Of a stretch of 64,000 nucleotides of DNA, positions 1 to 64,000 are shown piece after piece. Numbering within the stretch: position 1 is the stretch's first letter; each line of letters begins with the position of its first letter. The stretch covers positions 1,984,001 through 2,048,000 of the forward strand of contig OZ037836.1 in NCBI GenBank assembly GCA_964035575.1, read 5' to 3'. Source of the DNA: Rhynchopus sp. YZ270_cl-10. Its lineage: Eukaryota. The translations under genes were made by a program, and so were the position numbers. The notes under the pieces were generated by a model. It made no database searches. It was not told the origin of the DNA and saw only the letters and a list, made by a program, of their open reading frames with translations.

Positions 1-507
1 TTTTTATCCAGCTGCAGCAAATTGCAAGCACTTGACTTGTCTGGGTGGAACAATGTGACGCGGGTTGGTGACCACTTTCTCTTCAACTGCAAATCACTGA
101 CCACACTAGATATTTCTCGGTTGAACAATGTGAGGCTGATAGGGAACTCTTTTCTCTCCATCTGCACCGCATTGCGAAGCCTTGACTTGTCTGGGTGGAA
201 GAATGTGACGCGGGTTGATAAGGACTTTCTCGCCAACTGCACCTCATTGACCACACTGGATATTTCTGGGTGGAACAATGTGATGCTAATAAAGAGGGAC
301 TTCCTACGCAACTGCACTGCATTGCGAACACTTGACCTATCTGGCTTGACGACTGTTCGGCACATTGAGGAAGGCTTCCTAAAAGGATGCAAGATACCCA
401 CAAGCAGCATCAACGTCACCGGATCGAGCAGTGTTGTGTCAGAAAATGTGCAGAGCCAGAGCGGTAGCCTCGTGGACGATACCAAGTGCAAATGTGTGTG
501 CATGTGA
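1..507 (+). CDS. UBL-LRR-CaaX family gene (subfamily A), 3' part; 5' end lies outside the window
   Basis: 24-aa repeats LxxLDLSGWxNVTxxxxxFLxxC, conserved cap IPTSSINVTGSSSVVSE, ends KCKCVCM* like the paralogs. Confidence 0.9.
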   Translation, partial: FLSSCSKLQALDLSGWNNVTRVGDHFLFNCKSLTTLDISRLNNVRLIGNSFLSICTALRSLDLSGWKNVTRVDKDFLANCTSLTTLDISGWNNVMLIKRDFLRNCTALRTLDLSGLTTVRHIEEGFLKGCKIPTSSINVTGSSSVVSENVQSQSGSLVDDTKCKCVCM

Positions 508-1347
508 GGCATGTGCATCTTTCGAGAGGCTAGGCGCTCATTGCGATGTTCAGAGAACGAATTTTACTTTGCACGTTGCACTTTGCCCTTACCAAAAATA
601 TGAAACTGTATATGTTTTTTTATGCACAGTTCTTTGCATCCTCGCGTGTACACTGATACAACCAAGCATGTTGTTGTTTTATACTACGTTACAGTAGGAC
701 AAGAAACTTGGCGATCAAATATTATTGGCGGATTTTGGGGGTTTTGTTGCAATTGGCGACTTTTTTGGTTGCCAATTCCGTTGTGATTTCTCATACAAAA
801 GCTGTATGTCGTCTGTTTTCAGGATATTCTACTCCACGTCGTTAGAATCAACGTGTGTGTACGTTACGACTTTATTGTTTTATTTCTTCTTCCTTCAAAA
901 CTTCACACACAACGCTTTTGCTTTGTACAAGACCTGTGTGCATTTCTAGTGAAATTTTTGTAGTAGTTACGTTTTGGGTGCGGGGCAGAGAGTAACATCT
1001 GTTCGATAAAAGAAACGCAAGCTTATTTGTTTTATCTCCTCCCCTTTATTGTGCAGGACCGAAACTTTCCAAAAAGGCATTTTCAAAGGAATGATAGTCA
1101 CCATTGTGACAGGTTTCGCGCTAAAGTGGAGAGGAAGGTGTTTTTTGACACAGCAACTTCGTGAGTCAGTATCGGTCTGCGAATCAAATTAAAAACGGCG
1201 TGTTTGCGCTTCGTGTTCCACTAATTTGTTGATGGCATCCAATCAAAAACAAAACAAAAGACCTCTCCCCTTGTAACTGTTTGTTGTCTCTTGCGTACTC
1301 TTACCCCCAATTGAAAACACCTGCACAAAACAGAGAGACACAAAACC

Positions 1348-2838
1348 ATGGAAATATGTGTGAAGAGCTTTGACGGAGAGAAGTACACAGTCGAGGTGGG
1401 TGTGGATGATACAACTGCGGACATACGGCGGAAGGTGGCGTCTGCAGCAGAGTTGTGCGAAGACGGCTTTGACATGAGCTTCGGAGAGAAGGTGCTGGCC
1501 GAAGGAGACGACACGACGCAGCTGAGTGCTGGGGACACAGTTGTGCTGACGAAGACGAAGTCGCAGAAGGACGACGCCATTGCAGCTCTTCGTGACTTGG
1601 GTGAGACAGCGCTGACTACAGACAGGTTCGAAGGTCTTGCAGATCCCAAGCTGGTTTATTTGTTTCTGCAGGCGGAGGTTGTGACTGAGATCCCCTCAGC
1701 ATGCTTGTCACATGGCACGTTCTCAGAACTTGATCTCAGTGGTGTGCCAGGAGTAACTACAATACGCCACAACTTCCTCCGTGGCTGCACCTCATTGCAC
1801 ACTCTTGATTTATCTGGGTGGAGCAATGTGACGCACATTGCTTTCTGCGTTCTCTCCAACTGCACTGCCTTGCGCACCCTTGACTTTTCTGGGTGGAACA
1901 ATGTCACGCACATCGGGTACGACTTCCTCGAGGGCGACACTGCGTTGACTACAGTTGACTTCTCTGGGTGGGGCAGGGTGACGCACATCGGGAGCAACTT
2001 CCTGAAGGGCTGCATCGCATTGGAAGGACTTGACCTGCGTGGGTGGAACAATGTGACGCGTATTGAGAACTGCTTCCTGTCGGAGAACTCATTGACGACA
2101 CTCGACTTCTATGGGTGGTACAGTGTCACGCAGATCGGGTCCTCGTTTCTCTCCAGCTGCACTGCCTTGCGCACCCTTGACTTATCTTGCTGGAACGGTA
2201 TCACGCACATCGGGAACTACTTCCTCGAGGGCGACAGTGCGTTGACCACAGTTGACTTCTCTGGGTGGGGCAGGGTGACGCACATCGGGAGCTACTTCCT
2301 GAAGGGCTGCAGTGCATTGGAACAACTTGACCTGAGCTGGTGGAGCAACGTCACGCACATCGGGAGCTACTTCCTCGAGGGCTGCGGTGCTTTGGAAGAA
2401 CTTGACCTGCGTGGGTGGAGCAGTGTCCGGCAGATTGCATGCTCGTTCCTCTGCAACTGCAGCGCACTGACGACGCTTGACTTGTCTGGGTGGTGCCATG
2501 TCACACAAATTGAAAACAGCTTCCTCTCCAACTGCACTGCGTTGACCACAGTTGACTTCTCTGGGTGGGGCAAGGTGACGCACATCGGGTGCAACTTCCT
2601 GAAGGGCTGCATCGTATTGACCACACTAGACTTGCGTGGGTGGAGGAGTGTGACGGTGATCGGAACAAGCTTCCTCGAAGGATGCAAAATACCTACAAGC
2701 AGCATCAACGTCACCGGATCGAGCAGTGTTGTGTCAGAATATGTGAACAGCCGTAGCCTCATCGAAGATTCCAACGACATTAGCCAAGCCGCCGAAGTGG
2801 TCGAAGGAGATATGAAGTGCAAATGTGTGTGCATGTGA
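1348..2838 (+). CDS. UBL-LRR-CaaX protein, 496 aa, about 13 LRRs
   Basis: N-terminal ubiquitin-like domain (MEICVKSFDGEKYTVEV...LSAGDTVVL), linker, 24-aa LRRs, C-terminal CVCM. Confidence 0.92.
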   Translation: MEICVKSFDGEKYTVEVGVDDTTADIRRKVASAAELCEDGFDMSFGEKVLAEGDDTTQLSAGDTVVLTKTKSQKDDAIAALRDLGETALTTDRFEGLADPKLVYLFLQAEVVTEIPSACLSHGTFSELDLSGVPGVTTIRHNFLRGCTSLHTLDLSGWSNVTHIAFCVLSNCTALRTLDFSGWNNVTHIGYDFLEGDTALTTVDFSGWGRVTHIGSNFLKGCIALEGLDLRGWNNVTRIENCFLSENSLTTLDFYGWYSVTQIGSSFLSSCTALRTLDLSCWNGITHIGNYFLEGDSALTTVDFSGWGRVTHIGSYFLKGCSALEQLDLSWWSNVTHIGSYFLEGCGALEELDLRGWSSVRQIACSFLCNCSALTTLDLSGWCHVTQIENSFLSNCTALTTVDFSGWGKVTHIGCNFLKGCIVLTTLDLRGWRSVTVIGTSFLEGCKIPTSSINVTGSSSVVSEYVNSRSLIEDSNDISQAAEVVEGDMKCKCVCM

Positions 2839-3562
2839 GGCATGTGCATCTTTCGAGAGACTAGGCGCTCATTGCGATGTTCAGAGAACGACTTTTGCAG
2901 TGCACGTTGCACTTTGCCCTTACCAAAAGTAACGTCGCTTTTGACCATTCTTTCCCAAGCTTCAGGGTTAAAAAGAACGAGAAGAAAAAAAACAAAAGTG
3001 GTGATGTTTTATACCCAATTCTTTGCCTCCTCGCGTGCGTGCAGTGCTGCAACCAAGCATGTTGTCGTCGCAGCCAGTATTTTTGTGCATTATTTCCACC
3101 AACATATTTGTGTGTGTTTTTCTTCCACATGCGCTTGGTTTTTGTGTTCATTAATTTTTATCAAAAAGCTTTAGTTTCGACAGCGAAACGTTTCCCCATG
3201 TATTGCACGGGAAACAATATATATGACAAACAGGTGCAGGGTGGTTCCGTGCATATCATAGAACCCGGCACCTTGTGTGTCTCCCAAAAACCAAAAGTGT
3301 TGTGTGTGAAGTTTTGAAGGAAGGAAAAATAACACCTCGTCCCGAATTTTTGTCCGAGAATACGATTACTAATTAGTTACTCCACTAAATAAATCGAGCA
3401 AAAATATGGTGAACTCAGCGGAGCCCGGTTTTAAAAGTGCCAAAAACGACCTTTTCGTTTTGACGCGTTGTGAGTTCCTCAAATGCAATTTTGAAGGGTA
3501 AAAAATTCGGGTTTTCTAAGCACAAGCAGTGTTAAGTCAAAAAATTTCGCGAAAAAAAAATA

Positions 3563-4533
3563 TGTACTGTACTGTACTGTACTGTACTGTACTGTACTGT
3601 ACTGTACTGTACTGTACTGTACTGTACTGTACTGTACTGTACTGTACTGTACTGTACTGTACTGTACTGTACTGTACTGTACTGTACTGTACTGTACTGT
3701 ACTGTACTGTACTGTACTGTACTGTACTGTACTGTACTGTACTGTACTGTACTGTACTGTACTGTACTGTACTGTACTGTACTGTACTGTACTGTACTGT
3801 ACTGTACTGTACTGTACTGTACTGTACTGTACTGTACTGTACTGTACTGTACTGTACTGTACTGTACTGTACTGTACTGTACTGTACTGTACTGTACTGT
3901 ACTGTACTGTACTGTACTGTACTGTACTGTACTGTACTGTACTGTACTGTACTGTACTGTACTGTACTGTACTGTACTGTACTGTACTGTACTGTACTGT
4001 ACTGTACTGTACTGTACTGTACTGTACTGTACTGTACTGTACTGTACTGTACTGTACTGTACTGTACTGTACTGTACTGTACTGTACTGTACTGTACTGT
4101 ACTGTACTGTACTGTACTGTACTGTACTGTACTGTACTGTACTGTACTGTACTGTACTGTACTGTACTGTACTGTACTGTACTGTACTGTACTGTACTGT
4201 ACTGTACTGTACTGTACTGTACTGTACTGTACTGTACTGTACTGTACTGTACTGTACTGTACTGTACTGTACTGTACTGTACTGTACTGTACTGTACTGT
4301 ACTGTACTGTACTGTACTGTACTGTACTGTACTGTACTGTACTGTACTGTACTGTACTGTACTGTACTGTACTGTACTGTACTGTACTGTACTGTACTGT
4401 ACTGTACTGTACTGTACTGTACTGTACTGTACTGTACTGTACTGTACTGTACTGTACTGTACTGTACTGTACTGTACTGTACTGTACTGTACTGTACTGT
4501 ACTGTACTGTACTGTACTGTACTGTACTGTACT
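3563..4533. repeat. (TGTAC)n microsatellite, about 194 units
   Basis: Perfect pentamer array read directly. Confidence 0.99.
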
Positions 4534-4542
4534 CCCAATCCC

Positions 4543-4832
4543 CTGTGTATACTGTGTATACTGTGTATACTGTGTATACTGTGTATACTGTGTATACTGT
4601 GTATACTGTGTATACTGTGTATACTGTGTATACTGTGTATACTGTGTATACTGTGTATACTGTGTATACTGTGTATACTGTGTATACTGTGTATACTGTG
4701 TATACTGTGTATACTGTGTATACTGTGTATACTGTGTATACTGTGTATACTGTGTATACTGTGTATACTGTGTATACTGTGTATACTGTGTATACTGTGT
4801 ATACTGTGTATACTGTGTATACTGTGTATACT
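4543..4832. repeat. (ACTGTGTAT)n array, about 32 units
   Basis: Perfect 9-mer array; the same motif recurs at 39956-40027. Confidence 0.99.
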
Positions 4833-5220
4833 ACCTGTGTGTGACCATACCCCAGATGGTCTGAAGAGTGATATGAGCATATTCTCCAGGTACCCGGAGA
4901 ATCCATTGGAGCAAGAATTTTGCACTTTTGAGCGTCACTGATTACATGTTGCCATTTTTGCGGTCATAATATTTTTTCAAATGGCAAAGGCAATTCCTTA
5001 AGGAATTACAGGGAAAATCACCGTTTTGGGTCTCTCTCTCTATGGGTGATTGGGTTTTAGGCACTCAACGAATCTGGTCGATTTTTTTTGCGTGTTCATA
5101 GGTTTTACCAGAAAAATCAATTAAAGCAAGAATTTTACGGTTTTGAATAGTTGTTCTTTATTTAAAAAAATACCCAGTTTGGACAAAAATTTGGGATTGA
5201 GTGTAAAAGTTGAGAGAGAA

Positions 5221-5447
5221 ATGTGCAGGGTTGGACCCCTGTAGTCATGATAAAAGCGATGCCGCCATTGAGCGACTCATAGGCGCATGAGTGATAGACG
5301 TTGTCGCTGTGGTATCCCGCCTCGCAGAGGAAGGTGTTTTTTGACACAGCAACTTCGTGAGTCAGTATCGGTCTGCGAATCAAATTGAAAACGGCGTGTT
5401 TGCGCGTCATATCGCAGAGGATAGAGAAACTGAAAAGTCATGAAAAA
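5221..5447 (+). repeat. Conserved ~225-bp intergenic module of the LRR array
   Basis: Near-identical copies at about 10157-10368, 22601-22826, 38455-38680, 40120-40348, 41461-41688; partial copies at 1131-1212 and 8181-8301. Confidence 0.9.
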
Positions 5448-5620
5448 AATAACAAAAGTATGCATGTACGTGTACGTATGGTGCCAAGTTCACAAGGAAC
5501 ACATAGTGGAGCACATCCCGGGTGTCCACATTACTATAACGAAGCTTTCATAAACAAAACAAAAGACCTCTCCCCTTAATTTGCCGAAATGGACAAGTTC
5601 TCGTTTTTGGTCAATTTCCG

Positions 5621-5849
5621 CACAGTACACAGTACACAGTACACAGTACACAGTACACAGTACACAGTACACAGTACACAGTACACAGTACACAGTACAC
5701 AGTACACAGTACACAGTACACAGTACACAGTACACAGTACACAGTACACAGTACACAGTACACAGTACACAGTACACAGTACACAGTACACAGTACACAG
5801 TACACAGTACACAGTACACAGTACACAGTACACAGTACACAGTACACAG
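5621..5849. repeat. (CACAGTA)n array, about 32 units
   Basis: Perfect heptamer array. Confidence 0.99.
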
Positions 5850-6201
5850 GTACACAAAAAACTAGAAAACGACACTTCGCTGCGACCACAAGCCACCCCA
5901 TAGGGGTGAATTTTTTCCCACCGAAAATAGTGTTTTTGAACTGTTTCGCACCAGATCTTTCCAAATATTTTTTTTACGGGCACTTTTGTCAAGTAGGTTT
6001 CCCCTTAGACCCCTTAGACCCCTTAGACCCCTCGTGCAAAAAAAAGGGGCAACGTGGGACCTTATAGCCGTGCAAAAAAAAGGGGCGCACTTTTTTTCAA
6101 AAACCCGCGGGTACCGGGTACAGACTTAGGATATGCCCTGAATTATATACCGGGGGTTTTTATTTTTTGAAAACTTGGTTGTTTTAGTGTAGACACCCAA
6201 A

Positions 6202-7401
6202 GATGAACTCCACTATACTACACGCTTCTAGGTAATGCCCGAATTTGCTGCTGGATGTCCGTAATGGCGAGACGACTGCCATGTGTGCGTTCCTTGCGAA
6301 GTTGAACTCCGACAGCAAAACAGTGGCCTTTGATGCTGTGCAAGAGGCATGCAGAGGTAACCACGCTGAATGCCTCACACGGCTTCTTCCGTATGTTGAG
6401 ACAACGCAGGTGGGTTTTGGGATCCTGCTGAGTGAGTGTGTCCGCGCAAGCCGCACTGAGTGCACGAAGGTCCTTTTGCAGCATTGGAAGTCAGTCTGCA
6501 ACAACGTCCACACAAGTCCAAGCACAGGTCAGTCAGCGAGTACCTGTCCGGCCATGTGGGCAGACTCTAAAGTGTGTCGCGTCTTCCTTGCCCTCGGAGG
6601 AGGCGTGCAGATGACAGACGAAGAAGGCTATTCGCCTTTGCACTCTGCAGTGGAGGGAGGGAGTTTGTCTGTCGTGCAAATGTTGGTCAAAGCAGGTGCG
6701 GTAGTGGGTGTCACAGAGAACGGAGGAGCCACGTGTCTTATGCTTGCGTCACGCGCCGAGATTGTGCGCTATCTTGTGGGTTTGAAGCAGGTGTGGATGA
6801 TCGGGACAGCGACGGGTTCACTGCCTTGCACTTCGCAGTGTGGCGACACTTTCCCGATGTGGTGCAGGTGCTCATTGATGCAGGGGCAAACATCGAGACA
6901 AAGGATGAGCTTGGGCATACGGCTGTGCTCCTAGCCTGCGCCCGAGGGCACGTCGATCTTGTGCAGATATTAGTCAAAGGTGCGGGAGTGCATGTCACAG
7001 ACAACGGAGGATTCGGGTGTCTCACGCTTGCGGCACTTAATGGGCACACCGAGACTGTGCGTACTCTTCTGTGCCTGCCTGAGGTTTGCGCAACTCAGTT
7101 GCACACATGCAACCACAGTGCACTGCACGCCGCAGTGCTTCAAAAGCACACGGAGGTGATGGAGGTGCTCATTAATGCAGGGGCAGACGTTGAGGCAAGG
7201 GGTGATAGGAGGGGCTTTTCGCCTCTTCACTGTGCTTGTGAGGTTGGGGAATGCGCAAGTGTGAAGATGTTGGTCGAAGCAGGTGCGGACGTGTGTGCTT
7301 TAGACAGTCACGGAAAGGGGTGTGCTCCAGGCGCTGGTCTTTGCGGTGCGCAGCCGTCCCCGGGCGGGTGGGCACTTCAGAGAGCACGTTCTTGCAGGTG
7401 A
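6202..7401 (+). pseudogene. Ankyrin-repeat protein, frameshifted (probable pseudogene)
   Basis: Ankyrin motifs in two frames (GYSPLHSAVEGGSLSVVQMLVKAGA; GFTALHFAVWRHFPDVVQVLIDAGA; GFSPLHCACEVG); frame switch near 6790; early stop after the ATG at 6202. Confidence 0.75.
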
Positions 7402-8640
7402 GTACAGCCACCCACGGTCGGGTGGGCGAGTCAGGGGGTGCAGGCGGCCGCAGTCGGGTGGAGGCGGCGGCGCCGGCTTCGTCTTGTGCGCCTTGTGAGG
7501 CGTCTTAGCCGCACCAGTGGAGCCAAGCTTCCTGCTGGTGGGGGGGCCCCGTGAGGGGGGTCGTTGCGGTGGCATCTGGGCAGGTGCCGGGTGTCTCCTT
7601 CGCTGGCGGTGGTGCCGCCGTCACCTCCGTCGTCTGCCTCTCCTCCTCCACGACGGGGGGTTCCTCTTCTTCTGCTATGCGCAGCGTGGCCTTCCGTGCC
7701 TCCTCCAACAGGCGTCCCAAAGCCTGTGCACGGTGCAGCTCCTCCTCTCGGCGTCCAACAGACGGGCCTCCACCATGGCGAGCAGCTTTTCATGTTTTCT
7801 TTGCAAAAACAAAGACATATCCACGTGTAGTACAGGAGAGGGCAAAGCCCTCTCCCCTCCTGTAGGGGACTCCACTGGCCGAGACCAATGAAGTGCAATT
7901 TTTTTTTTTGGGGGGGCAATTTCACGGGGGAGAGTCGGTAGAACAGTTTTTAGGTTTTGTTACCTGGTATCTTTTTCGTTCCGGGTTTTGTTTTTTAGTA
8001 AACACGTAGTATTTTGACACATGCTCGACCCTCGTGAAAAGTAGCGTGTTCTACGTATCCCACTCCACGCTTGTTTTCCTCCCTGTGCTCCACGACGCCT
8101 TATGTACGTCAAGTAAAGGGCATTTTCCTTGGACATCCATTTCTGGGTGTTTTGGGGTAGAAGGCTTCGCGCTAAAGTGGAGAGGAAGGTGTTTGTGACA
8201 CAGCAACTTCGTGAGTCAGTATCGGTCTGCGAATCAAATTGAAAACGGCGTGTTTGCGCGTCATATCGCAGAGGATAGAGAAACTGAACAGTCATGAAAA
8301 TAAAATACCCCCTAGCGTGTGCTCCACTAATTTGTTGATCGCATCCAATCAAAAACAAAAGACCTCTCCCCTTGCAACTGTTTGTTGTCTCTTGCACACC
8401 ACACACTCCCTACCACTTCCCTTTGGGCACATGCCTACACGACTGAGAGAGACATCCCTCGCGTCCTATCACAGCCTTGCAGCATACAGTTCTGCACACA
8501 GAGGTGTCCCCTTTGTCTTACACCTCTATCGTCTCAGTGGCAACATGTCTGCCTTCTTCTTGTCTCCTTCCCGTTAAGATAGTTGTGTTTCTTCTTGCCC
8601 CACCCAAAACACCTTGCACAAAACAGAGAGACACAAAACC

Positions 8641-9726
8641 ATGGAAATATGTGTGAAGAGCTTTGACGGAGAGAAGTACACAGTCGAGGTGGGTGTGGAT
8701 GATACAACTGCGGACATACGGCGGAAGGTGGCGTCTGCAGCAGAGTTGTGCGAAGACGGCTTTGACATGAGCTTCGGAGAGAAGGTGCTGGCCGAAGGAG
8801 ACTACATCACGCAGATGAGTGCTGGGGACACAGTTGTGCTGACGAAGACGAAGTCGCAGAAGGACGACGCCATTGCAGCTCTTCGTGCCTTGGGTGAGAC
8901 AAGGCTGACGTCAGAGAGGTTCAGAGGTCTGACAGATCCCAAGCTGATTCATTTGTTTCTGCAGGCGGAGGTTGTTATTGAGATCCCCGATGGATTCTTG
9001 TCAGGTGGCACGTTCTCAGAACTTGATCTCAGTGGTGTGCCAGGTGTTACCTGTATAGGTAGCTCCCTCCTCCAATACTGCATCTCATTGACCACACTGG
9101 ATATTTCTGGGTGGAACAATGTGACGGACATTAAGTACTCGTTTCTCTCTAACTGCACCGCATTGCGAAGCCTTGACTTGTCTGGGTGGAACAATGTGAC
9201 GCGGGTTGGTCTGCACTTTCTCAACAACTGCAAATCATTGACCACACTGGATATTTCTGGATGGAACAATGTGACGCGGGTTGATGGGTTCTTCCTCTCC
9301 AACTGCACCTCATTGACCATACTGGATATTTCTGGGTGGAGCAATGTGACGCAAATTGAGAACTACTTCCTCTCCTCCTGCACCGCATTGCAAAGCCTTG
9401 ACTTATCTGGGTGGCACAATGTGACGCAGGTTGATGAGTCCTTTCTCTCCAATTGCAGGTCATTGACCACACTTGATATTTCTAGGTGGAATAATGTGAC
9501 GCAAATAGGGAACAACTTTCTCTCCTTCTGCATTGCATTGCAAACCCTAGACTTATCTGGGTTGACCAATGTGAAGGAGATTGCAGCAGGATTACTTTTT
9601 GCATCCACAATGCGTAAAAGCAGCATCAACGTCACAGGATCGAGCAGTGTTGTGTCAGAATATGTGCATGGCGATAGTGGACATAGCCTCGTGGACGATA
9701 CCAAGTGCAAATGTGTGTGCATGTGA
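8641..9726 (+). CDS. UBL-LRR-CaaX protein, 361 aa, about 8 LRRs
   Basis: Same architecture; start placed at the conserved MEICV ATG; ends CKCVCM. Confidence 0.92.
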   Translation: MEICVKSFDGEKYTVEVGVDDTTADIRRKVASAAELCEDGFDMSFGEKVLAEGDYITQMSAGDTVVLTKTKSQKDDAIAALRALGETRLTSERFRGLTDPKLIHLFLQAEVVIEIPDGFLSGGTFSELDLSGVPGVTCIGSSLLQYCISLTTLDISGWNNVTDIKYSFLSNCTALRSLDLSGWNNVTRVGLHFLNNCKSLTTLDISGWNNVTRVDGFFLSNCTSLTILDISGWSNVTQIENYFLSSCTALQSLDLSGWHNVTQVDESFLSNCRSLTTLDISRWNNVTQIGNNFLSFCIALQTLDLSGLTNVKEIAAGLLFASTMRKSSINVTGSSSVVSEYVHGDSGHSLVDDTKCKCVCM

Positions 9727-10696
9727 AGCACCCGGGACATGACAGTTGTGACATACCTTAGGAAGCACCACATGTTTTCCATGCGCGATTTTTGTACTCC
9801 CGTTTTCAGAATCAACAGAGTGTGTACGTCGAGAATGTTCTCTTTTCTTTGTTTTTTCTTCACATTTTTGCAACAAAAACACTGACGTTTGAATGCATCT
9901 ATTGACGTCCTTGAGCTTTCTCTTCTTTGATTTGAAAGTTACTGAAACAAATTTACCACCCTCCACCTTTATTGTGCACTCACCTCATTTCTGTACTTCA
10001 AGCAAAGCAATTTGGTATACCCATTTCTGGGCGTTTTGGGGTGAAAAATGTTATTTTGTGTCTGTTTTACCCCACCGGTGTTTGTTGTCTTATTGTAAGA
10101 TAGCTTTCATCTCTTCATTTGTGTTCTTTGTTATGTGCGTATTTGTATCTTGTTCACCCCTGTAGTCATGATAAAAGCGATGACGCCATTGAGCGACTCA
10201 TAGGCGCATGAGTGATAGACGTTGTCGCTGTGGTATCCCGCCTCGCAGAGAAAGGTGTTTTTTGACACAGCAACTTCGTGAGTCAGTATCGGTCTGCGAA
10301 TCAAATTGAAAACGGCGTGTTTGCGCTTCATATCGCAGAGGATAGAGAAACTGAAAAGTCATGAAAATACAAAACTGAGGAACAGCCACTCTGCCTCAGC
10401 AGGGCAAGTGAACCAAAGGATAGTGGCCACGTTCAAAAGGAACACATAGTGGAGCACATCCTCGGGTGTCACACTAATACATCCAAGCTTTCAAAATGTT
10501 TAAAACAAAAGACCTCTCCCCTTGTAATTGTTTGTTGTATCTCTTGCACACCACACACACACAGCCAGTACGCAACACACTTCACGTTGCAAGGGCATCA
10601 GCAGGAATGTCGAGCGACTTGACTGATCAACGTGTCCCCTTCTTGATTCTTCTTCTTACCCCCAAAACACCTTGCACAAAACAGAGAGACAAAACC

Positions 10697-11836
10697 ATGG
10701 AAATATGTGTGGAGAGCTTTGACGGAGAGAAGTACACAGTCGAGGTGGGTGTGGATGATACAACTGCGGACATACGGCGGAAGGTGGCGTCTGCAGCAGA
10801 GTTGTGCGAAGACGGCTTTGACATGAGCTTCGGTGGGAAGCTGCTGGCCGAAGGAGACGACACGACACAGCTGAGTGCTGGGGACACAGTTGTGCTGAAG
10901 AAGATGCTGTCACAGAAGGACGACGCCATTGCAGCTCTTCGTGACTTGGGTGAGACAAGGCTGACGTCAGAGAGGTTCGAAGCTCTGAGAGATCCCAAGC
11001 TAGTTCATTTGTTTCTGCAGGCGGAGGTTGTTACTGAGATCCCCTATAGCTTCTTGAGAGATGAGACATTCGAAGAACTTGATCTCAGTGGTGTGCCAGG
11101 TGTGACTGCAGTAGGCCACTCCTTCGTCTACAACTGCACTGCGTTGCGCACTGTTGATTTATCTGGGTGGTGCAATGTGACACATATCGGGCCCTACTTT
11201 TTCTCTGACATGCGCGCATTGCAAACACTTGACTTGTCTGGGTGGAACAATGTGACGCGGGTTGATGATCACTTCGCCAACAATTGCACATCACTGACCA
11301 CACTTGATATTTCTGGGTGGAAGAATCTAAAGCATATTGGGAGCTCTTTTCTCTCCAAATGCACCGTATTGCAAACACTTGACTTGTCTGGGTGCAGCAA
11401 GGTAACGCGGGTTGATGACGACTTCCTCTCCAACTGCATCTCATTGACCACACTGGATATTTCTGGGTGGAATGCGACGCAGATGGGAAATTCTTTCCTG
11501 TCCCACTGCACCGCATTGCAAAGCCTTGACTTGTCTGGGTGGCACAATGTGACCCGGGTTGATCTGTACTTTCTCTCCCACTGCACCTCATTGACCACCC
11601 TGGATATTGCTGGGTGGAACAATGTGACGCACATAGGGGACTGTTTCCTCCTCAACTGCAGGGCATTGCGAACCCTTGACATGTCTGGGTGGACGAGTGT
11701 GCAGCACATCGACACAGCTTTCCTAAGCGGCTGCAAAATACCCACAAGCAGCATCAACGTCACCGGATCGAGCAGTGTTCTGTCAGAATATGTGCATGAC
11801 TATAGCTGTAGCCTCCGCAAATGTGTGTGCATGTGA
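10697..11836 (+). CDS. UBL-LRR-CaaX protein, 379 aa, about 9 LRRs
   Basis: Same architecture; ends LRKCVCM. Confidence 0.92.
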   Translation: MEICVESFDGEKYTVEVGVDDTTADIRRKVASAAELCEDGFDMSFGGKLLAEGDDTTQLSAGDTVVLKKMLSQKDDAIAALRDLGETRLTSERFEALRDPKLVHLFLQAEVVTEIPYSFLRDETFEELDLSGVPGVTAVGHSFVYNCTALRTVDLSGWCNVTHIGPYFFSDMRALQTLDLSGWNNVTRVDDHFANNCTSLTTLDISGWKNLKHIGSSFLSKCTVLQTLDLSGCSKVTRVDDDFLSNCISLTTLDISGWNATQMGNSFLSHCTALQSLDLSGWHNVTRVDLYFLSHCTSLTTLDIAGWNNVTHIGDCFLLNCRALRTLDMSGWTSVQHIDTAFLSGCKIPTSSINVTGSSSVLSEYVHDYSCSLRKCVCM

Positions 11837-12407
11837 GGCATGTGCATCTTTCGAGAGGCTGGGCGCTCATTGCGATGTTCAGGGAACGAATTTTAGGCAA
11901 ACTCAGTAACACTGTCACCAGAGGGCTTTGTATTAAAATTAAAAATTTTCAACTCTACTTTTTTACATAATACCAACCGAATATTATTGTGAAGCTGGTG
12001 GTGTTGTTTTATGCACAGTTCTTTGCCTCCTCGCGTGCACCGATACAGCCAAGCATGTTGTTGTTTTATACTAAGTTATGACAAATGCTTTGTGGTGGTA
12101 AATGATTCGGATGTTTTATTGTTTTCGTGGACATGACACTTGCGACATAAATTTATGAGAGAAATATTTTAATGAAAACGCGAAGACGATTCTCGTGCTC
12201 CTCACTTCACCCCCACACTATATCAATGCAACATGTTAGACCGTTTGGTCTGGGAGGGTTTAGGGTTCTAGGTTGAGCAATTACGAGAGGTCAACGAAGC
12301 TTTCAAAAACAAAACAAAAGACCTCTCCCCTTGTAACTGTTTGTTGTCTCTTGCGTACTCTCACCCCCAATTGAAAACACCTGCACGAAACAGAGAGACA
12401 CAAAACC

Positions 12408-13565
12408 ATGGAAATATGTGTGAAGAGCTTTGACGGAGAGAAGTACACAGTCGAGGTGGGTGTGGATGATACAACTGCGGACATACGGCGGAAGGTGGCG
12501 TCTGCAGCAGAGTTGCGCGAAGACGGCTTTGACATGAGCTTCGGAGAGAAGCTGCTGGCCGAAGGAGACTACATCACGCAGCTGAGTGCTGGGGACACAG
12601 TTGTGCTGATGAAGACGAAGTCGCAGAAGGACGACGCCATTGCAGCTCTTCGTGACTTGGGTGAGACAAGGCTGACGTCAGAGAGGTTCGAAGGTCTGAC
12701 AGATCCCAAGCTGATTCATTTGTTTCTGCAGGCGGAGGTTGTTACTGAGACCCCTGATGAATTCCTGAGAGGTGGCAGGTTCTCAGAACTTGAGCTCAGT
12801 GATGTGCCAGGTGTTACCTGTATAGGTGGCTCCTTTCTTACGTGGTGCATCTCATTGACCACACTGGATATTTCTGGGTGGAGCAATGTGTCGCAGATGG
12901 GAAGGTATTTTCTCTCCAACTGCATCTCATTGCGAAGCCTTGACTTGTCTGGGTGGAATAATGTGACGCGAATTGATGAGTACTTTCTCTGCAACTGCAT
13001 CGCATTGAGAAGCCTTGACTTGTCTGGGTGGAACAATGTGACGCGAATTGCTGAGTACTTTCTCGTCAACTGCAAATCATTGACCACACTGGATATTTCT
13101 GGGTGGAACAATGTGACGGAGCTTGGGCACTCTTTTCTCTGCGACTGCAGCGCATTGCGAAGCCTTGACTTGTCTGGGTGGAAGAATGTTACGGGGGTTG
13201 ATAGGTGCTTTCTTTTCAAGTGCACCTCATTGACCACGCTGGATATTTCTGGATGGAACAAGGTGACGCGCATTGATGAGTACTTTCTTTACAAGTGTAC
13301 CTCACTGAAGACACTGGATATTTCTGGGTGGAACAATGTGACGCAGCTGGGAAATTCGTTCCTTTCCAACTGCACTTCATTGAAAACACTTAACTTATCT
13401 GGGTTGACGACTGTTCAGCACATTGGGAAAGATTTCCTAAAAGGATGCAAAATACCCACAAGCAGCATCAACGTCACCGGATCGAGCAGTGTTGTGTCAG
13501 AACATGTGCAGTGCCATAGCGGTAACCTCGTGGACGATACGAAGTGCACATGTGTGTGCATGTGA
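12408..13565 (+). CDS. UBL-LRR-CaaX protein, 385 aa, about 9 LRRs
   Basis: Same architecture; ends CTCVCM. Confidence 0.92.
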   Translation: MEICVKSFDGEKYTVEVGVDDTTADIRRKVASAAELREDGFDMSFGEKLLAEGDYITQLSAGDTVVLMKTKSQKDDAIAALRDLGETRLTSERFEGLTDPKLIHLFLQAEVVTETPDEFLRGGRFSELELSDVPGVTCIGGSFLTWCISLTTLDISGWSNVSQMGRYFLSNCISLRSLDLSGWNNVTRIDEYFLCNCIALRSLDLSGWNNVTRIAEYFLVNCKSLTTLDISGWNNVTELGHSFLCDCSALRSLDLSGWKNVTGVDRCFLFKCTSLTTLDISGWNKVTRIDEYFLYKCTSLKTLDISGWNNVTQLGNSFLSNCTSLKTLNLSGLTTVQHIGKDFLKGCKIPTSSINVTGSSSVVSEHVQCHSGNLVDDTKCTCVCM

Positions 13566-14022
13566 GGCATGTGCATCTTTCGAGAGGCTGGGCGCTCATT
13601 GCGATGTTCAGAGAACTAATTTTACATTGCACGTTGCACTTTGCCCGTACCAAAAATATGAAACTGGGTATTTTTGTTGTGCACAGTTCTTTGCATCCTC
13701 GAGTGCGTACTAATACAACGAAGCTTTCAAAAGCAAAACAAAAGACCTCTCCCCTTGTAACTGTTTGTTGTCTCTTGCACACCACACACACACTCCACCA
13801 CTTCCCTTTTGACACATGCCTACCCACAGAGAGAGACATCCCTCCCGTCCTATCACAGCCTTGCAGCATACAGTTCTGCACACAGAGGTGTCCCCTTTGT
13901 CTTACACCTCTATCGCCTCAGTGGCAACATGTCTGCCTTCTTCTTGTCTCCTTCCCGTTAAGCAGTTGTGTTTCTTCTTGCCCCACCCAAAACACCTGCA
14001 CAAAACAGAGAGACACAAAACC

Positions 14023-15291
14023 ATGGAAATATGTGTGGAGAGCTTTGACGGAGAGAAGTACACAGTCGAGGTGGGTGTGGATGATACAACTGCGGACATA
14101 CGGCGGAAGGTGGCGTCTGCAGCAGAGTTGTGCGAAGACGGCTTTGACATGAGCTTCGGTGGGAAGCTGCTGGCCGAAGGAGACGACACGACGCAGCTGA
14201 GTGCTGGGGACACAGTTGTGCTGACGAAGACGAAGTCGCAGAAGGACGACGCCATTGCAGCTCTTCGTGCCTTGGGTGAGACGGAGCTGACTACAGACAG
14301 GTTCGAAGGTCTTGCAGATCCCAAGCTGGTTCATTTGTTTCTGCAGGCGGAGGTTGTTACTGAGATCCCCGATAGCTTCTTGTCAGGTCGCGCGTTCTCA
14401 GAACTTGATCTCAGCGGTGTGCCAGGTGTTACCTGTATAGGTAGCTCCCTCCTCCAATACTGCATCTCATTGACCACACTGGATATTTCTGGGTGGAGCA
14501 ATGTGACAAAACTTGGGAACCGTTTTCTCTCCGACTGCACCGCATTGCGAACTCTTGACTTGTCTGAGTGGAACAATGTGACGCGGGTTGGTGACCACTT
14601 TCTCGCCAACTGCAAATCACTGACCACACTGGATATTTCTGGGTGGAACAATGTTACGCGGGTTGGTGAGTACTTTCTCTCCGACTGCACCTCATTGACC
14701 ACCCTGGATATTTCTGGGTGGGGCAATGTGACGCAGCTTGGGAACCGTTTTCTCTCCAACTGCATCGCATTGCAAACCCTTGACTTGTCTGGGTGGAACA
14801 ATGTGACCCGGGTTGATGACTTCTTTCTCATCTTCTGCACCTCATTGACCACACTGGATATTTCTGGGTGGAACAATGTGACGCAGCTTGAGTACCGTTT
14901 TCTCTCCCACTGCAGCGCATTGCGAAGCCTTGACTTGTCTGGGTGGAAGAATGTGACGCGAATTGATGACTATTTTCTCTCGAACTGCACCTCACTGAAG
15001 ACACTGGATATTTCTGGATGGAACAATGTGACGCAGCTGGGAAATTCGTTCCTTGCCAACTGTACTGCGTTACAAACACTTGACCTATCTGGGTTGACGA
15101 CTGTTCAGCGCATTGGCACAGACTTCCTGATAGATTGCATTCTACCCACAAGCAGCATCAACGTCACCGGATCGAGCAGTGTTGTGTCAGAATATGTGAA
15201 CAGCCGTAGCCTCATCGAAGATTCCAACGACATTAGCCAAGCCGCCGAAGTGGTCGAAGGAGATACGAAGTGCAAATGTGTGTGCATGTGA
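14023..15291 (+). CDS. UBL-LRR-CaaX protein, 422 aa, about 10 LRRs
   Basis: Same architecture; long acidic tail shared with the 1348 copy; ends CKCVCM. Confidence 0.92.
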   Translation: MEICVESFDGEKYTVEVGVDDTTADIRRKVASAAELCEDGFDMSFGGKLLAEGDDTTQLSAGDTVVLTKTKSQKDDAIAALRALGETELTTDRFEGLADPKLVHLFLQAEVVTEIPDSFLSGRAFSELDLSGVPGVTCIGSSLLQYCISLTTLDISGWSNVTKLGNRFLSDCTALRTLDLSEWNNVTRVGDHFLANCKSLTTLDISGWNNVTRVGEYFLSDCTSLTTLDISGWGNVTQLGNRFLSNCIALQTLDLSGWNNVTRVDDFFLIFCTSLTTLDISGWNNVTQLEYRFLSHCSALRSLDLSGWKNVTRIDDYFLSNCTSLKTLDISGWNNVTQLGNSFLANCTALQTLDLSGLTTVQRIGTDFLIDCILPTSSINVTGSSSVVSEYVNSRSLIEDSNDISQAAEVVEGDTKCKCVCM

Positions 15292-15401
15292 GGCATGTGC
15301 ATCTTTCGAGAGGCTTGGCGCTCATTGCGATGTTCAGAGAACCACTTTTTGATGTTGTACTTCCAAAAGGAAGTGCACTATTGTACGTTTTTTTTCGATT
15401 A

Positions 15402-15846
15402 CTGGGGGGGGTCGAATAAAGCACGTACGTGTTTTATTAGGCGTCCCTACACTTCAGATCCTGAGGTTTAAAAAAAAAAAAAAGTTCGAAAAGGCGAATA
15501 AAGCACGTACGTGCTTTATTCGCCTTTTTGAACTTTTTGGAAAGTTTTTCCAGTCACAATTTTTTTTCGATTTTTTTTTCGCCCAAGAGGTGATTTTGCT
15601 GCATTTCCGAGCCAATCCCGGCTTGTGGTGGGGGATATACGGAAAAATGGACAAAATTTCAGCGACTTAAATTTTCACAAAATACGAACTACCTTGTCAC
15701 AACACAGGAAAAGTTCAAAAAGTCGAATAAAACACGTACGTGCTTTATTCGACGCAAAAAAAAGCAAAAAACCCATTTTTCAAATGCGTGCTTTATTCGA
15801 CGTACGTGCTTTATTTGAATTACCTCGTTTATTCGGCCCCCCCCAG
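15402..15846. mobile_element. Tc1/mariner-type MITE
   Basis: TA|CTGGGGGGGGTCGAATAAA ... TTTATTCGGCCCCCCCCAG|TA; internal AATAAAGCACGTACG repeats; empty site in the paralogous flank near 37830. Confidence 0.85.
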
Positions 15847-16528
15847 TAAGGGTAGCATAAGTTTTTTTTTTGTACGAGTATGCAATACGTCTGGAAATGA
15901 AAGACGCGCTCGTCGGTGGTCATGAGTTTTACCGTTTTCCCCTTCCCCCCTTGTGCTCCACCTCTCCACCGTACTTCAGGACGCGGGTTTTTCGGGGTTT
16001 TCGGGACTTTTGGGGTTTGAAAAAAAAAAAAAAAAAAAAAAACTATGTCATCTGTGGCTGTTCCCTGGGATAGCTGGCCGGGTGGGGATAAGGTCATTTG
16101 GGATCAGATCAAACCCCCAGTCCCCAAAGCAAATGCAATGGAACCGGACACCGAAGATGAGTGCATTTTTCCTTCGTGCGGTGTAACCAAAAGAAAACCG
16201 ACGCAGGAGCTTTTCTTGGAACTGTTTTATTCTCCCTACCCCAACAACATTACATTTCAGAAACACATTGTTTTTTCGTTTTTGTTCACTTTCTTTTCTT
16301 CTCCCTCACACCTGTTTGCTGTGAATTAAATTTTTTCGTTTGCCTGGTCGCATACTGCGAGTTTTCCTGGAAGCGCAGGAAAAATGACTGGGGAGTGTTG
16401 GTGGCTCCGTGACGCCACAGAGCCGGCACACTCGTTGAGTGCCTCACAAAACCTAAAAATTTATTCCGTTTTGATTTTATTTATTGTCTTCACGCTATAT
16501 TGTTGTTGTTGGGTTGGGAAATAAAATC

Positions 16529-17448
16529 ATGCACAAAAAGGGTGTCCTTGGCTGCATGGGCTGCGGCAGACAGTGCACGAAGACGTGCATGCGGAACACG
16601 GGGCTATTCCCTGAAGGGGTGATCACAGACTTCCTCAAGAAGACAGAGAGATGGGTGTGTCCGGTGTGCGCGTGGAGACGTGCGCCAAGAACGAAGGTGA
16701 AAAAGGAAAAGCCGATCGAGCAGCAGCAGGACGAGGAGGACGACGACGCAGAGGACACGGTGGAAGGGCTCCTCGCAGTGATTCCGGAAACCGCTAAGAA
16801 GCTTTTCATGCACACTTTTGCACGTTTGGATTTTCTGCAGCAGGAGAACGAGAGTCTCAAGAAAACTATAGAGTTTATCAAGAAGTCCCAGCAAACGGCA
16901 CTCGACGCTGATTTCTCGCCGTATGTTGTTGCAACCTGGAAAAACATCCAAAATAGCCGCATCAGAAAGGAGATAAGGGAAAAGGTAGGAAAGGCATTCA
17001 GGGAGTCGACCCTACCCACTTTTGATAATGCACTCGAGTATCAAAAGGGCGTCCTAAGATGCTTCGAGGCGCTGGACAACTCCCTGGCGCTGATCGAGGA
17101 CTCAGAGGACCCACCCGCAACCAAGTTCCTGACGCCCATACACAACACCATAGTAGAACTCACCTCGACCACAATTATTGGGGCTAATGCTGCCGGAAGG
17201 ATGATGTACGAGTCTAAAGCAAAGGGATACGCGGTGGATGACTTCTCAAAAGTCATCCAGGCTCGCATTCTGGACACGGCCAAGAAGCAGCCGCACGCAG
17301 AGGTACCGTCGAAGACGCGGGATTCAGGGAGGGACGCCAAGGAGAAGAGAGACGACAGGGACAGGGGAGGAGACGATACGAGGGGGCGCGACCGAGACTA
17401 CTGGGGCAACACGGGAAAGGAGTTAAGAAGGTACGCAGGGCCCAGACG

Positions 17449-17452
<4 letters not shown>
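16529..17452 (+). CDS. Gag-like ORF1 of the YR retrotransposon, with an N-terminal Cys-rich (PHD-like) finger
   Basis: CMGC..C..C...WVCPVC, coiled-coil stretch, basic R/D-rich tail; first ORF of the element. Confidence 0.7.
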
Positions 17453-20784
<3,332 letters not shown>

Positions 20785-21065
20785 GGGTCCTGATGGATGC
20801 GATCAACAAACAACAAACAACGAATAAACAAAGAAGGGGGGGTATTTCATTTTTTTGGTTCCCGTTATCGCCGCACTTTTTTTTGGATTTTCGGAAAAAA
20901 AAAAACTAAAAAAAAAAAAAAACTAAACAGTGCAATTGGGTGGCTTCTATGTGGTTTCGTGACGCGATACCCACCACCACGTCCTCCAATGGGCTGAAAG
21001 TGTTAAAATACGGCATTTTGGAAATAAATTTTTACCATTCAGCCTGTCAGCGTTGACACCCAGCT

Positions 21066-21520
21066 GTAGGGACACTATAGAATCAAGTACAGACAAGAAG
21101 CACCAAGGGTGGGTCAAAGCACAAAACATTGTGTACTCTGTTGATTGCACGCTGTGTGGAAAACGGCGAGCAGTCAACAAGATGCCTTCACGCGATGGAG
21201 AAGGAGGTTAGATGGGTGGTACCGAGGCGGCAGTCCCTTCCCAACGGACCCATTGAACAAGGTATTCTATGTGAAAGAGAACATCAGTTGTGTCGGATGG
21301 GTTCTGTGGACAACAGGAACAGTGAACAACCGCTGTGCACATTGTGGGACAAACAACATTCTCCCGAAGGATCCCGAACACTCGCAACAGTTCAAACAGG
21401 TGCAACCTATCTGCAGCTCGTGCAAAGCACTAGGCCGTCTGCCTCCGGCAAATATGCAGAAAAGAAAGCACGAGCCTTCGCCACACACCGAAACCCTGCA
21501 GCTAAAAAGGCAGCAAAAAA
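21066..21520 (+). pseudogene. Frameshifted Cys-rich fragment resembling the C-terminus of Zator-like transposases
   Basis: VDCTLCGKRRAV, then in another frame YRGGSP...VFYVKENISC...CAHCG...FKQVQPICSSC; lies inside the GGG/TAA TIR element; family match is from memory of motif spacing. Confidence 0.5.
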
Positions 21521-22970
21521 ACATGTACGAAGCCGATGCAAAAAAATCCAGCGGACCAAAACGTTATTGGATGCGACACCGCTTCGGATTACGAGAACGA
21601 CACGAAACAGCGGAAGAGATAAGGGAATGGTGTTTCTTTGGTAAAGTCCGCCTGATTTTTACCCCGCCTATAGGCGCGTAAAGGCTGGGGAAAATGGGTG
21701 GGGTTTGGCCTATACGGGCCTACACGGGCCTGCACGCCCCTTTACGCGGGGTAAAAAATCAGGCGAAAAGTGCCCAGAAATGCCAAAAAGTGCAGAATTT
21801 TGCACTTTTGAGCTGTTTTTGGGGTCAAAAAATCGCTTTTTCGTCACAACTTTTTCCCCCCTTTAGGATTTCCTTAAGGATTTTGTTTAGTTTTTTTTTT
21901 TTTTTAGTTTAGTTTTTTTTCCGCACGCCGCACTTTTTTTTGCGATCCCAAATAACGGGAACCAAAAAAAAAACTTATGCTACCCTAAATTGTTTTTCTG
22001 GTCTTATTACATACAACGCAGAAGTACGTCACGACAGCTTTGTTTTGTTTGTTTTGTTTTGCGATGTGTGGACGAGCCAATGCATCTTGCACGTTTTTCC
22101 CATACCCTTCTCTCAACTCCATCCGTAGGGTAAGTTAAGGTAAAAGGTACAGTATCGCAATCGATGCACGGTGAGGGAACTGGGTCTCAGTGGTGTGCCA
22201 TGTGTGAATAAAATAATAAAACCTACATTCTTGAACTATTCTCCCGACTGATTTTCGTTGGACGCATCCCTTTCTGCAATTCAATTCAAGCACCAACGTG
22301 TGTGCATGTACGGCACAGTGTGTTCCCTCAAGATAGTGCTTGCCTTTTACTTTTATTCGGACATCTCAAACTAATCTTTGTTTTTTGTAATTTTGATTTC
22401 CCTTGTTCTCTTCTGCGCACGAACAACGTATTTTTGCCCTTTTGCTGCCCCCTTTTTTGTACCACAGTGGACAGGCTGAGTACCCCCTGCACAACTATGT
22501 TTGTGCACGAGAGAGACCTCATGGAGCTTTCAAGGTTTCGTTCTTTCGTTCAATTGCCCCTTCATTTGTGTGTGGGAATATTTTTGTGTTGAGAGAGCAA
22601 TGTGCAGGGTTGGATCCCTGTAGTCATGATAAAAGCGATGCCGCCATTGAGCGACTCATAGGCGCATGAGTGATAGACGTTGTCGCTGTGGTATCCCGCC
22701 TCGCAGAGGAAGGTGTTTTTTGACACAGCAACTTCGTGAGTCAGTATCGGTCTGCGAATCAAATTGAAAACGGCGTGTTTGCGCGTCATATCGCAGAGGA
22801 TAGAGAAACTGAAAAGTCTTGAAAATAAAATACCCCCTAGCGTGTAATTTGTTGATCGCATCCAATCAAAAACAAAACAAAAGACCTCTCCCCTTGTAAC
22901 TGTTTGTTGTCTCTTGCGTACTCTCACCCCCAATTGAAAACACCTGCACAAAACAGAGAGACACAAAACC

Positions 22971-24098
22971 ATGGAAATATGTGTGAAGAGCTTTGACGGA
23001 GAGAAGTACACAGTCGAGGTGGGTGCGGATGATACAACTGCGGACATACGGCGGAAGGTGGTGTCTGCAGCAGAGTTGTGCGAAGACGGCTTTGACATGA
23101 GCTTCGGAGCCGAAGGAGACGACACGACGCAGCTGAGTGCTGGGGACACAGTTGTGCTGACGAAGACGAAGTCGCAGAAGGACGACGCCATTGCAGCTCT
23201 TCGTGACTTGGGTGAGACAAGGCTGACGTCAGAGAGGTTCCAAGGTCTTGCAGATCCCAAGCTGGTTCATTTGTTTCTGCAGGCGGAGGTTGTTACTGAG
23301 ATCCCCTATAGCTTCTTGAGAGATGAGACATTCTCAGAACTTGATCTCAGTGGTGTGCCAGGTGTGACTGCAATAGGCCACTCCTTCGTCTTCAACTGCA
23401 CTGCGTTGCGGACTGTTGATTTATCTGGGTGGAGCAATGTGGCACATATCGGGCCCTACTTTTTCTCTGACATGCGCGCATTGCAAGCACTTGACTTGTC
23501 TGGGTGGAACAATGTGACGCGTGTTGATGATCACTTCGCCAACAATTGCACATCACTGACCACACTGGATATTTCTGGGTGGAAGAACCTCAAGCATACT
23601 GGGCACTCCTTTCTCTCCAAATGCACTGTATTGCAAACACTTGACTTGTCTGGGTGCAGCAAGGTAACGCGGGTTGGTGACGACTTCCTCTCCAGCTGCA
23701 CCTCATTGACCACACTGGATATTTCTGGGTGGAATGCGACGCAGATGGGAAGTTCTTTCCTGTCCCACTGCACCGCATTGCGAAGCCTTGACTTGTCTGG
23801 GTGCAGCAATGTGAAGCGGGTTGATATATACTTTCTCTCCCACTGCACCTCATTGACCACACTGGATATTGCTGGGTGGAACAATGTGACGTACATAGGG
23901 GACTGTTTCCTCTTCAACTGCACTGCATTGCGAGCCCTTGACATGTCTGGGTGGACGAGTGTGCAGCACATCGACACAGCTTTCCTAAGCGGCTGCAAAA
24001 TACCCACAAGCAGCATCAACGTCACCGGATCGAGCAGTGTTGTGTCAGAATATGTGCATGACTATAGCGGTAGCCTCCGCAAATGTGTATGCATGTGA
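22971..24098 (+). CDS. UBL-LRR-CaaX protein, 375 aa, about 9 LRRs; close paralog of the 10697 copy
   Basis: Same architecture; 4-aa in-frame deletion in the UBL (MSFG-AEGD); ends LRKCVCM. Confidence 0.9.
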   Translation: MEICVKSFDGEKYTVEVGADDTTADIRRKVVSAAELCEDGFDMSFGAEGDDTTQLSAGDTVVLTKTKSQKDDAIAALRDLGETRLTSERFQGLADPKLVHLFLQAEVVTEIPYSFLRDETFSELDLSGVPGVTAIGHSFVFNCTALRTVDLSGWSNVAHIGPYFFSDMRALQALDLSGWNNVTRVDDHFANNCTSLTTLDISGWKNLKHTGHSFLSKCTVLQTLDLSGCSKVTRVGDDFLSSCTSLTTLDISGWNATQMGSSFLSHCTALRSLDLSGCSNVKRVDIYFLSHCTSLTTLDIAGWNNVTYIGDCFLFNCTALRALDMSGWTSVQHIDTAFLSGCKIPTSSINVTGSSSVVSEYVHDYSGSLRKCVCM

Positions 24099-26936
24099 GG
24101 CATGTGCATCTTTCGAGAGGCTAGGCGCTCATTGCGATGTTCAGAGAACGAATTTTAGGAAAACTCAGTAACACTGTCACCAGAGGGCTTTGTATTTCAA
24201 CTCTACTTTTTTACATACCGTAATCGTAAGAATTCTGGGGCGTAAAATATTTGGGACGTAAATATTCTGGGACGTAACAAAAACTGGGACATTTTGGGGG
24301 GATCCGTAAATAGACCGGCAACGACCAGACACGTAATTAGTGTGTATAGCCGGTCTTTAGGGTCCGTAAAAAGACCGGCTCTTAAGGATTACCGGCTATA
24401 AGGGCCGGTCCTACCCACCCTCGAAAAAGACCGGCAGACCGGGTGTACAACTGTACACACAAAAAATACCCGATTTTTTGGAAAAAACCAAAGGGACCCT
24501 TTGGTCGTCGAAATTCCCCAGCCAAAATTGGTCGCAAAATCGGCCGATTTTTCAAAAATCTCAAAAAAAAAAAATCCCAAAATTTTTTTTTCACAAGTGT
24601 TTTTGAGGCCTACTCACTACACCCTAGGCACCCTCCTGGGACCAAAAAGTCAAAAAAAGCAAGAATTGAGCTGTTTTGAGCATCTAGAGTTTATTCCCCG
24701 GCCATTTTCTGCACCACCAGTGCACTTTGTATGGGCCAGCGCCTTGTCAAAAAATCGAAAAATCTCAAAAAAAAAAATTTTTTTTTCGGGAAAATTTCGA
24801 CCCCTGAGTTGGGTTTTTGGGCACCAAAAAGTGCAAAAAAACGCAAAAATCGGGTGTTTTGACGATCTGGGGGTAAACCATATGCATTATGCACCTTATG
24901 CATTACTACAGGGCCCGCAATTTCGGCTTTTCCTTAGCAAATTCCGCCACAATTTTTTCAACTTACCTTCCTTCACCCCCCTGTAAGGGTAACCGTAGGT
25001 GAAGTAAGGTATAGTATTGAAATCGATGTGGGGGGGGGAGTAAAGGGTCAATTTTACAAAACCAGATTTTGAGGAAAATTTTAGCCGAAAATGGGCCCCA
25101 CGTATAAGGAACCGGGCTCATATTTCTCAAAATTTAAGTGGTCAAAAAATTGTCCAATTTTCGAGATTGACCCCACCACTGCACGGGCGGAGCCCAAAAA
25201 TGCAAATAAGGACCCTTTTTAATTTGTTCTCTTGAAATGTGTAATTTCATGTTTTCGCGAAAAAAATAACAACTGATCCTACAAGGGTTGAAGGAAGGTG
25301 GTTGAAAACGACAATAACAACAAGAACAACTAATTGCTAAGAAAAAAGCGGGGTGTGCTGTGGAAAACTCCGCACGATTTTCGAAACCACCGTAGCATCC
25401 TGGCGATTTGCTGGAGGTGCTGATGCGCCTGGTGTGATCGATGTGTTGTAGTCTGTGCATTCTGTGTTCCTTCCGCACTGCTCCAACGACGACGACAATG
25501 TGGGGAGCCTGTGGACAAAAACGAGCTGGGCCACGCCGAGCCTGCCGACCGGGCGTCCAACAGCGCTATCGAGCAGATGGTGCTGGACGAAGAGGACAGC
25601 CCCCCTTCTTGAACGTTTCAGATGCTGGCGTCCCAGTGGGTCTGGCAGCGTACGAATAGCATTGGCATACCTGCAGAAGAGCAGAATGCTGGGCGTGTTG
25701 TAGATTATTTCTACAGGATGGAGTTCCACCTCACACCCCGTTTTTTTTCCGATAGCAATTACTTGTTTTTTTTCGATTTTGGCAAAGGCAAATCTCAGGC
25801 AAAAAGAAATCACCCCGATAATGGGTCCTTGGGTGTCCAAAGATGCCAAAAACACAAAAAAAATTGATGTTTTGACCATCGGTGGGCACCTAAAACGCAC
25901 TTTTCTGCCCAAAAAATGAATATCGATTTTTCTTAGCGTTCTTATAGCCGTGATTTTTCAGTTTTTTTTCGCAAAGGTGAAAAAAAAATTCACCCAAAAT
26001 AGTGGGTCCTTGGGAGACCAAAAACGCAAAAAAAACGCAACATTTTGGTGTTTTGACCCTTCAGAAGCACCCAAAACGCACTTTTGTGTACCAAAACACG
26101 CATATTTCACATTTCCTTAGCAATTCCTTTCACAAGTACAAGGCGATTTTTGACCAGACAAAAAAAATTTTATTGCCCAAAAACGGGCGTGGTAGGCACC
26201 CGAAGTCATAAAATGGCCCAAAGGAGGCTACGCTAAATCTCGTAAAAATCGCAAAACCTGAAAAAACCTGCAGAATTTTTGGGGCTTTTTTAGGCAAAAA
26301 ATAGTGAGGGGAGTTGGGTCCAGTCATAGGGGGTATAGCATATTTTTTGTAAAATTCTTCAAAAAAACGAGGATTTTTGCTGGGTACAATGCAAATTTCA
26401 GAAAAATCCCAATTTTCGACGGTCATATTTGGAGCAAATTATCCGCCCACGCACCCCGATTTTGTGTCAAAAACCGACTTTGCTCAGAAGTTGTGAGAGG
26501 TCCTCCCCTACACTTATTTTCATAAAAGTGGATCTGGTGGCGACTTGCAGAGCAGTCGTTGCGACACCGCGACAGAGGTTCCAATTCCATTAGCTATTTC
26601 CCTGTTCAAGGCTACCAATCTGACACAAACCACACGATGGAGTGGCCGGACCCTTTTGGCCGGACCCCGAGTCAGCCCGGCGGACTCGGGGTGAGCGCTC
26701 AGTCCGGATTGGACTGAGTACCCCGCGCGGACCCTATTTAGGGTACCCCGGTCCGTTGCACCACAACCGAGTGTGAGCAATGACACAAGGGGGTATGATT
26801 AGTTGCATGACAAGACTAAATAATGACAAGGCCTGTTAGTCTTGTCATGTAACTGGTCATGCACCTTGTCATGTCATGTCACTTTACATGTAAAGTACAT
26901 GTAAAAAAAGTTACATGGAAAGCACATGTAAAAGCG

Positions 26937-27064
26937 CATGTCATGTCATGTCATGTCATGTCATGTCATGTCATGTCATGTCATGTCATGTCATGTCATG
27001 TCATGTCATGTCATGTCATGTCATGTCATGTCATGTCATGTCATGTCATGTCATGTCATGTCAT
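26937..27064. repeat. (CATGT)n microsatellite, about 25 units
   Basis: Read directly. Confidence 0.98.
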
Positions 27065-27972
27065 TTTACTTCACCGTCGTGTATACTCCGGACATGGATA
27101 CCCACACAGAATACACGGTTACCCAGACATCTGTCAGGCAATCACTGATTCACATTAACACAGGTCGGGCAGGTGCTGCCTGCCCATCCTCTTTTTCCTG
27201 TCTGCTATCGATTCCAGGTTCACAAGGGATACACAAAACCACACAAAGCGCGATCGCGCTTCTTCGGCAACGTGTCGAAATCAGTGCGTCACACGGCCCT
27301 GAGCCCCTCTAAGCCAGTGATGGCCGCAGACGTGTATGCGTCTGCGGACGCTGCAGGTTTTCTCTTAGTGGCTAAGCCAGGGGACCTGAGGGTTCAACAC
27401 CGTTGGGACGCATTGAGAGGGCGGGAAGTGTCGGGGACACTGTATGGGCGGTTCTACGCCAAGTCCGCTCAAAAACCCTTGTAGACGCGGTGGAATGACA
27501 GTAAAGGCAAAGCGCCCCATCCACTAGTGGGCCTGCCGAAGGTGTCCTCATTGGTGATGGGAGACTGGGTCTAGGAAACCGAGAAAAGGCGACGTGTGGT
27601 GTATTAGGTGCCCGCATGCAAATGTGGACTCTGAAGAAGTATTTTCATCATAAGAAGATAAAGAAGACGAGGCACATGCGGGGGCAGTGCTTTAGTCGAG
27701 TCTACGACCGTGTCTAGTGCAGGGCTATTGTAGACTGAGCTGCAAGACCAAGGGTAGGAATTGGGCATTGCCATCTCTGAAAGTCATACGAGGTGTTTTT
27801 TTTTCAAAGGGAGGGACCGGGTGAGGCAGTGACGGCAGATCTGCTCCATCATTTACGCCAGAATAATTTCCCTTAACTTTGATCACTCCCCGACCCATTG
27901 ATGGGCACCTAAGCGCATGACATTGGTCACTACGATCCAAATACGGACTAAAGGTGACCACGTTGTCTTGGT

Positions 27973-28835
27973 TTGGCTGTATGCAAACACAATTACCCTA
28001 CACAATGCCTGGGTACCAAAGCCCGCCTGCCCTGGGACAAGGCTGCGGACACCCCGTCACTTTCCGTGGACTTTGACTGGAGCCGGCTCCCCTTGAGGGC
28101 GCCTTCGTCGTGGAAATACGGCCCTGAGCGACACACTGCTTTTCTTGCGTGGCTGAGGTCTCTGGAATTCGTTGAGGACAGCAACAGTTGCATCAGCAAC
28201 ATTGAGCTGGGTATTAGCTTTGGGGTATACTCAGGCATCTCGCTGCGACAGTGCAAACAGGTCGCCCATGCCCTTTCTGTGCGTGAGCGGGGGAAGGTGA
28301 TGTCCCTCTGGCTTCGATGGTTCCGGAAGCACTGCACCGAGAACAAGCTGGACTGCCCCGTTCCCGGAGAGAAAGTGACGATGGTGCACTGCCTACGGCC
28401 TATCGGTGCACCTCCGGTCTGGTGGGCACACTCCACGTGCCAAACTCTGCGCCGGCAGCATTGCCACTATCCTGAAGTACCTGACGAGGTCCATCAGTTC
28501 CCTGTCCGACCGTGACTGGGGCACCTGCCCCCTCCCCGCCTACGACACCACCATCACTGCGCGTGCCGCTCAGTGGACCTCGCCCCGACGACGCCTGCGT
28601 AACAATACCGCCACCCCTGCCACCCCTACAAGCCTTGTGCGACGGGGAACGCCAAGGCAGCGCATCACCATCGTGTCCCCTCCCGTTCTACCAGAACCTG
28701 AGCCGCCTGCACTGCCTGATACAGTGCCCGACAAACCGCCCTGAGCCTGGCCCCACCGCCCCAAAAGGGCGTCAATCAAGAAGAAAACGCTCAACTTCCC
28801 CCGAGCATGAAACGAGAATAAAGGAGGTACCCTAA
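27973..28835 (+). pseudogene. Frameshifted coding fragment, possibly the 3' end of a non-LTR retrotransposon ORF
   Basis: GC-rich coding-like stretch (FLAWLRSLEF...ISNIELGISF) with a Pro-rich tail inside AT-rich repeats; resemblance only, no RT motif seen. Confidence 0.3.
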
Positions 28836-31604
28836 AATAGTGATTTTAAATAAAAACGCTAAAAAAGCTAGGAATTTGGGGGGCTTTTTTCGGGGGAAAA
28901 AAGGGTGAGGGGAGTTGGGTCCAGTCATAGGGGGTATAGCATATTTTTTGGAAAATTCTTCAAAAAATCAAGGATTTTTGCTGGGCACAATGAAAATTTT
29001 CAGAAAAATCCCAATTTTCGGCCAAATTTGGAGCAAATTATGGCCCACCCACCCCGATTTTGGGTCAAAAACCGACTTCATTTTTGCACAGGAGTGCCTA
29101 CGATTTCGTAAACCAGAGGTCCTCTGGATGCATGCATTGATAAACACAACACTGGAAATTGCAAGGAACGGGTCTGCATGTGCGTGTTCTCACCACAGTC
29201 ACAGGGTATGCACAAAATGACCGAAGTGCAATGGCGATAATGGAAAGATAGATGCCGGCATTGGTGAATTGCTGGAGTTCTGCACAGGAAGCTAGCATGA
29301 CGTAGAATTACTGTGTGAACAAAATGACCGTATTTTGGTTGAAAATTTGACTTACGACGAAAATTTTTTTCATAATTTGCCCAATCGAAGGTTTTCCTTG
29401 GATTTTTTGGGCCATTTTATGACGTACCACGCCCGATTTTGGGCGAAAAAAAAATTTTTTTTTTGGTCAAAAATCGCCTTGTATTACCACTGTATTGGTG
29501 TAGGCTTGTACACAGAAGTGTGTTTTGTGTAACCACAGATGGTCAAAACACCCGATTTTTGCATTTTTTTGCATTTTTTGGTGCCCAAAGACCCACCTCA
29601 GTGGTCGAAATTTTCCCGAAAAAAAAATTTTTTTTTTGAGATTTTTCGATTTTTTGACAAGGCGCTGGCCCATACAAAGTGCACTGGTGGTGCAGAAAAT
29701 GGCTGGGGAATAAACTCTAGATGCTCAAAACAGCCCAATTCTTGCTTTTTTTGCTTTTTTGGTCCCAGAAGGGTACCCAGGTGTAGTGAGCAGGCCTCAA
29801 AAGCACTTGTGAAAAAAATTCAACAACATGGGGTGTCCAGCGACCGCCGAGGCGTGGAAGGACACGTTCTACCCGAACACGCTTCAGCACCAGTCGCTGG
29901 CAGCGGGAGGGGATTGGCAGTCGGTGGATGACGCCCTCGCCTGCCTCTACCTGTGGAAAGAAGCGAAGAAGCCGTCGATGAGCTCCGACGAGGTGGAAGA
30001 GGCTTACACCCTCTACAACCGTCTGCGGGGCCTAAAGCGGAGCAGGAACTCGCGGCCGTCCCAGAGCACTTGAGTTTTTCTTTTTCATTCTTTACTTTTG
30101 TTTGGCTTTTAGCCTCCCCCCTCCCCCTTTGCCTATTGGTTTTATTTTATTTTATTTTTAGAATTAGAGTGTACAGCTAGGTAGGACCAGACGTCGTTAA
30201 CAGCTATGAACCAAAGAGGTTCTCAGTGTCGTCGGCCAAGCCCCTTCACCAAAAAAGACTACAACAAGAAAACAAACACACAGAAAAAAAAAGTAAAAGA
30301 ATGCCCTTCCTCAGTCCGGAAGTATCACCTCAACCGGTCACACCTGCCGTAAAATAGAGAGAGGTTACAGAATACAAAAAAAAAAAAAAAAATTTTTTTT
30401 TGAGATTTTTCGATTTTTCGCTAAGGCGCTGGCCCATACAAAATGGCTGGGGTGGTACAAAAAATGGCTGGGGAATTGACTCTAGATGCTCAAAACAGCC
30501 CAATTCTTGCTTTTTTGGACTTTTTGGTCCCAGAAGGGTACCCAGGTGTAGTGAACAGGCCTCAAAAACACTTGTGAAAAAAAAAAAAATTTTTTTTTTT
30601 TTTTGAGATTTTTGAAAAATCGGCAGATTTTGTGACCAATTTTGGCTGGGGAATTTCGACGACCAAAGGGTCCCCCCTGTGGAAAAAAACGCTAATTGGC
30701 GCGAATTTCATACCCTAATCGTGTCGCGCCAATTAGCGTTTTTTTTCGCGAAAAAACGGCTAAGTACAAAACGCGAATTGGCGCGAATTGGGGCAACCAG
30801 GGGCGAATATTAGGGTACCTCCAAAGCGGACTAGAACCGCCCACCCACAACGTCTGCTTCGCCCCCATGTGATGATGGACCGGTGGGGAGCAACCTTAGC
30901 GTCATCAGTGCGACATCTCCCACACAGGAGATATCATCAGCGTGTTCATCAGCGGTTACTTAACAGCGTTTTGAAAAGTGGAGTTCATCCTCGGGTGTCC
31001 ACACTAAGACAACCCAGTTTTCAAAATAAAAAACAGAACACCGGGGAGAGGAGCAAGGTAGCGCTGCCGCCTCGTGGCAAACTGGTTAGTGCTTTCGCAC
31101 CGTTCACACTTGTACTGAATATGCGAGACGTCTTCCCAGTTGCACGTCACGTCGATAAAATCCAGCGCCGAGTTGTACGCACTCCCGATGCTGGACACCA
31201 TAGTGTTCTCCTGTATGCAGCTGTCAGATGGCGCATGATAGCAAGTAGTAACGCTGCAAACACAAAAACACCTCCATTTGGAGTTCCGGTAAGGTATGCA
31301 CTAGAGTTCCGAACTGCGCCGCAGGCCCCCAATTGCATAGGGGGGTCTGGGGGGTTTGGGGGGCAAAGCCCCCCAATGGGGGGTTCGGGGGGCGAAGCCC
31401 CCCGGCGATCTTTTTTGGCCTGAAATTTGCCTGAAATTTGCCAAAATCAAAAATGAGTTTTGTGAAGGAATTTGCTAAGGAAAACACCCAATAATAGGCC
31501 ACTGTAGCAGTGCATATGATTCACCCACAGATGCTCAAAACATCAAAATTTTGCCGTTTTTTGCATTTTTCGGTGCACAAGGTCCCAAGGTCAGGCCCAA
31601 AAAA

Positions 31605-32062
31605 ATAACTATTTATTCGAGTGAAATAAGAACTATTTTATTTCACGCGCCACTAAAAAGGTGCCCGAGTGCGTTATTTCCCGAGCGAAGCGAGGGGAAT
31701 AAGAGTCACGAGGGTGCCTTTTTAGTGGCAAGTGCAAGAAAATGTTCTTATTTCACTCAATATGTAATTTTATTCCACAAGTGAAAAACGTATTTATGGT
31801 CGTAACTGGCCTAAACGTTGAGCCTAGCACCCACTTTTCACTTTCACGCTTTTTGGGGTAAAATTACGAACAAAAACAGCGTGAAAAAAAAAATATTTTA
31901 TTTGCAAAGGCATTTTGCAGGCAATTTTTTTTTTTTCACTCCGTGATATTTTATTTCACTCTCTGGGTTACCCTAGTGCAATTTGCGTGAAATAAAACGA
32001 ATCTTATTTCACTCACTTTTTAGGCCAGTTACGACCATAAAACGTTTTTCACGCGTGGTATA
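31605..32062. mobile_element. Non-autonomous palindromic element (Crypton-like architecture)
   Basis: Imperfect hairpin 31619-31758 centred on GCGAAGC; second inverted pair 31775-31815/32019-32058; interrupts an A-run of the 638-bp repeat unit; ATAA at both ends, no TIR. Confidence 0.6.
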
Positions 32063-34078
32063 AAAATTTTTTTTTCCAGGCTTGAAAAAGTAGTTGTCGA
32101 AAAAAAAATTTTTTTTTTTTTTTTGAAAATTTTTTTCTCGACATCTACTTTTCCAAGCCTGGGAAAATACCGGTAGGGGTACGTCATAGAGTAAAAACCA
32201 ATGTAGGAAAATACCAGTTCTTTTTCCAGGCTTGAAAAAGTAGATGTCGAAAAAAAATTTTTGGTCGAAAAAAAAAAAATTTTTTTTTGGACCCTCGGAC
32301 CACCTGGCGGGGCCTGTGTTGAAGAAATGTTGAAAAAAAACCGAAAATTTGGGCTCAAATGGGCATTTTCATGCAGGACCTCTGAAATGTGAATGATTCG
32401 TTTTTTGGGCAGAGAAGTGCGTTTTAGGTGCCCACAGAAGGCCAAAACATCAATTTTTTTGTGTTTTTGGCATGTTTGGACACCCAAGGACCCACTACCA
32501 GGGGTGACTTTTTTTTGGCCTGAAATTTGCCTTTGCCAAAATCAAAAATGAGTTTTGTGAAGGAATTTGCTAAGGAAAACACCCAATAATAGGCCACTGT
32601 AGCAGTGCATATGATTCACCCACAGATGCTCAAAACATCAAAATTTTGCCGTTTTTTGAATTTTTCGGTGCACAAGGTCCCAAGGTCAGGCCCAAAAAAA
32701 AATTTTTTTTTTCCAGGCTTGAAAAAGTAGTTGTCGAAAAAAAAAATTTTTTTTTTTTTTTGAAAATTTTTTTCTCGACATCTACTTTTCCAAGCCTGGG
32801 AAAATACCGGTAGGGGTACGTCATAGAGTAAAAACCAATGTAGGAAAATACCAGTTCTTTTTCCAGGCTTGAAAAAGTAGATGTCGAAAAAAAATTTTTG
32901 GTCGAAAAAAAAAATTTTTTTTTTTGGACCCTCGGACCACCTGGCGGGGCCTGTGTTGAAGAAATGTTGAAAAAAAACCGAAAATTTGGGCTCAAATGGG
33001 CATTTTCATGCAGGACCTCTGAAATGTGAATGATTCGTTTTTTGGGCAGAGAAGTGCGTTTTAGGTGCCCACAGAAGGCCAAAACATCAATTTTTTTGTG
33101 TTTTTGGCATGTTTGGACACCCAAGGACCCACTACCAGGGGTGACTTTTTTTTGGCCTGAAATTTGCCTTTGCCAAAATCAAAAATGAGTTTTGTGAAGG
33201 AATTTGCTAAGGAAAACACCCAATAATAGGCCACTGTAGCAGTGCATATGATTCACCCACAGATGCTCAAAACACCAAAATTTTGCCGTTTTTTGCATTT
33301 TTCGGTGCACAAGGTCCCAAGGTCAGGCCCAAAAAAAAAATTTTTTTTTCCAGGCTTGAAAAAGTAGTTGTCGAAAAAAAAAAATTTTTTTTTTTTTTTT
33401 GAAAATTTTTTTCTCGACATCTACTTTTCCAAGCCTGGGAAAATACCGGTAGGGGTACGTCATAGAGTAAAAACCAATGTAGGAAAATACCAGTTCTTTT
33501 TCCAGGCTTGAAAAAGTAGATGTCGAAAAAAAATTTTTGGTCGAAAAAAAAAAATTTTTTTTTTGGACCCTCGGACCACCTGGCGGGGCCTGTGTTGAAG
33601 AAATGTTGAAAAAAAACCGAAAATTTGGGCTCAAATGGGCATTTTCATGCAGGACCTCTGAAATGTGAATGATTCGTTTTTTGGGCAGAGAAGTGCGTTT
33701 TAGGTGCCCACAGAAGGCCAAAACATCAATTTTTTTGTGTTTTTGGCATGTTTGGACACCCAAGGACCTACTACCAGGGGTGACTTTTTTTTGGCCTGAA
33801 ATTTGCCTTTGCCAAAATCAAAAATGAGTTTTGTGAAGGAATTTGCTAAGGAAAACACCCAATAATAGGCCACTGTAGCAGTGCGTATGGTTCACCCACA
33901 GATGGTCAAAACATCAAAATTTTGCCGTTTTTTGCATTTTTCGGTGCACAAGGACCCAAGGTCAGGGCCAAAAAAAAAAATTTTTTTTCCAGGCTTGGAA
34001 AAGTAGTTGTCGAAAAAAAAAAAAATTTTTTTTTTTTTTGAAAATTTTTTCTCGACATCTACTTTTCCAAGCTTGGAA
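32063..34078. repeat. About 638-bp tandem repeat, roughly 3 copies plus a partial unit at about 31413-31604
   Basis: TGAAATTTGCCTTTGCCAAAATC recurs at 32521, 33158 and 33797. Confidence 0.95.
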
Positions 34079-35645
34079 AAAAAACTGATATTTACTGGTA
34101 TCAACTGGTATTAACTGAGATTTGACGTAGCCTCCAAAGAATCCAAAAAACCTCAGAAATACATGTTCGTGAATAAACATTTGCAAGTCAAAATTCAACC
34201 ACAATACGGTCATTTTGTGCATACCCTGTAGTAGTGGCTAGAGAGCACGCATGCAGACCTGTTCCTTGCAATTTCCAGTGTTGTGTTTATCAATGCATGC
34301 ATCCAGAGGACCTCTGGTTTGCGGAATCGTAGGCACTCCTGAGCAAAAATGAAATCGGTTTTTGACCCAAAATCGGGGTGTGTGGGCCTAATTTGCTCCA
34401 AATTTGGCCGAAAATTGGGATTTTTCTGAAAATTTCATTGTGCTCAGCAAAAATCCTTGCTTTTTTGAAGAATTTTCCAAAAAATATGCTATACCCCCTA
34501 TGACTGGACCCAACTCCCCTCACCCTTTTTTTTTTTCACCCAAAAGGGCCGGAAATTTTACACACGAATACACAAACTTACGGACCCCCCTTGGACTTTT
34601 TTAAACTTGGGACATTTTTACGTCCCAGAATATTTACGTCCCAGAATTGTCTGTGTGACCTTCCCCCCTCCCTCACCCATGCACTTCGGTGCAAACCCAA
34701 ACATGTCCAACAAACAAAAAAAATGTGCATACTTGGGCCGGTTATGATCCCTCCGCCAACCACCCACACCCCCAAAAATTGACAAGTACCCGGAAAACCG
34801 CCCGAACAATTCTGGGACGTAACAAAACTGGGACAATTGGGGAAAAATCTGAAACTTGGGACATTTTTACGCCCCAGAATTTTTACGATTACGGTAATAC
34901 CAACAGAATATTATTGTGAAGCTGGTGATGTTTTTTTATGCACAGTTCTTTGCACCCTCGCGTGCGTACACTGATACAACCAAGCATGTTGTTGTTTTAT
35001 ACTAAGTTTAGACAAATGCTTTGGTGGGAATTGATTTGAATGTCTTTTTGTTTTCGTGGACATCACACTTGCGACATAAATTTATGATAGAAATCTTTTA
35101 GTGAAAACGCGAAGACGATTCTCGTGCTCCTCACTTCACCCCCACACCATTTCAATGCAACATGTTAGACCGTTTGGTCTGGGAGGGTTTAGGGTTCTTC
35201 TCTGTCTCAGTGATATGTTGAGCCAGCACGAGAGGTCAACGAAGCTTTCAAAAACAAAACAAAAGACCTCTCCCCTTGCAACTGTTTGTTGTCTCTTGCG
35301 TACTCTCACCCCCAATTGAAAACACCTTGCACAAAACAGAGAGACACAAAACCATGGAAATATGTGTGAAGAGCTTTGACGGAGAGAAGTACACAGTCGA
35401 GGTGGGTGTGGATGATACAACTGCGGACATACGGCGGAAGGTGGCGTCTGCAGCAGAGTTGCGCGAAGACGGCTTTGACATGAGCTTCGGAGAGAAGGTG
35501 ATGGCCGAAGGAGACTACATCACGCAGCTGAGTGCTGGGGACACAGTTGTGCTGACGAAGAAGACGAAGTCGCAGAAGGACGACGCCATTGCAGCTCTTC
35601 GTGACTTGGGTGAGACGGAGCTGACGTCAGACAGGTTCAGAGGTC

Positions 35646-36242
35646 CCGACGGCGGACCGCCCCCCATAGCACATTTTTGCGGTGCACGGGCGTACGGGAT
35701 TAGTATCTTTTTTTGAGAGAACCCAAGAGCGGCCAGGTCCTGGACAAGTACGTTGTGCTTTTAGACCTACAAACTGTCTGGGGTGGTGGGATCGGGGCGA
35801 AGGGTGCTTCCCGGGACCCCAATATCCTACCACAAGGAGCTCGAGTCGTGCATGGAATGCAGGGTACTCTGAGCCGATTACTTCCACAACTCCCAGATCC
35901 CAAGACCTCCACGGGGGGCAGGCCTCCACGGAAACCCGCGACCGCCGACACCTTAGCTCCGTACTGCCTCTGTCTGTAACCTGCCGGTCCCCCACCTACC
36001 TACGCTTTTTGTGGTGTCTTTTTACGACGGTGGACCAAGGGGGCTTTGCAGTGCAGTCAACGCCGACGGAGCGAGACTCGATTGTGACCGGGTGAAAAGG
36101 GAACCTTAGCCAGCGCTAACCAGCGGCAGTTTTGACTCAGGGAGGAGTTTCTCACCGCAGACTGGCGACACACCCCCACTTTTTCGGGGTGGCTGCATTC
36201 CTCTTCGGAACGGGGTGTTCCATCCTATTTTTAAAAACGTTT
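35646..36242. mobile_element. 597-bp insertion with a perfect 20-bp target-site duplication
   Basis: GTCAGACAGGTTCAGAGGTC at 35626-35645 and 36243-36262; insert absent from paralogs. Confidence 0.9.
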
Positions 36243-36809
36243 GTCAGACAGGTTCAGAGGTCTGAGAGATCCCAAGCTGATTCATTTGTTTCTGCAGGCG
36301 GAGGTTGTTACTGAGACCCCTGATGAATTCCTGAGAGGTGGCAGGTTCTCAGAACTTGATCTCAGTGGTGTGCCAGGTGTTACCTGTATAGGTGGCTCCT
36401 TCCTTCAGTGGTGCATCTCATTGACCACAGTCGATATTTCTGGGTGGAACAATGTGACGCAGATGGGAAGGTATTTTCTCTCCAACTGCATCACATTGCA
36501 AACCCTTGACTTGTCTGGGTGGAACAAAGTGACGCGAATTGATGCGTACTTTCTCTGCAACTGCGTCGCATTGCGAAGCCTGGACTTGTCTGGGTGGAAC
36601 AATGTGACGCGAATTGATGAGTACTTTCTCGTCAACTGCAAATCATTGACCACACTGGATATTTCTGGGTGGAACAATGTGACGGAGCTTGGGCACTCTT
36701 TTCTCTGCGACTGCAGCGCATTGCGAAGCCTTGACTTGTCTGGGTGGAAGAATGTTACGGGGGTTGATAGGTGCTTTCTTTTCAAGTGCACCTCATTGAC
36801 CACGCTGGA

Positions 36810-37422
36810 GGGGACAAAAACGTGAGGTGGCAGCCCCCCGGCATTTTTGCCCTGGCGTCCCCGGATATAATCTCTTTTTTGAGTGAACGAAGGCCACGCG
36901 TGGGATGGTTGCATTGCACTTTTGCAAACCCGGGCACATGATACTGGAGGGTCCAAAGCAACTGGAGGAGGTGTATGCTGGGCTTTTTGTGCCCTCAGGG
37001 ATTTAAGCGACCCTGCACCTACTTTACGACCATGCAGAGCTTTTGCTTTTCTTTTCTTTGCTTTTCTTTGCTTTTTGTAGGTGCTAACCTGCGGCAGTGG
37101 TTTGCATCAGTTGGGTGTTCCACTCACCGCAGTTTAGAGAATTAGGAGATGCCAGTCATTCGTTCCTCCCATTGGAATGACTGGTGGTTTTATTGTTGTT
37201 TATTTCTTTTGACGCTGCCAGAGTGCGGACCTTGACCTGGCTTATATACTAACCTAGGCCACCAGCGGTGGTATACGGCCCCTGTTCACTTAGGTGTCGC
37301 TTCTTTGTTGGGTATAAGTCAGCAAATGGGATCAAGCCACTCTCTGGCACACCGTGGTGCCATCCTTCCCTTTTGCTGGTTTTTCTTTTTGCGGGGGTGG
37401 ATCACGTTTTTCAAGTTTAATA
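36810..37422. mobile_element. 613-bp insertion with an imperfect 18-bp flanking duplication
   Basis: CTCATTGACCACGCTGGA / CTCACTGAAGACACTGGA; short subterminal inverted repeat AAAAACGTGA...TCACGTTTTT. Confidence 0.8.
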
Positions 37423-38865
37423 CTCACTGAAGACACTGGATATTTCTGGATGGAACAATGTGACGCAGCTGGGAAATTCGTTCCTTTCCAACTGTACTGC
37501 ATTACAAACACTTGACTTATCTGGGTTGACGACTGTGCAGCGCATTGGCACAGACTTCCTGATAGATTGCATTCTACCCACAAGCAGCATCAACGTCACC
37601 GGATCGAGCAGTGTTGTGTCAGAATATGTGAACAGCCGTAGCCTCATCGAAGATTCCAACGACCTTAGCCAAGCCGCCGAAGTGGTCGAAGGAGATACGA
37701 AGTGCAAATGTGTGTGCATGTGAGGCATGTGCATCTTTCGAGAGGCTAGGCGCTCATTGCGATGTTCAGAGAACCACTTTTTGATGTTGTACTTCCAAAA
37801 GGAAGTGCACTATTGTACGTTTTTTTTTTTGGATTAGATTGTTTTTCTGGTCTTATTACATACAACGCAGAAGTACGTCACGACAGCTTTGTTTTGTTTT
37901 GTTTTGTTTTGTTTTGCGATGTGTGGACGAGCCAATGCATCTTGCACGTTTTTCCCATACCCTTCTCTCAACTCCATCCGTAGGGTAAGTTAAGGTACAA
38001 GGTACAGGATCGCAATCGATGCACGGGGAGGGAACTGGGTCTCAGTGGTGTGCCATGTGTGAATAAAATAATAAAACCTACATTCTTGAACTATTCTCCT
38101 GACTGATTTTCGTTGGACGCATCCCTTTCTGCAATTCAATTCAAGCACCAACGTGTGTGCATGTCAGGCACAGTGTGTTCCCTCAAGATAGTGCTTGCCT
38201 TTTACTTTTATTCGGACATCTCAAACTAATCTTTGTTTTTTGTCATTTTGATTTCTCTTGTTCTCTTCTGCGCACGAACAACGTATTTTTGCCCTTTTGC
38301 TGCCCCCTTTTTTGTACCACAGTGGACAGGCTCAGTACCCCCTGCACAACTATGCTTGTGCACGAGAGAGACCTCATGGAGCTTTCAAGGTTTCGTTCTT
38401 TCGTTCAATTGCCCCTTCATTTGTGTGTGTGAATATTTTTGTGTTGTGAGAGAAATGTGCAGGGTTGGACCCCTGTAGTCATGATAAAAGCGATGCCGCC
38501 ATTGAGCGACTCATAGACGCATGAGTGATAGACGTTGTCGCTGTGGTATCCCGCCTCGCAGAGGAAGGTGTTTTTTGACACAGCAACTTCGTGAGTCAGT
38601 ATCGGTCTGCGAATCAAATTGAAAACGGCGTGTTTGCGCGTCATATCGCAGAGGATAGAGAAACTGAAAAGTCATGAAAATAACAAAAGTATGGTGCCAA
38701 GTTCACAAGGAACACATAGTGGAGCACATCCTCGGGTGTCCACACTAATACAACGAAGCTTTCAAAACAAAACAAAAGACCTCTCCCCTTGTAACTGTTT
38801 GTTGTCTCTTGCGTACTCTTGCCCCCAATTGAAAACACCTGCACAAAACAGAGAGACACAAAACC

Positions 38866-39795
38866 ATGGAAATATGTGTGAAGAGCTTTGACGGAGAGAA
38901 GTACACAGTCGAGGTGGGTGCGGATGATACAACTGCGGACATACGGCGGAAGGTGGCGTCTGCAGCAGAGTTGCGCGATGACGGCTTTGACATGAGCTTC
39001 GGTGGGAAGCTGCTGGCCGAAGGAGACGACACGACGCAGCTGAGTGCTGGGGACACAGTTGTGCTGACGAAGACGAAGTCGCAGAAGGACGACGCCATTG
39101 CAGCTCTTTGTGACTTGGGTGAGACAAGGCTGACGTCAGAGAGGTTCAACGGTCTGAGAGATCCCAAGCTGGTTCATTTGTTTCTGCAGGCGGAGGTTGT
39201 TACTGAGATCCCCAATCACGTCTTGAGAGATGAGACATTCGAAGAACTTGATCTCAGTGGTGTGCCAGGTGTGACTGACGTAGGCCACTCCTTCCTCGAA
39301 AGCTGCAGGTCATTGCACACTGCTGACTTATCTGGGTGGAGCAATGTCACATGTACTTCATCACACTTTCTCTCCAAATGCACCTCACTGACCACACTGG
39401 ATCTATCTGGGTGGAACAATGTGACGTACATTGGGATGTACTTCCTCTCCACCTGCACTGCATTGCGAACCCTTGACTTGTCTGGGTGGAACAATGTGAG
39501 GCTGGTTGATGACTACTTCCTCTCATACTGCACCTCGTTGACCACACTGGATATTTCTGGGTGGAACAATGTGACGCGTATCTGTAGCTTGTTTCTCTTC
39601 AACTGCACTGCATTGCGAAGCCTTGACATGTCTGGGTGGACGAGTGTGCAGCACATAGGTACAGACTTCCTAACATGCAACATACCCACAAGCAGCATCA
39701 ACATCACCGGATCGAGCAGTGTTGTGTCAGAATATGTGCATGACTATAGCTGTAGCCTCGTGGACGATACCAAGTGCAAATGTGTGTGCATGTGA
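38866..39795 (+). CDS. UBL-LRR-CaaX protein, 309 aa, about 6 LRRs
   Basis: Same architecture; ends CKCVCM. Confidence 0.92.
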   Translation: MEICVKSFDGEKYTVEVGADDTTADIRRKVASAAELRDDGFDMSFGGKLLAEGDDTTQLSAGDTVVLTKTKSQKDDAIAALCDLGETRLTSERFNGLRDPKLVHLFLQAEVVTEIPNHVLRDETFEELDLSGVPGVTDVGHSFLESCRSLHTADLSGWSNVTCTSSHFLSKCTSLTTLDLSGWNNVTYIGMYFLSTCTALRTLDLSGWNNVRLVDDYFLSYCTSLTTLDISGWNNVTRICSLFLFNCTALRSLDMSGWTSVQHIGTDFLTCNIPTSSINITGSSSVVSEYVHDYSCSLVDDTKCKCVCM

Positions 39796-39930
39796 GGCAT
39801 GTGCATCTTTCGAGAGGCTTGGCGCTCATTGCGATGTTCAGAGAACGAATTTTAGGAAAACTCAGTGACACTGTCACGAGAGGGCTTTGTATTTCAACTC
39901 TACTTTTTTACATAATACCAACAGAATATT

Positions 39931-40883
39931 ATGGAAGAGTCCATAAACCTACTGTACTGTGTATACTGTGTATACTGTGTATACTGTGTATACTGTGTAT
40001 ACTGTGTATACTGTGTATACTGTGTATGCAGTTGCTACAGACGTTATTCTGTGTTCAAACCCACACACCTTTTCATCTCTTCATTTGTGTGCATATTTGT
40101 ATTTTGTGTTGTGAGAGCAATGTGCAGGGTTGGACCCCTGTAGTCATGATAAAAGCGATGACGCCATTGAGCGACTCATAGGCGCATGAGTGATAGACGT
40201 TGTCGCTGTGGTATCCCGCCTCGCAGAGGAAGGTGTTTTTTGACACAGCAACTTCGTGAGTCAGTATCGGTCTGCGAATCTAATTGAAAACGGCGTGTTT
40301 GCGCGTCATATCGTAGAGGATAGAGAAACTGAAAAAGTCATGAAAATACAAAACTTACATAAAGCCAACGAAAACGATGGTGGCCAAGTTCACAAGGAAC
40401 ACACAGGAGCAAAAAGTCCGAGTGGAAGTTATCTACAGTCATCCAACAAACGTTGGTGGGTAAAAACGTTGGTGGATTTGGGGTCTCGAAAAAATTTGGT
40501 GGGTTTTTTGGATTAGAACTGCATTTTTGAGTTTCCTTTACGTGGACCCCTATGCCCTTCCTCCCCTCCCCCACTTCCACCCAAACCCGATCCAGATTGA
40601 AAAAATAATACCGCAAAAGTAAAAAAAGATGCCCCATATACAAAACCTGCTGCAGGTTTACACCGTCAATGTTGCACTTTTGGGTTTGCGGGTACATGGT
40701 AAACACAGGTTAGAAACCACTAAGGTTGGTGGGTAAAAAGCTTGGTGGGGTAAAAACGTTGGTGGGTTTGGGGTCTCGAAAACATTTGGTGGGTTGTTAC
40801 CCCACCAACCTTTGTTGGATGACTGTAATGTGAAAAAAATTCAAAAGGTTACCCTTTAGGGGTGGGTTTATGGACTCTTCCAT
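39931..40883. mobile_element. TIR-bounded element containing an (ACTGTGTAT)8 array and a copy of the intergenic module
   Basis: ATGGAAGAGTCCATAAACC ... GGTTTATGGACTCTTCCAT, flanked by AATATT on both sides; empty site at about 34905-34925; exact ends ambiguous because the flank is palindromic. Confidence 0.65.
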
Positions 40884-42066
40884 AATATTGTTATGAAACT
40901 GGAGATGTTTAGTTGTGCACAGTTGAGGTGATCCAGCGCACACTGTTCCACACGTTTCACACCGTGAAGACGTGTGAAAACATGTGAAAGAAACCATGTG
41001 AAAACACCAAGTTTTTGTTCTGGAGGAATCTACTCAGAGTGCGCGAAGCAGTTTTTCTTTCACTTTCGTACACACTTTTTCACACCGTGAAACCATGTGA
41101 AAATGTGTGAAACCATGTGAAACCAAGTGAAAATGTGTGAAAAGGCGTGAGACTGGATCACCTCAACAGTTCTTTGTACCCTGGCGTGCGTACACTGATG
41201 CAACCAAGCATGTTGTCGTTTTGTACTACGTTAAGACAATAGTGCTTTATTCGGGCATCTCAACTTATTATCTTTGTTTTTTTATAATTTTGATTTCTCT
41301 TGTTCTCTTCTGCGCACGAACAACGTATTTTTGCCCTTTTGCTGCTCGTGCACAACTATGTTTGTGCACGAGAGAGACCTCATGGAGCTTTCAAGGTTTC
41401 GTTCTTTCGTTCAATTGCCCCTTCATTTGTGTGTGGGAATATTTTTGTGTTGCAAGATTAATGTGCAGGGTTGTACCCCTGTAGTCATGATAAAAGCGAT
41501 GACGCCATTGAGCGACTCATAGGCGCATGAGTGATAGACGTTGTCGCTGTGGTATCCCGCCTCGCAGAGGAAGGTGTTTTTTGACACAGCAACTTCGTGA
41601 GTCAGTATCGGTCTGCGAATCAAATTGAAAACGGCGTGTTTGCGCGTCATATCGCAGAGGATAGAGAAACTGAAAAGTCTTGCAAATAACAAAAGTACGG
41701 TGCCAAGTTCACAAGGAACACATAGTGGAGCACATCCTCGGGTGTCCACACGAGTGCAACGAAGCTTCAAAAACAAAACAAAAGACCTCTCCCCTTGTAA
41801 CTGTTTGTTGTCTCTTGCACACCATACACACACTCCCTACCACTTCCCTTCGGACACTTGCCTACACGACTGAGAGAGACATCCCTCCCGTCCCATCACA
41901 GCCTTGCAGCATACAGTTCTGCACACAGAGGTGTCCCCTTTGTCTTACACCTCTATCGTCTCAGTGGCAACATGTCTGCCTTCTTCTTGTCTCCTTCCCG
42001 TTCTGCGAGTTGTGTTTCTTCTTGCCCCACCCAAAACACCTGCACAAAACAGAGAGACACAAAAGC

Positions 42067-43041
42067 ATGGAAATATGTGTGAAGAGCTTTGACGGAGAGA
42101 AGTACACAGTCGAGGTGGGTGTGGATGATACAACTGCGGACATACGGCGGAAGGTGGCGTCTGCAGCAGAGTTGTGCGAAGACGGCTTTGACATGAGCTT
42201 CGGTGGGAAGCTGCTGGCCGAAGGAGACGACACGACGCAGCTGAGTGCTGGGGACACAGTTGTGCTGACGAAGACGAAGTCGCAGAAGGACGACGCCATT
42301 GCAGCTCTTCGTGACTTGGATGAGACAAGGCTGACGTCAGAGAGGTTCAACGGTCTGAGAGATCCCAAGCTGGTTCATTTGTTTCTGCAGGCGGAGGTTG
42401 TTACTGAGATCCCCTATAGCTTCTTGAGAGATGAGACATTCGAAGAACTTGATCTCAGTGGTGTGCCAGGTGTGACTGCAATAGGCCACTCCTTCGTCTT
42501 CAACTGCACTGCGTTGCGCACTGTTGATTTATCTGGGTGGAGCAATGTGGCACATATCGGGCCCTACTTTTTCTCTGACATGCGCGCATTGCAAACACTT
42601 GACTTGTCTGGGTGGAGCAATGTGACGCGTATTGATGTGCACTTCGTCTACAAATGCACGTCACTGACCACACTTGATATTTCTGGGTGGAAGAACCTAA
42701 AGCATATTGGGAGCTCTTTTCTCTGCGACTGCACTGCATTGCGAACCCTTGACTTGTCTGGGTGGAAGAATGTGAGGCTGGTTGATGAGTACTTTCTCTC
42801 CAACTGCACCTCATTGACCACACTGGATATTTCTGGGTGGAACAATGTGACGCAAATAGGATACTATTTCCTCTACAACTGCTGCAGATTGCGAACCCTT
42901 GACATGTCTGGGTGGACGAGTATGCAGCACATAGAATCATACTTCCTGATAGATTGCAATCTACCCACAAGCAGCATCAACGTCACCGGATCGAGCAGTG
43001 TTGTGTCAGAATGTGTGCATGGCATAGCCCTAACCTCGTAG
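42067..43041 (+). CDS. UBL-LRR protein, 324 aa, about 7 LRRs; 1-bp deletion puts the CaaX out of frame
   Basis: Stops at HGIALTS*; the KCVCM codons survive out of frame at 43056-43073. Confidence 0.8.
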   Translation: MEICVKSFDGEKYTVEVGVDDTTADIRRKVASAAELCEDGFDMSFGGKLLAEGDDTTQLSAGDTVVLTKTKSQKDDAIAALRDLDETRLTSERFNGLRDPKLVHLFLQAEVVTEIPYSFLRDETFEELDLSGVPGVTAIGHSFVFNCTALRTVDLSGWSNVAHIGPYFFSDMRALQTLDLSGWSNVTRIDVHFVYKCTSLTTLDISGWKNLKHIGSSFLCDCTALRTLDLSGWKNVRLVDEYFLSNCTSLTTLDISGWNNVTQIGYYFLYNCCRLRTLDMSGWTSMQHIESYFLIDCNLPTSSINVTGSSSVVSECVHGIALTS

Positions 43042-43815
43042 ACGACACCAAGCACAAATGTGTGTGCATGTGAGGCATGTGCATCTTTCGAGAGGCTTGG
43101 CGCTCATTGAGAATGAATTATGCATTGCACGTTGCACTTTGCCCCTACCAAAAATATGGAACAGGAAACGTTTTTTTATGCACAGTTCTTTGCATCCTCG
43201 CGTGCGTACACTGATACAACCAAGCATGTTGTTGTTTTATACTAAGTTAAGACAAATGCTTTGTGGGAAATGATTTGAATGTCTTTTTGTTTTTCTGGAG
43301 ATGACACTTGTGACATATCTTCGGAAATCTTTTAGTATAAATGAAGACGATTCTCGTGCTCCTCACTTCACCCCCACACTATATCAATGCAACATGTTAG
43401 ACCGTTTGGTCTGGGAGGGTTTGGGGTTTCTTCATTCTCTCAGTTCAATCTTGAGTCATTAAGAGAGGTTTGCTATATTTGTCATACCGACCCTCCCCCG
43501 TGAAATTGTCTCCCCCAAAAAAAAACCGGTATTTTGCCCCTACGGACAATTTCAAGGCAGGGGGGGACAATTTCAAGGGAGTCGCGGGGACAACCTTTGC
43601 TCTCCCTTCTTCACACCAAAATGCGGCCACCCCTCTACAGTACGAGAAATTGTCCCCCCTTTTTGCCGTACGTGATATTGTCCCCCCCTCACTTTTTCTC
43701 CCAGGGGGGACAATTTCAAGGGGGAGGGTCGGACAGAAATAATGTTATTTGTCATTGTTTCGCCATTTTTTACTACAACACCTACAACACTACCCGAAGT
43801 ACAGACACCGCAGGC

Positions 43816-46224
43816 ATGCCTAACCAACATGACGCAAATGCCACACCTGTGCCCACCACGCTGCAGACCCTGCGTGAACTTGCCAACGCAGAAACACCTG
43901 CCGCGCACACCCAAGCGCTGAGACATCTGCTTGCCACACCACACAACGCAGGTTCGTGGTGCACTGCTGCAGGAGCGGCTGCCGACGACGCCGCAACGTC
44001 ACGACTCCTGCAATACGTACAGCACAGCACACTGAAGGCCTTCGTCGACGGCGCGTACATACTCCCAGACAACAGCAAGGTCAGCCTCCCAACGGAGCTG
44101 GCAGACGCCGCAGCACACGGCTCCGTCCTGCACACAGCTGCACCTACCCTTCTCAGCTTCGTCAAAGCACGGCAGGCAACAGTCGTGTCGCTCTCTGACC
44201 TCGACGTGCTGAGCTGTGCACAGCAACAGACACCTGCACAACGCGTGAAGATGGCGGTGCTGAACAGCTGCAACGCAACGACACCAGGGGGTGGATACAA
44301 GAAGGGGGCGCCAGGCAATGAAGAGGACCTGCACAGACGCAGCAACGTGTTCTCTTGCCTGGGGGACCCGCAGAAACGCTACTCTGCGCACAAGGCGTGC
44401 ACTTACCCTCTGAATACACCCTGCGCGCTATTCTCGCCACGTGTTGTGGTGGTGCGTGGTGGGGCACAGGAGGGGCACCCTTTCCTGCTCACGCCGTACA
44501 CAGTGAACGTCGTGTCGGCACCACTGCAGGCTACAGACGCGCGGCTTTCAAAGCGCGCCTCAGAAGTATGTGGTGGAAGTGAACACAAAAATCAATCTTA
44601 TTTTTCCTCTCCCCTTTTGTCAGAGTATTCTTCAGTTTCTCTAATAATGTTTTGACCTCGCAAAAGTGAATTGCACTCACGTGAGGAAGATATTCCTGAA
44701 GGTGCGTTTTCGCAGTGCGTCTGTTCAGACCACCTGTTGTTAACCACAAGAACACCACTTTTCAGTCCATTGTTTGCCTCAAAAGCGAACGCAACGATTG
44801 CATGTACCAGCAGTTTTTTCAGGTATTACAGTGAGCGGGCGCGCAAATTATTACGCATCCACTTGCCGTTTGGATAAAGACGAAATGGGTTTGGGGGGAA
44901 GAGTTTAATTCTTGAACGCATCCCCACACTCAGTCACGCGAACCCATTTCTTCTTCTTACGGACAATAGGAGAACTCTTTAGTACACCCAAGAATAGACT
45001 TCCCCACGTGCAAGGTTTCTGATTCGCAACACAAAATACCCTTCACAGAATATGCTTGCAAGCCAGCTGAGGGTTGCGCTGCTAACGTGCGCGAAGTACG
45101 GGTGCAATTGGTTGGTCATCCCCATGATGCGTGGGTTAGCCAGGTGTGTTTCAAAAGCAACAAAAAAAGTAAAAAGTTGATACAAGAAAACAAAACGTTG
45201 CTCTATGTTGATGAAGCGCAATGTACCGACCCTCCTCCCTCCTCTTTGTCCCCCTGGGAGACAAAGAGGAGGGAGGACAATATCTCGTACGTAACAATGT
45301 TAGCAAAACCCTCCACTTCACACGAGACACCCATGGCTCCGAAATTGTCCCCCCCTCTGACCCCCTTGAAATTGTCCCCGCACACACATACACACATACA
45401 GCGCATTCAAGGACGCACTACGGGACAGCGATATATGCCACCTTTTTCAGCGGGTCACCTTCTGCACGCCTGCAGCAGCCGAACCAACGTTTCTCGGCCA
45501 CGTAACAACCCAGACACCACACGACCCGCTCCGACAGGAGTACCTTACTGTGTTCCAACTGCTTCAACCGGACCACACCGCCACCGCCCCCCTCTTCACA
45601 TCCAAGCCCTCCTTGAAACGAAAGCTTCCCGAATCTTTTGATAACCCGCCTTTTGTTGCCCCACGAGAGAGGGCAGACGTGGAGCCGAAGAGAGAGCCTC
45701 AAAGGGAAGGTGGTGGCCTGCATGCCGGATTGTCGCCCTCTGAAGGAAGCAGGGTGAACCTCCGCCGAAGGCTCTGCGAATTGCTCGACAGCGCGCAAGG
45801 TGGTGCGGCGGAACGCTGTGCTGTAGGGGTCGAGGATGCCTTGTATTGTCTGTTTCATGGTGAGGTGAGGGGTGGGGCGTACAAGGCACAGCTGCGTCTA
45901 GTGGTGGCAGGGCTGAAGGATCCAAAGAATGTGGCGTTGAGGGAGGGGCTGTTGAGTGGGAGGACCCCGCCGGCGGCGCTCGCGACGATGCAGGCAGCGG
46001 AGTTCCGCAACCCGGAGCAGTGCGCAGCTGAGGAGGTCATCCGAGCTGAGATGACCGCCGACATGGCTGCCGTGGCTCGCCCCATGCAAGAAACCTCGAT
46101 GTACCGCTGTGGACGCTGCAGAAAGTCGCGGTGCTCCTTCTACGAGATGCAAACCCGCAGTGGTGACGAGCCTATGACGCAATTCATCACCTGCTTGCAC
46201 TGTAACAATAGGTGGAAGATGTAA
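43816..46224 (+). CDS. Three-exon gene (43816-44565, 45049-45143, 45402-46224; 555 aa): TIGR02452/DUF2263 macrodomain fused to TFIIS central domain and Zn ribbon
   Basis: Exon 1 AVLNSCNATTPGGGYKKGAPGNEEDLHRRSN; introns GTATGT..CACAG and GTGTGT..TACAG with matching phases (0 and 2); exon 3 ends CGRC...YEMQTRSGDEPMTQFITCLHC..RWK. Confidence 0.78.
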
Positions 46225-47078
46225 AAAAGAAAGCAAATTGTTGGGATTTTTTCTCAAATTTGTGAGGGGTAAAAGGAGGGAGGGAGGGGTGGGTTGCACG
46301 GGAAACAATTTATATGACAAACAGGTGCAGGGTGGTTCCGTGCTTATCATAGAACCCGGCACCTTTGTGTGTCTTCCAAAAACCAAAAAGCGTTGTGTGC
46401 GAAGTTTTGAAGGAAAAATAAAAACAACTACAAGAAGGGGGCTGAGGTAACGGCAGGCGACGCTTTACTGTTTGTGGTTATTGGATGGCCACTAGAGTAT
46501 TGTATGTCGAAAGGATCTAAGGGGAGGAGGGGCCCGGGAGGGGGGGTTCAGGACAAATACTTTTGTGATGGGAAATGATTCAAACGTCTGAAACGTTTTG
46601 GTTTATTCCCCTTCCCCTTATTGTGTGCTCACCTCATTTCTGTAGTTCAGGACATCAAAAAAACGTATGGCGTGGTATGCAACTAAACAAAGTACCAGCA
46701 GAATGCTTTTATTAGTTCTTTTTTTTTATCTTCAACAATCTCAGGGATTAGGGAGGGGAGGGGAGGGGAACCATTTTTTTAAATCTCAACATTTCATTTC
46801 ATGCATTTTTTTTCGCGGGGGAAACGCGCTACAATTTTGCTAACGTGAAGATGATGCACAACGTGACAAAATACAAAAAATACTTAGCCCCCCCTTTTCG
46901 GGACCCCTTTCCCCCCTTCCCCTTTTCCCACCCATCATCATCCACAGAGCCACACACACCCTCCCCCTAAACAGAGCAAGACAGGTATCTCTTGTAGCCT
47001 CAGTACATAACCCAAACCCAACTCTTCGTTTGTCCTTTTTTTTACACTCAGTTTTGTTTGTTTTTCAAGGCGGGGTAT

Positions 47079-48395
47079 ATGACCAAGCAGCCCCAGATGG
47101 GTGGCACCACAGCTGCAGCAAGCGTGAGCAGCTCTTCCTCTGCTGCTGCTTTCAGTGCGTATCCCGCAGGCGCACAATGGCTTGCGATTGTCCTTGCCTC
47201 GGCAGCCAACTTCGTGAACCAAGCCGACCGTATCGTCATGGCGATCGCCGTAGTACCTATGTCCGCTGAGCTGGGCCTCTCGACACATGACAAGGGGTGG
47301 CTTCTTGCATCGTTCAACTATGGTTATGTCTTGACGCAGGTCTGCGCTGGACCGCTCGCTAAGAAGCATGGTGCGGCCCGTACCCTGGCTGCAGCGCTCT
47401 TTGGGTGGTGTACCCTCACTGTGTTGACACCTACTGCAGCGTCGTATGGGATCACCTTCTTGACGTTGATGCGTGTCTTCATGGGTTTTTGCGAAGGGTT
47501 CTGCTGGCCAGCGTCGTACACATGGTTGACTGATACAGTTGACGCCTCGCGGAGAGGGCGTGCCTTCACGCTGCTCATTGCTGGCGGCAGTGCGGGGCAG
47601 CTTGTTGCGCTGTTGGTGTGCCCGAAGCTGGCGTGGGCAACGATGTTTGTTGCCTTTGGGATGACAGGGTATGCGTGGCTGCTTGCATACTTCCTGTGCA
47701 GCCCTTCCTCACGTCGCGCTTCCGACCCCGAGGTGCGTCTCCGCGACTCAGGCGTGGTGTACCTCCGTATGGTCCAGCACCCCGCCGTCCTTGCCATCCT
47801 CGCTGCGCACTTCACGCATGCATGGGGTCTGCACGTCTTGAACACCTGGCTGCCTACCTACCTCAACACTGTGCACGGTGTAGGAAAAGAAAGGCTATGG
47901 ATCGCAGCCTTCCCGCTGGCAGTTACGACTGTGGTCTCCCCGTTGTACGGTGTCTGGGCGGACCGTCTGGCGCACCGTGGGGTCAGCCTGCTGACGATCC
48001 GTAGGGTGCTAAGCGGAGTAGGTTTTGTTGGCCCAGCAGCATGCTTCGCTGTGCTGCCGTACGCTGAGACGGAGTTCGGCGCTGTTGCGGTGGTTTCAGG
48101 AATCTTCGTAACTGGGGGATGTCTTGGCTCGGGTGTCTTCTCCAACCACGCTGACATCTTACCCGGGCATGCTGGCATGGCCTTCGGCCTAGGCAACACC
48201 CTCGCCACACTTCCCGGTCTCGTTGTCGGGCCTCTCACGGCACACCTCATCGAGACCGAAGGTGTGCATGGGTGGACGTCAGTATTCCATGCGGCTGCCT
48301 TCTTCAATATTGTAGGCGCATTCGTGTACACAAGGTACTGTGAGGTGCTGCCCTTAGAAGGGTTTTCTGGTGCAGTGCAGAAAGGCGAGGAGTAA
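47079..48395 (+). CDS. MFS transporter, anion:cation symporter (SLC17/PHT4-like)
   Basis: NFVNQADRIVMAIA, LASFNYGY, RVFMGFCEG, TWLPTYL, GNTLATLPG motifs; many hydrophobic helices. Confidence 0.9.
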   Translation: MTKQPQMGGTTAAASVSSSSSAAAFSAYPAGAQWLAIVLASAANFVNQADRIVMAIAVVPMSAELGLSTHDKGWLLASFNYGYVLTQVCAGPLAKKHGAARTLAAALFGWCTLTVLTPTAASYGITFLTLMRVFMGFCEGFCWPASYTWLTDTVDASRRGRAFTLLIAGGSAGQLVALLVCPKLAWATMFVAFGMTGYAWLLAYFLCSPSSRRASDPEVRLRDSGVVYLRMVQHPAVLAILAAHFTHAWGLHVLNTWLPTYLNTVHGVGKERLWIAAFPLAVTTVVSPLYGVWADRLAHRGVSLLTIRRVLSGVGFVGPAACFAVLPYAETEFGAVAVVSGIFVTGGCLGSGVFSNHADILPGHAGMAFGLGNTLATLPGLVVGPLTAHLIETEGVHGWTSVFHAAAFFNIVGAFVYTRYCEVLPLEGFSGAVQKGEE

Positions 48396-49149
48396 GATAG
48401 CAGTAGAGGTGGTGAGAGAGAGGGTGGATGGGGGGGGGGAAGGTGGGGAAGGTGGGGGACGTTGCGCCCCAGGTTAGGTGGTTGGTCTGCTTGGTTTTTT
48501 TTTTTTGTGTGAAGAGTGGTGTGCGGGTTGGCAGTTTTTTTTTTTTGGGGGGGGAAACTGCTTTAAATCATCCTGACCGAAGTGTGTGTTGGTACAGTTA
48601 TTGATCGTAAAATTACCCCCCGATTAAAATGTACTTTTTGCCAACATATCATATGAAAGTCAGTGTCTTTATTTTGTGAAAAAATAGGTGTGACTGTCTC
48701 TAAACTACCCAAAATTTACAATTATTTTTGCCAACCTTTTTCCTGTGTGGTGTGTGACTGAGTGTCGGGGATGCGTTCAAGAATTTAAACTCTTCCCCCC
48801 TTTTTCGTCTTTAGTTTTCTTTATCCAAACGGCAAAAGTGGATGCGTAATAATTTGGCTTTTGTAGCTTCGGGGGCTTTCCTCTCGTTTCTTAGTGATAT
48901 GGTCGCAGTGGTAGCTCTACAAAGGAGCCCTTCTTCTTGTCTTTTTAAAGACGTTGTGTGCGTTTGTGTGCGTTCATTTCTCAAGTTTTCTTTTGTTTGG
49001 TTCTCGCGTGAGATGATTCGTTTTTTTACGTTTGAACAGAAGGGGTACCATGGTGTGGCTAAATGGGGGAGCGGAAAAAGTGCTGAAATGTGCGGAAAAA
49101 GTGCGAATCAGCCCCCTTAAGCCACACCATGAATATTTTACGTTGCAAC

Positions 49150-49270
49150 TTGGCAGGTATCCCTCTGCTAAGGCTAAATATCTCCCGGAGACCGATAGCG
49201 AACACAGTACAGTGATGGAAAGATGAAAAAGAACTTTGAAAAAGAGAGTTAAAAGTCCCTGAAACCGATG
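49150..49270 (+). rRNA. Isolated fragment of LSU (28S) rRNA 5' domain, non-functional
   Basis: GCTAAATA...GAGACCGATAGCGAACA.AGTAC.GTGA.GGAAAGATGAAAAAGAACTTTGAAAAGAGAGTTAAA matches the conserved LSU core; no other rDNA nearby. Confidence 0.8.
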
Positions 49271-51707
49271 AGTGATAAGAGTTAGAGGCCCGTTCAAACC
49301 TGCTGCCAAACTTGGTAGTAGGACGTCAGGTCGTATTCGCGGCACCTACCTTGTCTTTGCGTTGCACTGGCAAAAGGCAGACTGAGTGATAAGAGTTAGA
49401 GGCCCGTTCAAACCTTCTCTTTGCGTTTCTGTATCAATGAGGAATGGAATGAAGGGGACCATTATTTTATTTTGATCCCAAAAACCTGTTATGTTCAATT
49501 CATTGAATGCACGGTATTAGGCAATTAGTGTTCTGTTATGACACTCTTTGTGAATGAGGATTGCCCCCCCAGTGAACCAAGTAGGTTTGTAGTCTAGGGG
49601 CAGGGGCCGAAACTAAAGGGGCCCCCCGAATAAGTTCCCCCCCAAATAATAGGCATTTTCCCAAATAACTTCTTTTTTTTCCAGATTTTAGGTGCCGAAA
49701 AAGTTACCGAATAACTTCGCCCCCTTCCACTTCCTTTTTTATTTTTCAAAAATTTCCTCCAAACTGATAGTGTACCCAGTACTACTGTATATTTTTTTTG
49801 CGGAGCAAAAAAAAGCAGAAAAAAATGGCGCCGCAGGCGAAAAAAAATTATGGTACGGTGTTTTTTGCCCAAATAACTTCCCCCCCAAATAACTTCGATT
49901 CCAAATAACTTCTTTTATTCTTCGAGCAACCACCCCCCAAATAAAGAACTTATTCGGGGGGCCCCTTTATTTTCTTTTTGCCTTTCTTTTTCCAGTGACA
50001 TTCCTGCCTGAAATTGTAGAATTTAATTTCTATTTTTTCATCAAAATAATCCCCCCAGTGAACTGTTTGGGACCCCCCGCCTCGCCTGGACAGTTTCCTT
50101 GTGAAATAGCCACACCACCTTCACCGACAAAAAAAAACAAAAAAAAAAAACAAAGATTTTCTGCGTCCAGCAACTTATTTGCGGCAGGCTTGCCTAAGGT
50201 TATGTTTGCAAAGCTAGCCTTTTCTCTTCTGACCTCACCTTACAAATTTTCTTTTGTAATAGGACAAATACTTTGTGATGGTAAATGATTCAAGCGTGTG
50301 AGACTTTTTCGTTTCCTTGCGATGACGTGGGTGGCGTACCAACGAAACAAAGACGAAGTCGGAACCACGTTTTTATTATTATTTTTGTGTTATCAAGCAT
50401 TGACGAATAGAAATGGAAAACGACGGATGGTGCGTGCCCGCTTTAGCGTATTGGTTTTCCACTAACATCACTCACACTCATCAGTGAAAAACACAAACCT
50501 TTTGCGGGTGCGATAAACGAAAAAGTGTTTTCTTTATTTCATTTATGAATCTAACTACTGTCATATCCTGAAGTCGTTTTCTATTTTTTTTTTGTTTGAA
50601 ATTTTTGTTGTCTTAGCATAGACACGAGGAGTGTGCTCCACGAACACAATAAAAACAAAAAATGGGGCCCTGACCTCCCTTCTTGCGTGCAGGTGGATCT
50701 GTATAGAGCCTTTGTGCTTTCTCTTTGTCATGAGAGTACCGTGTTTGGATAAAATATGGATCAGAGTAATTATGGACCTTTCGGGAGGCTTTTTTTTTTT
50801 CTTATGGACCAATTTTTCTCCATATTTTTTTCCGGACACGGAAAGTGAAACTGATTCATTTTTTGTTCTTTTTTGTGTTTACTTGCCACTTGCCTCTCTT
50901 CTCTTTTCTTGTGGTTCCCTCCCTCCCTCCTATTGGAATGTGTGCAGTCGACACAATTACCAGACAGCCCCAGGGTACTGGGGTAAGCTCCTAGGCACGG
51001 TGGTGCGGCCCAGTGGGGTTCGTGACCCGTCCTTACCTGATCGTCTTCTTGAGTGCATCATGTCAGGTGTTGCCTTCGGTGCTAGGAGTTAGTGCCCACC
51101 TGGCATGATGCATGTAGATGCTACAGCGGAAGGTGCAGAATTGCAAAAGGAGGGCAGATAAGGCTGCCTATGTGTATCGATGTTGGCACGCTTCACCTCT
51201 CCCTGTTCACACTGCGGTGTGACGCTTCCACACACACACCATCTCTCTCCTGTTGGGTGGTGTGTTGTGTTGCGGAGCACGATTGGGTGAGTGAACGACG
51301 TGGCACGTTCCGGTCAAAGTAGTGTGCGTAACAAAAAAAATATAGGTATTGATTTGATGAGGATCAGATCGCTTGATTTCCACGCGAGGGTGCGTTATGT
51401 CCTGAAGCAAGAGAATCTAGGCACATCTTACAAAATGACATAAAAACTGTTGTATAAAGGAAAACTGCTGCGTGTTGTGCTTGCTTTCCCTCCACAAAAA
51501 AAAAATCAACAAAAAAAAAGTACAGATCCTGCAATAGCAGGTGATTGTCGACACAACAACAAAAAAAAATCAATGTCGTTACAAAAGAATCCCCGCAAAA
51601 TCCCTATATCATTTTCCTTACACGCACATTTCTTTCCCCACACCTTCTCCACATCAACAATATTAGTGCCACAACAAAGGGAAAAACCTCGGGAAAACAG
51701 CAAACAA

Positions 51708-54338
51708 ATGGATTTGACTATCAAGGGGTGGAACGGAGTGAAGGATACGGTGGAGCTGGGTGAGGATGACACACCTGCGGTGATGCGGCGGAAGGTGGCG
51801 TCTGCAGTGGGGTTGCCTGAAGACGGCTTTTGCATGAGTTTTGGAGGTGACGTGGTGGGCGAAGGATACGACATGACGCAGCTGAGTGCTGGTGACACAA
51901 TCGTCCTCACAAAAACACAGAAGGGGGCAATTAACGTCTGACCAACCGCCAAGTGGGGCCCCTGGACGCCGTGTTCGCATGGTACTGAGTCAGCGTGGGC
52001 GGCCGCCTCTCCAATGATGGATTCGCTCGGGACCGGAGGAGGAACAAGCCGATGTGGGAACCCTGGTTATTAATACAACATCACAGTCAATTTCGGGCAG
52101 ATCACCAGCTTATGTAGGCTACGCAAACCCCTTCGGAGGGGTTTCAAGGATCTGTTACCTGTGCGGTGACTGGGAGTGTGTTGATGCCGATGAGGGGATC
52201 CCAGGTACAAGAAGGAAGCGTTGCCGGTGTCTCTACTGGTGACGGAATATTGTTGCTGTTCCTGTGTTGTCGTTTGACCGCATGGGAACGTTGTGTTGCT
52301 TTGTTGGTGCGTACACTGTATGTGAAACAACTGTGGATCAGCAGGTACGTGCTCTTGTGTATTTAGTGTGGTGTGTTGTAGTTTTGTTCAGTTCAGTTCA
52401 GTTTTCATCTTTTTGCCGTAGTAGAATTCTTGTGTTATGTGTTTAACCTCAGGCTGTGTACACCGTAGTGAAACATCTGTGGATCTGCAGGTGCGTGCTC
52501 TGTCGTTAATTCAGTGTGGCATGTTGTAGTTTTTGGTCTGTTTTTACGTTTTTTATACGTTAGTAGAAGAAGGGATCTGCGAACATTCATTCGCAGGTGG
52601 GTACAAGTTGTCGCCGTGGCATTCAGCTACGGTGCAGAAGAGGCAGTAGGGCAGACCAACGTCTGTGCTAGAAGGAAGAGGTTAAACTTTCAGGGTGTAT
52701 GCACTCTGCAGGTACATGCTCTGTTGTTTTCCAATGTGTTTATTTTTGTTCTATTTTCACGTGCTTTGGTACGTTGGAGATGAGGGAGTTGTCGCCGTGG
52801 CGTCCAGCTACGGTGCAGAAGAGGCAGTAGGGCAGACCAACTACCAAATGTAGGGTCTGTGCTACGCGGAAAGGCTGGTACTTGAGTTTGTTCACTGTTT
52901 GTTGTAACTCCTTCCCTACCGGTACTCCCTTACTTGTAAGGAAGAAGTTACAACTTTCTCTGTACAAATCAGGGGAATTTTGTGTGGCCGTCTGCCATAT
53001 TGTGTGGACATGTTAGCTGACGGTGCTGCTGTTTCTTTTACAACAACACTGCTCTTGCTGTTGATTTTTCTTTTTCATTTTTACTTTTTATTGTTTCGAA
53101 AAACGGAGGTTAATGTTTCCGGTTCGGGCCTGGACTCCGACCCCTACTCTTGCTGACGCGAACGAACGGTCGTGAACCGTCCCCATTCTCTTACGGTGTG
53201 GGCACCGCGGTAACGGTGGCTAGGAAGAAGGGAATCACCCAGAACCACTAATCGCAGCCTGACAGGCACCGAACCTCGGGTGAGAATCCCCTCCTGTCAG
53301 CCCTGTTCGAAGTACCTATTTTGTTTGACCTTCTTGTCTTTTTGACTTTTTGACTTTTTCTTTTATGCTATCGAACAGTGCACCCCCAGTAGTGTTGGCA
53401 TGCATACCTGGGCTGGTCGGCTTGCCGATCTGTTCCAGGGACTGGGGTAAAGTGCCACTAAACGCAGCAGGTACCTGTGTTTTTTGGGGGTCTTTTGGTT
53501 GGGAAGGCCACAGAAAGAAGGCCCGGCCTGCCAGAGATCGTTAAAACGGACTACCTCACAAAAACACAGCACTTCACGCGTTGGGTGAGACGGACATCAC
53601 TGCAGAGCGGTTGGAGGAGGTGGAGGATCCTGAGGTGGCGTGTTTGCTTCTGCAGGCGGAGGTTGCGACTGTCATTCCGGATAGGTTCCTCCTAGCAGGC
53701 ACTTCGTTAACGAGACTTGATCTCAGTGCTGCGTCCATTGTGACGCACATTGGAGACTACTTTCTGTACGAGTGCACGTTCTTGACAAGCATCAACATCT
53801 CTGGGTTGAGCAATGTGAGGGTCATTGGTTGCACCTTTCTCAACGGTTGTGAAGGCTTAACCACCCTAGATTTGTCGCCACTCGGCGAGTTGACAGAAAT
53901 TGGTAGCGAATTTGTCTCCGGCTGCTCAGGTCTAACTACTCTAGAGCTTTCACCACTCAGCAAGTTGTCAAAAGTAAGCGATAACTTTCTCGCTGACTGT
54001 TCAGGTTTAACCACTATGGATCTTTCACCACTCAGCAACTTGACAGAAATTGAGTACAGATTTCTCTCCGGCTGCTCAGGTTTAACCACTCTGGATCTGA
54101 TGCCACTCAGCAACTTGACGGCAATTGGATCCATCTTTCTCTCTGACTGCTCAGGTTTAACTACTCTGGATCTTTCGCCACTCAGCAACTTGACAGAAAT
54201 CGGTAGAGGCTTTCTCGACGGCTGCGATGGCTTAACCACTCTGGATCTTTCACCACTCAGCAGGGTTACGTTTGTTGGTTCGCACTTTCTTACGAACTGC
54301 ACTTCGTTGAAGAGTATTCACCTTACCGGCTGCAGCAG
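51708..54338 (+). pseudogene. UBL-LRR subfamily B pseudogene: 1.6-kb insertion, 19-bp deletion and loss of the 3' end
   Basis: MDLTIKGWNGVKD... UBL at 51708, LRRs resume at about 53570; the end joins directly to sequence matching 57044 onward of the intact paralog. Confidence 0.85.
51925..53553. mobile_element. About 1.63-kb insertion with a long target-site duplication (16 bp or more)
   Basis: CCTCACAAAAACACAG at 51905-51920 and 53554-53569. Confidence 0.8.
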
Positions 54339-55102
54339 TGGTACAAGCTGTCACCGTGGCACTCAGCTACGGTGCAGAAGAGGCAGTAGGGTGTTTATTG
54401 CACACCGTACCCCAACTGCCTCTCTTTTTGCTATTTTGTGAGGGTACATTTCACCGACAGGTCGAGGTGTGTGTGTTTCACCACACCCTCTCTCTTGTGT
54501 CTAAGGTGACTACGTACGTGAGGCTTAGGGTCATTGTGTGATGTGGGTGAGGAAGCGTTCCATCTTTGCAATATCCTCCATTTTTCTATTCGCGATTTCC
54601 CCTCCCCCGTATTTAGAATCAACAGAGTGTGTACATGTGTGCGTTAAGAATTTTTTTGTTTGTGGGGGGTGGGGAAACAACAAAAAGGGAAAGTCTGAGT
54701 GCAGTTTCAATTTTTATAAGTAAGAGAAAACCGAATGGAGTGGGAACGCTAGTGAGAGCGCAGCGGAAACGATAGTGGGAACACAACGAGCTTTTTTCAT
54801 ATTGTTTTATTCTTCCCCACAAAATATCACGCGCAGAGAAACACTCGTTTTTTCACACAACGCGTCCGTTTGTTTGTTTTTTCTCAACGACACCTTTTTT
54901 CAAATTTTTCTGAACAAGATAAAACAAAAAGCTTGCGTTTCTTTTATCGAACAGATTTTATTCTCCGCTCCGTACCCAAAACATAAACACCACTGTGAAT
55001 CAGAAAAAATATTTTCCCTTTTCTTTTTTCTTCCACACACGCTTGTTTTTGTGCTTCGTTCATTTTTTATTAAAAAAGCTTTTGTTGCTTTCCTTGTGAA
55101 CT

Positions 55103-56668
55103 ATGCCTGCGGTCTATACGTTGCACCATGCCTCTTGGAGTGATGTTGCGGTGGTTGCAGCTGCGCCGGGCGCCGTGATAGCAGCGCCCGATCCACAGTG
55201 CGTCTTCGGGGGTTGCAAGGTCAAGCACCATATCTTTACGAACTGCCACACCTGCGGGAAGAAGGCGAACTCAAGTTGCGTCAAGCGGGTGCTGAAGAGT
55301 GAGACCCCTCGCTTTCTTGCGGGTATGGATGGGCCGGGCTGGTGCTGTCCCCCATGCTTGGACTCCCCCCCTGTGGCCCAGAACGCAGATGTGCTTAACA
55401 ACCACCTTCTCCACATCAACGTTATTGTGCAACAACAAAGGGAAAAATCTCGGGAAAACACAAACAGCAAACAAATGGATTTGACTATCAAGGGGTGGAA
55501 CGGAGTGAAAGATAAGGTGAAGCTGGGTGAGGATGACACACCTGCGGTAGTGCGGCGGAAGGTGGCGTCTGCAATGGGGTTGCCTGAAGACGGCTTTTGC
55601 ATGAGTTTTGGAGGTGACGTGGTGGGCGAAGGATACGACATGACGCAGCTGAGTGCTGGTGACACGATCGTCCTCACAAAAAAGCAGAAGGACGAAGCCA
55701 TAGCAGCACTTCATGCGTTGGGTGTGACCGACATCACATCCAAGAAGTTGAAGAGGGTGAAGGATCCTGAGGTGGCGTGTTTGCTTCTGCAGGCGGAGGT
55801 TGCGACGGTGATTCCGGATGAGTTCCTAGCATTCACTTTAACGTTAACGAGACTTGATCTCAGTGCTGCGTCCATTGTGACGCACATTGGAGACTACTTT
55901 CTGTCCGAGTGCACGTTGTTAACAAGCCTCAACCTCTCTGGGTTGAGCAATGTGAGGGTCATTGGTTGCAGCTTTCTCTTCGGTTGTGAAAGTTTAGCCA
56001 CCCTAGATTTGTCGCTACTCAGCAATTTGACAAAAGTAAGCGATAACTTTCTCGGCGGCTGCTCAGGTCTAACTACTCTGGATTTCTCGCCACTCAGCAA
56101 TTTGACAGAAGTAAACAACGACTTTCTCGGCGACTGCTCAGGTTTAACCAGTCTGGATCTTTCTCTACTCAGCAATTTGACAAAAGTAAGCGATAACTTT
56201 CTCGGCGGCTGCTCAGGTCTAACTACTCTGGAGCTTTCACCACTCAGCAACGTGACAGAAATCGGTCGCTACTTTCTCTACTGCTCAGGTTTAACCACTC
56301 TGGATCTTACACCACTCAGCCATTTGACAAAAGTAAGCGATAACTTTCTACTGGCCTGCACAGGTTTAACCACTCTGCATCTTTCGCCACTCAGCAACTT
56401 GACGCACATCGGTGGAGGCTTTCTATACGCCTGCTCAGGATTAACCACTCTGGATCTTTCGCCACTCAGCAGGGTTAAGGTTGTTGGTCGCCCATTTCTT
56501 CCGAAGTGCACTTCGTTGAAGAGTATTTACCTTACCGGCTGCAGCAGTGCTGTGTCCAAAGCAGTAGTGAAGTGCGAGCTGAGCAAGCTTGTGGTTGAAG
56601 CACGTCCGAAACGCAGCAGAGACGAATCCCCCCAGCAAGCACAGAAACGACAGAGACACGCACAATGA
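55103..56668 (+). CDS. UBL-LRR subfamily B protein with NLS-like tail; start either 55475 (conserved) or 55103 (adds a PHD-like finger)
   Basis: UBL from 55475, LRRs LxxLDLSPLSNLTxxxxxFLxxC, tail RPKRSRDESPQQAQKRQRH; upstream in-frame C..C..CHTC..C..WCCPPC. Confidence 0.85.
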   Translation: MPAVYTLHHASWSDVAVVAAAPGAVIAAPDPQCVFGGCKVKHHIFTNCHTCGKKANSSCVKRVLKSETPRFLAGMDGPGWCCPPCLDSPPVAQNADVLNNHLLHINVIVQQQREKSRENTNSKQMDLTIKGWNGVKDKVKLGEDDTPAVVRRKVASAMGLPEDGFCMSFGGDVVGEGYDMTQLSAGDTIVLTKKQKDEAIAALHALGVTDITSKKLKRVKDPEVACLLLQAEVATVIPDEFLAFTLTLTRLDLSAASIVTHIGDYFLSECTLLTSLNLSGLSNVRVIGCSFLFGCESLATLDLSLLSNLTKVSDNFLGGCSGLTTLDFSPLSNLTEVNNDFLGDCSGLTSLDLSLLSNLTKVSDNFLGGCSGLTTLELSPLSNVTEIGRYFLYCSGLTTLDLTPLSHLTKVSDNFLLACTGLTTLHLSPLSNLTHIGGGFLYACSGLTTLDLSPLSRVKVVGRPFLPKCTSLKSIYLTGCSSAVSKAVVKCELSKLVVEARPKRSRDESPQQAQKRQRHAQ

Positions 56669-58739
56669 CGATGAGGTGTGCTGCATAACGGGCTTCCTCA
56701 AGTCACTCTTCCAACGAAAGCAGCCGTGGTGGCAGTTTGGTGAGGACACATCAGAGTTGGTAAATGTTTGTTTAATGTTGATGAGGGTAGCATCGGTTTG
56801 TAATGTGGTCCACGTTTTTGTGGGAATTGTCAAGATCTTGATCACAAAGATGAAGATTTGGGCTGTGTGAAATGTTTGTCTTCTTTGCCTTGTCGGGTGT
56901 GTGCACTGTATGTGAAACAACTGTGGATCTGCAGGTACGTGCTCTGATGTTTATTCAGTGTGGTGTGTTGTGGTTTTGTTATGTTTTTACGCTTTTTTAC
57001 GTTTGTAGAAGAAGGGACCTTGCGAACATTCTTTTGCAGGTGGGTACAAGCTGTCACCGTGGCACTCAGCTACGGTGCAGAAGAGGCAGTAGGGTGTTTA
57101 TTGCACACCGTACCCCAACTGCCTCTCTTTTTGCTATTTTGTGAGGGTACATTTCACCGACAGGTCGAGGTGTGTGTGTTTCACCACACCCTCTCTCTTG
57201 TGTCTGAGGTGACTACGTACGTGAGGCTTAAGATCATTGTGTGATGTGGGTGAGGAAGCGTTCCAACTTTTCAATATCTCCCCCATTTTTCTATTCGCGA
57301 TTTCCCCTCCCCCGTATTTAGAATCAACAGAGTGTGTGCGTTAAGAATTTTTTTGTTTGTGGGGGGTGGGGAAACAACAAAAAGGGAAAGTCTGAGTACA
57401 GTTTCAATTTTTATAAGTAAGAGAAAACCGAATGGAGTGGGAACGTTAGTGAGAGCGCAGCGGAAACGATAGTGGGAACGCAACGAGCTTTTTTCATATT
57501 GTTTTATTCTTCCCCACAAAATATCACGCGCAGAGAAACACTCGTTTTTTCACACAACGCGTCCGTTTGTTTGTTTTTTCTCAACGACACCTTTTTTCAA
57601 ATTTTTCCCCGGTATCACATATCAGTGGCTGTCACGAAATGTGGTAATTTCAACATTTTTGAGTAAAATGACTAAATTTTTGACTTTTTCACCGATTTTT
57701 TTTTTATTTGCATTGCGCGGAATGCGCTGATTGCAACGAAACGATTCTCGATTTTTTTTTTCAGAAATTTATTTGCTCAGTTCAAAAATCATCGTTTTTT
57801 CGGATATTCTCACAGCCATCCCAGGAAATACTGGTATTTTTCCGGAAGTCGAAAATGTGCTTAACTGCGTTTCCGAGCTCCGCGCAAAAAAATGAAAAAA
57901 AAATCGAGCAAAAAGTCCAAAATTTTAATTAGTTAAAGGCGGGCCACACAGTATTTCACTGTTTCCCTGTATGTTTACACACCCCTTAAGGACCGGCCAA
58001 TTGTTTTGGCTTTGCGGTCACACACTACCCGGGAGTAATTGGTATTTCAACTCGAAAATGGTGCCTTTTGAAAGATCTTTTCACAATCTTTGAAAATAAA
58101 TAAAGAAATGATGAAAAAATCCTAGTTGAACCTCTGTGAACGATCTGTACCAGGTTATCGGTGAGGTTAAAAAATCACGATTTCTTAAGGATTTGCCCTG
58201 AACAAGCCTGTGTAACCGTTACCCGTTTGCCATATTAGGAGGCGCAAAAACCCCTTTGGCAGTGAGGGAGTTTAGGCATATCCAGGTCTTTGGTTCAGTG
58301 TTGCTATGTGACACGAACAGACTCTTTGCCACGTAGGTGGGGTGATTGACAATTTTGCGCACAAGAAACGGGCAAACACCATGGCACACGGGTCCTTTTG
58401 GGTCATTTTAGGCGAAATTTAAGTGAAATTCCCTACCAAAATGTGACTGAAAAGTGGGTTTGGGGGTGCTTGGGGAGGTTTGGGGGTGGAGTCCTGGGGT
58501 GTCAAAACAAAAAAAGGGGGTACGGAATTGCACGTTTTCGGTCCGCTGAATCCAACGAAATATTTTTCGGCGTTTTTTGGAGGAAAAGCTATTGTCCTGG
58601 ACACGTCTTCTCCAGGTCACTTTTTCGGTCTTCATCCCCTTATCCCAGGAAATGTTGGCATTTTTCCGGAAGTCGAAAATGCGCTTAACTGCGTTTCCGA
58701 GCTCCGCGCAATAAAATGAAAAAAAAATCGAGCAAAAAG

Positions 58740-61700
58740 CATAGGGTGAAAACGATCGTTTTTTTTTTTTTTTTTTTTTACGAATCTGGGAAAAAGTGAT
58801 CGGTCTTTTTTTTTTTTTTTTTTTTTTTCACGATCGTGAAGAAAAAAAAACGATCGTTTTTTTTTTTTTTTTTTTCTTCACGATCGTGAAAAAAAAGCAC
58901 CTTTTTCTTCACGATCGTGAAGGAAAAAAAAAACGATCGTTTTTTTTTTCCCATATTATCAGGGCGTTCGCTATCGCCATCGTTTTTTCCTGATCGTGGC
59001 GAAATGCCAAAAAACCCGAAATTTTTGCTTTTTTACTAGTGCTTAAAATAGGTCAAAAAAAATTTTCCCGCCGGAGAGAAGCTAGTTCGTGGGGGTGAAT
59101 CCCCGGTACTGAGTGGTCGAAAAAAAATTGCGATTTGCGCGTGATCCCTTCCCCAGCACTAAAACCAGCAAAACGATGGAGAATTTCATCAATCCCCCCC
59201 TCACTGAGGGTCTCTTTGTGCTGTTTAATCAAACAGATGTACAAGAGAGAGGCATCTGTCATATGAGACTTCATCCTTAGTTTGATTATTTTCAATCAAC
59301 TAAAACGTCTCTCTGCCGTTGAAGGTAGAGTTGACACGAGTAGTGACACCTTCTATAACAGGGGGTACGGGACACCTTCAGCAGACTGCAGGATTGAGGA
59401 GCGAGCGGGAGTGCTGGGGAAACTTACTTTCACGGCAGGCGGGTTTGCGGATGATTTTGAGTACAGTGGACACCCCCTCTGCGACCCCCCCTCCGGGGGG
59501 GTCGACAGGTTGGGGGGGAGAAATCTCTCTCTCATTTTTTTTTTCCCCCCTTTTTTTTTTTATTTATTTATTTATTTATACAGGGTTTCGCCCCGGTGGG
59601 GCGAAGCCCTGGGGCGAAATAAAATGTCATTTTTTCAGGAAAAGATTTTTTTAACGAAAAAAAATATTTTTCGCCCCGGGGCGAACGCCCTGCATATTAT
59701 GTCGTTGATCGCTGGCCCACACCAGGGAGGGAGCCCCCACAGGTGCCCACAACCCCCCTGAAATCGGCCGAGAGTAACTTTTAGCGGTGTTTTGACGTAA
59801 AATGTCACCTTTTTTGCCATTTTTGGGGTGTACTTTTCTGGAACAAAATTCGCAAAACCCGAAATACGAATCGTAAAAAATCGCGACATTCTATGACATA
59901 CGTATACCATGAAGCAGCACGTCACGGCATGGCATGTAACATGCACATGTAATATCGCCAAAAACCTAGTCGTAGTAACATCATCACTGTGCAAACCCCT
60001 GTCCATCCAATACAATTCACACTCTTTGTGGGTGGTCTTGCTGCCTTTTTGCCACAGTAATTTTTGGCCCGGCAGGCATGCTCTTGAAGCATGGCAATTT
60101 AGTGTGTATGGGGCAGGGTGTTGTTTTGTTCTGAATTCCCTTTGTTACAATATCTATCCAATCGCGAGTGGTTGTATGTGTATCGTGAGACACTCTTTTT
60201 AACCCTTTACGGACCAAGAGGACATTTATGCCCATTGTGGCGGGGGATGCGGCGTTCAACACCAGGCCAAGTTGGCCAAAAGCCCAACTTTTGTACTGTC
60301 CAACCTCTGTACAATTACGGTATAATTCGTTGGCTGGTGGTCTGAAGAGTGATCTGACCATATTCTCCAGGTATAACAAATGCCCAAATAATGCATTGGC
60401 GAAGGAATTTTGCACTTTTGACCATCACACATTACTTGTATTTTTACCGGTTTTTTAATGAGTACAACCTATGTCAGAGCACGCTGTCCCACAGATTTTA
60501 GAATTTGGGGGGGTCACGCAACAGGGATTACGCAGCTCCCCATACTTATCGCTAAATATGCCGTTTTCCCCGAAAAATTTTAGAATTCCACGCCCAATTT
60601 CTTTCTTTTTGGCAAAAAAAAAATTTTCGCGCTTCGCGCGAAAAAGGTCCTCAGAAGCTCAATTCCGGAAACAAATACGGGGGGAGCGACGTTTTCCAAC
60701 TCCTCCGCCATCAGCAGGAACACCTCCGTTTTCTCTTGAATCTGGGACGCTTGTTGCTGAGAAACAGGGCAACAGCGCGTTCAAGCATATTCCCCATCTT
60801 TTCAGTGTTAAACTCGTGGCGAAGCCACGGTACGCAACATTTCTAAAAATTGCGCTTAAAATTGCCTACTATGTCGCGGGAAGGGTGGGTTGAAAGCTCG
60901 CGCCGCAGTGCATCTTCCTTTTCCGGTAAAATAGAAGAAAATTGTCTTCTAAAAATAGAATTCTGTGGGGGGTAGGTGAGAGGTGGGCGGAGCCCCCACT
61001 CCTCCACCCCAGCCTCAATCCAAAACCCTGTATTTTTTTTTTTTGGTATTTTTTGAGCTGAGATTTTCAAAAAATACCAAAAATACCAGGGTCAACCGCT
61101 GTGATGCTCATTGTTTAGAACACAGGGCTATTTCTAAATATGGGGTCCGGAGTCCAAAATCCAATCCGGGACACAATTTTGGCAGATTTATTTTGGGCCA
61201 AAAACGTCTTTATTTACATTTTTGGGATTCGCCCGTGCAGTGGTGGGGTCAATCTCGAAAATTGGATTTTTTGACCACTTAAATTTTGAGAAATATGAGC
61301 CCGGTCACTTATACGTGGGCCCATTTTCGGCTAAAATTTTCCTCAAAATCCGGGTTTGTAAAATTGACCCTTCTGTGAAGGAAGGTTGTGGAAAAGGGTC
61401 CTTATTTGCATTTTTGGAAGCCGCCCGTGCAGTGGTGGGGTCAATTTGCAGAATTGGGCAAGTTCTTGCAAGACAACGGGTAATGTTTGTTAGCTCTAAG
61501 GAGGGAAGGGGAGCGTTTGTAGCTCACACAGCACCCCAAACCCTGGCCTCTCTGTCCACAGCACACAGCTCTTCCCCTGAGTTCCATTTGTGCCTCAACA
61601 TGCTGAGCGCATCTTCAGTACGATGGGTGGATGAGCGAGAAGAGGCGCAACTGGCTAGTTGCACCAAAGCTGCACAAGCTTGTGGTCGTAGCACGCAGTT

Positions 61701-63047
61701 TGCGCGAGAGCAAGCCGCCACAAGAGAATGGTTGGTGGGATGAGGAGAAGCTGGTGCAGGAGGAGAAGGAGCGTGCGGGAGCTATATTGACTGCGACGCG
61801 ACAGCTGAGGACCCCAAGGTTGATGATGATGCTGAGCATCACGACTCTGACATCAGTGAAGGCTCTTGGGACTAAACGCATACAGTCTTGTCCGTACCCA
61901 TTTCTCCCACACAAGTCACCACCCCCTTGTGACTTGCCTGTAACAGTGGAAACGTTTCCCTCCCAGCCGCAAACCCGTTCAGTGTATCGTGAGCCACTGC
62001 AGTGACCCACTCACGCTCGACCCTGTCCCTCCTTGTAAACAGTTCGCCTTCTCCTACGTTGTGCTAAGGAAAACCAAAAAACATGCTCAAAAATGATGGG
62101 CACGGGGGTCAGACTCCACTTCTGACCACTTAAAATTAGGTCATACACGTGTTATACCCCAAACTGACCAAGAAATTTTCCCAGTGTTCGATGGTGATCG
62201 AATTAAATCGGTGGTAAAAAGTGAAAAATGGGGCATGCCAGGCCCACGTCAATCAGCCTAAAAATGTTGCAACTTTAAACGCGCGTCTCTCCCGTACACC
62301 AATATACACTTTTTAACACATACAGTACAGCAAGGGAAAACCAAGGGATTTTACCCTGTGTTCTCCTTGTTACGGCTGCACTAACCTAATCATCAAAACT
62401 GCTCGATTTTGGCTTTATCTAAAAGATCGACATCAATTCTTACGAAATATAATTTATTTTACGATTTTGAGTAGAATTCTGTTTGCAGGGCGAAGTCACG
62501 AGGCAGGGGGTGATTTTGGGGGTGAGCGCCAAAAAAAGTCCTTTTCCTAGGGTTGACCCACCTCCCTCCAGCATCCAACGATATGACATTTTCACGAAAG
62601 TTGTCGATTCTTGCCTTATTATTGTCACACAGAAAAAAAATGTTTTTACGAAAATGAGTAGAACCCCATTACCCCTACCAACGTGTGGCATTCGTGCGCC
62701 ACTATAGTGGCACTTGCCATGGGTAAAAACGGTTTTCTGGTTTTAGTGCCTCGCTGGCGACATCCGTTGGGGGGGATTCTGGTGTGAGAATGTTCTCGAT
62801 TTTTGCTTTATTTGAAAGATTCGCCACAAAATCGTTTCAAGGAAAAGAGTCGGTCAAAAATTCCAAGTAGAACCCAGAAACTCTCCCTTGCCACCCATTT
62901 CACGCCCATGCCCCTTGTACTACTAGGGGAAAAAAAAAAAACGATCGTGAAAAAAAAAACGATCGTGAAAAAAAAAAAAAAAATGTCAAGATCTTGAAAA
63001 AAGTTCAAGATCTTGAAAAAAACCGTCACGATCGTTCTCACACTATG
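58740..63047. mobile_element. Nested TIR element with CATAG termini and 6-bp AAAAAG duplication
   Basis: CATAGGGTGAAAACGATCGT ... ACGATCGTTCTCACACTATG; subterminal ACGATCGT repeats; empty site at about 57905-57948. Confidence 0.8.
58960..59692. mobile_element. hAT-like MITE, 733 bp
   Basis: TIR CAGGGCGTTCGC; 8-bp duplication CATATTAT at 58952-58959 and 59693-59700. Confidence 0.9.
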
Positions 63048-63266
63048 AAAAAGTCCAAAATTTTAATTAGTTAAAGGCGGGCCACATGAATCACCACATT
63101 TCGTGACAGCCACTGATATGCATATATTCATGATACTGTCTTTCCATGGATACACCTGGAAAGGAGTTCCGTGCTATTCACAGAACTCGATAGGCGATTG
63201 AGCGTATCTAACAACAACCAAAACAAAAGAAAGTACAAAGAAGAGAATAAAAAATGCAGGAAAAAT

Positions 63267-64000
63267 CAGGGCGTTCGCCCCGGGGCGAAAAATATTTTTT
63301 TTCGTTAAAAAAATCTTTTCCTGAAAAAATGACATTTTATTTCGCCCCAGGGCTTCGCCCCACCGGGGCGAAACCCTGTTTGAATAAATAAATAAATAAA
63401 TAAATAAAAAAAGGGGGGAAAAAAAAAAAAAGAGAGAGAGAGAGATTTCTCCCCACCACCCTGTAGACCCCCCCGGAGGGGGGGTCGCAGAGGGGTGCAT
63501 GTCCACTGTACTCAAAATCATCCGCAAACCCGCCTGCCGTGAGAGGAAGTTTCCCCAGCACTCCCGCTCGCTCCTCAATCCTGCAGTCTGCTGAAGGTGT
63601 ACCGTACCCCCTGTTATAGAAGGTGTCACTGCTCGTGTCAACTCTACTTTCAACGGCAGAGAGTTGAAAATAATCAAAATAAGGATGAAGTCTCATATGA
63701 CAGATGCCTCTCTTGTACATCTGTTTGATTAAACAACACAAAGAGACCCTCAGTGAGGGGGGATTGATGAAATTCTCCATCGTTTTGCTGGTTTTAGTAT
63801 CAGGAAAGTTCAGCTGTAATATCACTTGTGCTGGGGAAGGGATCACGCGCAAATAGCAAATTTTTTTTGACCATTCAGTACCAGGGATTCACCCCACGAA
63901 CTAACTTCTCTCCGGCGGGAAAATTTTTTTTGACCTATTTTAAGCACTAGTAAAAAAACGAAAATTTCGGGGTTTTTGGCATTTCGCCACGATCAGGAAA
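63267..64000. mobile_element. Second, inverted copy of the hAT-like MITE, running off the window end
   Basis: Reverse-complement match to about 58985-59692. Confidence 0.88.

Follow-up and report, generated by a model that had tools for sequence, protein, structure and literature searches.

Variation concentrated on a likely binding face in a recombining family of predicted membrane-anchored BspA-type repeat proteins of a probable diplonemid

We describe a large, recombining protein family in which an N-terminal ubiquitin-like domain (Ubl) is followed by 6-13 BspA/TpLRR-type repeats of 25 residues and a C-terminal CaaX box, with the proteins predicted to be prenylated on the cytosolic face of a membrane. 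On balance, we favour a model according to which codons 16-24 of the repeat form a likely exposed binding face that is probably under moderate diversifying selection. The features that had drawn attention to this DNA, i.e. variation away from the conserved strand and variable codons ending in C (NNC), are themselves ordinary; the pattern is real, and most of what appeared surprising in it is ordinarily caused. The main interest lies in the large set of predicted membrane-anchored variable binders in a probably free-living protist, possibly a repertoire for recognising viruses or symbionts.

The window, i.e. the whole stretch of 64,000 nucleotides analysed, carries the family genes g0 to g9 and the genes h1 and h2 of a second subfamily, all on the forward strand. 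Gene g0 (1-507) is the 3' part of a family gene with five repeat units, a C-terminal cap and the CaaX sequence CVCM, and g1 (1348-2838) encodes a Ubl, a helical cap, 13 units (1714-2685) of a divergent subtype with internal duplications, and CVCM. The order of Ubl, repeats and CVCM recurs in g2 (8641-9726; eight units, 9007-9606), g3 (10697-11836; nine units, 11063-11734; close paralog of g6), g4 (12408-13565; nine units, 12774-13448; close paralog of g7) and g5 (14023-15291; ten units, 14389-15138), the protein of which was used for the structure model. Further family genes are g6 (22971-24098; nine units), g7 (35354-37723), which is split by two inserts of about 600 bp each flanked by a direct repeat (35646-36242 and 36810-37422), g8 (38866-39795; six units) and g9 (42067-43041; seven units). 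The second subfamily, having 25-residue units of the LDLSPLSN type, comprises the partial frame h1 (53545-54441) and h2 (55475-56668, start approximate), in which Ubl and repeats are followed by a basic tail and no CaaX; CVCM is the C-terminal CaaX of the window genes except for g9, which lacks a CaaX, h1 and h2. A profile search matched the Pfam ubiquitin family in a family protein with 29.6 bits, the MUB-type Pfam family being absent among the matches at E up to 1. The Ubl is near-identical between members (about 2% divergence), and no window protein has a di-glycine end after the Ubl fold; as judged from the sequences, the Ubl is an integral domain without the GG end of a conjugatable modifier. 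CaaX boxes end 75 of the 120 best homologs, 45 of the 120 being encoded on the window's own 2.16-Mb contig. The family probably comprises more than 75 variable binders predicted to be membrane-anchored and facing the cytosol, and the 349 units of the 75 CaaX-ending relatives display 332 distinct faces.

The repeat unit is 75 bp or 25 codons long and not 72 bp as originally assumed, a length found in only 3 of the 82 units of g0-g9. For the 37 internal units inside 1720-15140, the amino-acid entropy is concentrated rather than evenly spread, peaking at position 19 (3.2 bits), 20 (2.7 bits), 23 (2.5 bits) and 24 (2.3 bits) and falling to 0-0.7 bits at D, S, G and W of the LD(L/I)SGW strand. The proposal of variation off the conserved LxxLD(L/I)SGW strand is thereby supported, but not a confinement to few codons, as positions 1, 4, 12, 16 and 18 of the same units reach 1.7-2.2 bits, position 4 being part of the first strand; following the four peaks, variability decreases in the order 16, 1, 12, 18 and 4. 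Similarly, the two codons after FL, positions 23 and 24, are highly variable as described, but the top codon, 19, precedes FL. Pairwise comparison of the 349 units from the relatives ending in CaaX gives an identity of 0.13 at positions 19/20/23/24 versus 0.84 at 5/7/9/10. Tyrosine, phenylalanine, tryptophan and histidine account for 20% of the residues at 19/20/23/24 versus 1% at 4/5/7/9/10.

The third C of the codons after FL had been described as fixed and is common instead, being present at position 23 in 28 and at position 24 in 32 of the 37 units; two of the codons attributed to 1720-15140, CGC (position 23) and ATC (position 24), derive from g0 outside this region. The NNC pattern had been taken to recall the variable regions of diversity-generating retroelements (DGRs), raising the possibility of a DGR-like or other targeted mutator rewriting the variable codons, as 39 of the 45 variant codons at 23/24 have C as their last base and the consensus of codon 24 is AAC. 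We consider such a mutator exceedingly improbable: background third-base retention is equally high (779 of 882, 88%), the consensus of codon 23 is TCC, and departures from the consensus in the variable codons, counted per consensus base, are not adenine-specific (A 81/272, C 82/294, G 36/169, T 47/147). Lysine, glutamate, glutamine, methionine and tryptophan, which are not encodable by NNC, make up 12% of the residues at the variable sites. Scanning both strands of the window for a template repeat returned further coding units only, in line with the original observation, and the only reverse transcriptase (RT) among the ten long open reading frames scanned is part of a tyrosine-recombinase (YR) retrotransposon. 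Lacking adenine specificity and a template in the window, a DGR variable region was rejected, the likeness to DGRs being limited to the superficial NNC pattern. The third-base C would have been inherited from TCC/AAC ancestors.

Sequence and predicted fold place the repeats in the BspA/TpLRR class. The Pfam LRR_5 family (PF13306) is matched with 168 bits compared to a curated cut-off of 27.7, and the AF2 model of the g5 protein (pLDDT 90.5) has, according to DSSP, strands at residues 5-7 and 16-17 of the unit and helix-free repeats. All top six VIA matches of the model are of the BspA/TpLRR type (4fd0, 4fdw, PcpA 4cp6, TpLRR 6mlx, 4gt6 and 4h09), with an rmsd of 3.1 over 198 residues to 6mlx; the rmsd is 3-7 to TpLRR-type chains versus mostly 7-11 to the listed canonical LRRs, and Foldseek also finds the model closest to TpLRR-class structures. 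The curvature of the TpLRR class is flipped with the LxL sheet being convex, so that the variable positions would form the concave face: positions 16-24 would be offset from the LxL strand by half a turn and likely occupy the side corresponding to the concave face of TpLRRs. The suggestion of a variable surface different from the concave face is therefore probably wrong. With BspA/TpLRR proteins (PF13306; 6mlx, 4cp6, 4fdw/4fd0) the family shares the repeat consensus, the two short strands per repeat and, as seen in the alignment to 4gt6, variable xx residues before and after the F-hydrophobic pair; it differs in the 25-residue units with LDLSGW motif, the cytosolic-type architecture of Ubl and CaaX, and the many near-identical paralogs.

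Codon tests were performed with window units only, i.e. 22 type-A and 27 type-B units, leaving out the ten internal units of g1, first and last units, 72-bp units and two duplicates. Model M2a was favoured over M1a with 2dL of 18.2 (type A) and 11.6 (type B), omega being about 2-3.4 in the site models. Per-column omega, for site classes picked from the same data as tested, was 3.3 (position 19), 2.2 (23), 2.1 (16), 1.8 (20) and 1.6 (24) versus 0.1-0.4 at 5, 7, 9 and 10; in type-A units positions 1, 2 and 4 were flagged too. Allowing a free local rate lowered omega to 1.5 (p 0.11) or 1.8 (p 0.014). Under a null simulation with heavy recombination and matched divergence, 16 of 94 runs passed the nominal 5% level, five reaching 11.6 and two reaching 18.2, resulting in an empirical p of about 0.02-0.05; of 83 runs of an earlier null simulation with too low divergence, two had passed that level. 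A tree-free count gave 2.90 nonsynonymous changes per site versus 3.27 local synonymous changes per site, a ratio of 0.89, and ratios of 1.4-1.6 versus the unit-wide synonymous rate. Diversifying selection at the variable codons, originally called strong, is moderately supported by these codon comparisons as a moderate effect with omega of about 2, a value that depends on how recombination and the local rate are treated.

Neutral drift might also produce this distribution, with 19/20/23/24 being the free x positions of the class and concerted evolution and folding constraint holding the rest without positive selection. We regard this as possible, though not likely. In every other tested group of this repeat type, including Holosporales and other diplonemid proteins, positions 20, 23 and 24 belong to the most variable ones, the local synonymous rate is high too, and under F3x4 a neutral model with 2.1-fold rate fits equally well as omega 2.2 (lnL -2174.45 vs -2174.36). 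Drift is at odds with omega values of only 0.1-0.6 at other exposed positions (5, 7, 9, 10, 13 and 15), with the aromatic enrichment at 19/20/23/24, and with close paralog pairs having at these positions 17 nonsynonymous changes on 186 sites versus 2 synonymous changes on 42; under the equal-frequency model, an omega above 1 remains preferred (p 0.014).

Near-identical units are shared by different genes at different positions: unit 8 of g4 and unit 9 of g5 differ in 3 of 75 nucleotides, unit 4 of g8 and unit 5 of g9 in five, and the unit number varies from 6 to 13 between family genes. Inside the units, the PHI test detected no significant recombination (p 0.06-0.96). New specificities would likely arise by germline point mutation, unit shuffling and gene conversion. 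Logan contigs from two studies, with a depth of about one copy, contain the g5 codons without listed difference; as these contigs drop rare variants, this is compatible with low-level within-clone variation.

CaaX processing and the partners of Ubls are cytosolic, which argues against the proteins being variable outer-surface adhesins or prey/antigenic-variation proteins that undergo unconventional export as in the case of Entamoeba CaaX-BspA. This alternative appears improbable to us: inspection of the sequences by eye revealed neither a signal peptide nor a membrane helix, and a basic tail replaces the CaaX in the second subfamily; it is in line with the report, in sections of PMC2843621, of one CaaX-bearing Entamoeba BspA at the cell surface and, in sections of PMC8017271, of some members at the surface without signal peptide. 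Entamoeba CaaX-BspA and Trichomonas TvBspA resemble our family as large BspA-like families of protists, and according to the main text of PMC2843621, in which the word ubiquitin is absent, CaaX is present in several Entamoeba members and lacking in TvBspA. Those organisms are parasites, whereas the family described here as a rule has an N-terminal Ubl and probably belongs to a free-living diplonemid.

For the favoured cytosol-facing family, a putative role would be that of a variable-binder repertoire directed at viral proteins or those of intracellular bacteria, and the constant Ubl would connect the bound targets with a common downstream partner, either of the proteasome/p97 type or in signalling. 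A more far-reaching model, which we put forward tentatively and regard as rather doubtful, is an anticipatory intracellular immune repertoire of a free-living protist: scores of BspA-repeat binders tethered to membranes, with their units being reshuffled and selection acting on the inverted concave face, would trap proteins from giant viruses or from symbionts of the Holosporales type and pass them on via the constant Ubl, using the same repeat subtype as the invaders. Recognition of intracellular bacteria and viruses by protists is a largely open question, which the family, being compact, regular and single-exon and combining a constant Ubl with a variable face that can be counted, would make accessible to pull-downs and strain comparisons. 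The family moreover points to where BspA-type repeats may bind, and it is a possible natural binder scaffold.

A constant scaffold, a variable binding face and module shuffling are characteristics of VLRs and plant NLR LRRs, to which the family may be compared in principle; these have the canonical LRR fold, whereas our family has no sign of somatic assembly or of an NB-ARC domain. As described in sections of PMC9525666, the FNIP/FGxxFN families of CroV and Dictyostelium also form a large LRR repertoire in a single genome with variation off the LxL strand; they belong to a different repeat class with a normal concave sheet, and neither Ubl nor CaaX is noted in those sections. Relatives of the family were found neither in the metagenome contigs nor in the viral contigs searched, a phage search returned only distant DUF285/internalin-like matches below 60% identity, and the openly accessible literature yielded no study of the family or of positive selection acting on BspA repeats. 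An Atlas search gave leads under 0.9 only, among them clusters combining Ubl and DUF285. Proteins with 25-residue LDLSPLSNVTxIGxxFLxxC units from Holosporales and other diplonemids, and the KYxKYK proteins, which we take to be of giant-virus origin, are of the same subtype and have mostly the same most-variable positions; they differ in lacking the family's N-terminus of Ubl and cap and in their more variable first-strand x positions. One Holosporales protein with 25-residue repeats has a weak F-box match in place of Ubl and cap.

The window carries ten genes of one family (g0-g9), every one on the + strand, as well as two of a second subfamily (h1, h2), and the finding spans g1-g5. In complete genes a Ubl domain (PF00240), which diverges by ~2% among seven genes, is followed by a helical cap and then by 6-13 repeats (PF13306); a C-terminal cap closes the protein, mostly with a terminal CVCM. 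Each unit has 25 codons, not the 72 bp originally given, and types A and B alternate in most units. A homolog search returned 666 matches, and the best 120 of these are all ENA or window proteins, 45 being on the window's own contig and 75 ending in CaaX; we infer the remaining best-120 homologs to come from the same assembly. Besides the family genes, the window encodes TFIIS, a PARG-like domain and an MFS carrier, and it contains a tyrosine-recombinase retrotransposon and ankyrin fragments; together with the + strand family genes this content identifies it as eukaryotic. The best named relatives of the MFS carrier come from Diplonema ambulator (56%) and Lacrimia lanifica (54%), which on this one gene points to a diplonemid as the probable host.

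Variability in the 37 internal units within 1720-15140 is highest at positions 19, 20, 23 and 24, flanking the F-hydrophobic pair of VTxxxxxFLxxC, followed by 1, 16, 12, 4 and 18, while D7, S9 and G10 of the first strand are almost invariant. Both patterns recur among the 120 best homologs, 94 of which contributed 385 distinct units, and 349 units of the 75 CaaX proteins display 332 distinct six-residue variable faces. Hypervariability off the canonical β-strand is therefore borne out, but not its confinement to a few codons. Four groups of the 25-aa repeat type were compared, including proteins named Holosporales bacterium, Flectonema neradi and Lacrimia lanifica; positions 20, 23 and 24 rank within the top seven in all four and positions 19 and 16 in three, so off-strand variability is a property of this repeat class. 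Peculiar to the window family is the strength of first-strand conservation.

In the AF2 model of g5 (pLDDT 90.5, 41-sequence alignment), strands fall at unit positions 5-7 and 16-17, and the repeats lack helices. The model's closest structural matches are of BspA/TpLRR type, most canonical LRRs lying at rmsd 7-11. For this class Takkouche et al. reportedly described in 2023 a flipped curvature that puts the LxL sheet on the convex side. Half a turn separates positions 16-24 from the LxL strand, which would place them on the concave face, normally the binding side, albeit within an unusual fold; the different surface initially proposed is thus probably wrong.

In 49 distinct type A/B units the NNC pattern holds at positions 23/24, where 39 of the 45 codons with an altered amino acid keep the third C and the other six are Lys codons, but not at 19/20 (30/63). 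We rejected its reading as a sign of a DGR: third-base retention is close to the synonymous background (779/882), variation at variable codons affects each of the four consensus bases, and a scan of the window for a template-like copy found none. Such a pattern is the expected product of codon-position 1-2 changes on TCC/AAC ancestors under low synonymous divergence.

GY94 site models on FastTree trees, applied separately to type-A and type-B units, gave 2dL of 18.2 (A) and 11.6 (B) for M2a vs M1a and of 15.5 and 11.2 for M8 vs M8a. In divergence-matched null simulations with recombination (22 units, 2-8 recombining blocks), 18.2 was attained in 2/94 and 11.6 in 5/94. A fixed-site model (22+27+12 units) yields ω of 2.2-2.5 at positions 19/20/23/24 under a uniform synonymous rate and of 1.5 (p 0.11) or 1.8 (p 0.014) under a free local rate. 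Pairwise pN/pS is 1.2-2.0, and a tree-free minimum count gives a ratio of 1.4-1.6 relative to unit-wide S (p 0.01-0.03) and of 0.89 relative to local S. Nineteen in-register unit pairs show 17 N on 186 sites at the four positions vs 19 S on 325 sites overall. The tested sites were chosen from the same data as the tests. Positive selection is probably acting, moderate and short of proof; of the strong diversifying selection proposed, selection has moderate support (site-model ω 2.0-3.4), but 'strong' goes too far, given the null simulations with recombination and the p values under a free local rate.

Units are common to different genes and positions, unit number varies and g1 contains internal duplications, which fits unequal crossing-over and conversion; no recombination was detected inside units. 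Pieces of g5 recur in contigs from two studies with no listed difference at a depth of about 120-150, rare variants being invisible in contigs, and this fits stable germline paralogs.

The family proteins have no evident signal peptide, and their CaaX box, with a Cys upstream and basic residues, predicts that they are prenylated at the cytosolic face. The main alternative is a cell-surface location as in Entamoeba, where a CaaX-bearing BspA protein is reported at the surface (PMC2843621); PMC8017271 likewise reports surface members that lack a signal peptide. The constant Ubl and the variable aromatic-rich face read as 'many sensors, one output'. Our best guess is a putative anti-symbiont or anti-viral role. 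LRR proteins, some adjoining T6SS effectors, are present in diplonemid endosymbionts (bioRxiv 10.1101/719211); a preprint that treats gene transfer in diplonemids with symbionts has neither 'LRR' nor 'leucine' in its main text. Both CaaX-BspA proteins and expanded BspA families in protists are already known; the literature searched, mostly judged from search listings, held no description of a Ubl-BspA-CaaX family and no account of selection acting on individual sites of BspA repeats.

Holosporales proteins, one of which matches F-box weakly, share this 25-aa repeat subtype, and so do KYxKYK-type proteins, which we take to be giant-virus-like; its carriers include P0130, P0135, P0161, P0172 and P0219. 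The subtype may have been exchanged between host and invaders. Within the second subfamily, h2 (55475-56668) has a basic, NLS-like tail in place of CaaX, and a Ubl remnant broken by a stop lies at 51700-51920. Some further relatives have a zinc finger of B-box type (P0169), and ESM Atlas clusters show Ubl with DUF285 repeats elsewhere, a parallel Ubl plus BspA-like architecture that is a lead only at scores <0.9.

The family gene g7 forms a single open frame through to CVCM once two inserts are removed. One (613 bp, 36810-37422) interrupts an LRR unit directly behind its conserved L-D codons, bordered by an imperfect ~18-bp direct repeat, and could be a site-specific element or a non-canonical intron targeting the conserved repeat strand. 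The relative P0073 includes 24 residues read from it, and three other relatives listed with P0073 (P0070, P0077, P0230) finish in the same GTKT, each after a different unit. The second insert (~600 bp, 35646-36242) lies within the helical cap and is flanked by a perfect direct repeat of 20 bp; a short C-rich/T-rich motif at its start is common to both inserts. The g1-g2 interval contains long perfect microsatellites (3563-5856; 5-bp x194, 9-bp x32, 7-bp x34) and the frameshifted ankyrin-repeat gene fragments (6236-7401). A weak LSU rRNA match at 49009-49560 (52.5 bits, cut-off 50) is probably a degenerate fragment. The retrotransposon (16475-20784) lies inside the array and comprises a gag-like ORF, RT and, in an overlapping frame, a phage-integrase-type YR; a C run of 102 nt falls within the RT frame.

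Follow-up and report, generated by a model that had tools for sequence, protein, structure and literature searches.

Genes and features of the array

The stretch analysed here, a 64,000-nt window of contig OZ037836.1 (assembly GCA_964035575.1), comes from Rhynchopus sp. YZ270_cl-10, which is likely a diplonemid, a marine protist. It carries ten copies of a gene that we call A-type, each specifying, in order, a ubiquitin-like (UBL) domain, a helical cap, 6 to 13 leucine-rich repeats (LRRs) of the BspA/TpLRR type, and a CaaX tail. Eight of the ten frames are open through to this tail, and two copies are damaged. All features described below lie on the forward strand, and genes are named by their first position.

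The first copy, whose 5' end lies beyond the window, retains its last 5 LRRs and the CaaX tail (1..507). The 1348 gene (1348..2838) has 13 LRRs and an acidic tail; its LRR block is divergent and both its ends resemble 14023. Eight LRRs are present in 8641 (8641..9726), which was chosen for structure modelling, 6 in 38866 (38866..39795), and 9 each in the close paralogs 10697 (10697..11836) and 22971 (22971..24098). The 12408 gene (12408..13565) also has 9 LRRs, of which LRR1-6 are as in 35354, and its 3' end is as in the 1-507 gene. The 14023 gene (14023..15291), with 10 LRRs, has a start like that of 1348, a cap and LRR1 like those of 8641, and an end like those of 35354 and 1348. The 35354 copy (35354..37723) is a pseudogene in three pieces, similar first to 12408 and further on to 14023. 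Finally, 42067 (42067..43072; 7 LRRs) has a frameshift, and its frame stops at 43041, ahead of the CaaX-coding tail. Two B-type UBL-LRR genes follow. The one at 51708..54441 is interrupted by a ~1.6-kb insertion with a 16-bp direct repeat, and the one at 55475..56668 has, instead of CaaX, a basic tail that we presume to be NLS-like.

The repeat is 75 bp long (25 amino acids), with Trp at position 6, and within each unit the framework is uniform and the core variable. Frames run continuously with this period, and there is no layout in which every exon holds a single repeat and introns are in phase 2. The BspA/TpLRR repeat has ~23 residues, and the 25-residue unit is a variant of it. All seven A-type proteins searched exceed the cut-off for Pfam LRR_5 (58-168 bits against 27.7), and only two of the seven exceed that for Pfam ubiquitin. 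A structure model of 8641 (pLDDT 90) has its best fold match in the TpLRR structure 6mlx (Z 20.1, rmsd 3.0, 197 residues aligned), with 4fs7 at Z 19.9. Its first 72 residues match ubiquitin chains with an rmsd of 1.4-1.6 over ~71 residues, forming a beta-grasp without the terminal di-glycine whose chain continues into the helical cap. On this model, the ubiquitin-like domain is an integral beta-grasp domain. CaaX-like ends occur in 72 of 92 A-type proteins (CVCM in 61 of these), and the prediction is that a lipid anchor holds the A-type proteins to the inner face of membranes.

At least 247 members belong to the family, and several paralogs outside the window are also broken. A literature search did not find a UBL-TpLRR-CaaX family described. 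The terms "leucine-rich" and "LRR" are absent from the main texts of PMC10161547 and bioRxiv 10.64898/2026.01.29.702485, whose supplements could list the family. An Atlas search returned no match at 0.9 or above, and a metagenome scan yielded a single weak locus (L001).

Shared tracts and partner switches

The initial annotation described the array genes as mosaics of one another, and motif searches and DNA comparison bear this out. TTDRFEGLADPK and the acidic tail are common to 1348 and 14023, and TCIGSSLLQYCISL to 8641 and 14023, as had been claimed; YSFLRDETF and PYFFSDMRAL are likewise found in 10697, 22971 and 42067, and NVRLVD in 38866 and 42067. At the DNA level, 14023 matches 1348 over 382 bp at its start (9 mismatches) and again over the final 195 bp (3 mismatches). 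The first of these is followed by 14315..14507, which pairs with 8933-9125 of 8641 (193 bp, 8 mismatches), and 14991..15395 pairs with 37423-37827 of 35354 (405 bp, 6 mismatches), the final 195 bp of this last tract being the part also common to 1348. The earlier reading of 35354 as the LRRs of 12408 joined to the C-terminus of 14023 is confirmed by that 405-bp tract and by a 552-bp tract shared with 12408, which has 20 mismatches, none of them in its last 192 bp. These 192 bp of 12408 (13052..13243) are identical to 36618-36809 of the pseudogene. The 42067 gene matches 22971 over 271 bp (5 mismatches), and next comes a 125-bp tract (42729..42853) that resembles 39453-39577 of 38866 with 6 mismatches and an offset of one 75-bp unit, although the 1-507 gene fits this tract nearly equally (117/125 against 119/125). 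Intergenic blocks are mixed too, as the annotation had stated: 21986..22970 is 92% identical to 37835-38865, and further pairs are 11968-12407 with 34895-35353 and 8352-8640 with 13735-14022.

Shared tracts are 50-400 bp long and mostly 95-99% identical. Where partners change, the ratios of informative sites flip from 14:3 to 1:31, from 32:7 to 3:32 and from 48:2 to 3:10, at breakpoints picked post hoc. These alignments confirm the A-type genes as true mosaics of one another.

Tests against a single history

A single tree for all segments had been named as the reading that would overturn mosaicism, and it fails under three kinds of test. The PHI test gives p=0.0005, with 0 of 2000 permutations reaching the observed value in either the N part or the C part, and p=0.011 on third codon positions alone. 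Each of four segments is best fitted by its own tree: AU tests reject the trees of other segments in all 12 cross-comparisons, and three of the four segments reject the concatenated tree. A triplet statistic lies above all 150 no-recombination simulations in 4 of 9 genes under two site-rate models; the other five, including 42067, stay within the simulated null in an alignment that omits the middle LRRs.

One tree is rejected, near-identical tracts change partner, and the genes differ in their number of repeats (6 to 13), all of which supports gene conversion or unequal crossover. We regard recombination as very likely, and ectopic forms of these two processes as the likely makers of the mosaics. 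The identical 192-bp tract of 12408 and 35354 shows at least one recent event. The interpretation in the initial annotation is thus partly supported, but its 72-bp register is ruled out: the period is 75 bp. Of the 15 tabulated tract offsets, 11 are whole-number multiples of 75 without remainder, and the remaining 4 cross one shortened unit of 72 bp.

The nearest relative of an internal unit lies in a different gene for 50 of 62 units. Among 14 pairs of units with near-identical variable cores, 11 are at equal repeat index, and two of the remaining three involve fragments lacking an index. Most recent exchange thus joins the same repeat position of aligned genes, as opposed to free repeat shuffling. 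Across 55 family proteins, the identities of cap and C-terminal end correlate at only 0.14. Exact matches of at least 19 amino acids to 89 paralogs outside the window are few and mainly in constant stretches, so recent exchange looks local.

Pseudogene 35354 and its insertions

The pseudogene carries two insertions of ~600 bp. Insertion 1 (35646..36242) lies between the two copies of a perfect 20-bp direct repeat. Insertion 2 (36810..37422) lies at the Leu/Asp boundary of an LRR, with a left flank identical to a 12408 junction and a right flank identical to a 14023 junction (4 of 18 letters differ). Aligned globally, the two insertions score no higher than the best of 30 shuffled versions, and a relationship between them is not indicated. 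Judged by eye, removing insertion 2 at apparent splice-like sites left no open frame. From the sequences, pseudogene 35354 and the intact 12408 gene have exchanged DNA, with 35354 as either donor or recipient.

Might the mosaics be chimeras of assembly or polishing? Among the contigs listed for public runs X1-X4, none covers a gene from end to end or crosses a switch with 31 letters to either side, a point in favour of chimeras. However, the shared tracts mostly hold private differences, several switches fall inside 1.3 kb, and the proteins of the window sit on a 2.16-Mb contig. The sole long identical tract, of 192 bp, has contig depths of 246 and 229 in X1 against 118-122 for single-locus pieces, and this roughly double depth argues against an assembly duplicate; one of its X1 contigs stops exactly where 12408 and 35354 diverge. 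A contig of X4, a run from a different study, extends from the identical tract 25 letters into insertion 2, and this run also gives a hint of a difference near 12408. Contigs of X2 and X3 cover the 14023 tail with one letter different. Exact matches in X1 and X4 are almost absent from the bin with the acidic tail (37644-37697) and from the final one, holes that prove nothing. Chimerism is accordingly scarcely credible.

Site-preferring mobile elements could also be partly responsible for shuffling: they would cut or insert at the repeat boundary, and different genes would be joined through recombination at such copies or from one copy to another. The switch from 12408-like to 14023-like sequence coincides with insertion 2, whose flanks are unequal, and two elements share the Leu/Asp phase in seven paralogs (the window copy and 6 of 9 truncated proteins picked by eye); others, read in translations, recur at the UBL end and near residue 95. 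We nevertheless consider this account highly improbable. No element lies at the switches of the other mosaics, and for the first 72 bp beyond insertion 2 the fit to 12408 is as good as that to 14023, so the breakpoint is not tied to the insertion. Moreover, conversion based on the framework could spread one old insertion across units with its phase kept.

Variable positions and probable selection

Variable residues sit past the second short strand of each repeat, the Leu-Asp-Leu strand being nearly invariant, and in the model of 8641 they could not be mapped to one surface. For 24 disjoint unit pairs, positions 14, 15, 18 and 19 have a pN/pS of 2.1 (bootstrap 1.15-7.2), a ratio that rests on only 5.3 synonymous differences and whose pN is biased upward because the positions were picked by amino-acid entropy. 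The framework of the same pairs has 0.5 (0.32-0.87), and a wider set of seven positions has a dN/dS of only 1.23. We judge selection on the variable repeat positions to be likely.

The same recombination might instead be the by-product of a repeat-rich, transposon-laden array under birth and death, with no role in recognition. Intergenic DNA is as mixed as the genes, broken copies and insertions are numerous, and the silent-site uniformity of framework codons (position-4 Ser is TCT in 50 of 50 cases, while three genes nearby use it for 12 of 66) is expected from homogenisation or recent expansion. Relaxed turnover would account equally well for the damage to two of the ten A-type genes and to several paralogs beyond the window. 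Against a mere by-product stand the low framework ratio beside a variable core above 1 and the eight A-type frames that remain open to the CaaX tail, and we hold it to be unlikely.

Proposed mechanism and function

The explanation that we find moderately probable is that tandem UBL-LRR-CaaX mosaics, produced by ectopic conversion and unequal crossover, encode diversifying protein binders with a predicted lipid anchor. Strand invasion would find landing sites in the 5' part, where the genes are 95-99% identical, in the constant sequence that precedes the tail, and in the repeat framework. Exchanges of 50-400 bp would occur mostly between aligned genes, a minority slipping by one or more units and altering repeat number. 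Some 4 residues per repeat would be renewed by point mutations, with diversifying selection acting on them, and recombination would re-sort them. Function is the weakest step: the LRR solenoid might bind variable foreign proteins of prey, intracellular bacteria or viruses, and the constant ubiquitin-like domain could couple bound proteins to machinery of the ubiquitin system. That A-type proteins are intracellular non-self binders is a tentative proposal, one that we rate slightly below an even chance.

Alternatively, the proteins could be extracellular variable adhesins or sensors, as reported for some Entamoeba CaaX BspA-like proteins, with mosaicism varying the coat. The BspA/TpLRR fold is compatible with this, but the N-terminus begins straight with the ubiquitin fold, inspection of the model's secondary structure revealed no signal or membrane segment, and B-type paralogs end in the basic, NLS-like tail. 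PMC2843621 and PMC5349171 report a CaaX-bearing Entamoeba BspA protein at the cell surface, although PMC5349171 itself remarks that no anchoring to the outer face has been described for prenylation. Such an extracellular role is improbable.

For the recognition of prey, endosymbionts and viruses by free-living protists, this diplonemid family of putative binders is a concrete candidate: it is large, restricted to its lineage, recombining and apparently under positive selection. Its intronless genes, with constant head and tail, should lend themselves to tagging, to amplification and to tracking from one culture to another. The boldest extension of the intracellular-binder reading, for which we see only a slim chance, is that a free-living euglenozoan maintains an intracellular, combinatorial, immune-like receptor repertoire. 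In it, hundreds of UBL-TpLRR binders at membranes (CaaX) or in the nucleus (basic tail) would be re-sorted so rapidly that cultures differ from one another, and mobile elements with preferred sites would start breaks at the boundary of the repeat.

Comparison with known systems

Plant NLR and RLP clusters, agnathan VLRs, and nematode and plant F-box adaptors combine a constant module with a hypervariable LRR or substrate-binding part, and exhibit sequence exchange between paralogs and positive selection. Unlike these systems, the present family has no NB-ARC, F-box or known programmed assembly, and its variable residues lie off the canonical LxxLxL strand.

BspA-like proteins of Entamoeba and Trichomonas, as described in PMC2843621 and PMC5349171, also form large TpLRR families that vary in repeat number. 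There, a C-terminal CaaX is reported for several Entamoeba members, as here, and for none in Trichomonas. Those organisms are host-associated parasites in which surface roles are reported. The present units have 25 residues, and the word "ubiquitin" is absent from the main text of PMC2843621.

Trypanosome RHS genes, which are likewise euglenozoan, share a conserved N-terminus, a variable C-terminus, mosaics and many pseudogenes, and have a recurring retroelement insertion site, to which the recurring sites in our translations may correspond (PMC7563717). However, RHS proteins are described there as nuclear and without LRRs. They have a nucleotide-binding (ATP/GTP) motif upstream of the insertion site; no such motif is among our Pfam matches, which comprise UBL and LRR only, so we see no homology to RHS.

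The Tetrahymena LRR genes with 90-bp exons, which undergo ectopic recombination and mostly purifying selection, share with the present family an expansion specific to a protist lineage and a variable repeat number (PMC6564038). According to the same source, their units too are closer to units of other genes, they are associated with a non-LTR element, and they are proposed to act inside the cell toward bacteria. Conversion combined with unequal crossover has precedents in the LRR genes of Tetrahymena and the RHS genes of trypanosomes, and recombination by itself will not surprise specialists. What the literature search did not find described is the UBL-TpLRR-CaaX architecture and its variable positions. 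Unlike the Tetrahymena genes, the present ones are intronless, with 75-bp BspA/TpLRR units, a UBL head and a CaaX tail in a local tandem array, and their variable sites have a pN/pS above 1.

Architecture and setting of the gene family

Nine A-type genes in the window have a common start sequence, and are named here by their start coordinates (1348, 8641, 10697, 12408, 14023, 22971, 35354, 38866 and 42067); a tenth enters from the left edge. The A-type protein comprises a ubiquitin-like domain (UBL), a three-helix cap, 6 to 13 leucine-rich repeats (LRRs) and a tail with a terminal CVCM. A further two paralogs, beginning at 51708 and 55475, are of the B type. The second of these (55475-56668) ends in a basic NLS-like tail with no CaaX, and the same tail is present in several paralogs outside the window. 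In an AlphaFold model of 8641 (99-sequence alignment, pLDDT 90), a solenoid comes after a ubiquitin fold, and the closest structural matches to this predicted solenoid are TpLRR and Bacteroides BspA-type proteins.

When 7995 candidates were scored, 247 homologous proteins were found at E<=1e-20; among the 120 homologues listed, 117 have ENA as their only source and 3 are from the window itself. A library-wide search using the first 152 residues as query gave 256 matches. Twenty were looked up among the 150 of these listed, and they comprise 15 ENA proteins and 5 polyubiquitins or LRR-only proteins from elsewhere. Judged on this partial check of 20 sequences, the UBL-LRR fusion looks lineage-restricted.

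The window is eukaryotic. Its housekeeping genes lack introns, and it also contains a piece of large-subunit rRNA and a retrotransposon of the tyrosine-recombinase type. At E<=1e-40 the transporter at 47058 matches only five proteins other than itself; three of these carry species names (Diplonema ambulator, Flectonema neradi and Lacrimia lanifica) and have 54-56% identity. A diplonemid is therefore the probable host. Genes for a microbial-type PARG, TFIIS and an MFS transporter lie to the right of the array (43534-48395), and an apparently fragmented ankyrin-repeat gene lies within it (6245-7401). The rRNA fragment (49009-49560) is degenerate; dispersed 28S pieces are reported for D. papillatum (PMC10161547). 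Long microsatellites with periods of 5, 9 and 7, and a ~640-bp tandem repeat (97-98% identity), occur at 3563-4832, 5621-5856 and 32062-34081.

Mosaic structure of the array

The motifs by which the initial annotation had recognized mosaic genes are all present in the copies named for them, and every motif is matched by a DNA tract. Its 72-bp register needs correction, as the repeats are spaced at 75 bp, overlaid by a weaker alternation of 150 bp, and three units are 72 bp. With breakpoints picked after inspection of the data, 14023 agrees with 1348 at 14 of 17 informative sites and then with 8641 at 31 of 32, before a tail that is again 1348-like; the pseudogene 35354 is 12408-like at 32 of 39 sites, and then 14023-like at 32 of 35; and 42067 is 22971-like at 48 of 50 sites, and then 38866-like at 10 of 13, with a shift of one repeat. 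Any member of each trio may be the recombinant; 1348, for instance, could just as well consist of 14023-like ends around an LRR block of foreign origin. Exchange can also be smaller than one unit, because unit 2 of 12408 and 35354 has an identical core in a framework that is only 83% alike.

A single tree for all segments, which the initial annotation had named as the case against mosaicism, is contradicted by several tests. The PHI test was significant, at 0 of 2000 permutations, in both the N part (91 sites) and the C part (60 sites), and third positions alone gave p=0.011. Four segment trees rejected one another in 12 of 12 AU cross-comparisons; three of the segments also rejected the concatenated tree, which the fourth accepted. 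Because rate blocks and homoplasy had to be allowed for, single-tree simulations were made with two site-rate profiles, at 150 data sets per profile. The scores for 12408, 14023 and 35354 (37-39) lie above every simulated maximum (21-22), and that for 1348 does so narrowly (23). The remaining five genes, including 42067, are within the simulated maximum, in an alignment that omits the middle repeats and with them the tract of 42067.

At the level of individual repeats, the nearest relative of an internal unit is in another gene in 50 of 62 cases, and 8 of the 12 exceptions belong to 1348. Among the 55 family proteins divisible into three segments (97 were tried), pairwise identities of cap and C-end have a correlation of 0.14, and nearest neighbours are concordant for 19 of the 55.

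Mosaics could also be produced by faulty assembly. Most of the shared tracts have mismatches at 1-5% of letters, so they are not a single assembled sequence used twice. The exception is a 192-base tract without any difference between 12408 and 35354, preceded by 360 bases with 20 mismatches. In the public sequencing run X1, contigs inside this tract have depths of 246 and 229, versus 118-122 for pieces that are single in the window, and one contig ends at 36809, where the two copies diverge; this supports two real copies of the tract. In X4, a run that belongs to another study and is labelled as another organism, the corresponding contig runs unbranched 25 letters into the second insertion in 35354, supporting the junction of tract and insertion, and gives no more than a hint that X4 differs from the X1 sample at the second copy. 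None of the contigs phases a whole gene. At 36726-36834 and 11965-12968, the X4 contig is unbranched where X1 branches, hinting that the array may differ between samples.

Insertions and mobile elements

The two insertions in 35354 are each ~600 bp. Insertion 1 (35646-36242) has a perfect 20-bp target repeat. Insertion 2 (36810-37422) lies at a Leu/Asp codon boundary, its flanks coming from two different repeat junctions, and its contigs in X1 have an indicative depth of ~20-25 times that of a single locus. Of nine family proteins from outside the window that were chosen by eye, three (P0070, P0073 and P0077) are truncated by this element at that Leu/Asp phase, and three others (P0075, P0081 and P0109) by a second element, likewise at that phase. 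The occurrence of two multi-copy elements at one phase in 7 paralogs could reflect either site preference or spread by conversion.

Early-stopping N-terminal pieces (n=37) end at residues 70-77 in 12 cases and at 93-95 in 7. Insertions also recur close to residue 95 and at the UBL end, as seen at 35646-36242 and 51921-53553 in the window and in P0171, P0181, P0185, P0198, P0207, P0204 and P0214; the UBL is in frame with a reverse transcriptase in P0214 and with an OTU-domain frame in P0204.

Inside the array, a DIRS-like retrotransposon (16484-21681) has overlapping reverse transcriptase (RVT_1) and tyrosine recombinase frames and two ORFs without an assignment. A 450-bp element (15399-15849) carries terminal inverted repeats and internal palindromes, and in each of the four runs its contigs have high depth. 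An inverted repeat pair of ~750 bp (58986-59692 and 63267-64000; 89% identity) possibly represents DNA transposon ends.

Variation within the repeat unit

Across 315 units from 92 A-type proteins, entropy reaches 3.0-3.7 bits at unit positions 14, 15, 18 and 19, and positions 2, 4, 5, 6, 16, 20 and 23 are nearly fixed. In 24 non-overlapping pairs of units from the window (covering 48 of the 62; pairs below 80% identity excluded), pN/pS is 2.1 (1.15-7.2) at the four variable positions and 0.5 in the framework; dN/dS over a wider set of seven positions is 1.23. The raised ratio is suggestive, not proof, as the four positions were selected in a way that tends to raise pN. Uniformity of the framework extends to silent sites, which provides homology in every repeat.

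Possible mechanism, function and relation to known systems

The most likely process is ordinary homologous recombination between misaligned paralogs, in which conversion and crossover usually keep the gene register and sometimes slip by 75-bp steps.

A CaaX with a final Met and upstream cysteines is a typical farnesylation/palmitoylation signal for the cytosolic face; in B-type paralogs a basic, NLS-like tail takes its place. In combining an invariant UBL head with a binding body that varies, the proteins resemble adaptors of the ubiquitin system that are under arms-race selection. Bacterial endosymbionts are known in diplonemids. On this basis we tentatively favour an intracellular non-self binder over neutral turnover or a surface coat.

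The mosaic finding is real, and the recombination process is already known. The family and its architecture appear undescribed: no description of the family was found in the literature searched. The recurring insertion sites recall the trypanosome RHS hot spot (PMC7563717), although there is no homology; the closest architecture is that of a CaaX-bearing BspA-like set in Entamoeba; and the most similar case on record is in Tetrahymena, where LRR genes have expanded with ectopic recombination (PMC6564038).

Follow-up and report, generated by a model that had tools for sequence, protein, structure and literature searches.

The transcription factor TFIIS, which rescues RNA polymerase, belongs to the core machinery and is highly conserved. 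It attaches to Pol II through domain II and stimulates transcript cleavage through the Asp-Glu hairpin of its domain III; domain I (LW/TND) is dispensable for activity. In trypanosomatids, according to PMC2610381, TFIIS1 consists of domains II and III only and TFIIS2-1 adds a PWWP domain and domain I, with a redundant essential function of the two proteins in T. brucei. The microbial-type PARGs carry the signature GGGx6-8QEE and, within the diphosphate loop, a G[AV][FY] patch; this loop strains the distal ribose for catalysis (PMC7050489). For the D. radiodurans enzyme, PMC6445106 names Gln110, Gly224, Gly226, Val227 and Phe228 as pyrophosphate contacts, the diphosphate loop accounting for four of these five main-chain contacts; Glu111 contacts the distal ribose and Asp113 the adenine N6, and the E112A variant is inactive with ADP-ribose binding retained.

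In Rhynchopus sp. YZ270_cl-10 the two families are joined in a single gene, located at 43816..46224 of the window, i.e. the whole stretch of 64,000 nucleotides that was analysed and to which all coordinates refer. The gene encodes a PARG-like macrodomain followed by TFIIS domains II and III, and represents a real, conserved and apparently undescribed variant of TFIIS.

The spliced gene and its surroundings

The open frame of 555 amino acids (exons 43816-44565, 45049-45143 and 45402-46224) has all of its parts on the + strand. The coding exon 1 (43816..44565) provides the N-terminal helices and the bulk of the macrodomain. Intron 1 (44566..45048; 483 nt, GT..AG, phase 0) is followed by exon 2 (45049..45143), which supplies a helix and a strand of the macrodomain, terminates in the shortened diphosphate loop, and is collinear in translation with the Lacrimia and D. 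papillatum proteins. Intron 2 (45144..45401; 258 nt, GT..AG, phase 2) contains a partial repeat copy, and exon 3 (45402..46224, coding, with the stop codon) encodes the final helix and strand of the macrodomain, the linker, and TFIIS domains II and III. The 3' untranslated sequence comprises at minimum 46225..46280, up to the end of the contig discussed below; true RNA ends are not visible in contigs.

Six public runs, X1 to X6, cover the stretch, none of them on record as RNA. In X6, one run whose kind is not on record and whose contigs reveal neither RNA ends nor levels, a single contig of 1837 nt with no other letters spans all three exons in the blocks 43740-44565, 45049-45140 and 45399-46280. 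Its joints are 44565/45049 and 45140/45399, the latter becoming 45143/45402 when the cut is shifted by +3, so that both junctions named in the original prediction are found in this one contig, and the non-repeat bins of the introns have zero depth in the run. Runs X1-X5 contain the intron sequence, and neither joint was found in them. Among 16,187 open GT-AG models with one or two introns, each scored for its fit to four homologues, the model 43816-46224 came first (score 650; next 647; best one-intron model 465). Joints and ranking thus bear out the proposed union of two open reading frames through a 95-nt exon and two GT-AG introns, and the fusion gene is real: one spliced gene. That the frames belong to two separate genes, joined only by an artefact of the gene model, has next to no probability. 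The automatic caller did record exon 1 by itself as a 344-aa protein (P0011), and the joints come from the single run X6 of unrecorded kind, but the X6 contig is unbroken and intron-free, and two independent full-length fusion proteins derive from Trinity assemblies. In the ENA protein P0158, the similarity stops at the same residue as exon 1 of the window and is followed by Val-Cys, like the unspliced frame of the window, which suggests that the position of intron 1 is probably conserved in another genome.

The surroundings of the gene are rich in repeats. A MITE-like element of 246 nt (43487-43732) with 29-nt terminal inverted repeats, 93% complementary, lies immediately upstream of the ATG; no target-site duplication is evident at this element, partial copies occur at 45226-45379 (intron 2) and 7901-7938, and in the intron-bearing runs it is covered hundreds of times more deeply than single-copy sequence. 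Other high-copy repeats, as judged by depth, are located at 44845-44965 (intron 1) and at 46264-46491, shortly past the stop codon. An out-of-frame upstream ATG opens a frame (43742-43942) that overlaps the start, and a pyrimidine-rich stretch with several AGs precedes 43816, where a spliced-leader acceptor may lie; the X6 contig reaches further upstream. Farther upstream, a tandem family with a ubiquitin-like domain and BspA-type LRR is found at 38833-39795 and 41674-43041 (+), with Pfam ubiquitin and LRR_5 matches in 41674-43038, and a start resembling this family lies near 51444-51941. Downstream, on the same strand, an MFS transporter gene (46998-48395, +) shows no sign of a functional link.

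Domain architecture, distribution and origin

Exon 1 matches PF10021 (E 9e-25, 88.2 bits) and TIGR02452 (E 3.5e-21, 75.9 bits), above the Pfam and NCBIfam cut-offs, respectively, and exon 3 matches PF07500 (E 1.3e-13, 51.8 bits; cut-off 29.2) and PF01096 (E 1.3e-15, 57.4 bits). The Pol II-binding helical domain II is encoded by 45751..46056 and the four-Cys zinc ribbon of domain III by 46102..46221, in agreement with the match to human TFIIS, and domain III includes the acidic hairpin RSGDE at 46156-46170. The hairpin had been described as intact in the original prediction, and indeed C518, C521, C546, C549, D537 and E538 are invariant in 5/5 fusions, as are 26 of the 55 positions of the domain III region. 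The TFIIS half scored 85.5 bits against human TFIIS, with domains II and III covered, and 70.7 against yeast; exon 3 by itself reached 113.9 against TIGR01385 (cut-off 237.1), and a cluster look-up returned TFIIS clusters only. By analogy, this half likely rescues backtracked RNA polymerase II. The linker (45463..45750), whose matching stretch in D. papillatum has a low pLDDT, contains a putative basic, NLS-like patch at 45604-45627; a basic patch is present in the linker of each fusion and is a possible candidate for a nuclear signal.

The same layout of PF10021 and TFIIS domains II and III occurs in D. papillatum, Flectonema neradi, Lacrimia lanifica and the ENA protein P0004; the fusion is conserved in other diplonemids. 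The D. papillatum protein is NCBI KAJ9446536.1, labelled only 'Transcription elongation factor TFIIS', and those of F. neradi and L. lanifica (P0012) are Trinity transcript proteins. Among 7,765 candidates screened for longer relatives of exon 3, two matched, those of D. papillatum and F. neradi, both with three domains; profile searches with the macrodomain, of which the best 150 of 4,142 matches were considered, added P0004, P0012 and the exon-1-like pair P0013/P0158. The TFIIS hairpin is present in 5 of 160 retrieved proteins, two of them from the same D. papillatum cluster. Pfam assigned all three domains to 4/4 full-length homologues, and in the fusions no domains other than PF10021, PF07500 and PF01096, hence neither PWWP nor domain I of the TFIIS2-1 type; TFIIS was found in 0/27 further stand-alone PARG matches, picked mostly by length. 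The microbial-type PARG relatives P0034, P0099, P0136 and P0150 are fused to NADAR, ADP-ribosylglycohydrolase or WWE, which are domains of the ADP-ribose pathway and not TFIIS. Every named fusion is from a diplonemid, so a diplonemid source is likely for the window too. None was seen in hemistasiids, euglenids or kinetoplastids among the best 150 of 4,142 profile matches, which speaks only weakly for their absence there. The full-length alignment, used as a query, recovered D. papillatum only and missed the known Flectonema protein, so word-based searches are insensitive here.

With respect to origin, the six fusion-type macrodomains are grouped by a branch with FastTree support of 0.91 (144 of 156 rows), and the same split received an SH-aLRT value of 86 with 53 rows; branches are long, and a single origin is consistent with these trees, albeit not strongly supported. 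The named nearest relatives among the matches listed are protist (Heterolobosea BB2, Copromyxa, Cochliopodium, Ancoracysta, Pellita and Ceratiomyxa), and no donor of the macrodomain emerged from the trees, which gave a different nearest branch in each run, at low support. A metagenome scan revealed no PARG-like ORF in the retrieved flanks of 80 of 537 TFIIS loci. These 80 loci are mostly short (≈ 170 aa) and virus-like in appearance, the best of them scoring 72.5 bits, to be compared with the values for human and yeast TFIIS given above; no relative of the macrodomain turned up in a viral scan. These sequence comparisons do not favour a viral source for the TFIIS half.

The macrodomain and its altered loops

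A model of the N-terminal 312 residues of the D. papillatum protein, based on 109 sequences, gave a pLDDT of 93.5 and a pTM of 0.92. Its top structural matches were led by T. curvata PARG (E 4e-14), and comparison with D. radiodurans PARG yielded Z 20.3 and rmsd 2.8 over 198 aligned residues, the next match being at Z 14.7; the alignment consists mostly of stand-alone PARGs, so that the predicted fold leans on them. A full-length model from 3 sequences was poor (pLDDT 42) and was used for the linker only. With the orthologue modelled in this manner and exon 1 of the window matching PF10021, a microbial-PARG macro fold of the N-terminal part is confirmed as a predicted structure, and exon 2 and the start of exon 3, as proposed at the outset, complete the domain with its last helices and strands.

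Residues 31-72 align with stand-alone PARGs and belong to the PARG family, and the first two helices are largely fusion-specific, being filled in 8/103 relatives. Neither exon 1 nor exon 3 gave a Pfam match to TFIIS domain I at E<=1, and the first 75 residues had a single match among PDB sequences, at E 0.75. A hidden domain I was considered for the N-terminal helices and dropped in view of this missing Pfam match and the alignment of residues 31-72; weak helical fold matches (Z 6.4-6.8) are within background. The conservation and motif counts refer to five full-length fusion sequences, for which mean identity is 0.36 in the macrodomain, 0.35 in TFIIS domain II, 0.21 in the linker and 0.65 in the domain III region. 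Since the macrodomain equals domain II in this respect and exceeds the linker, it is, on the sequence evidence, not decaying and appears to be maintained as a folded domain. His70, Lys74 and Phe76, variable in stand-alone PARGs, are the same in every fusion, and the C-terminal extension after the last strand, typical of the stand-alone relatives, is not recognisable in the fusions.

In the catalytic-loop region (PGGG...GNEED; 44284..44328, residues 157-171), the Q of QEE is replaced and both glutamates are kept, the window protein retaining Glu169, Glu170 and Asp171. Among the 147 stand-alone relatives spanning this loop, Q is present in 141, compared to 0/5 fusions; the first Glu occurs in all 147, and the second, catalytic Glu in 146, compared to 4/5 fusions, with Ala in Lacrimia. 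As the E112A variant of the D. radiodurans enzyme still binds ADP-ribose, this Ala excludes catalysis only. Invariant positions amount to 6/15 in the catalytic loop (four of the six being Gly or Pro) versus 26/222 elsewhere in the macrodomain, and the residues matching D. radiodurans Glu111 and Asp113 are E and D/E in 6/6 fusion-type rows.

The site of the lost diphosphate-binding loop is at 45115..45138 (residues 273-280). Of 150 stand-alone relatives examined, 134 extend across this site and 121 of these have the G[AV][FY] motif, versus 0/5 fusions, and the consensus loop of 14 residues is reduced to 5 in the window protein and Lacrimia, 6 in D. papillatum, and 9 in Flectonema and P0004, the last taken from MAFFT alignments, as hmmalign left that part unaligned. 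Intron 2 follows directly after the loop; the spliced contig and the homologues establish nonetheless that the loss is real. The motifs PGGG...GNEE, PMMRG and RSGDEP of the original prediction are all present in the sequence, and its replacement of the GAxGCG-type loop stands, with the refinement that the loop of the window protein is also shortened by 9 residues. With the diphosphate loop lost, the PARG part is degenerate and likely without enzyme activity; loop loss in 5/5 fusions and the Ala of Lacrimia argue against a hydrolase. The connection of ADP-ribosylation with the rescue of arrested Pol II, as supposed in the original prediction, is a hypothesis.

Function and relation to known systems

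The explanation to which we incline, with slightly more confidence than doubt, is a working TFIIS in which the slot of domain I is filled by a non-hydrolysing, PARG-derived targeting module, whose partner would not be canonical ADP-ribose. In a diplonemid ancestor, a TFIIS without domain I would have been fused to a microbial PARG of the eukaryote type; the PARG may then have lost its diphosphate-clamping loop, yet would have remained under selection as a folded domain. On its flexible linker of ≈ 95 residues the macrodomain would take the place that domain I or PWWP occupies in other TFIIS proteins, and could position TFIIS on chromatin or the elongation complex. From the observed splicing, domain order, conservation and motif loss, together with the predicted fold, we infer this targeting role.

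Against a partner other than ADP-ribose stand the two glutamates kept in the window protein, the catalytic loop as the most constrained part of the macrodomain, and the retained equivalents of Glu111 and Asp113, which would be expected if the ADP-ribose pocket were partly still in use. The macrodomain might, with rather low probability, be a non-catalytic reader of ADP-ribose or PAR, bringing TFIIS to stalled Pol II or to ADP-ribosylated chromatin, e.g. after DNA damage. The conserved glycines of the catalytic loop, the first Glu and the adenine-contacting Asp would fit such a reader, as would the binding retained by the E-to-A mutant of D. radiodurans PARG (PMC6445106) and the PARP-annotated orthogroups that file 5 of the supplement to the D. 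papillatum genome (PMC10161547) lists among diplonemid expansions; the loop with four of the five listed main-chain pyrophosphate contacts is, however, absent in all five fusions, and the C-terminal extension is not recognisable in them either. A similarly tentative proposal sees the former PARG as a sensor of ADP-ribose or PAR with a remodelled cleft, which would deliver TFIIS to modified RNA, to stalled Pol II or to ADP-ribosylated chromatin, in a protein that could be the main TFIIS of diplonemids. It is distinctly unlikely that the macrodomain still works as an ADP-ribosyl hydrolase whose opened cleft, at the elongating polymerase, takes PAR or ADP-ribosylated RNA as substrate. In favour of this, 4/5 fusions, the window protein included, keep both glutamates, and bacterial-type PARGs are able to strip ADP-ribose off the 2'-OH of RNA (PMC11833690); against it, Lacrimia is without the catalytic Glu, and all five fusions have lost the Q of QEE and the G[AV][FY] patch required to position the distal ribose. 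Very improbable, finally, is a mere passenger or folding scaffold without function of its own, left by the chance fusion of neighbouring genes; long tree branches and lost enzyme motifs could be read in this way, but conservation equals that of TFIIS domain II over four lineages, and some residues are invariant specifically in the fusions.

A search of the openly available literature found no description of a PARG-TFIIS architecture, which domain databases may list automatically. The main text of a 2025 review on TFIIS domains (PMC12139180) has no occurrence of macro, PARG, diplonem or Euglenozoa; TFIIS does not occur in the main text of the D. papillatum genome paper, nor TFIIS, DUF2263, TIGR02452 or PARG in 7 of its supplements; and the part covered of a 2026 Discoba preprint, whose supplements could list the family, does not contain TFIIS. 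In the papers compared, TFIIS or its middle domain is described with domain I, PWWP, PHD and SPOC as extra domains. A macrodomain of enzymatic origin in the domain I slot, kept over several lineages, is a clear case of enzyme recruitment into the Pol II machinery, in a group of protists that is abundant in the sea, the diplonemids. Furthermore, the fusions constitute a natural series of microbial PARGs that have lost the diphosphate loop and, once, the catalytic Glu as well. As D. papillatum carries the fusion, what the macrodomain binds is directly testable; should it read ADP-ribose, a single protein would link ADP-ribosylation to backtrack rescue.

Compared with eukaryotic TFIIS (human TCEA1, yeast Dst1), the window protein shares domain II, the II-III linker, the four-Cys zinc ribbon and the acidic hairpin; in contrast to the full architecture (PF07500 and PF01096, TIGR01385), it has no match to domain I, and a PARG-derived domain of ≈ 300 residues is found there instead. 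The trypanosomatid TFIIS1 and PWWP-TFIIS2-1 are likewise euglenozoan TFIIS proteins with a non-standard N-terminus (PMC2610381), but the domain added in the window fusion derives from an enzyme family. Along these lines, the TFS2M proteins BYE1, PHF3, DIDO and SPOCD1 also combine a TFIIS middle domain with extra targeting domains, which, according to PMC12139180, are PHD and SPOC and not a macrodomain. With the microbial-type PARGs (DUF2263; T. curvata 3SIG, D. radiodurans 5ZDA) the fusions share the predicted fold, and the window protein has a GGG-x-EE loop, a partial version of the QEE signature; the fusions differ by a shortened diphosphate loop without the motif, by the replaced Q and, in one case, by loss of the catalytic Glu, and they add two N-terminal helices and TFIIS.
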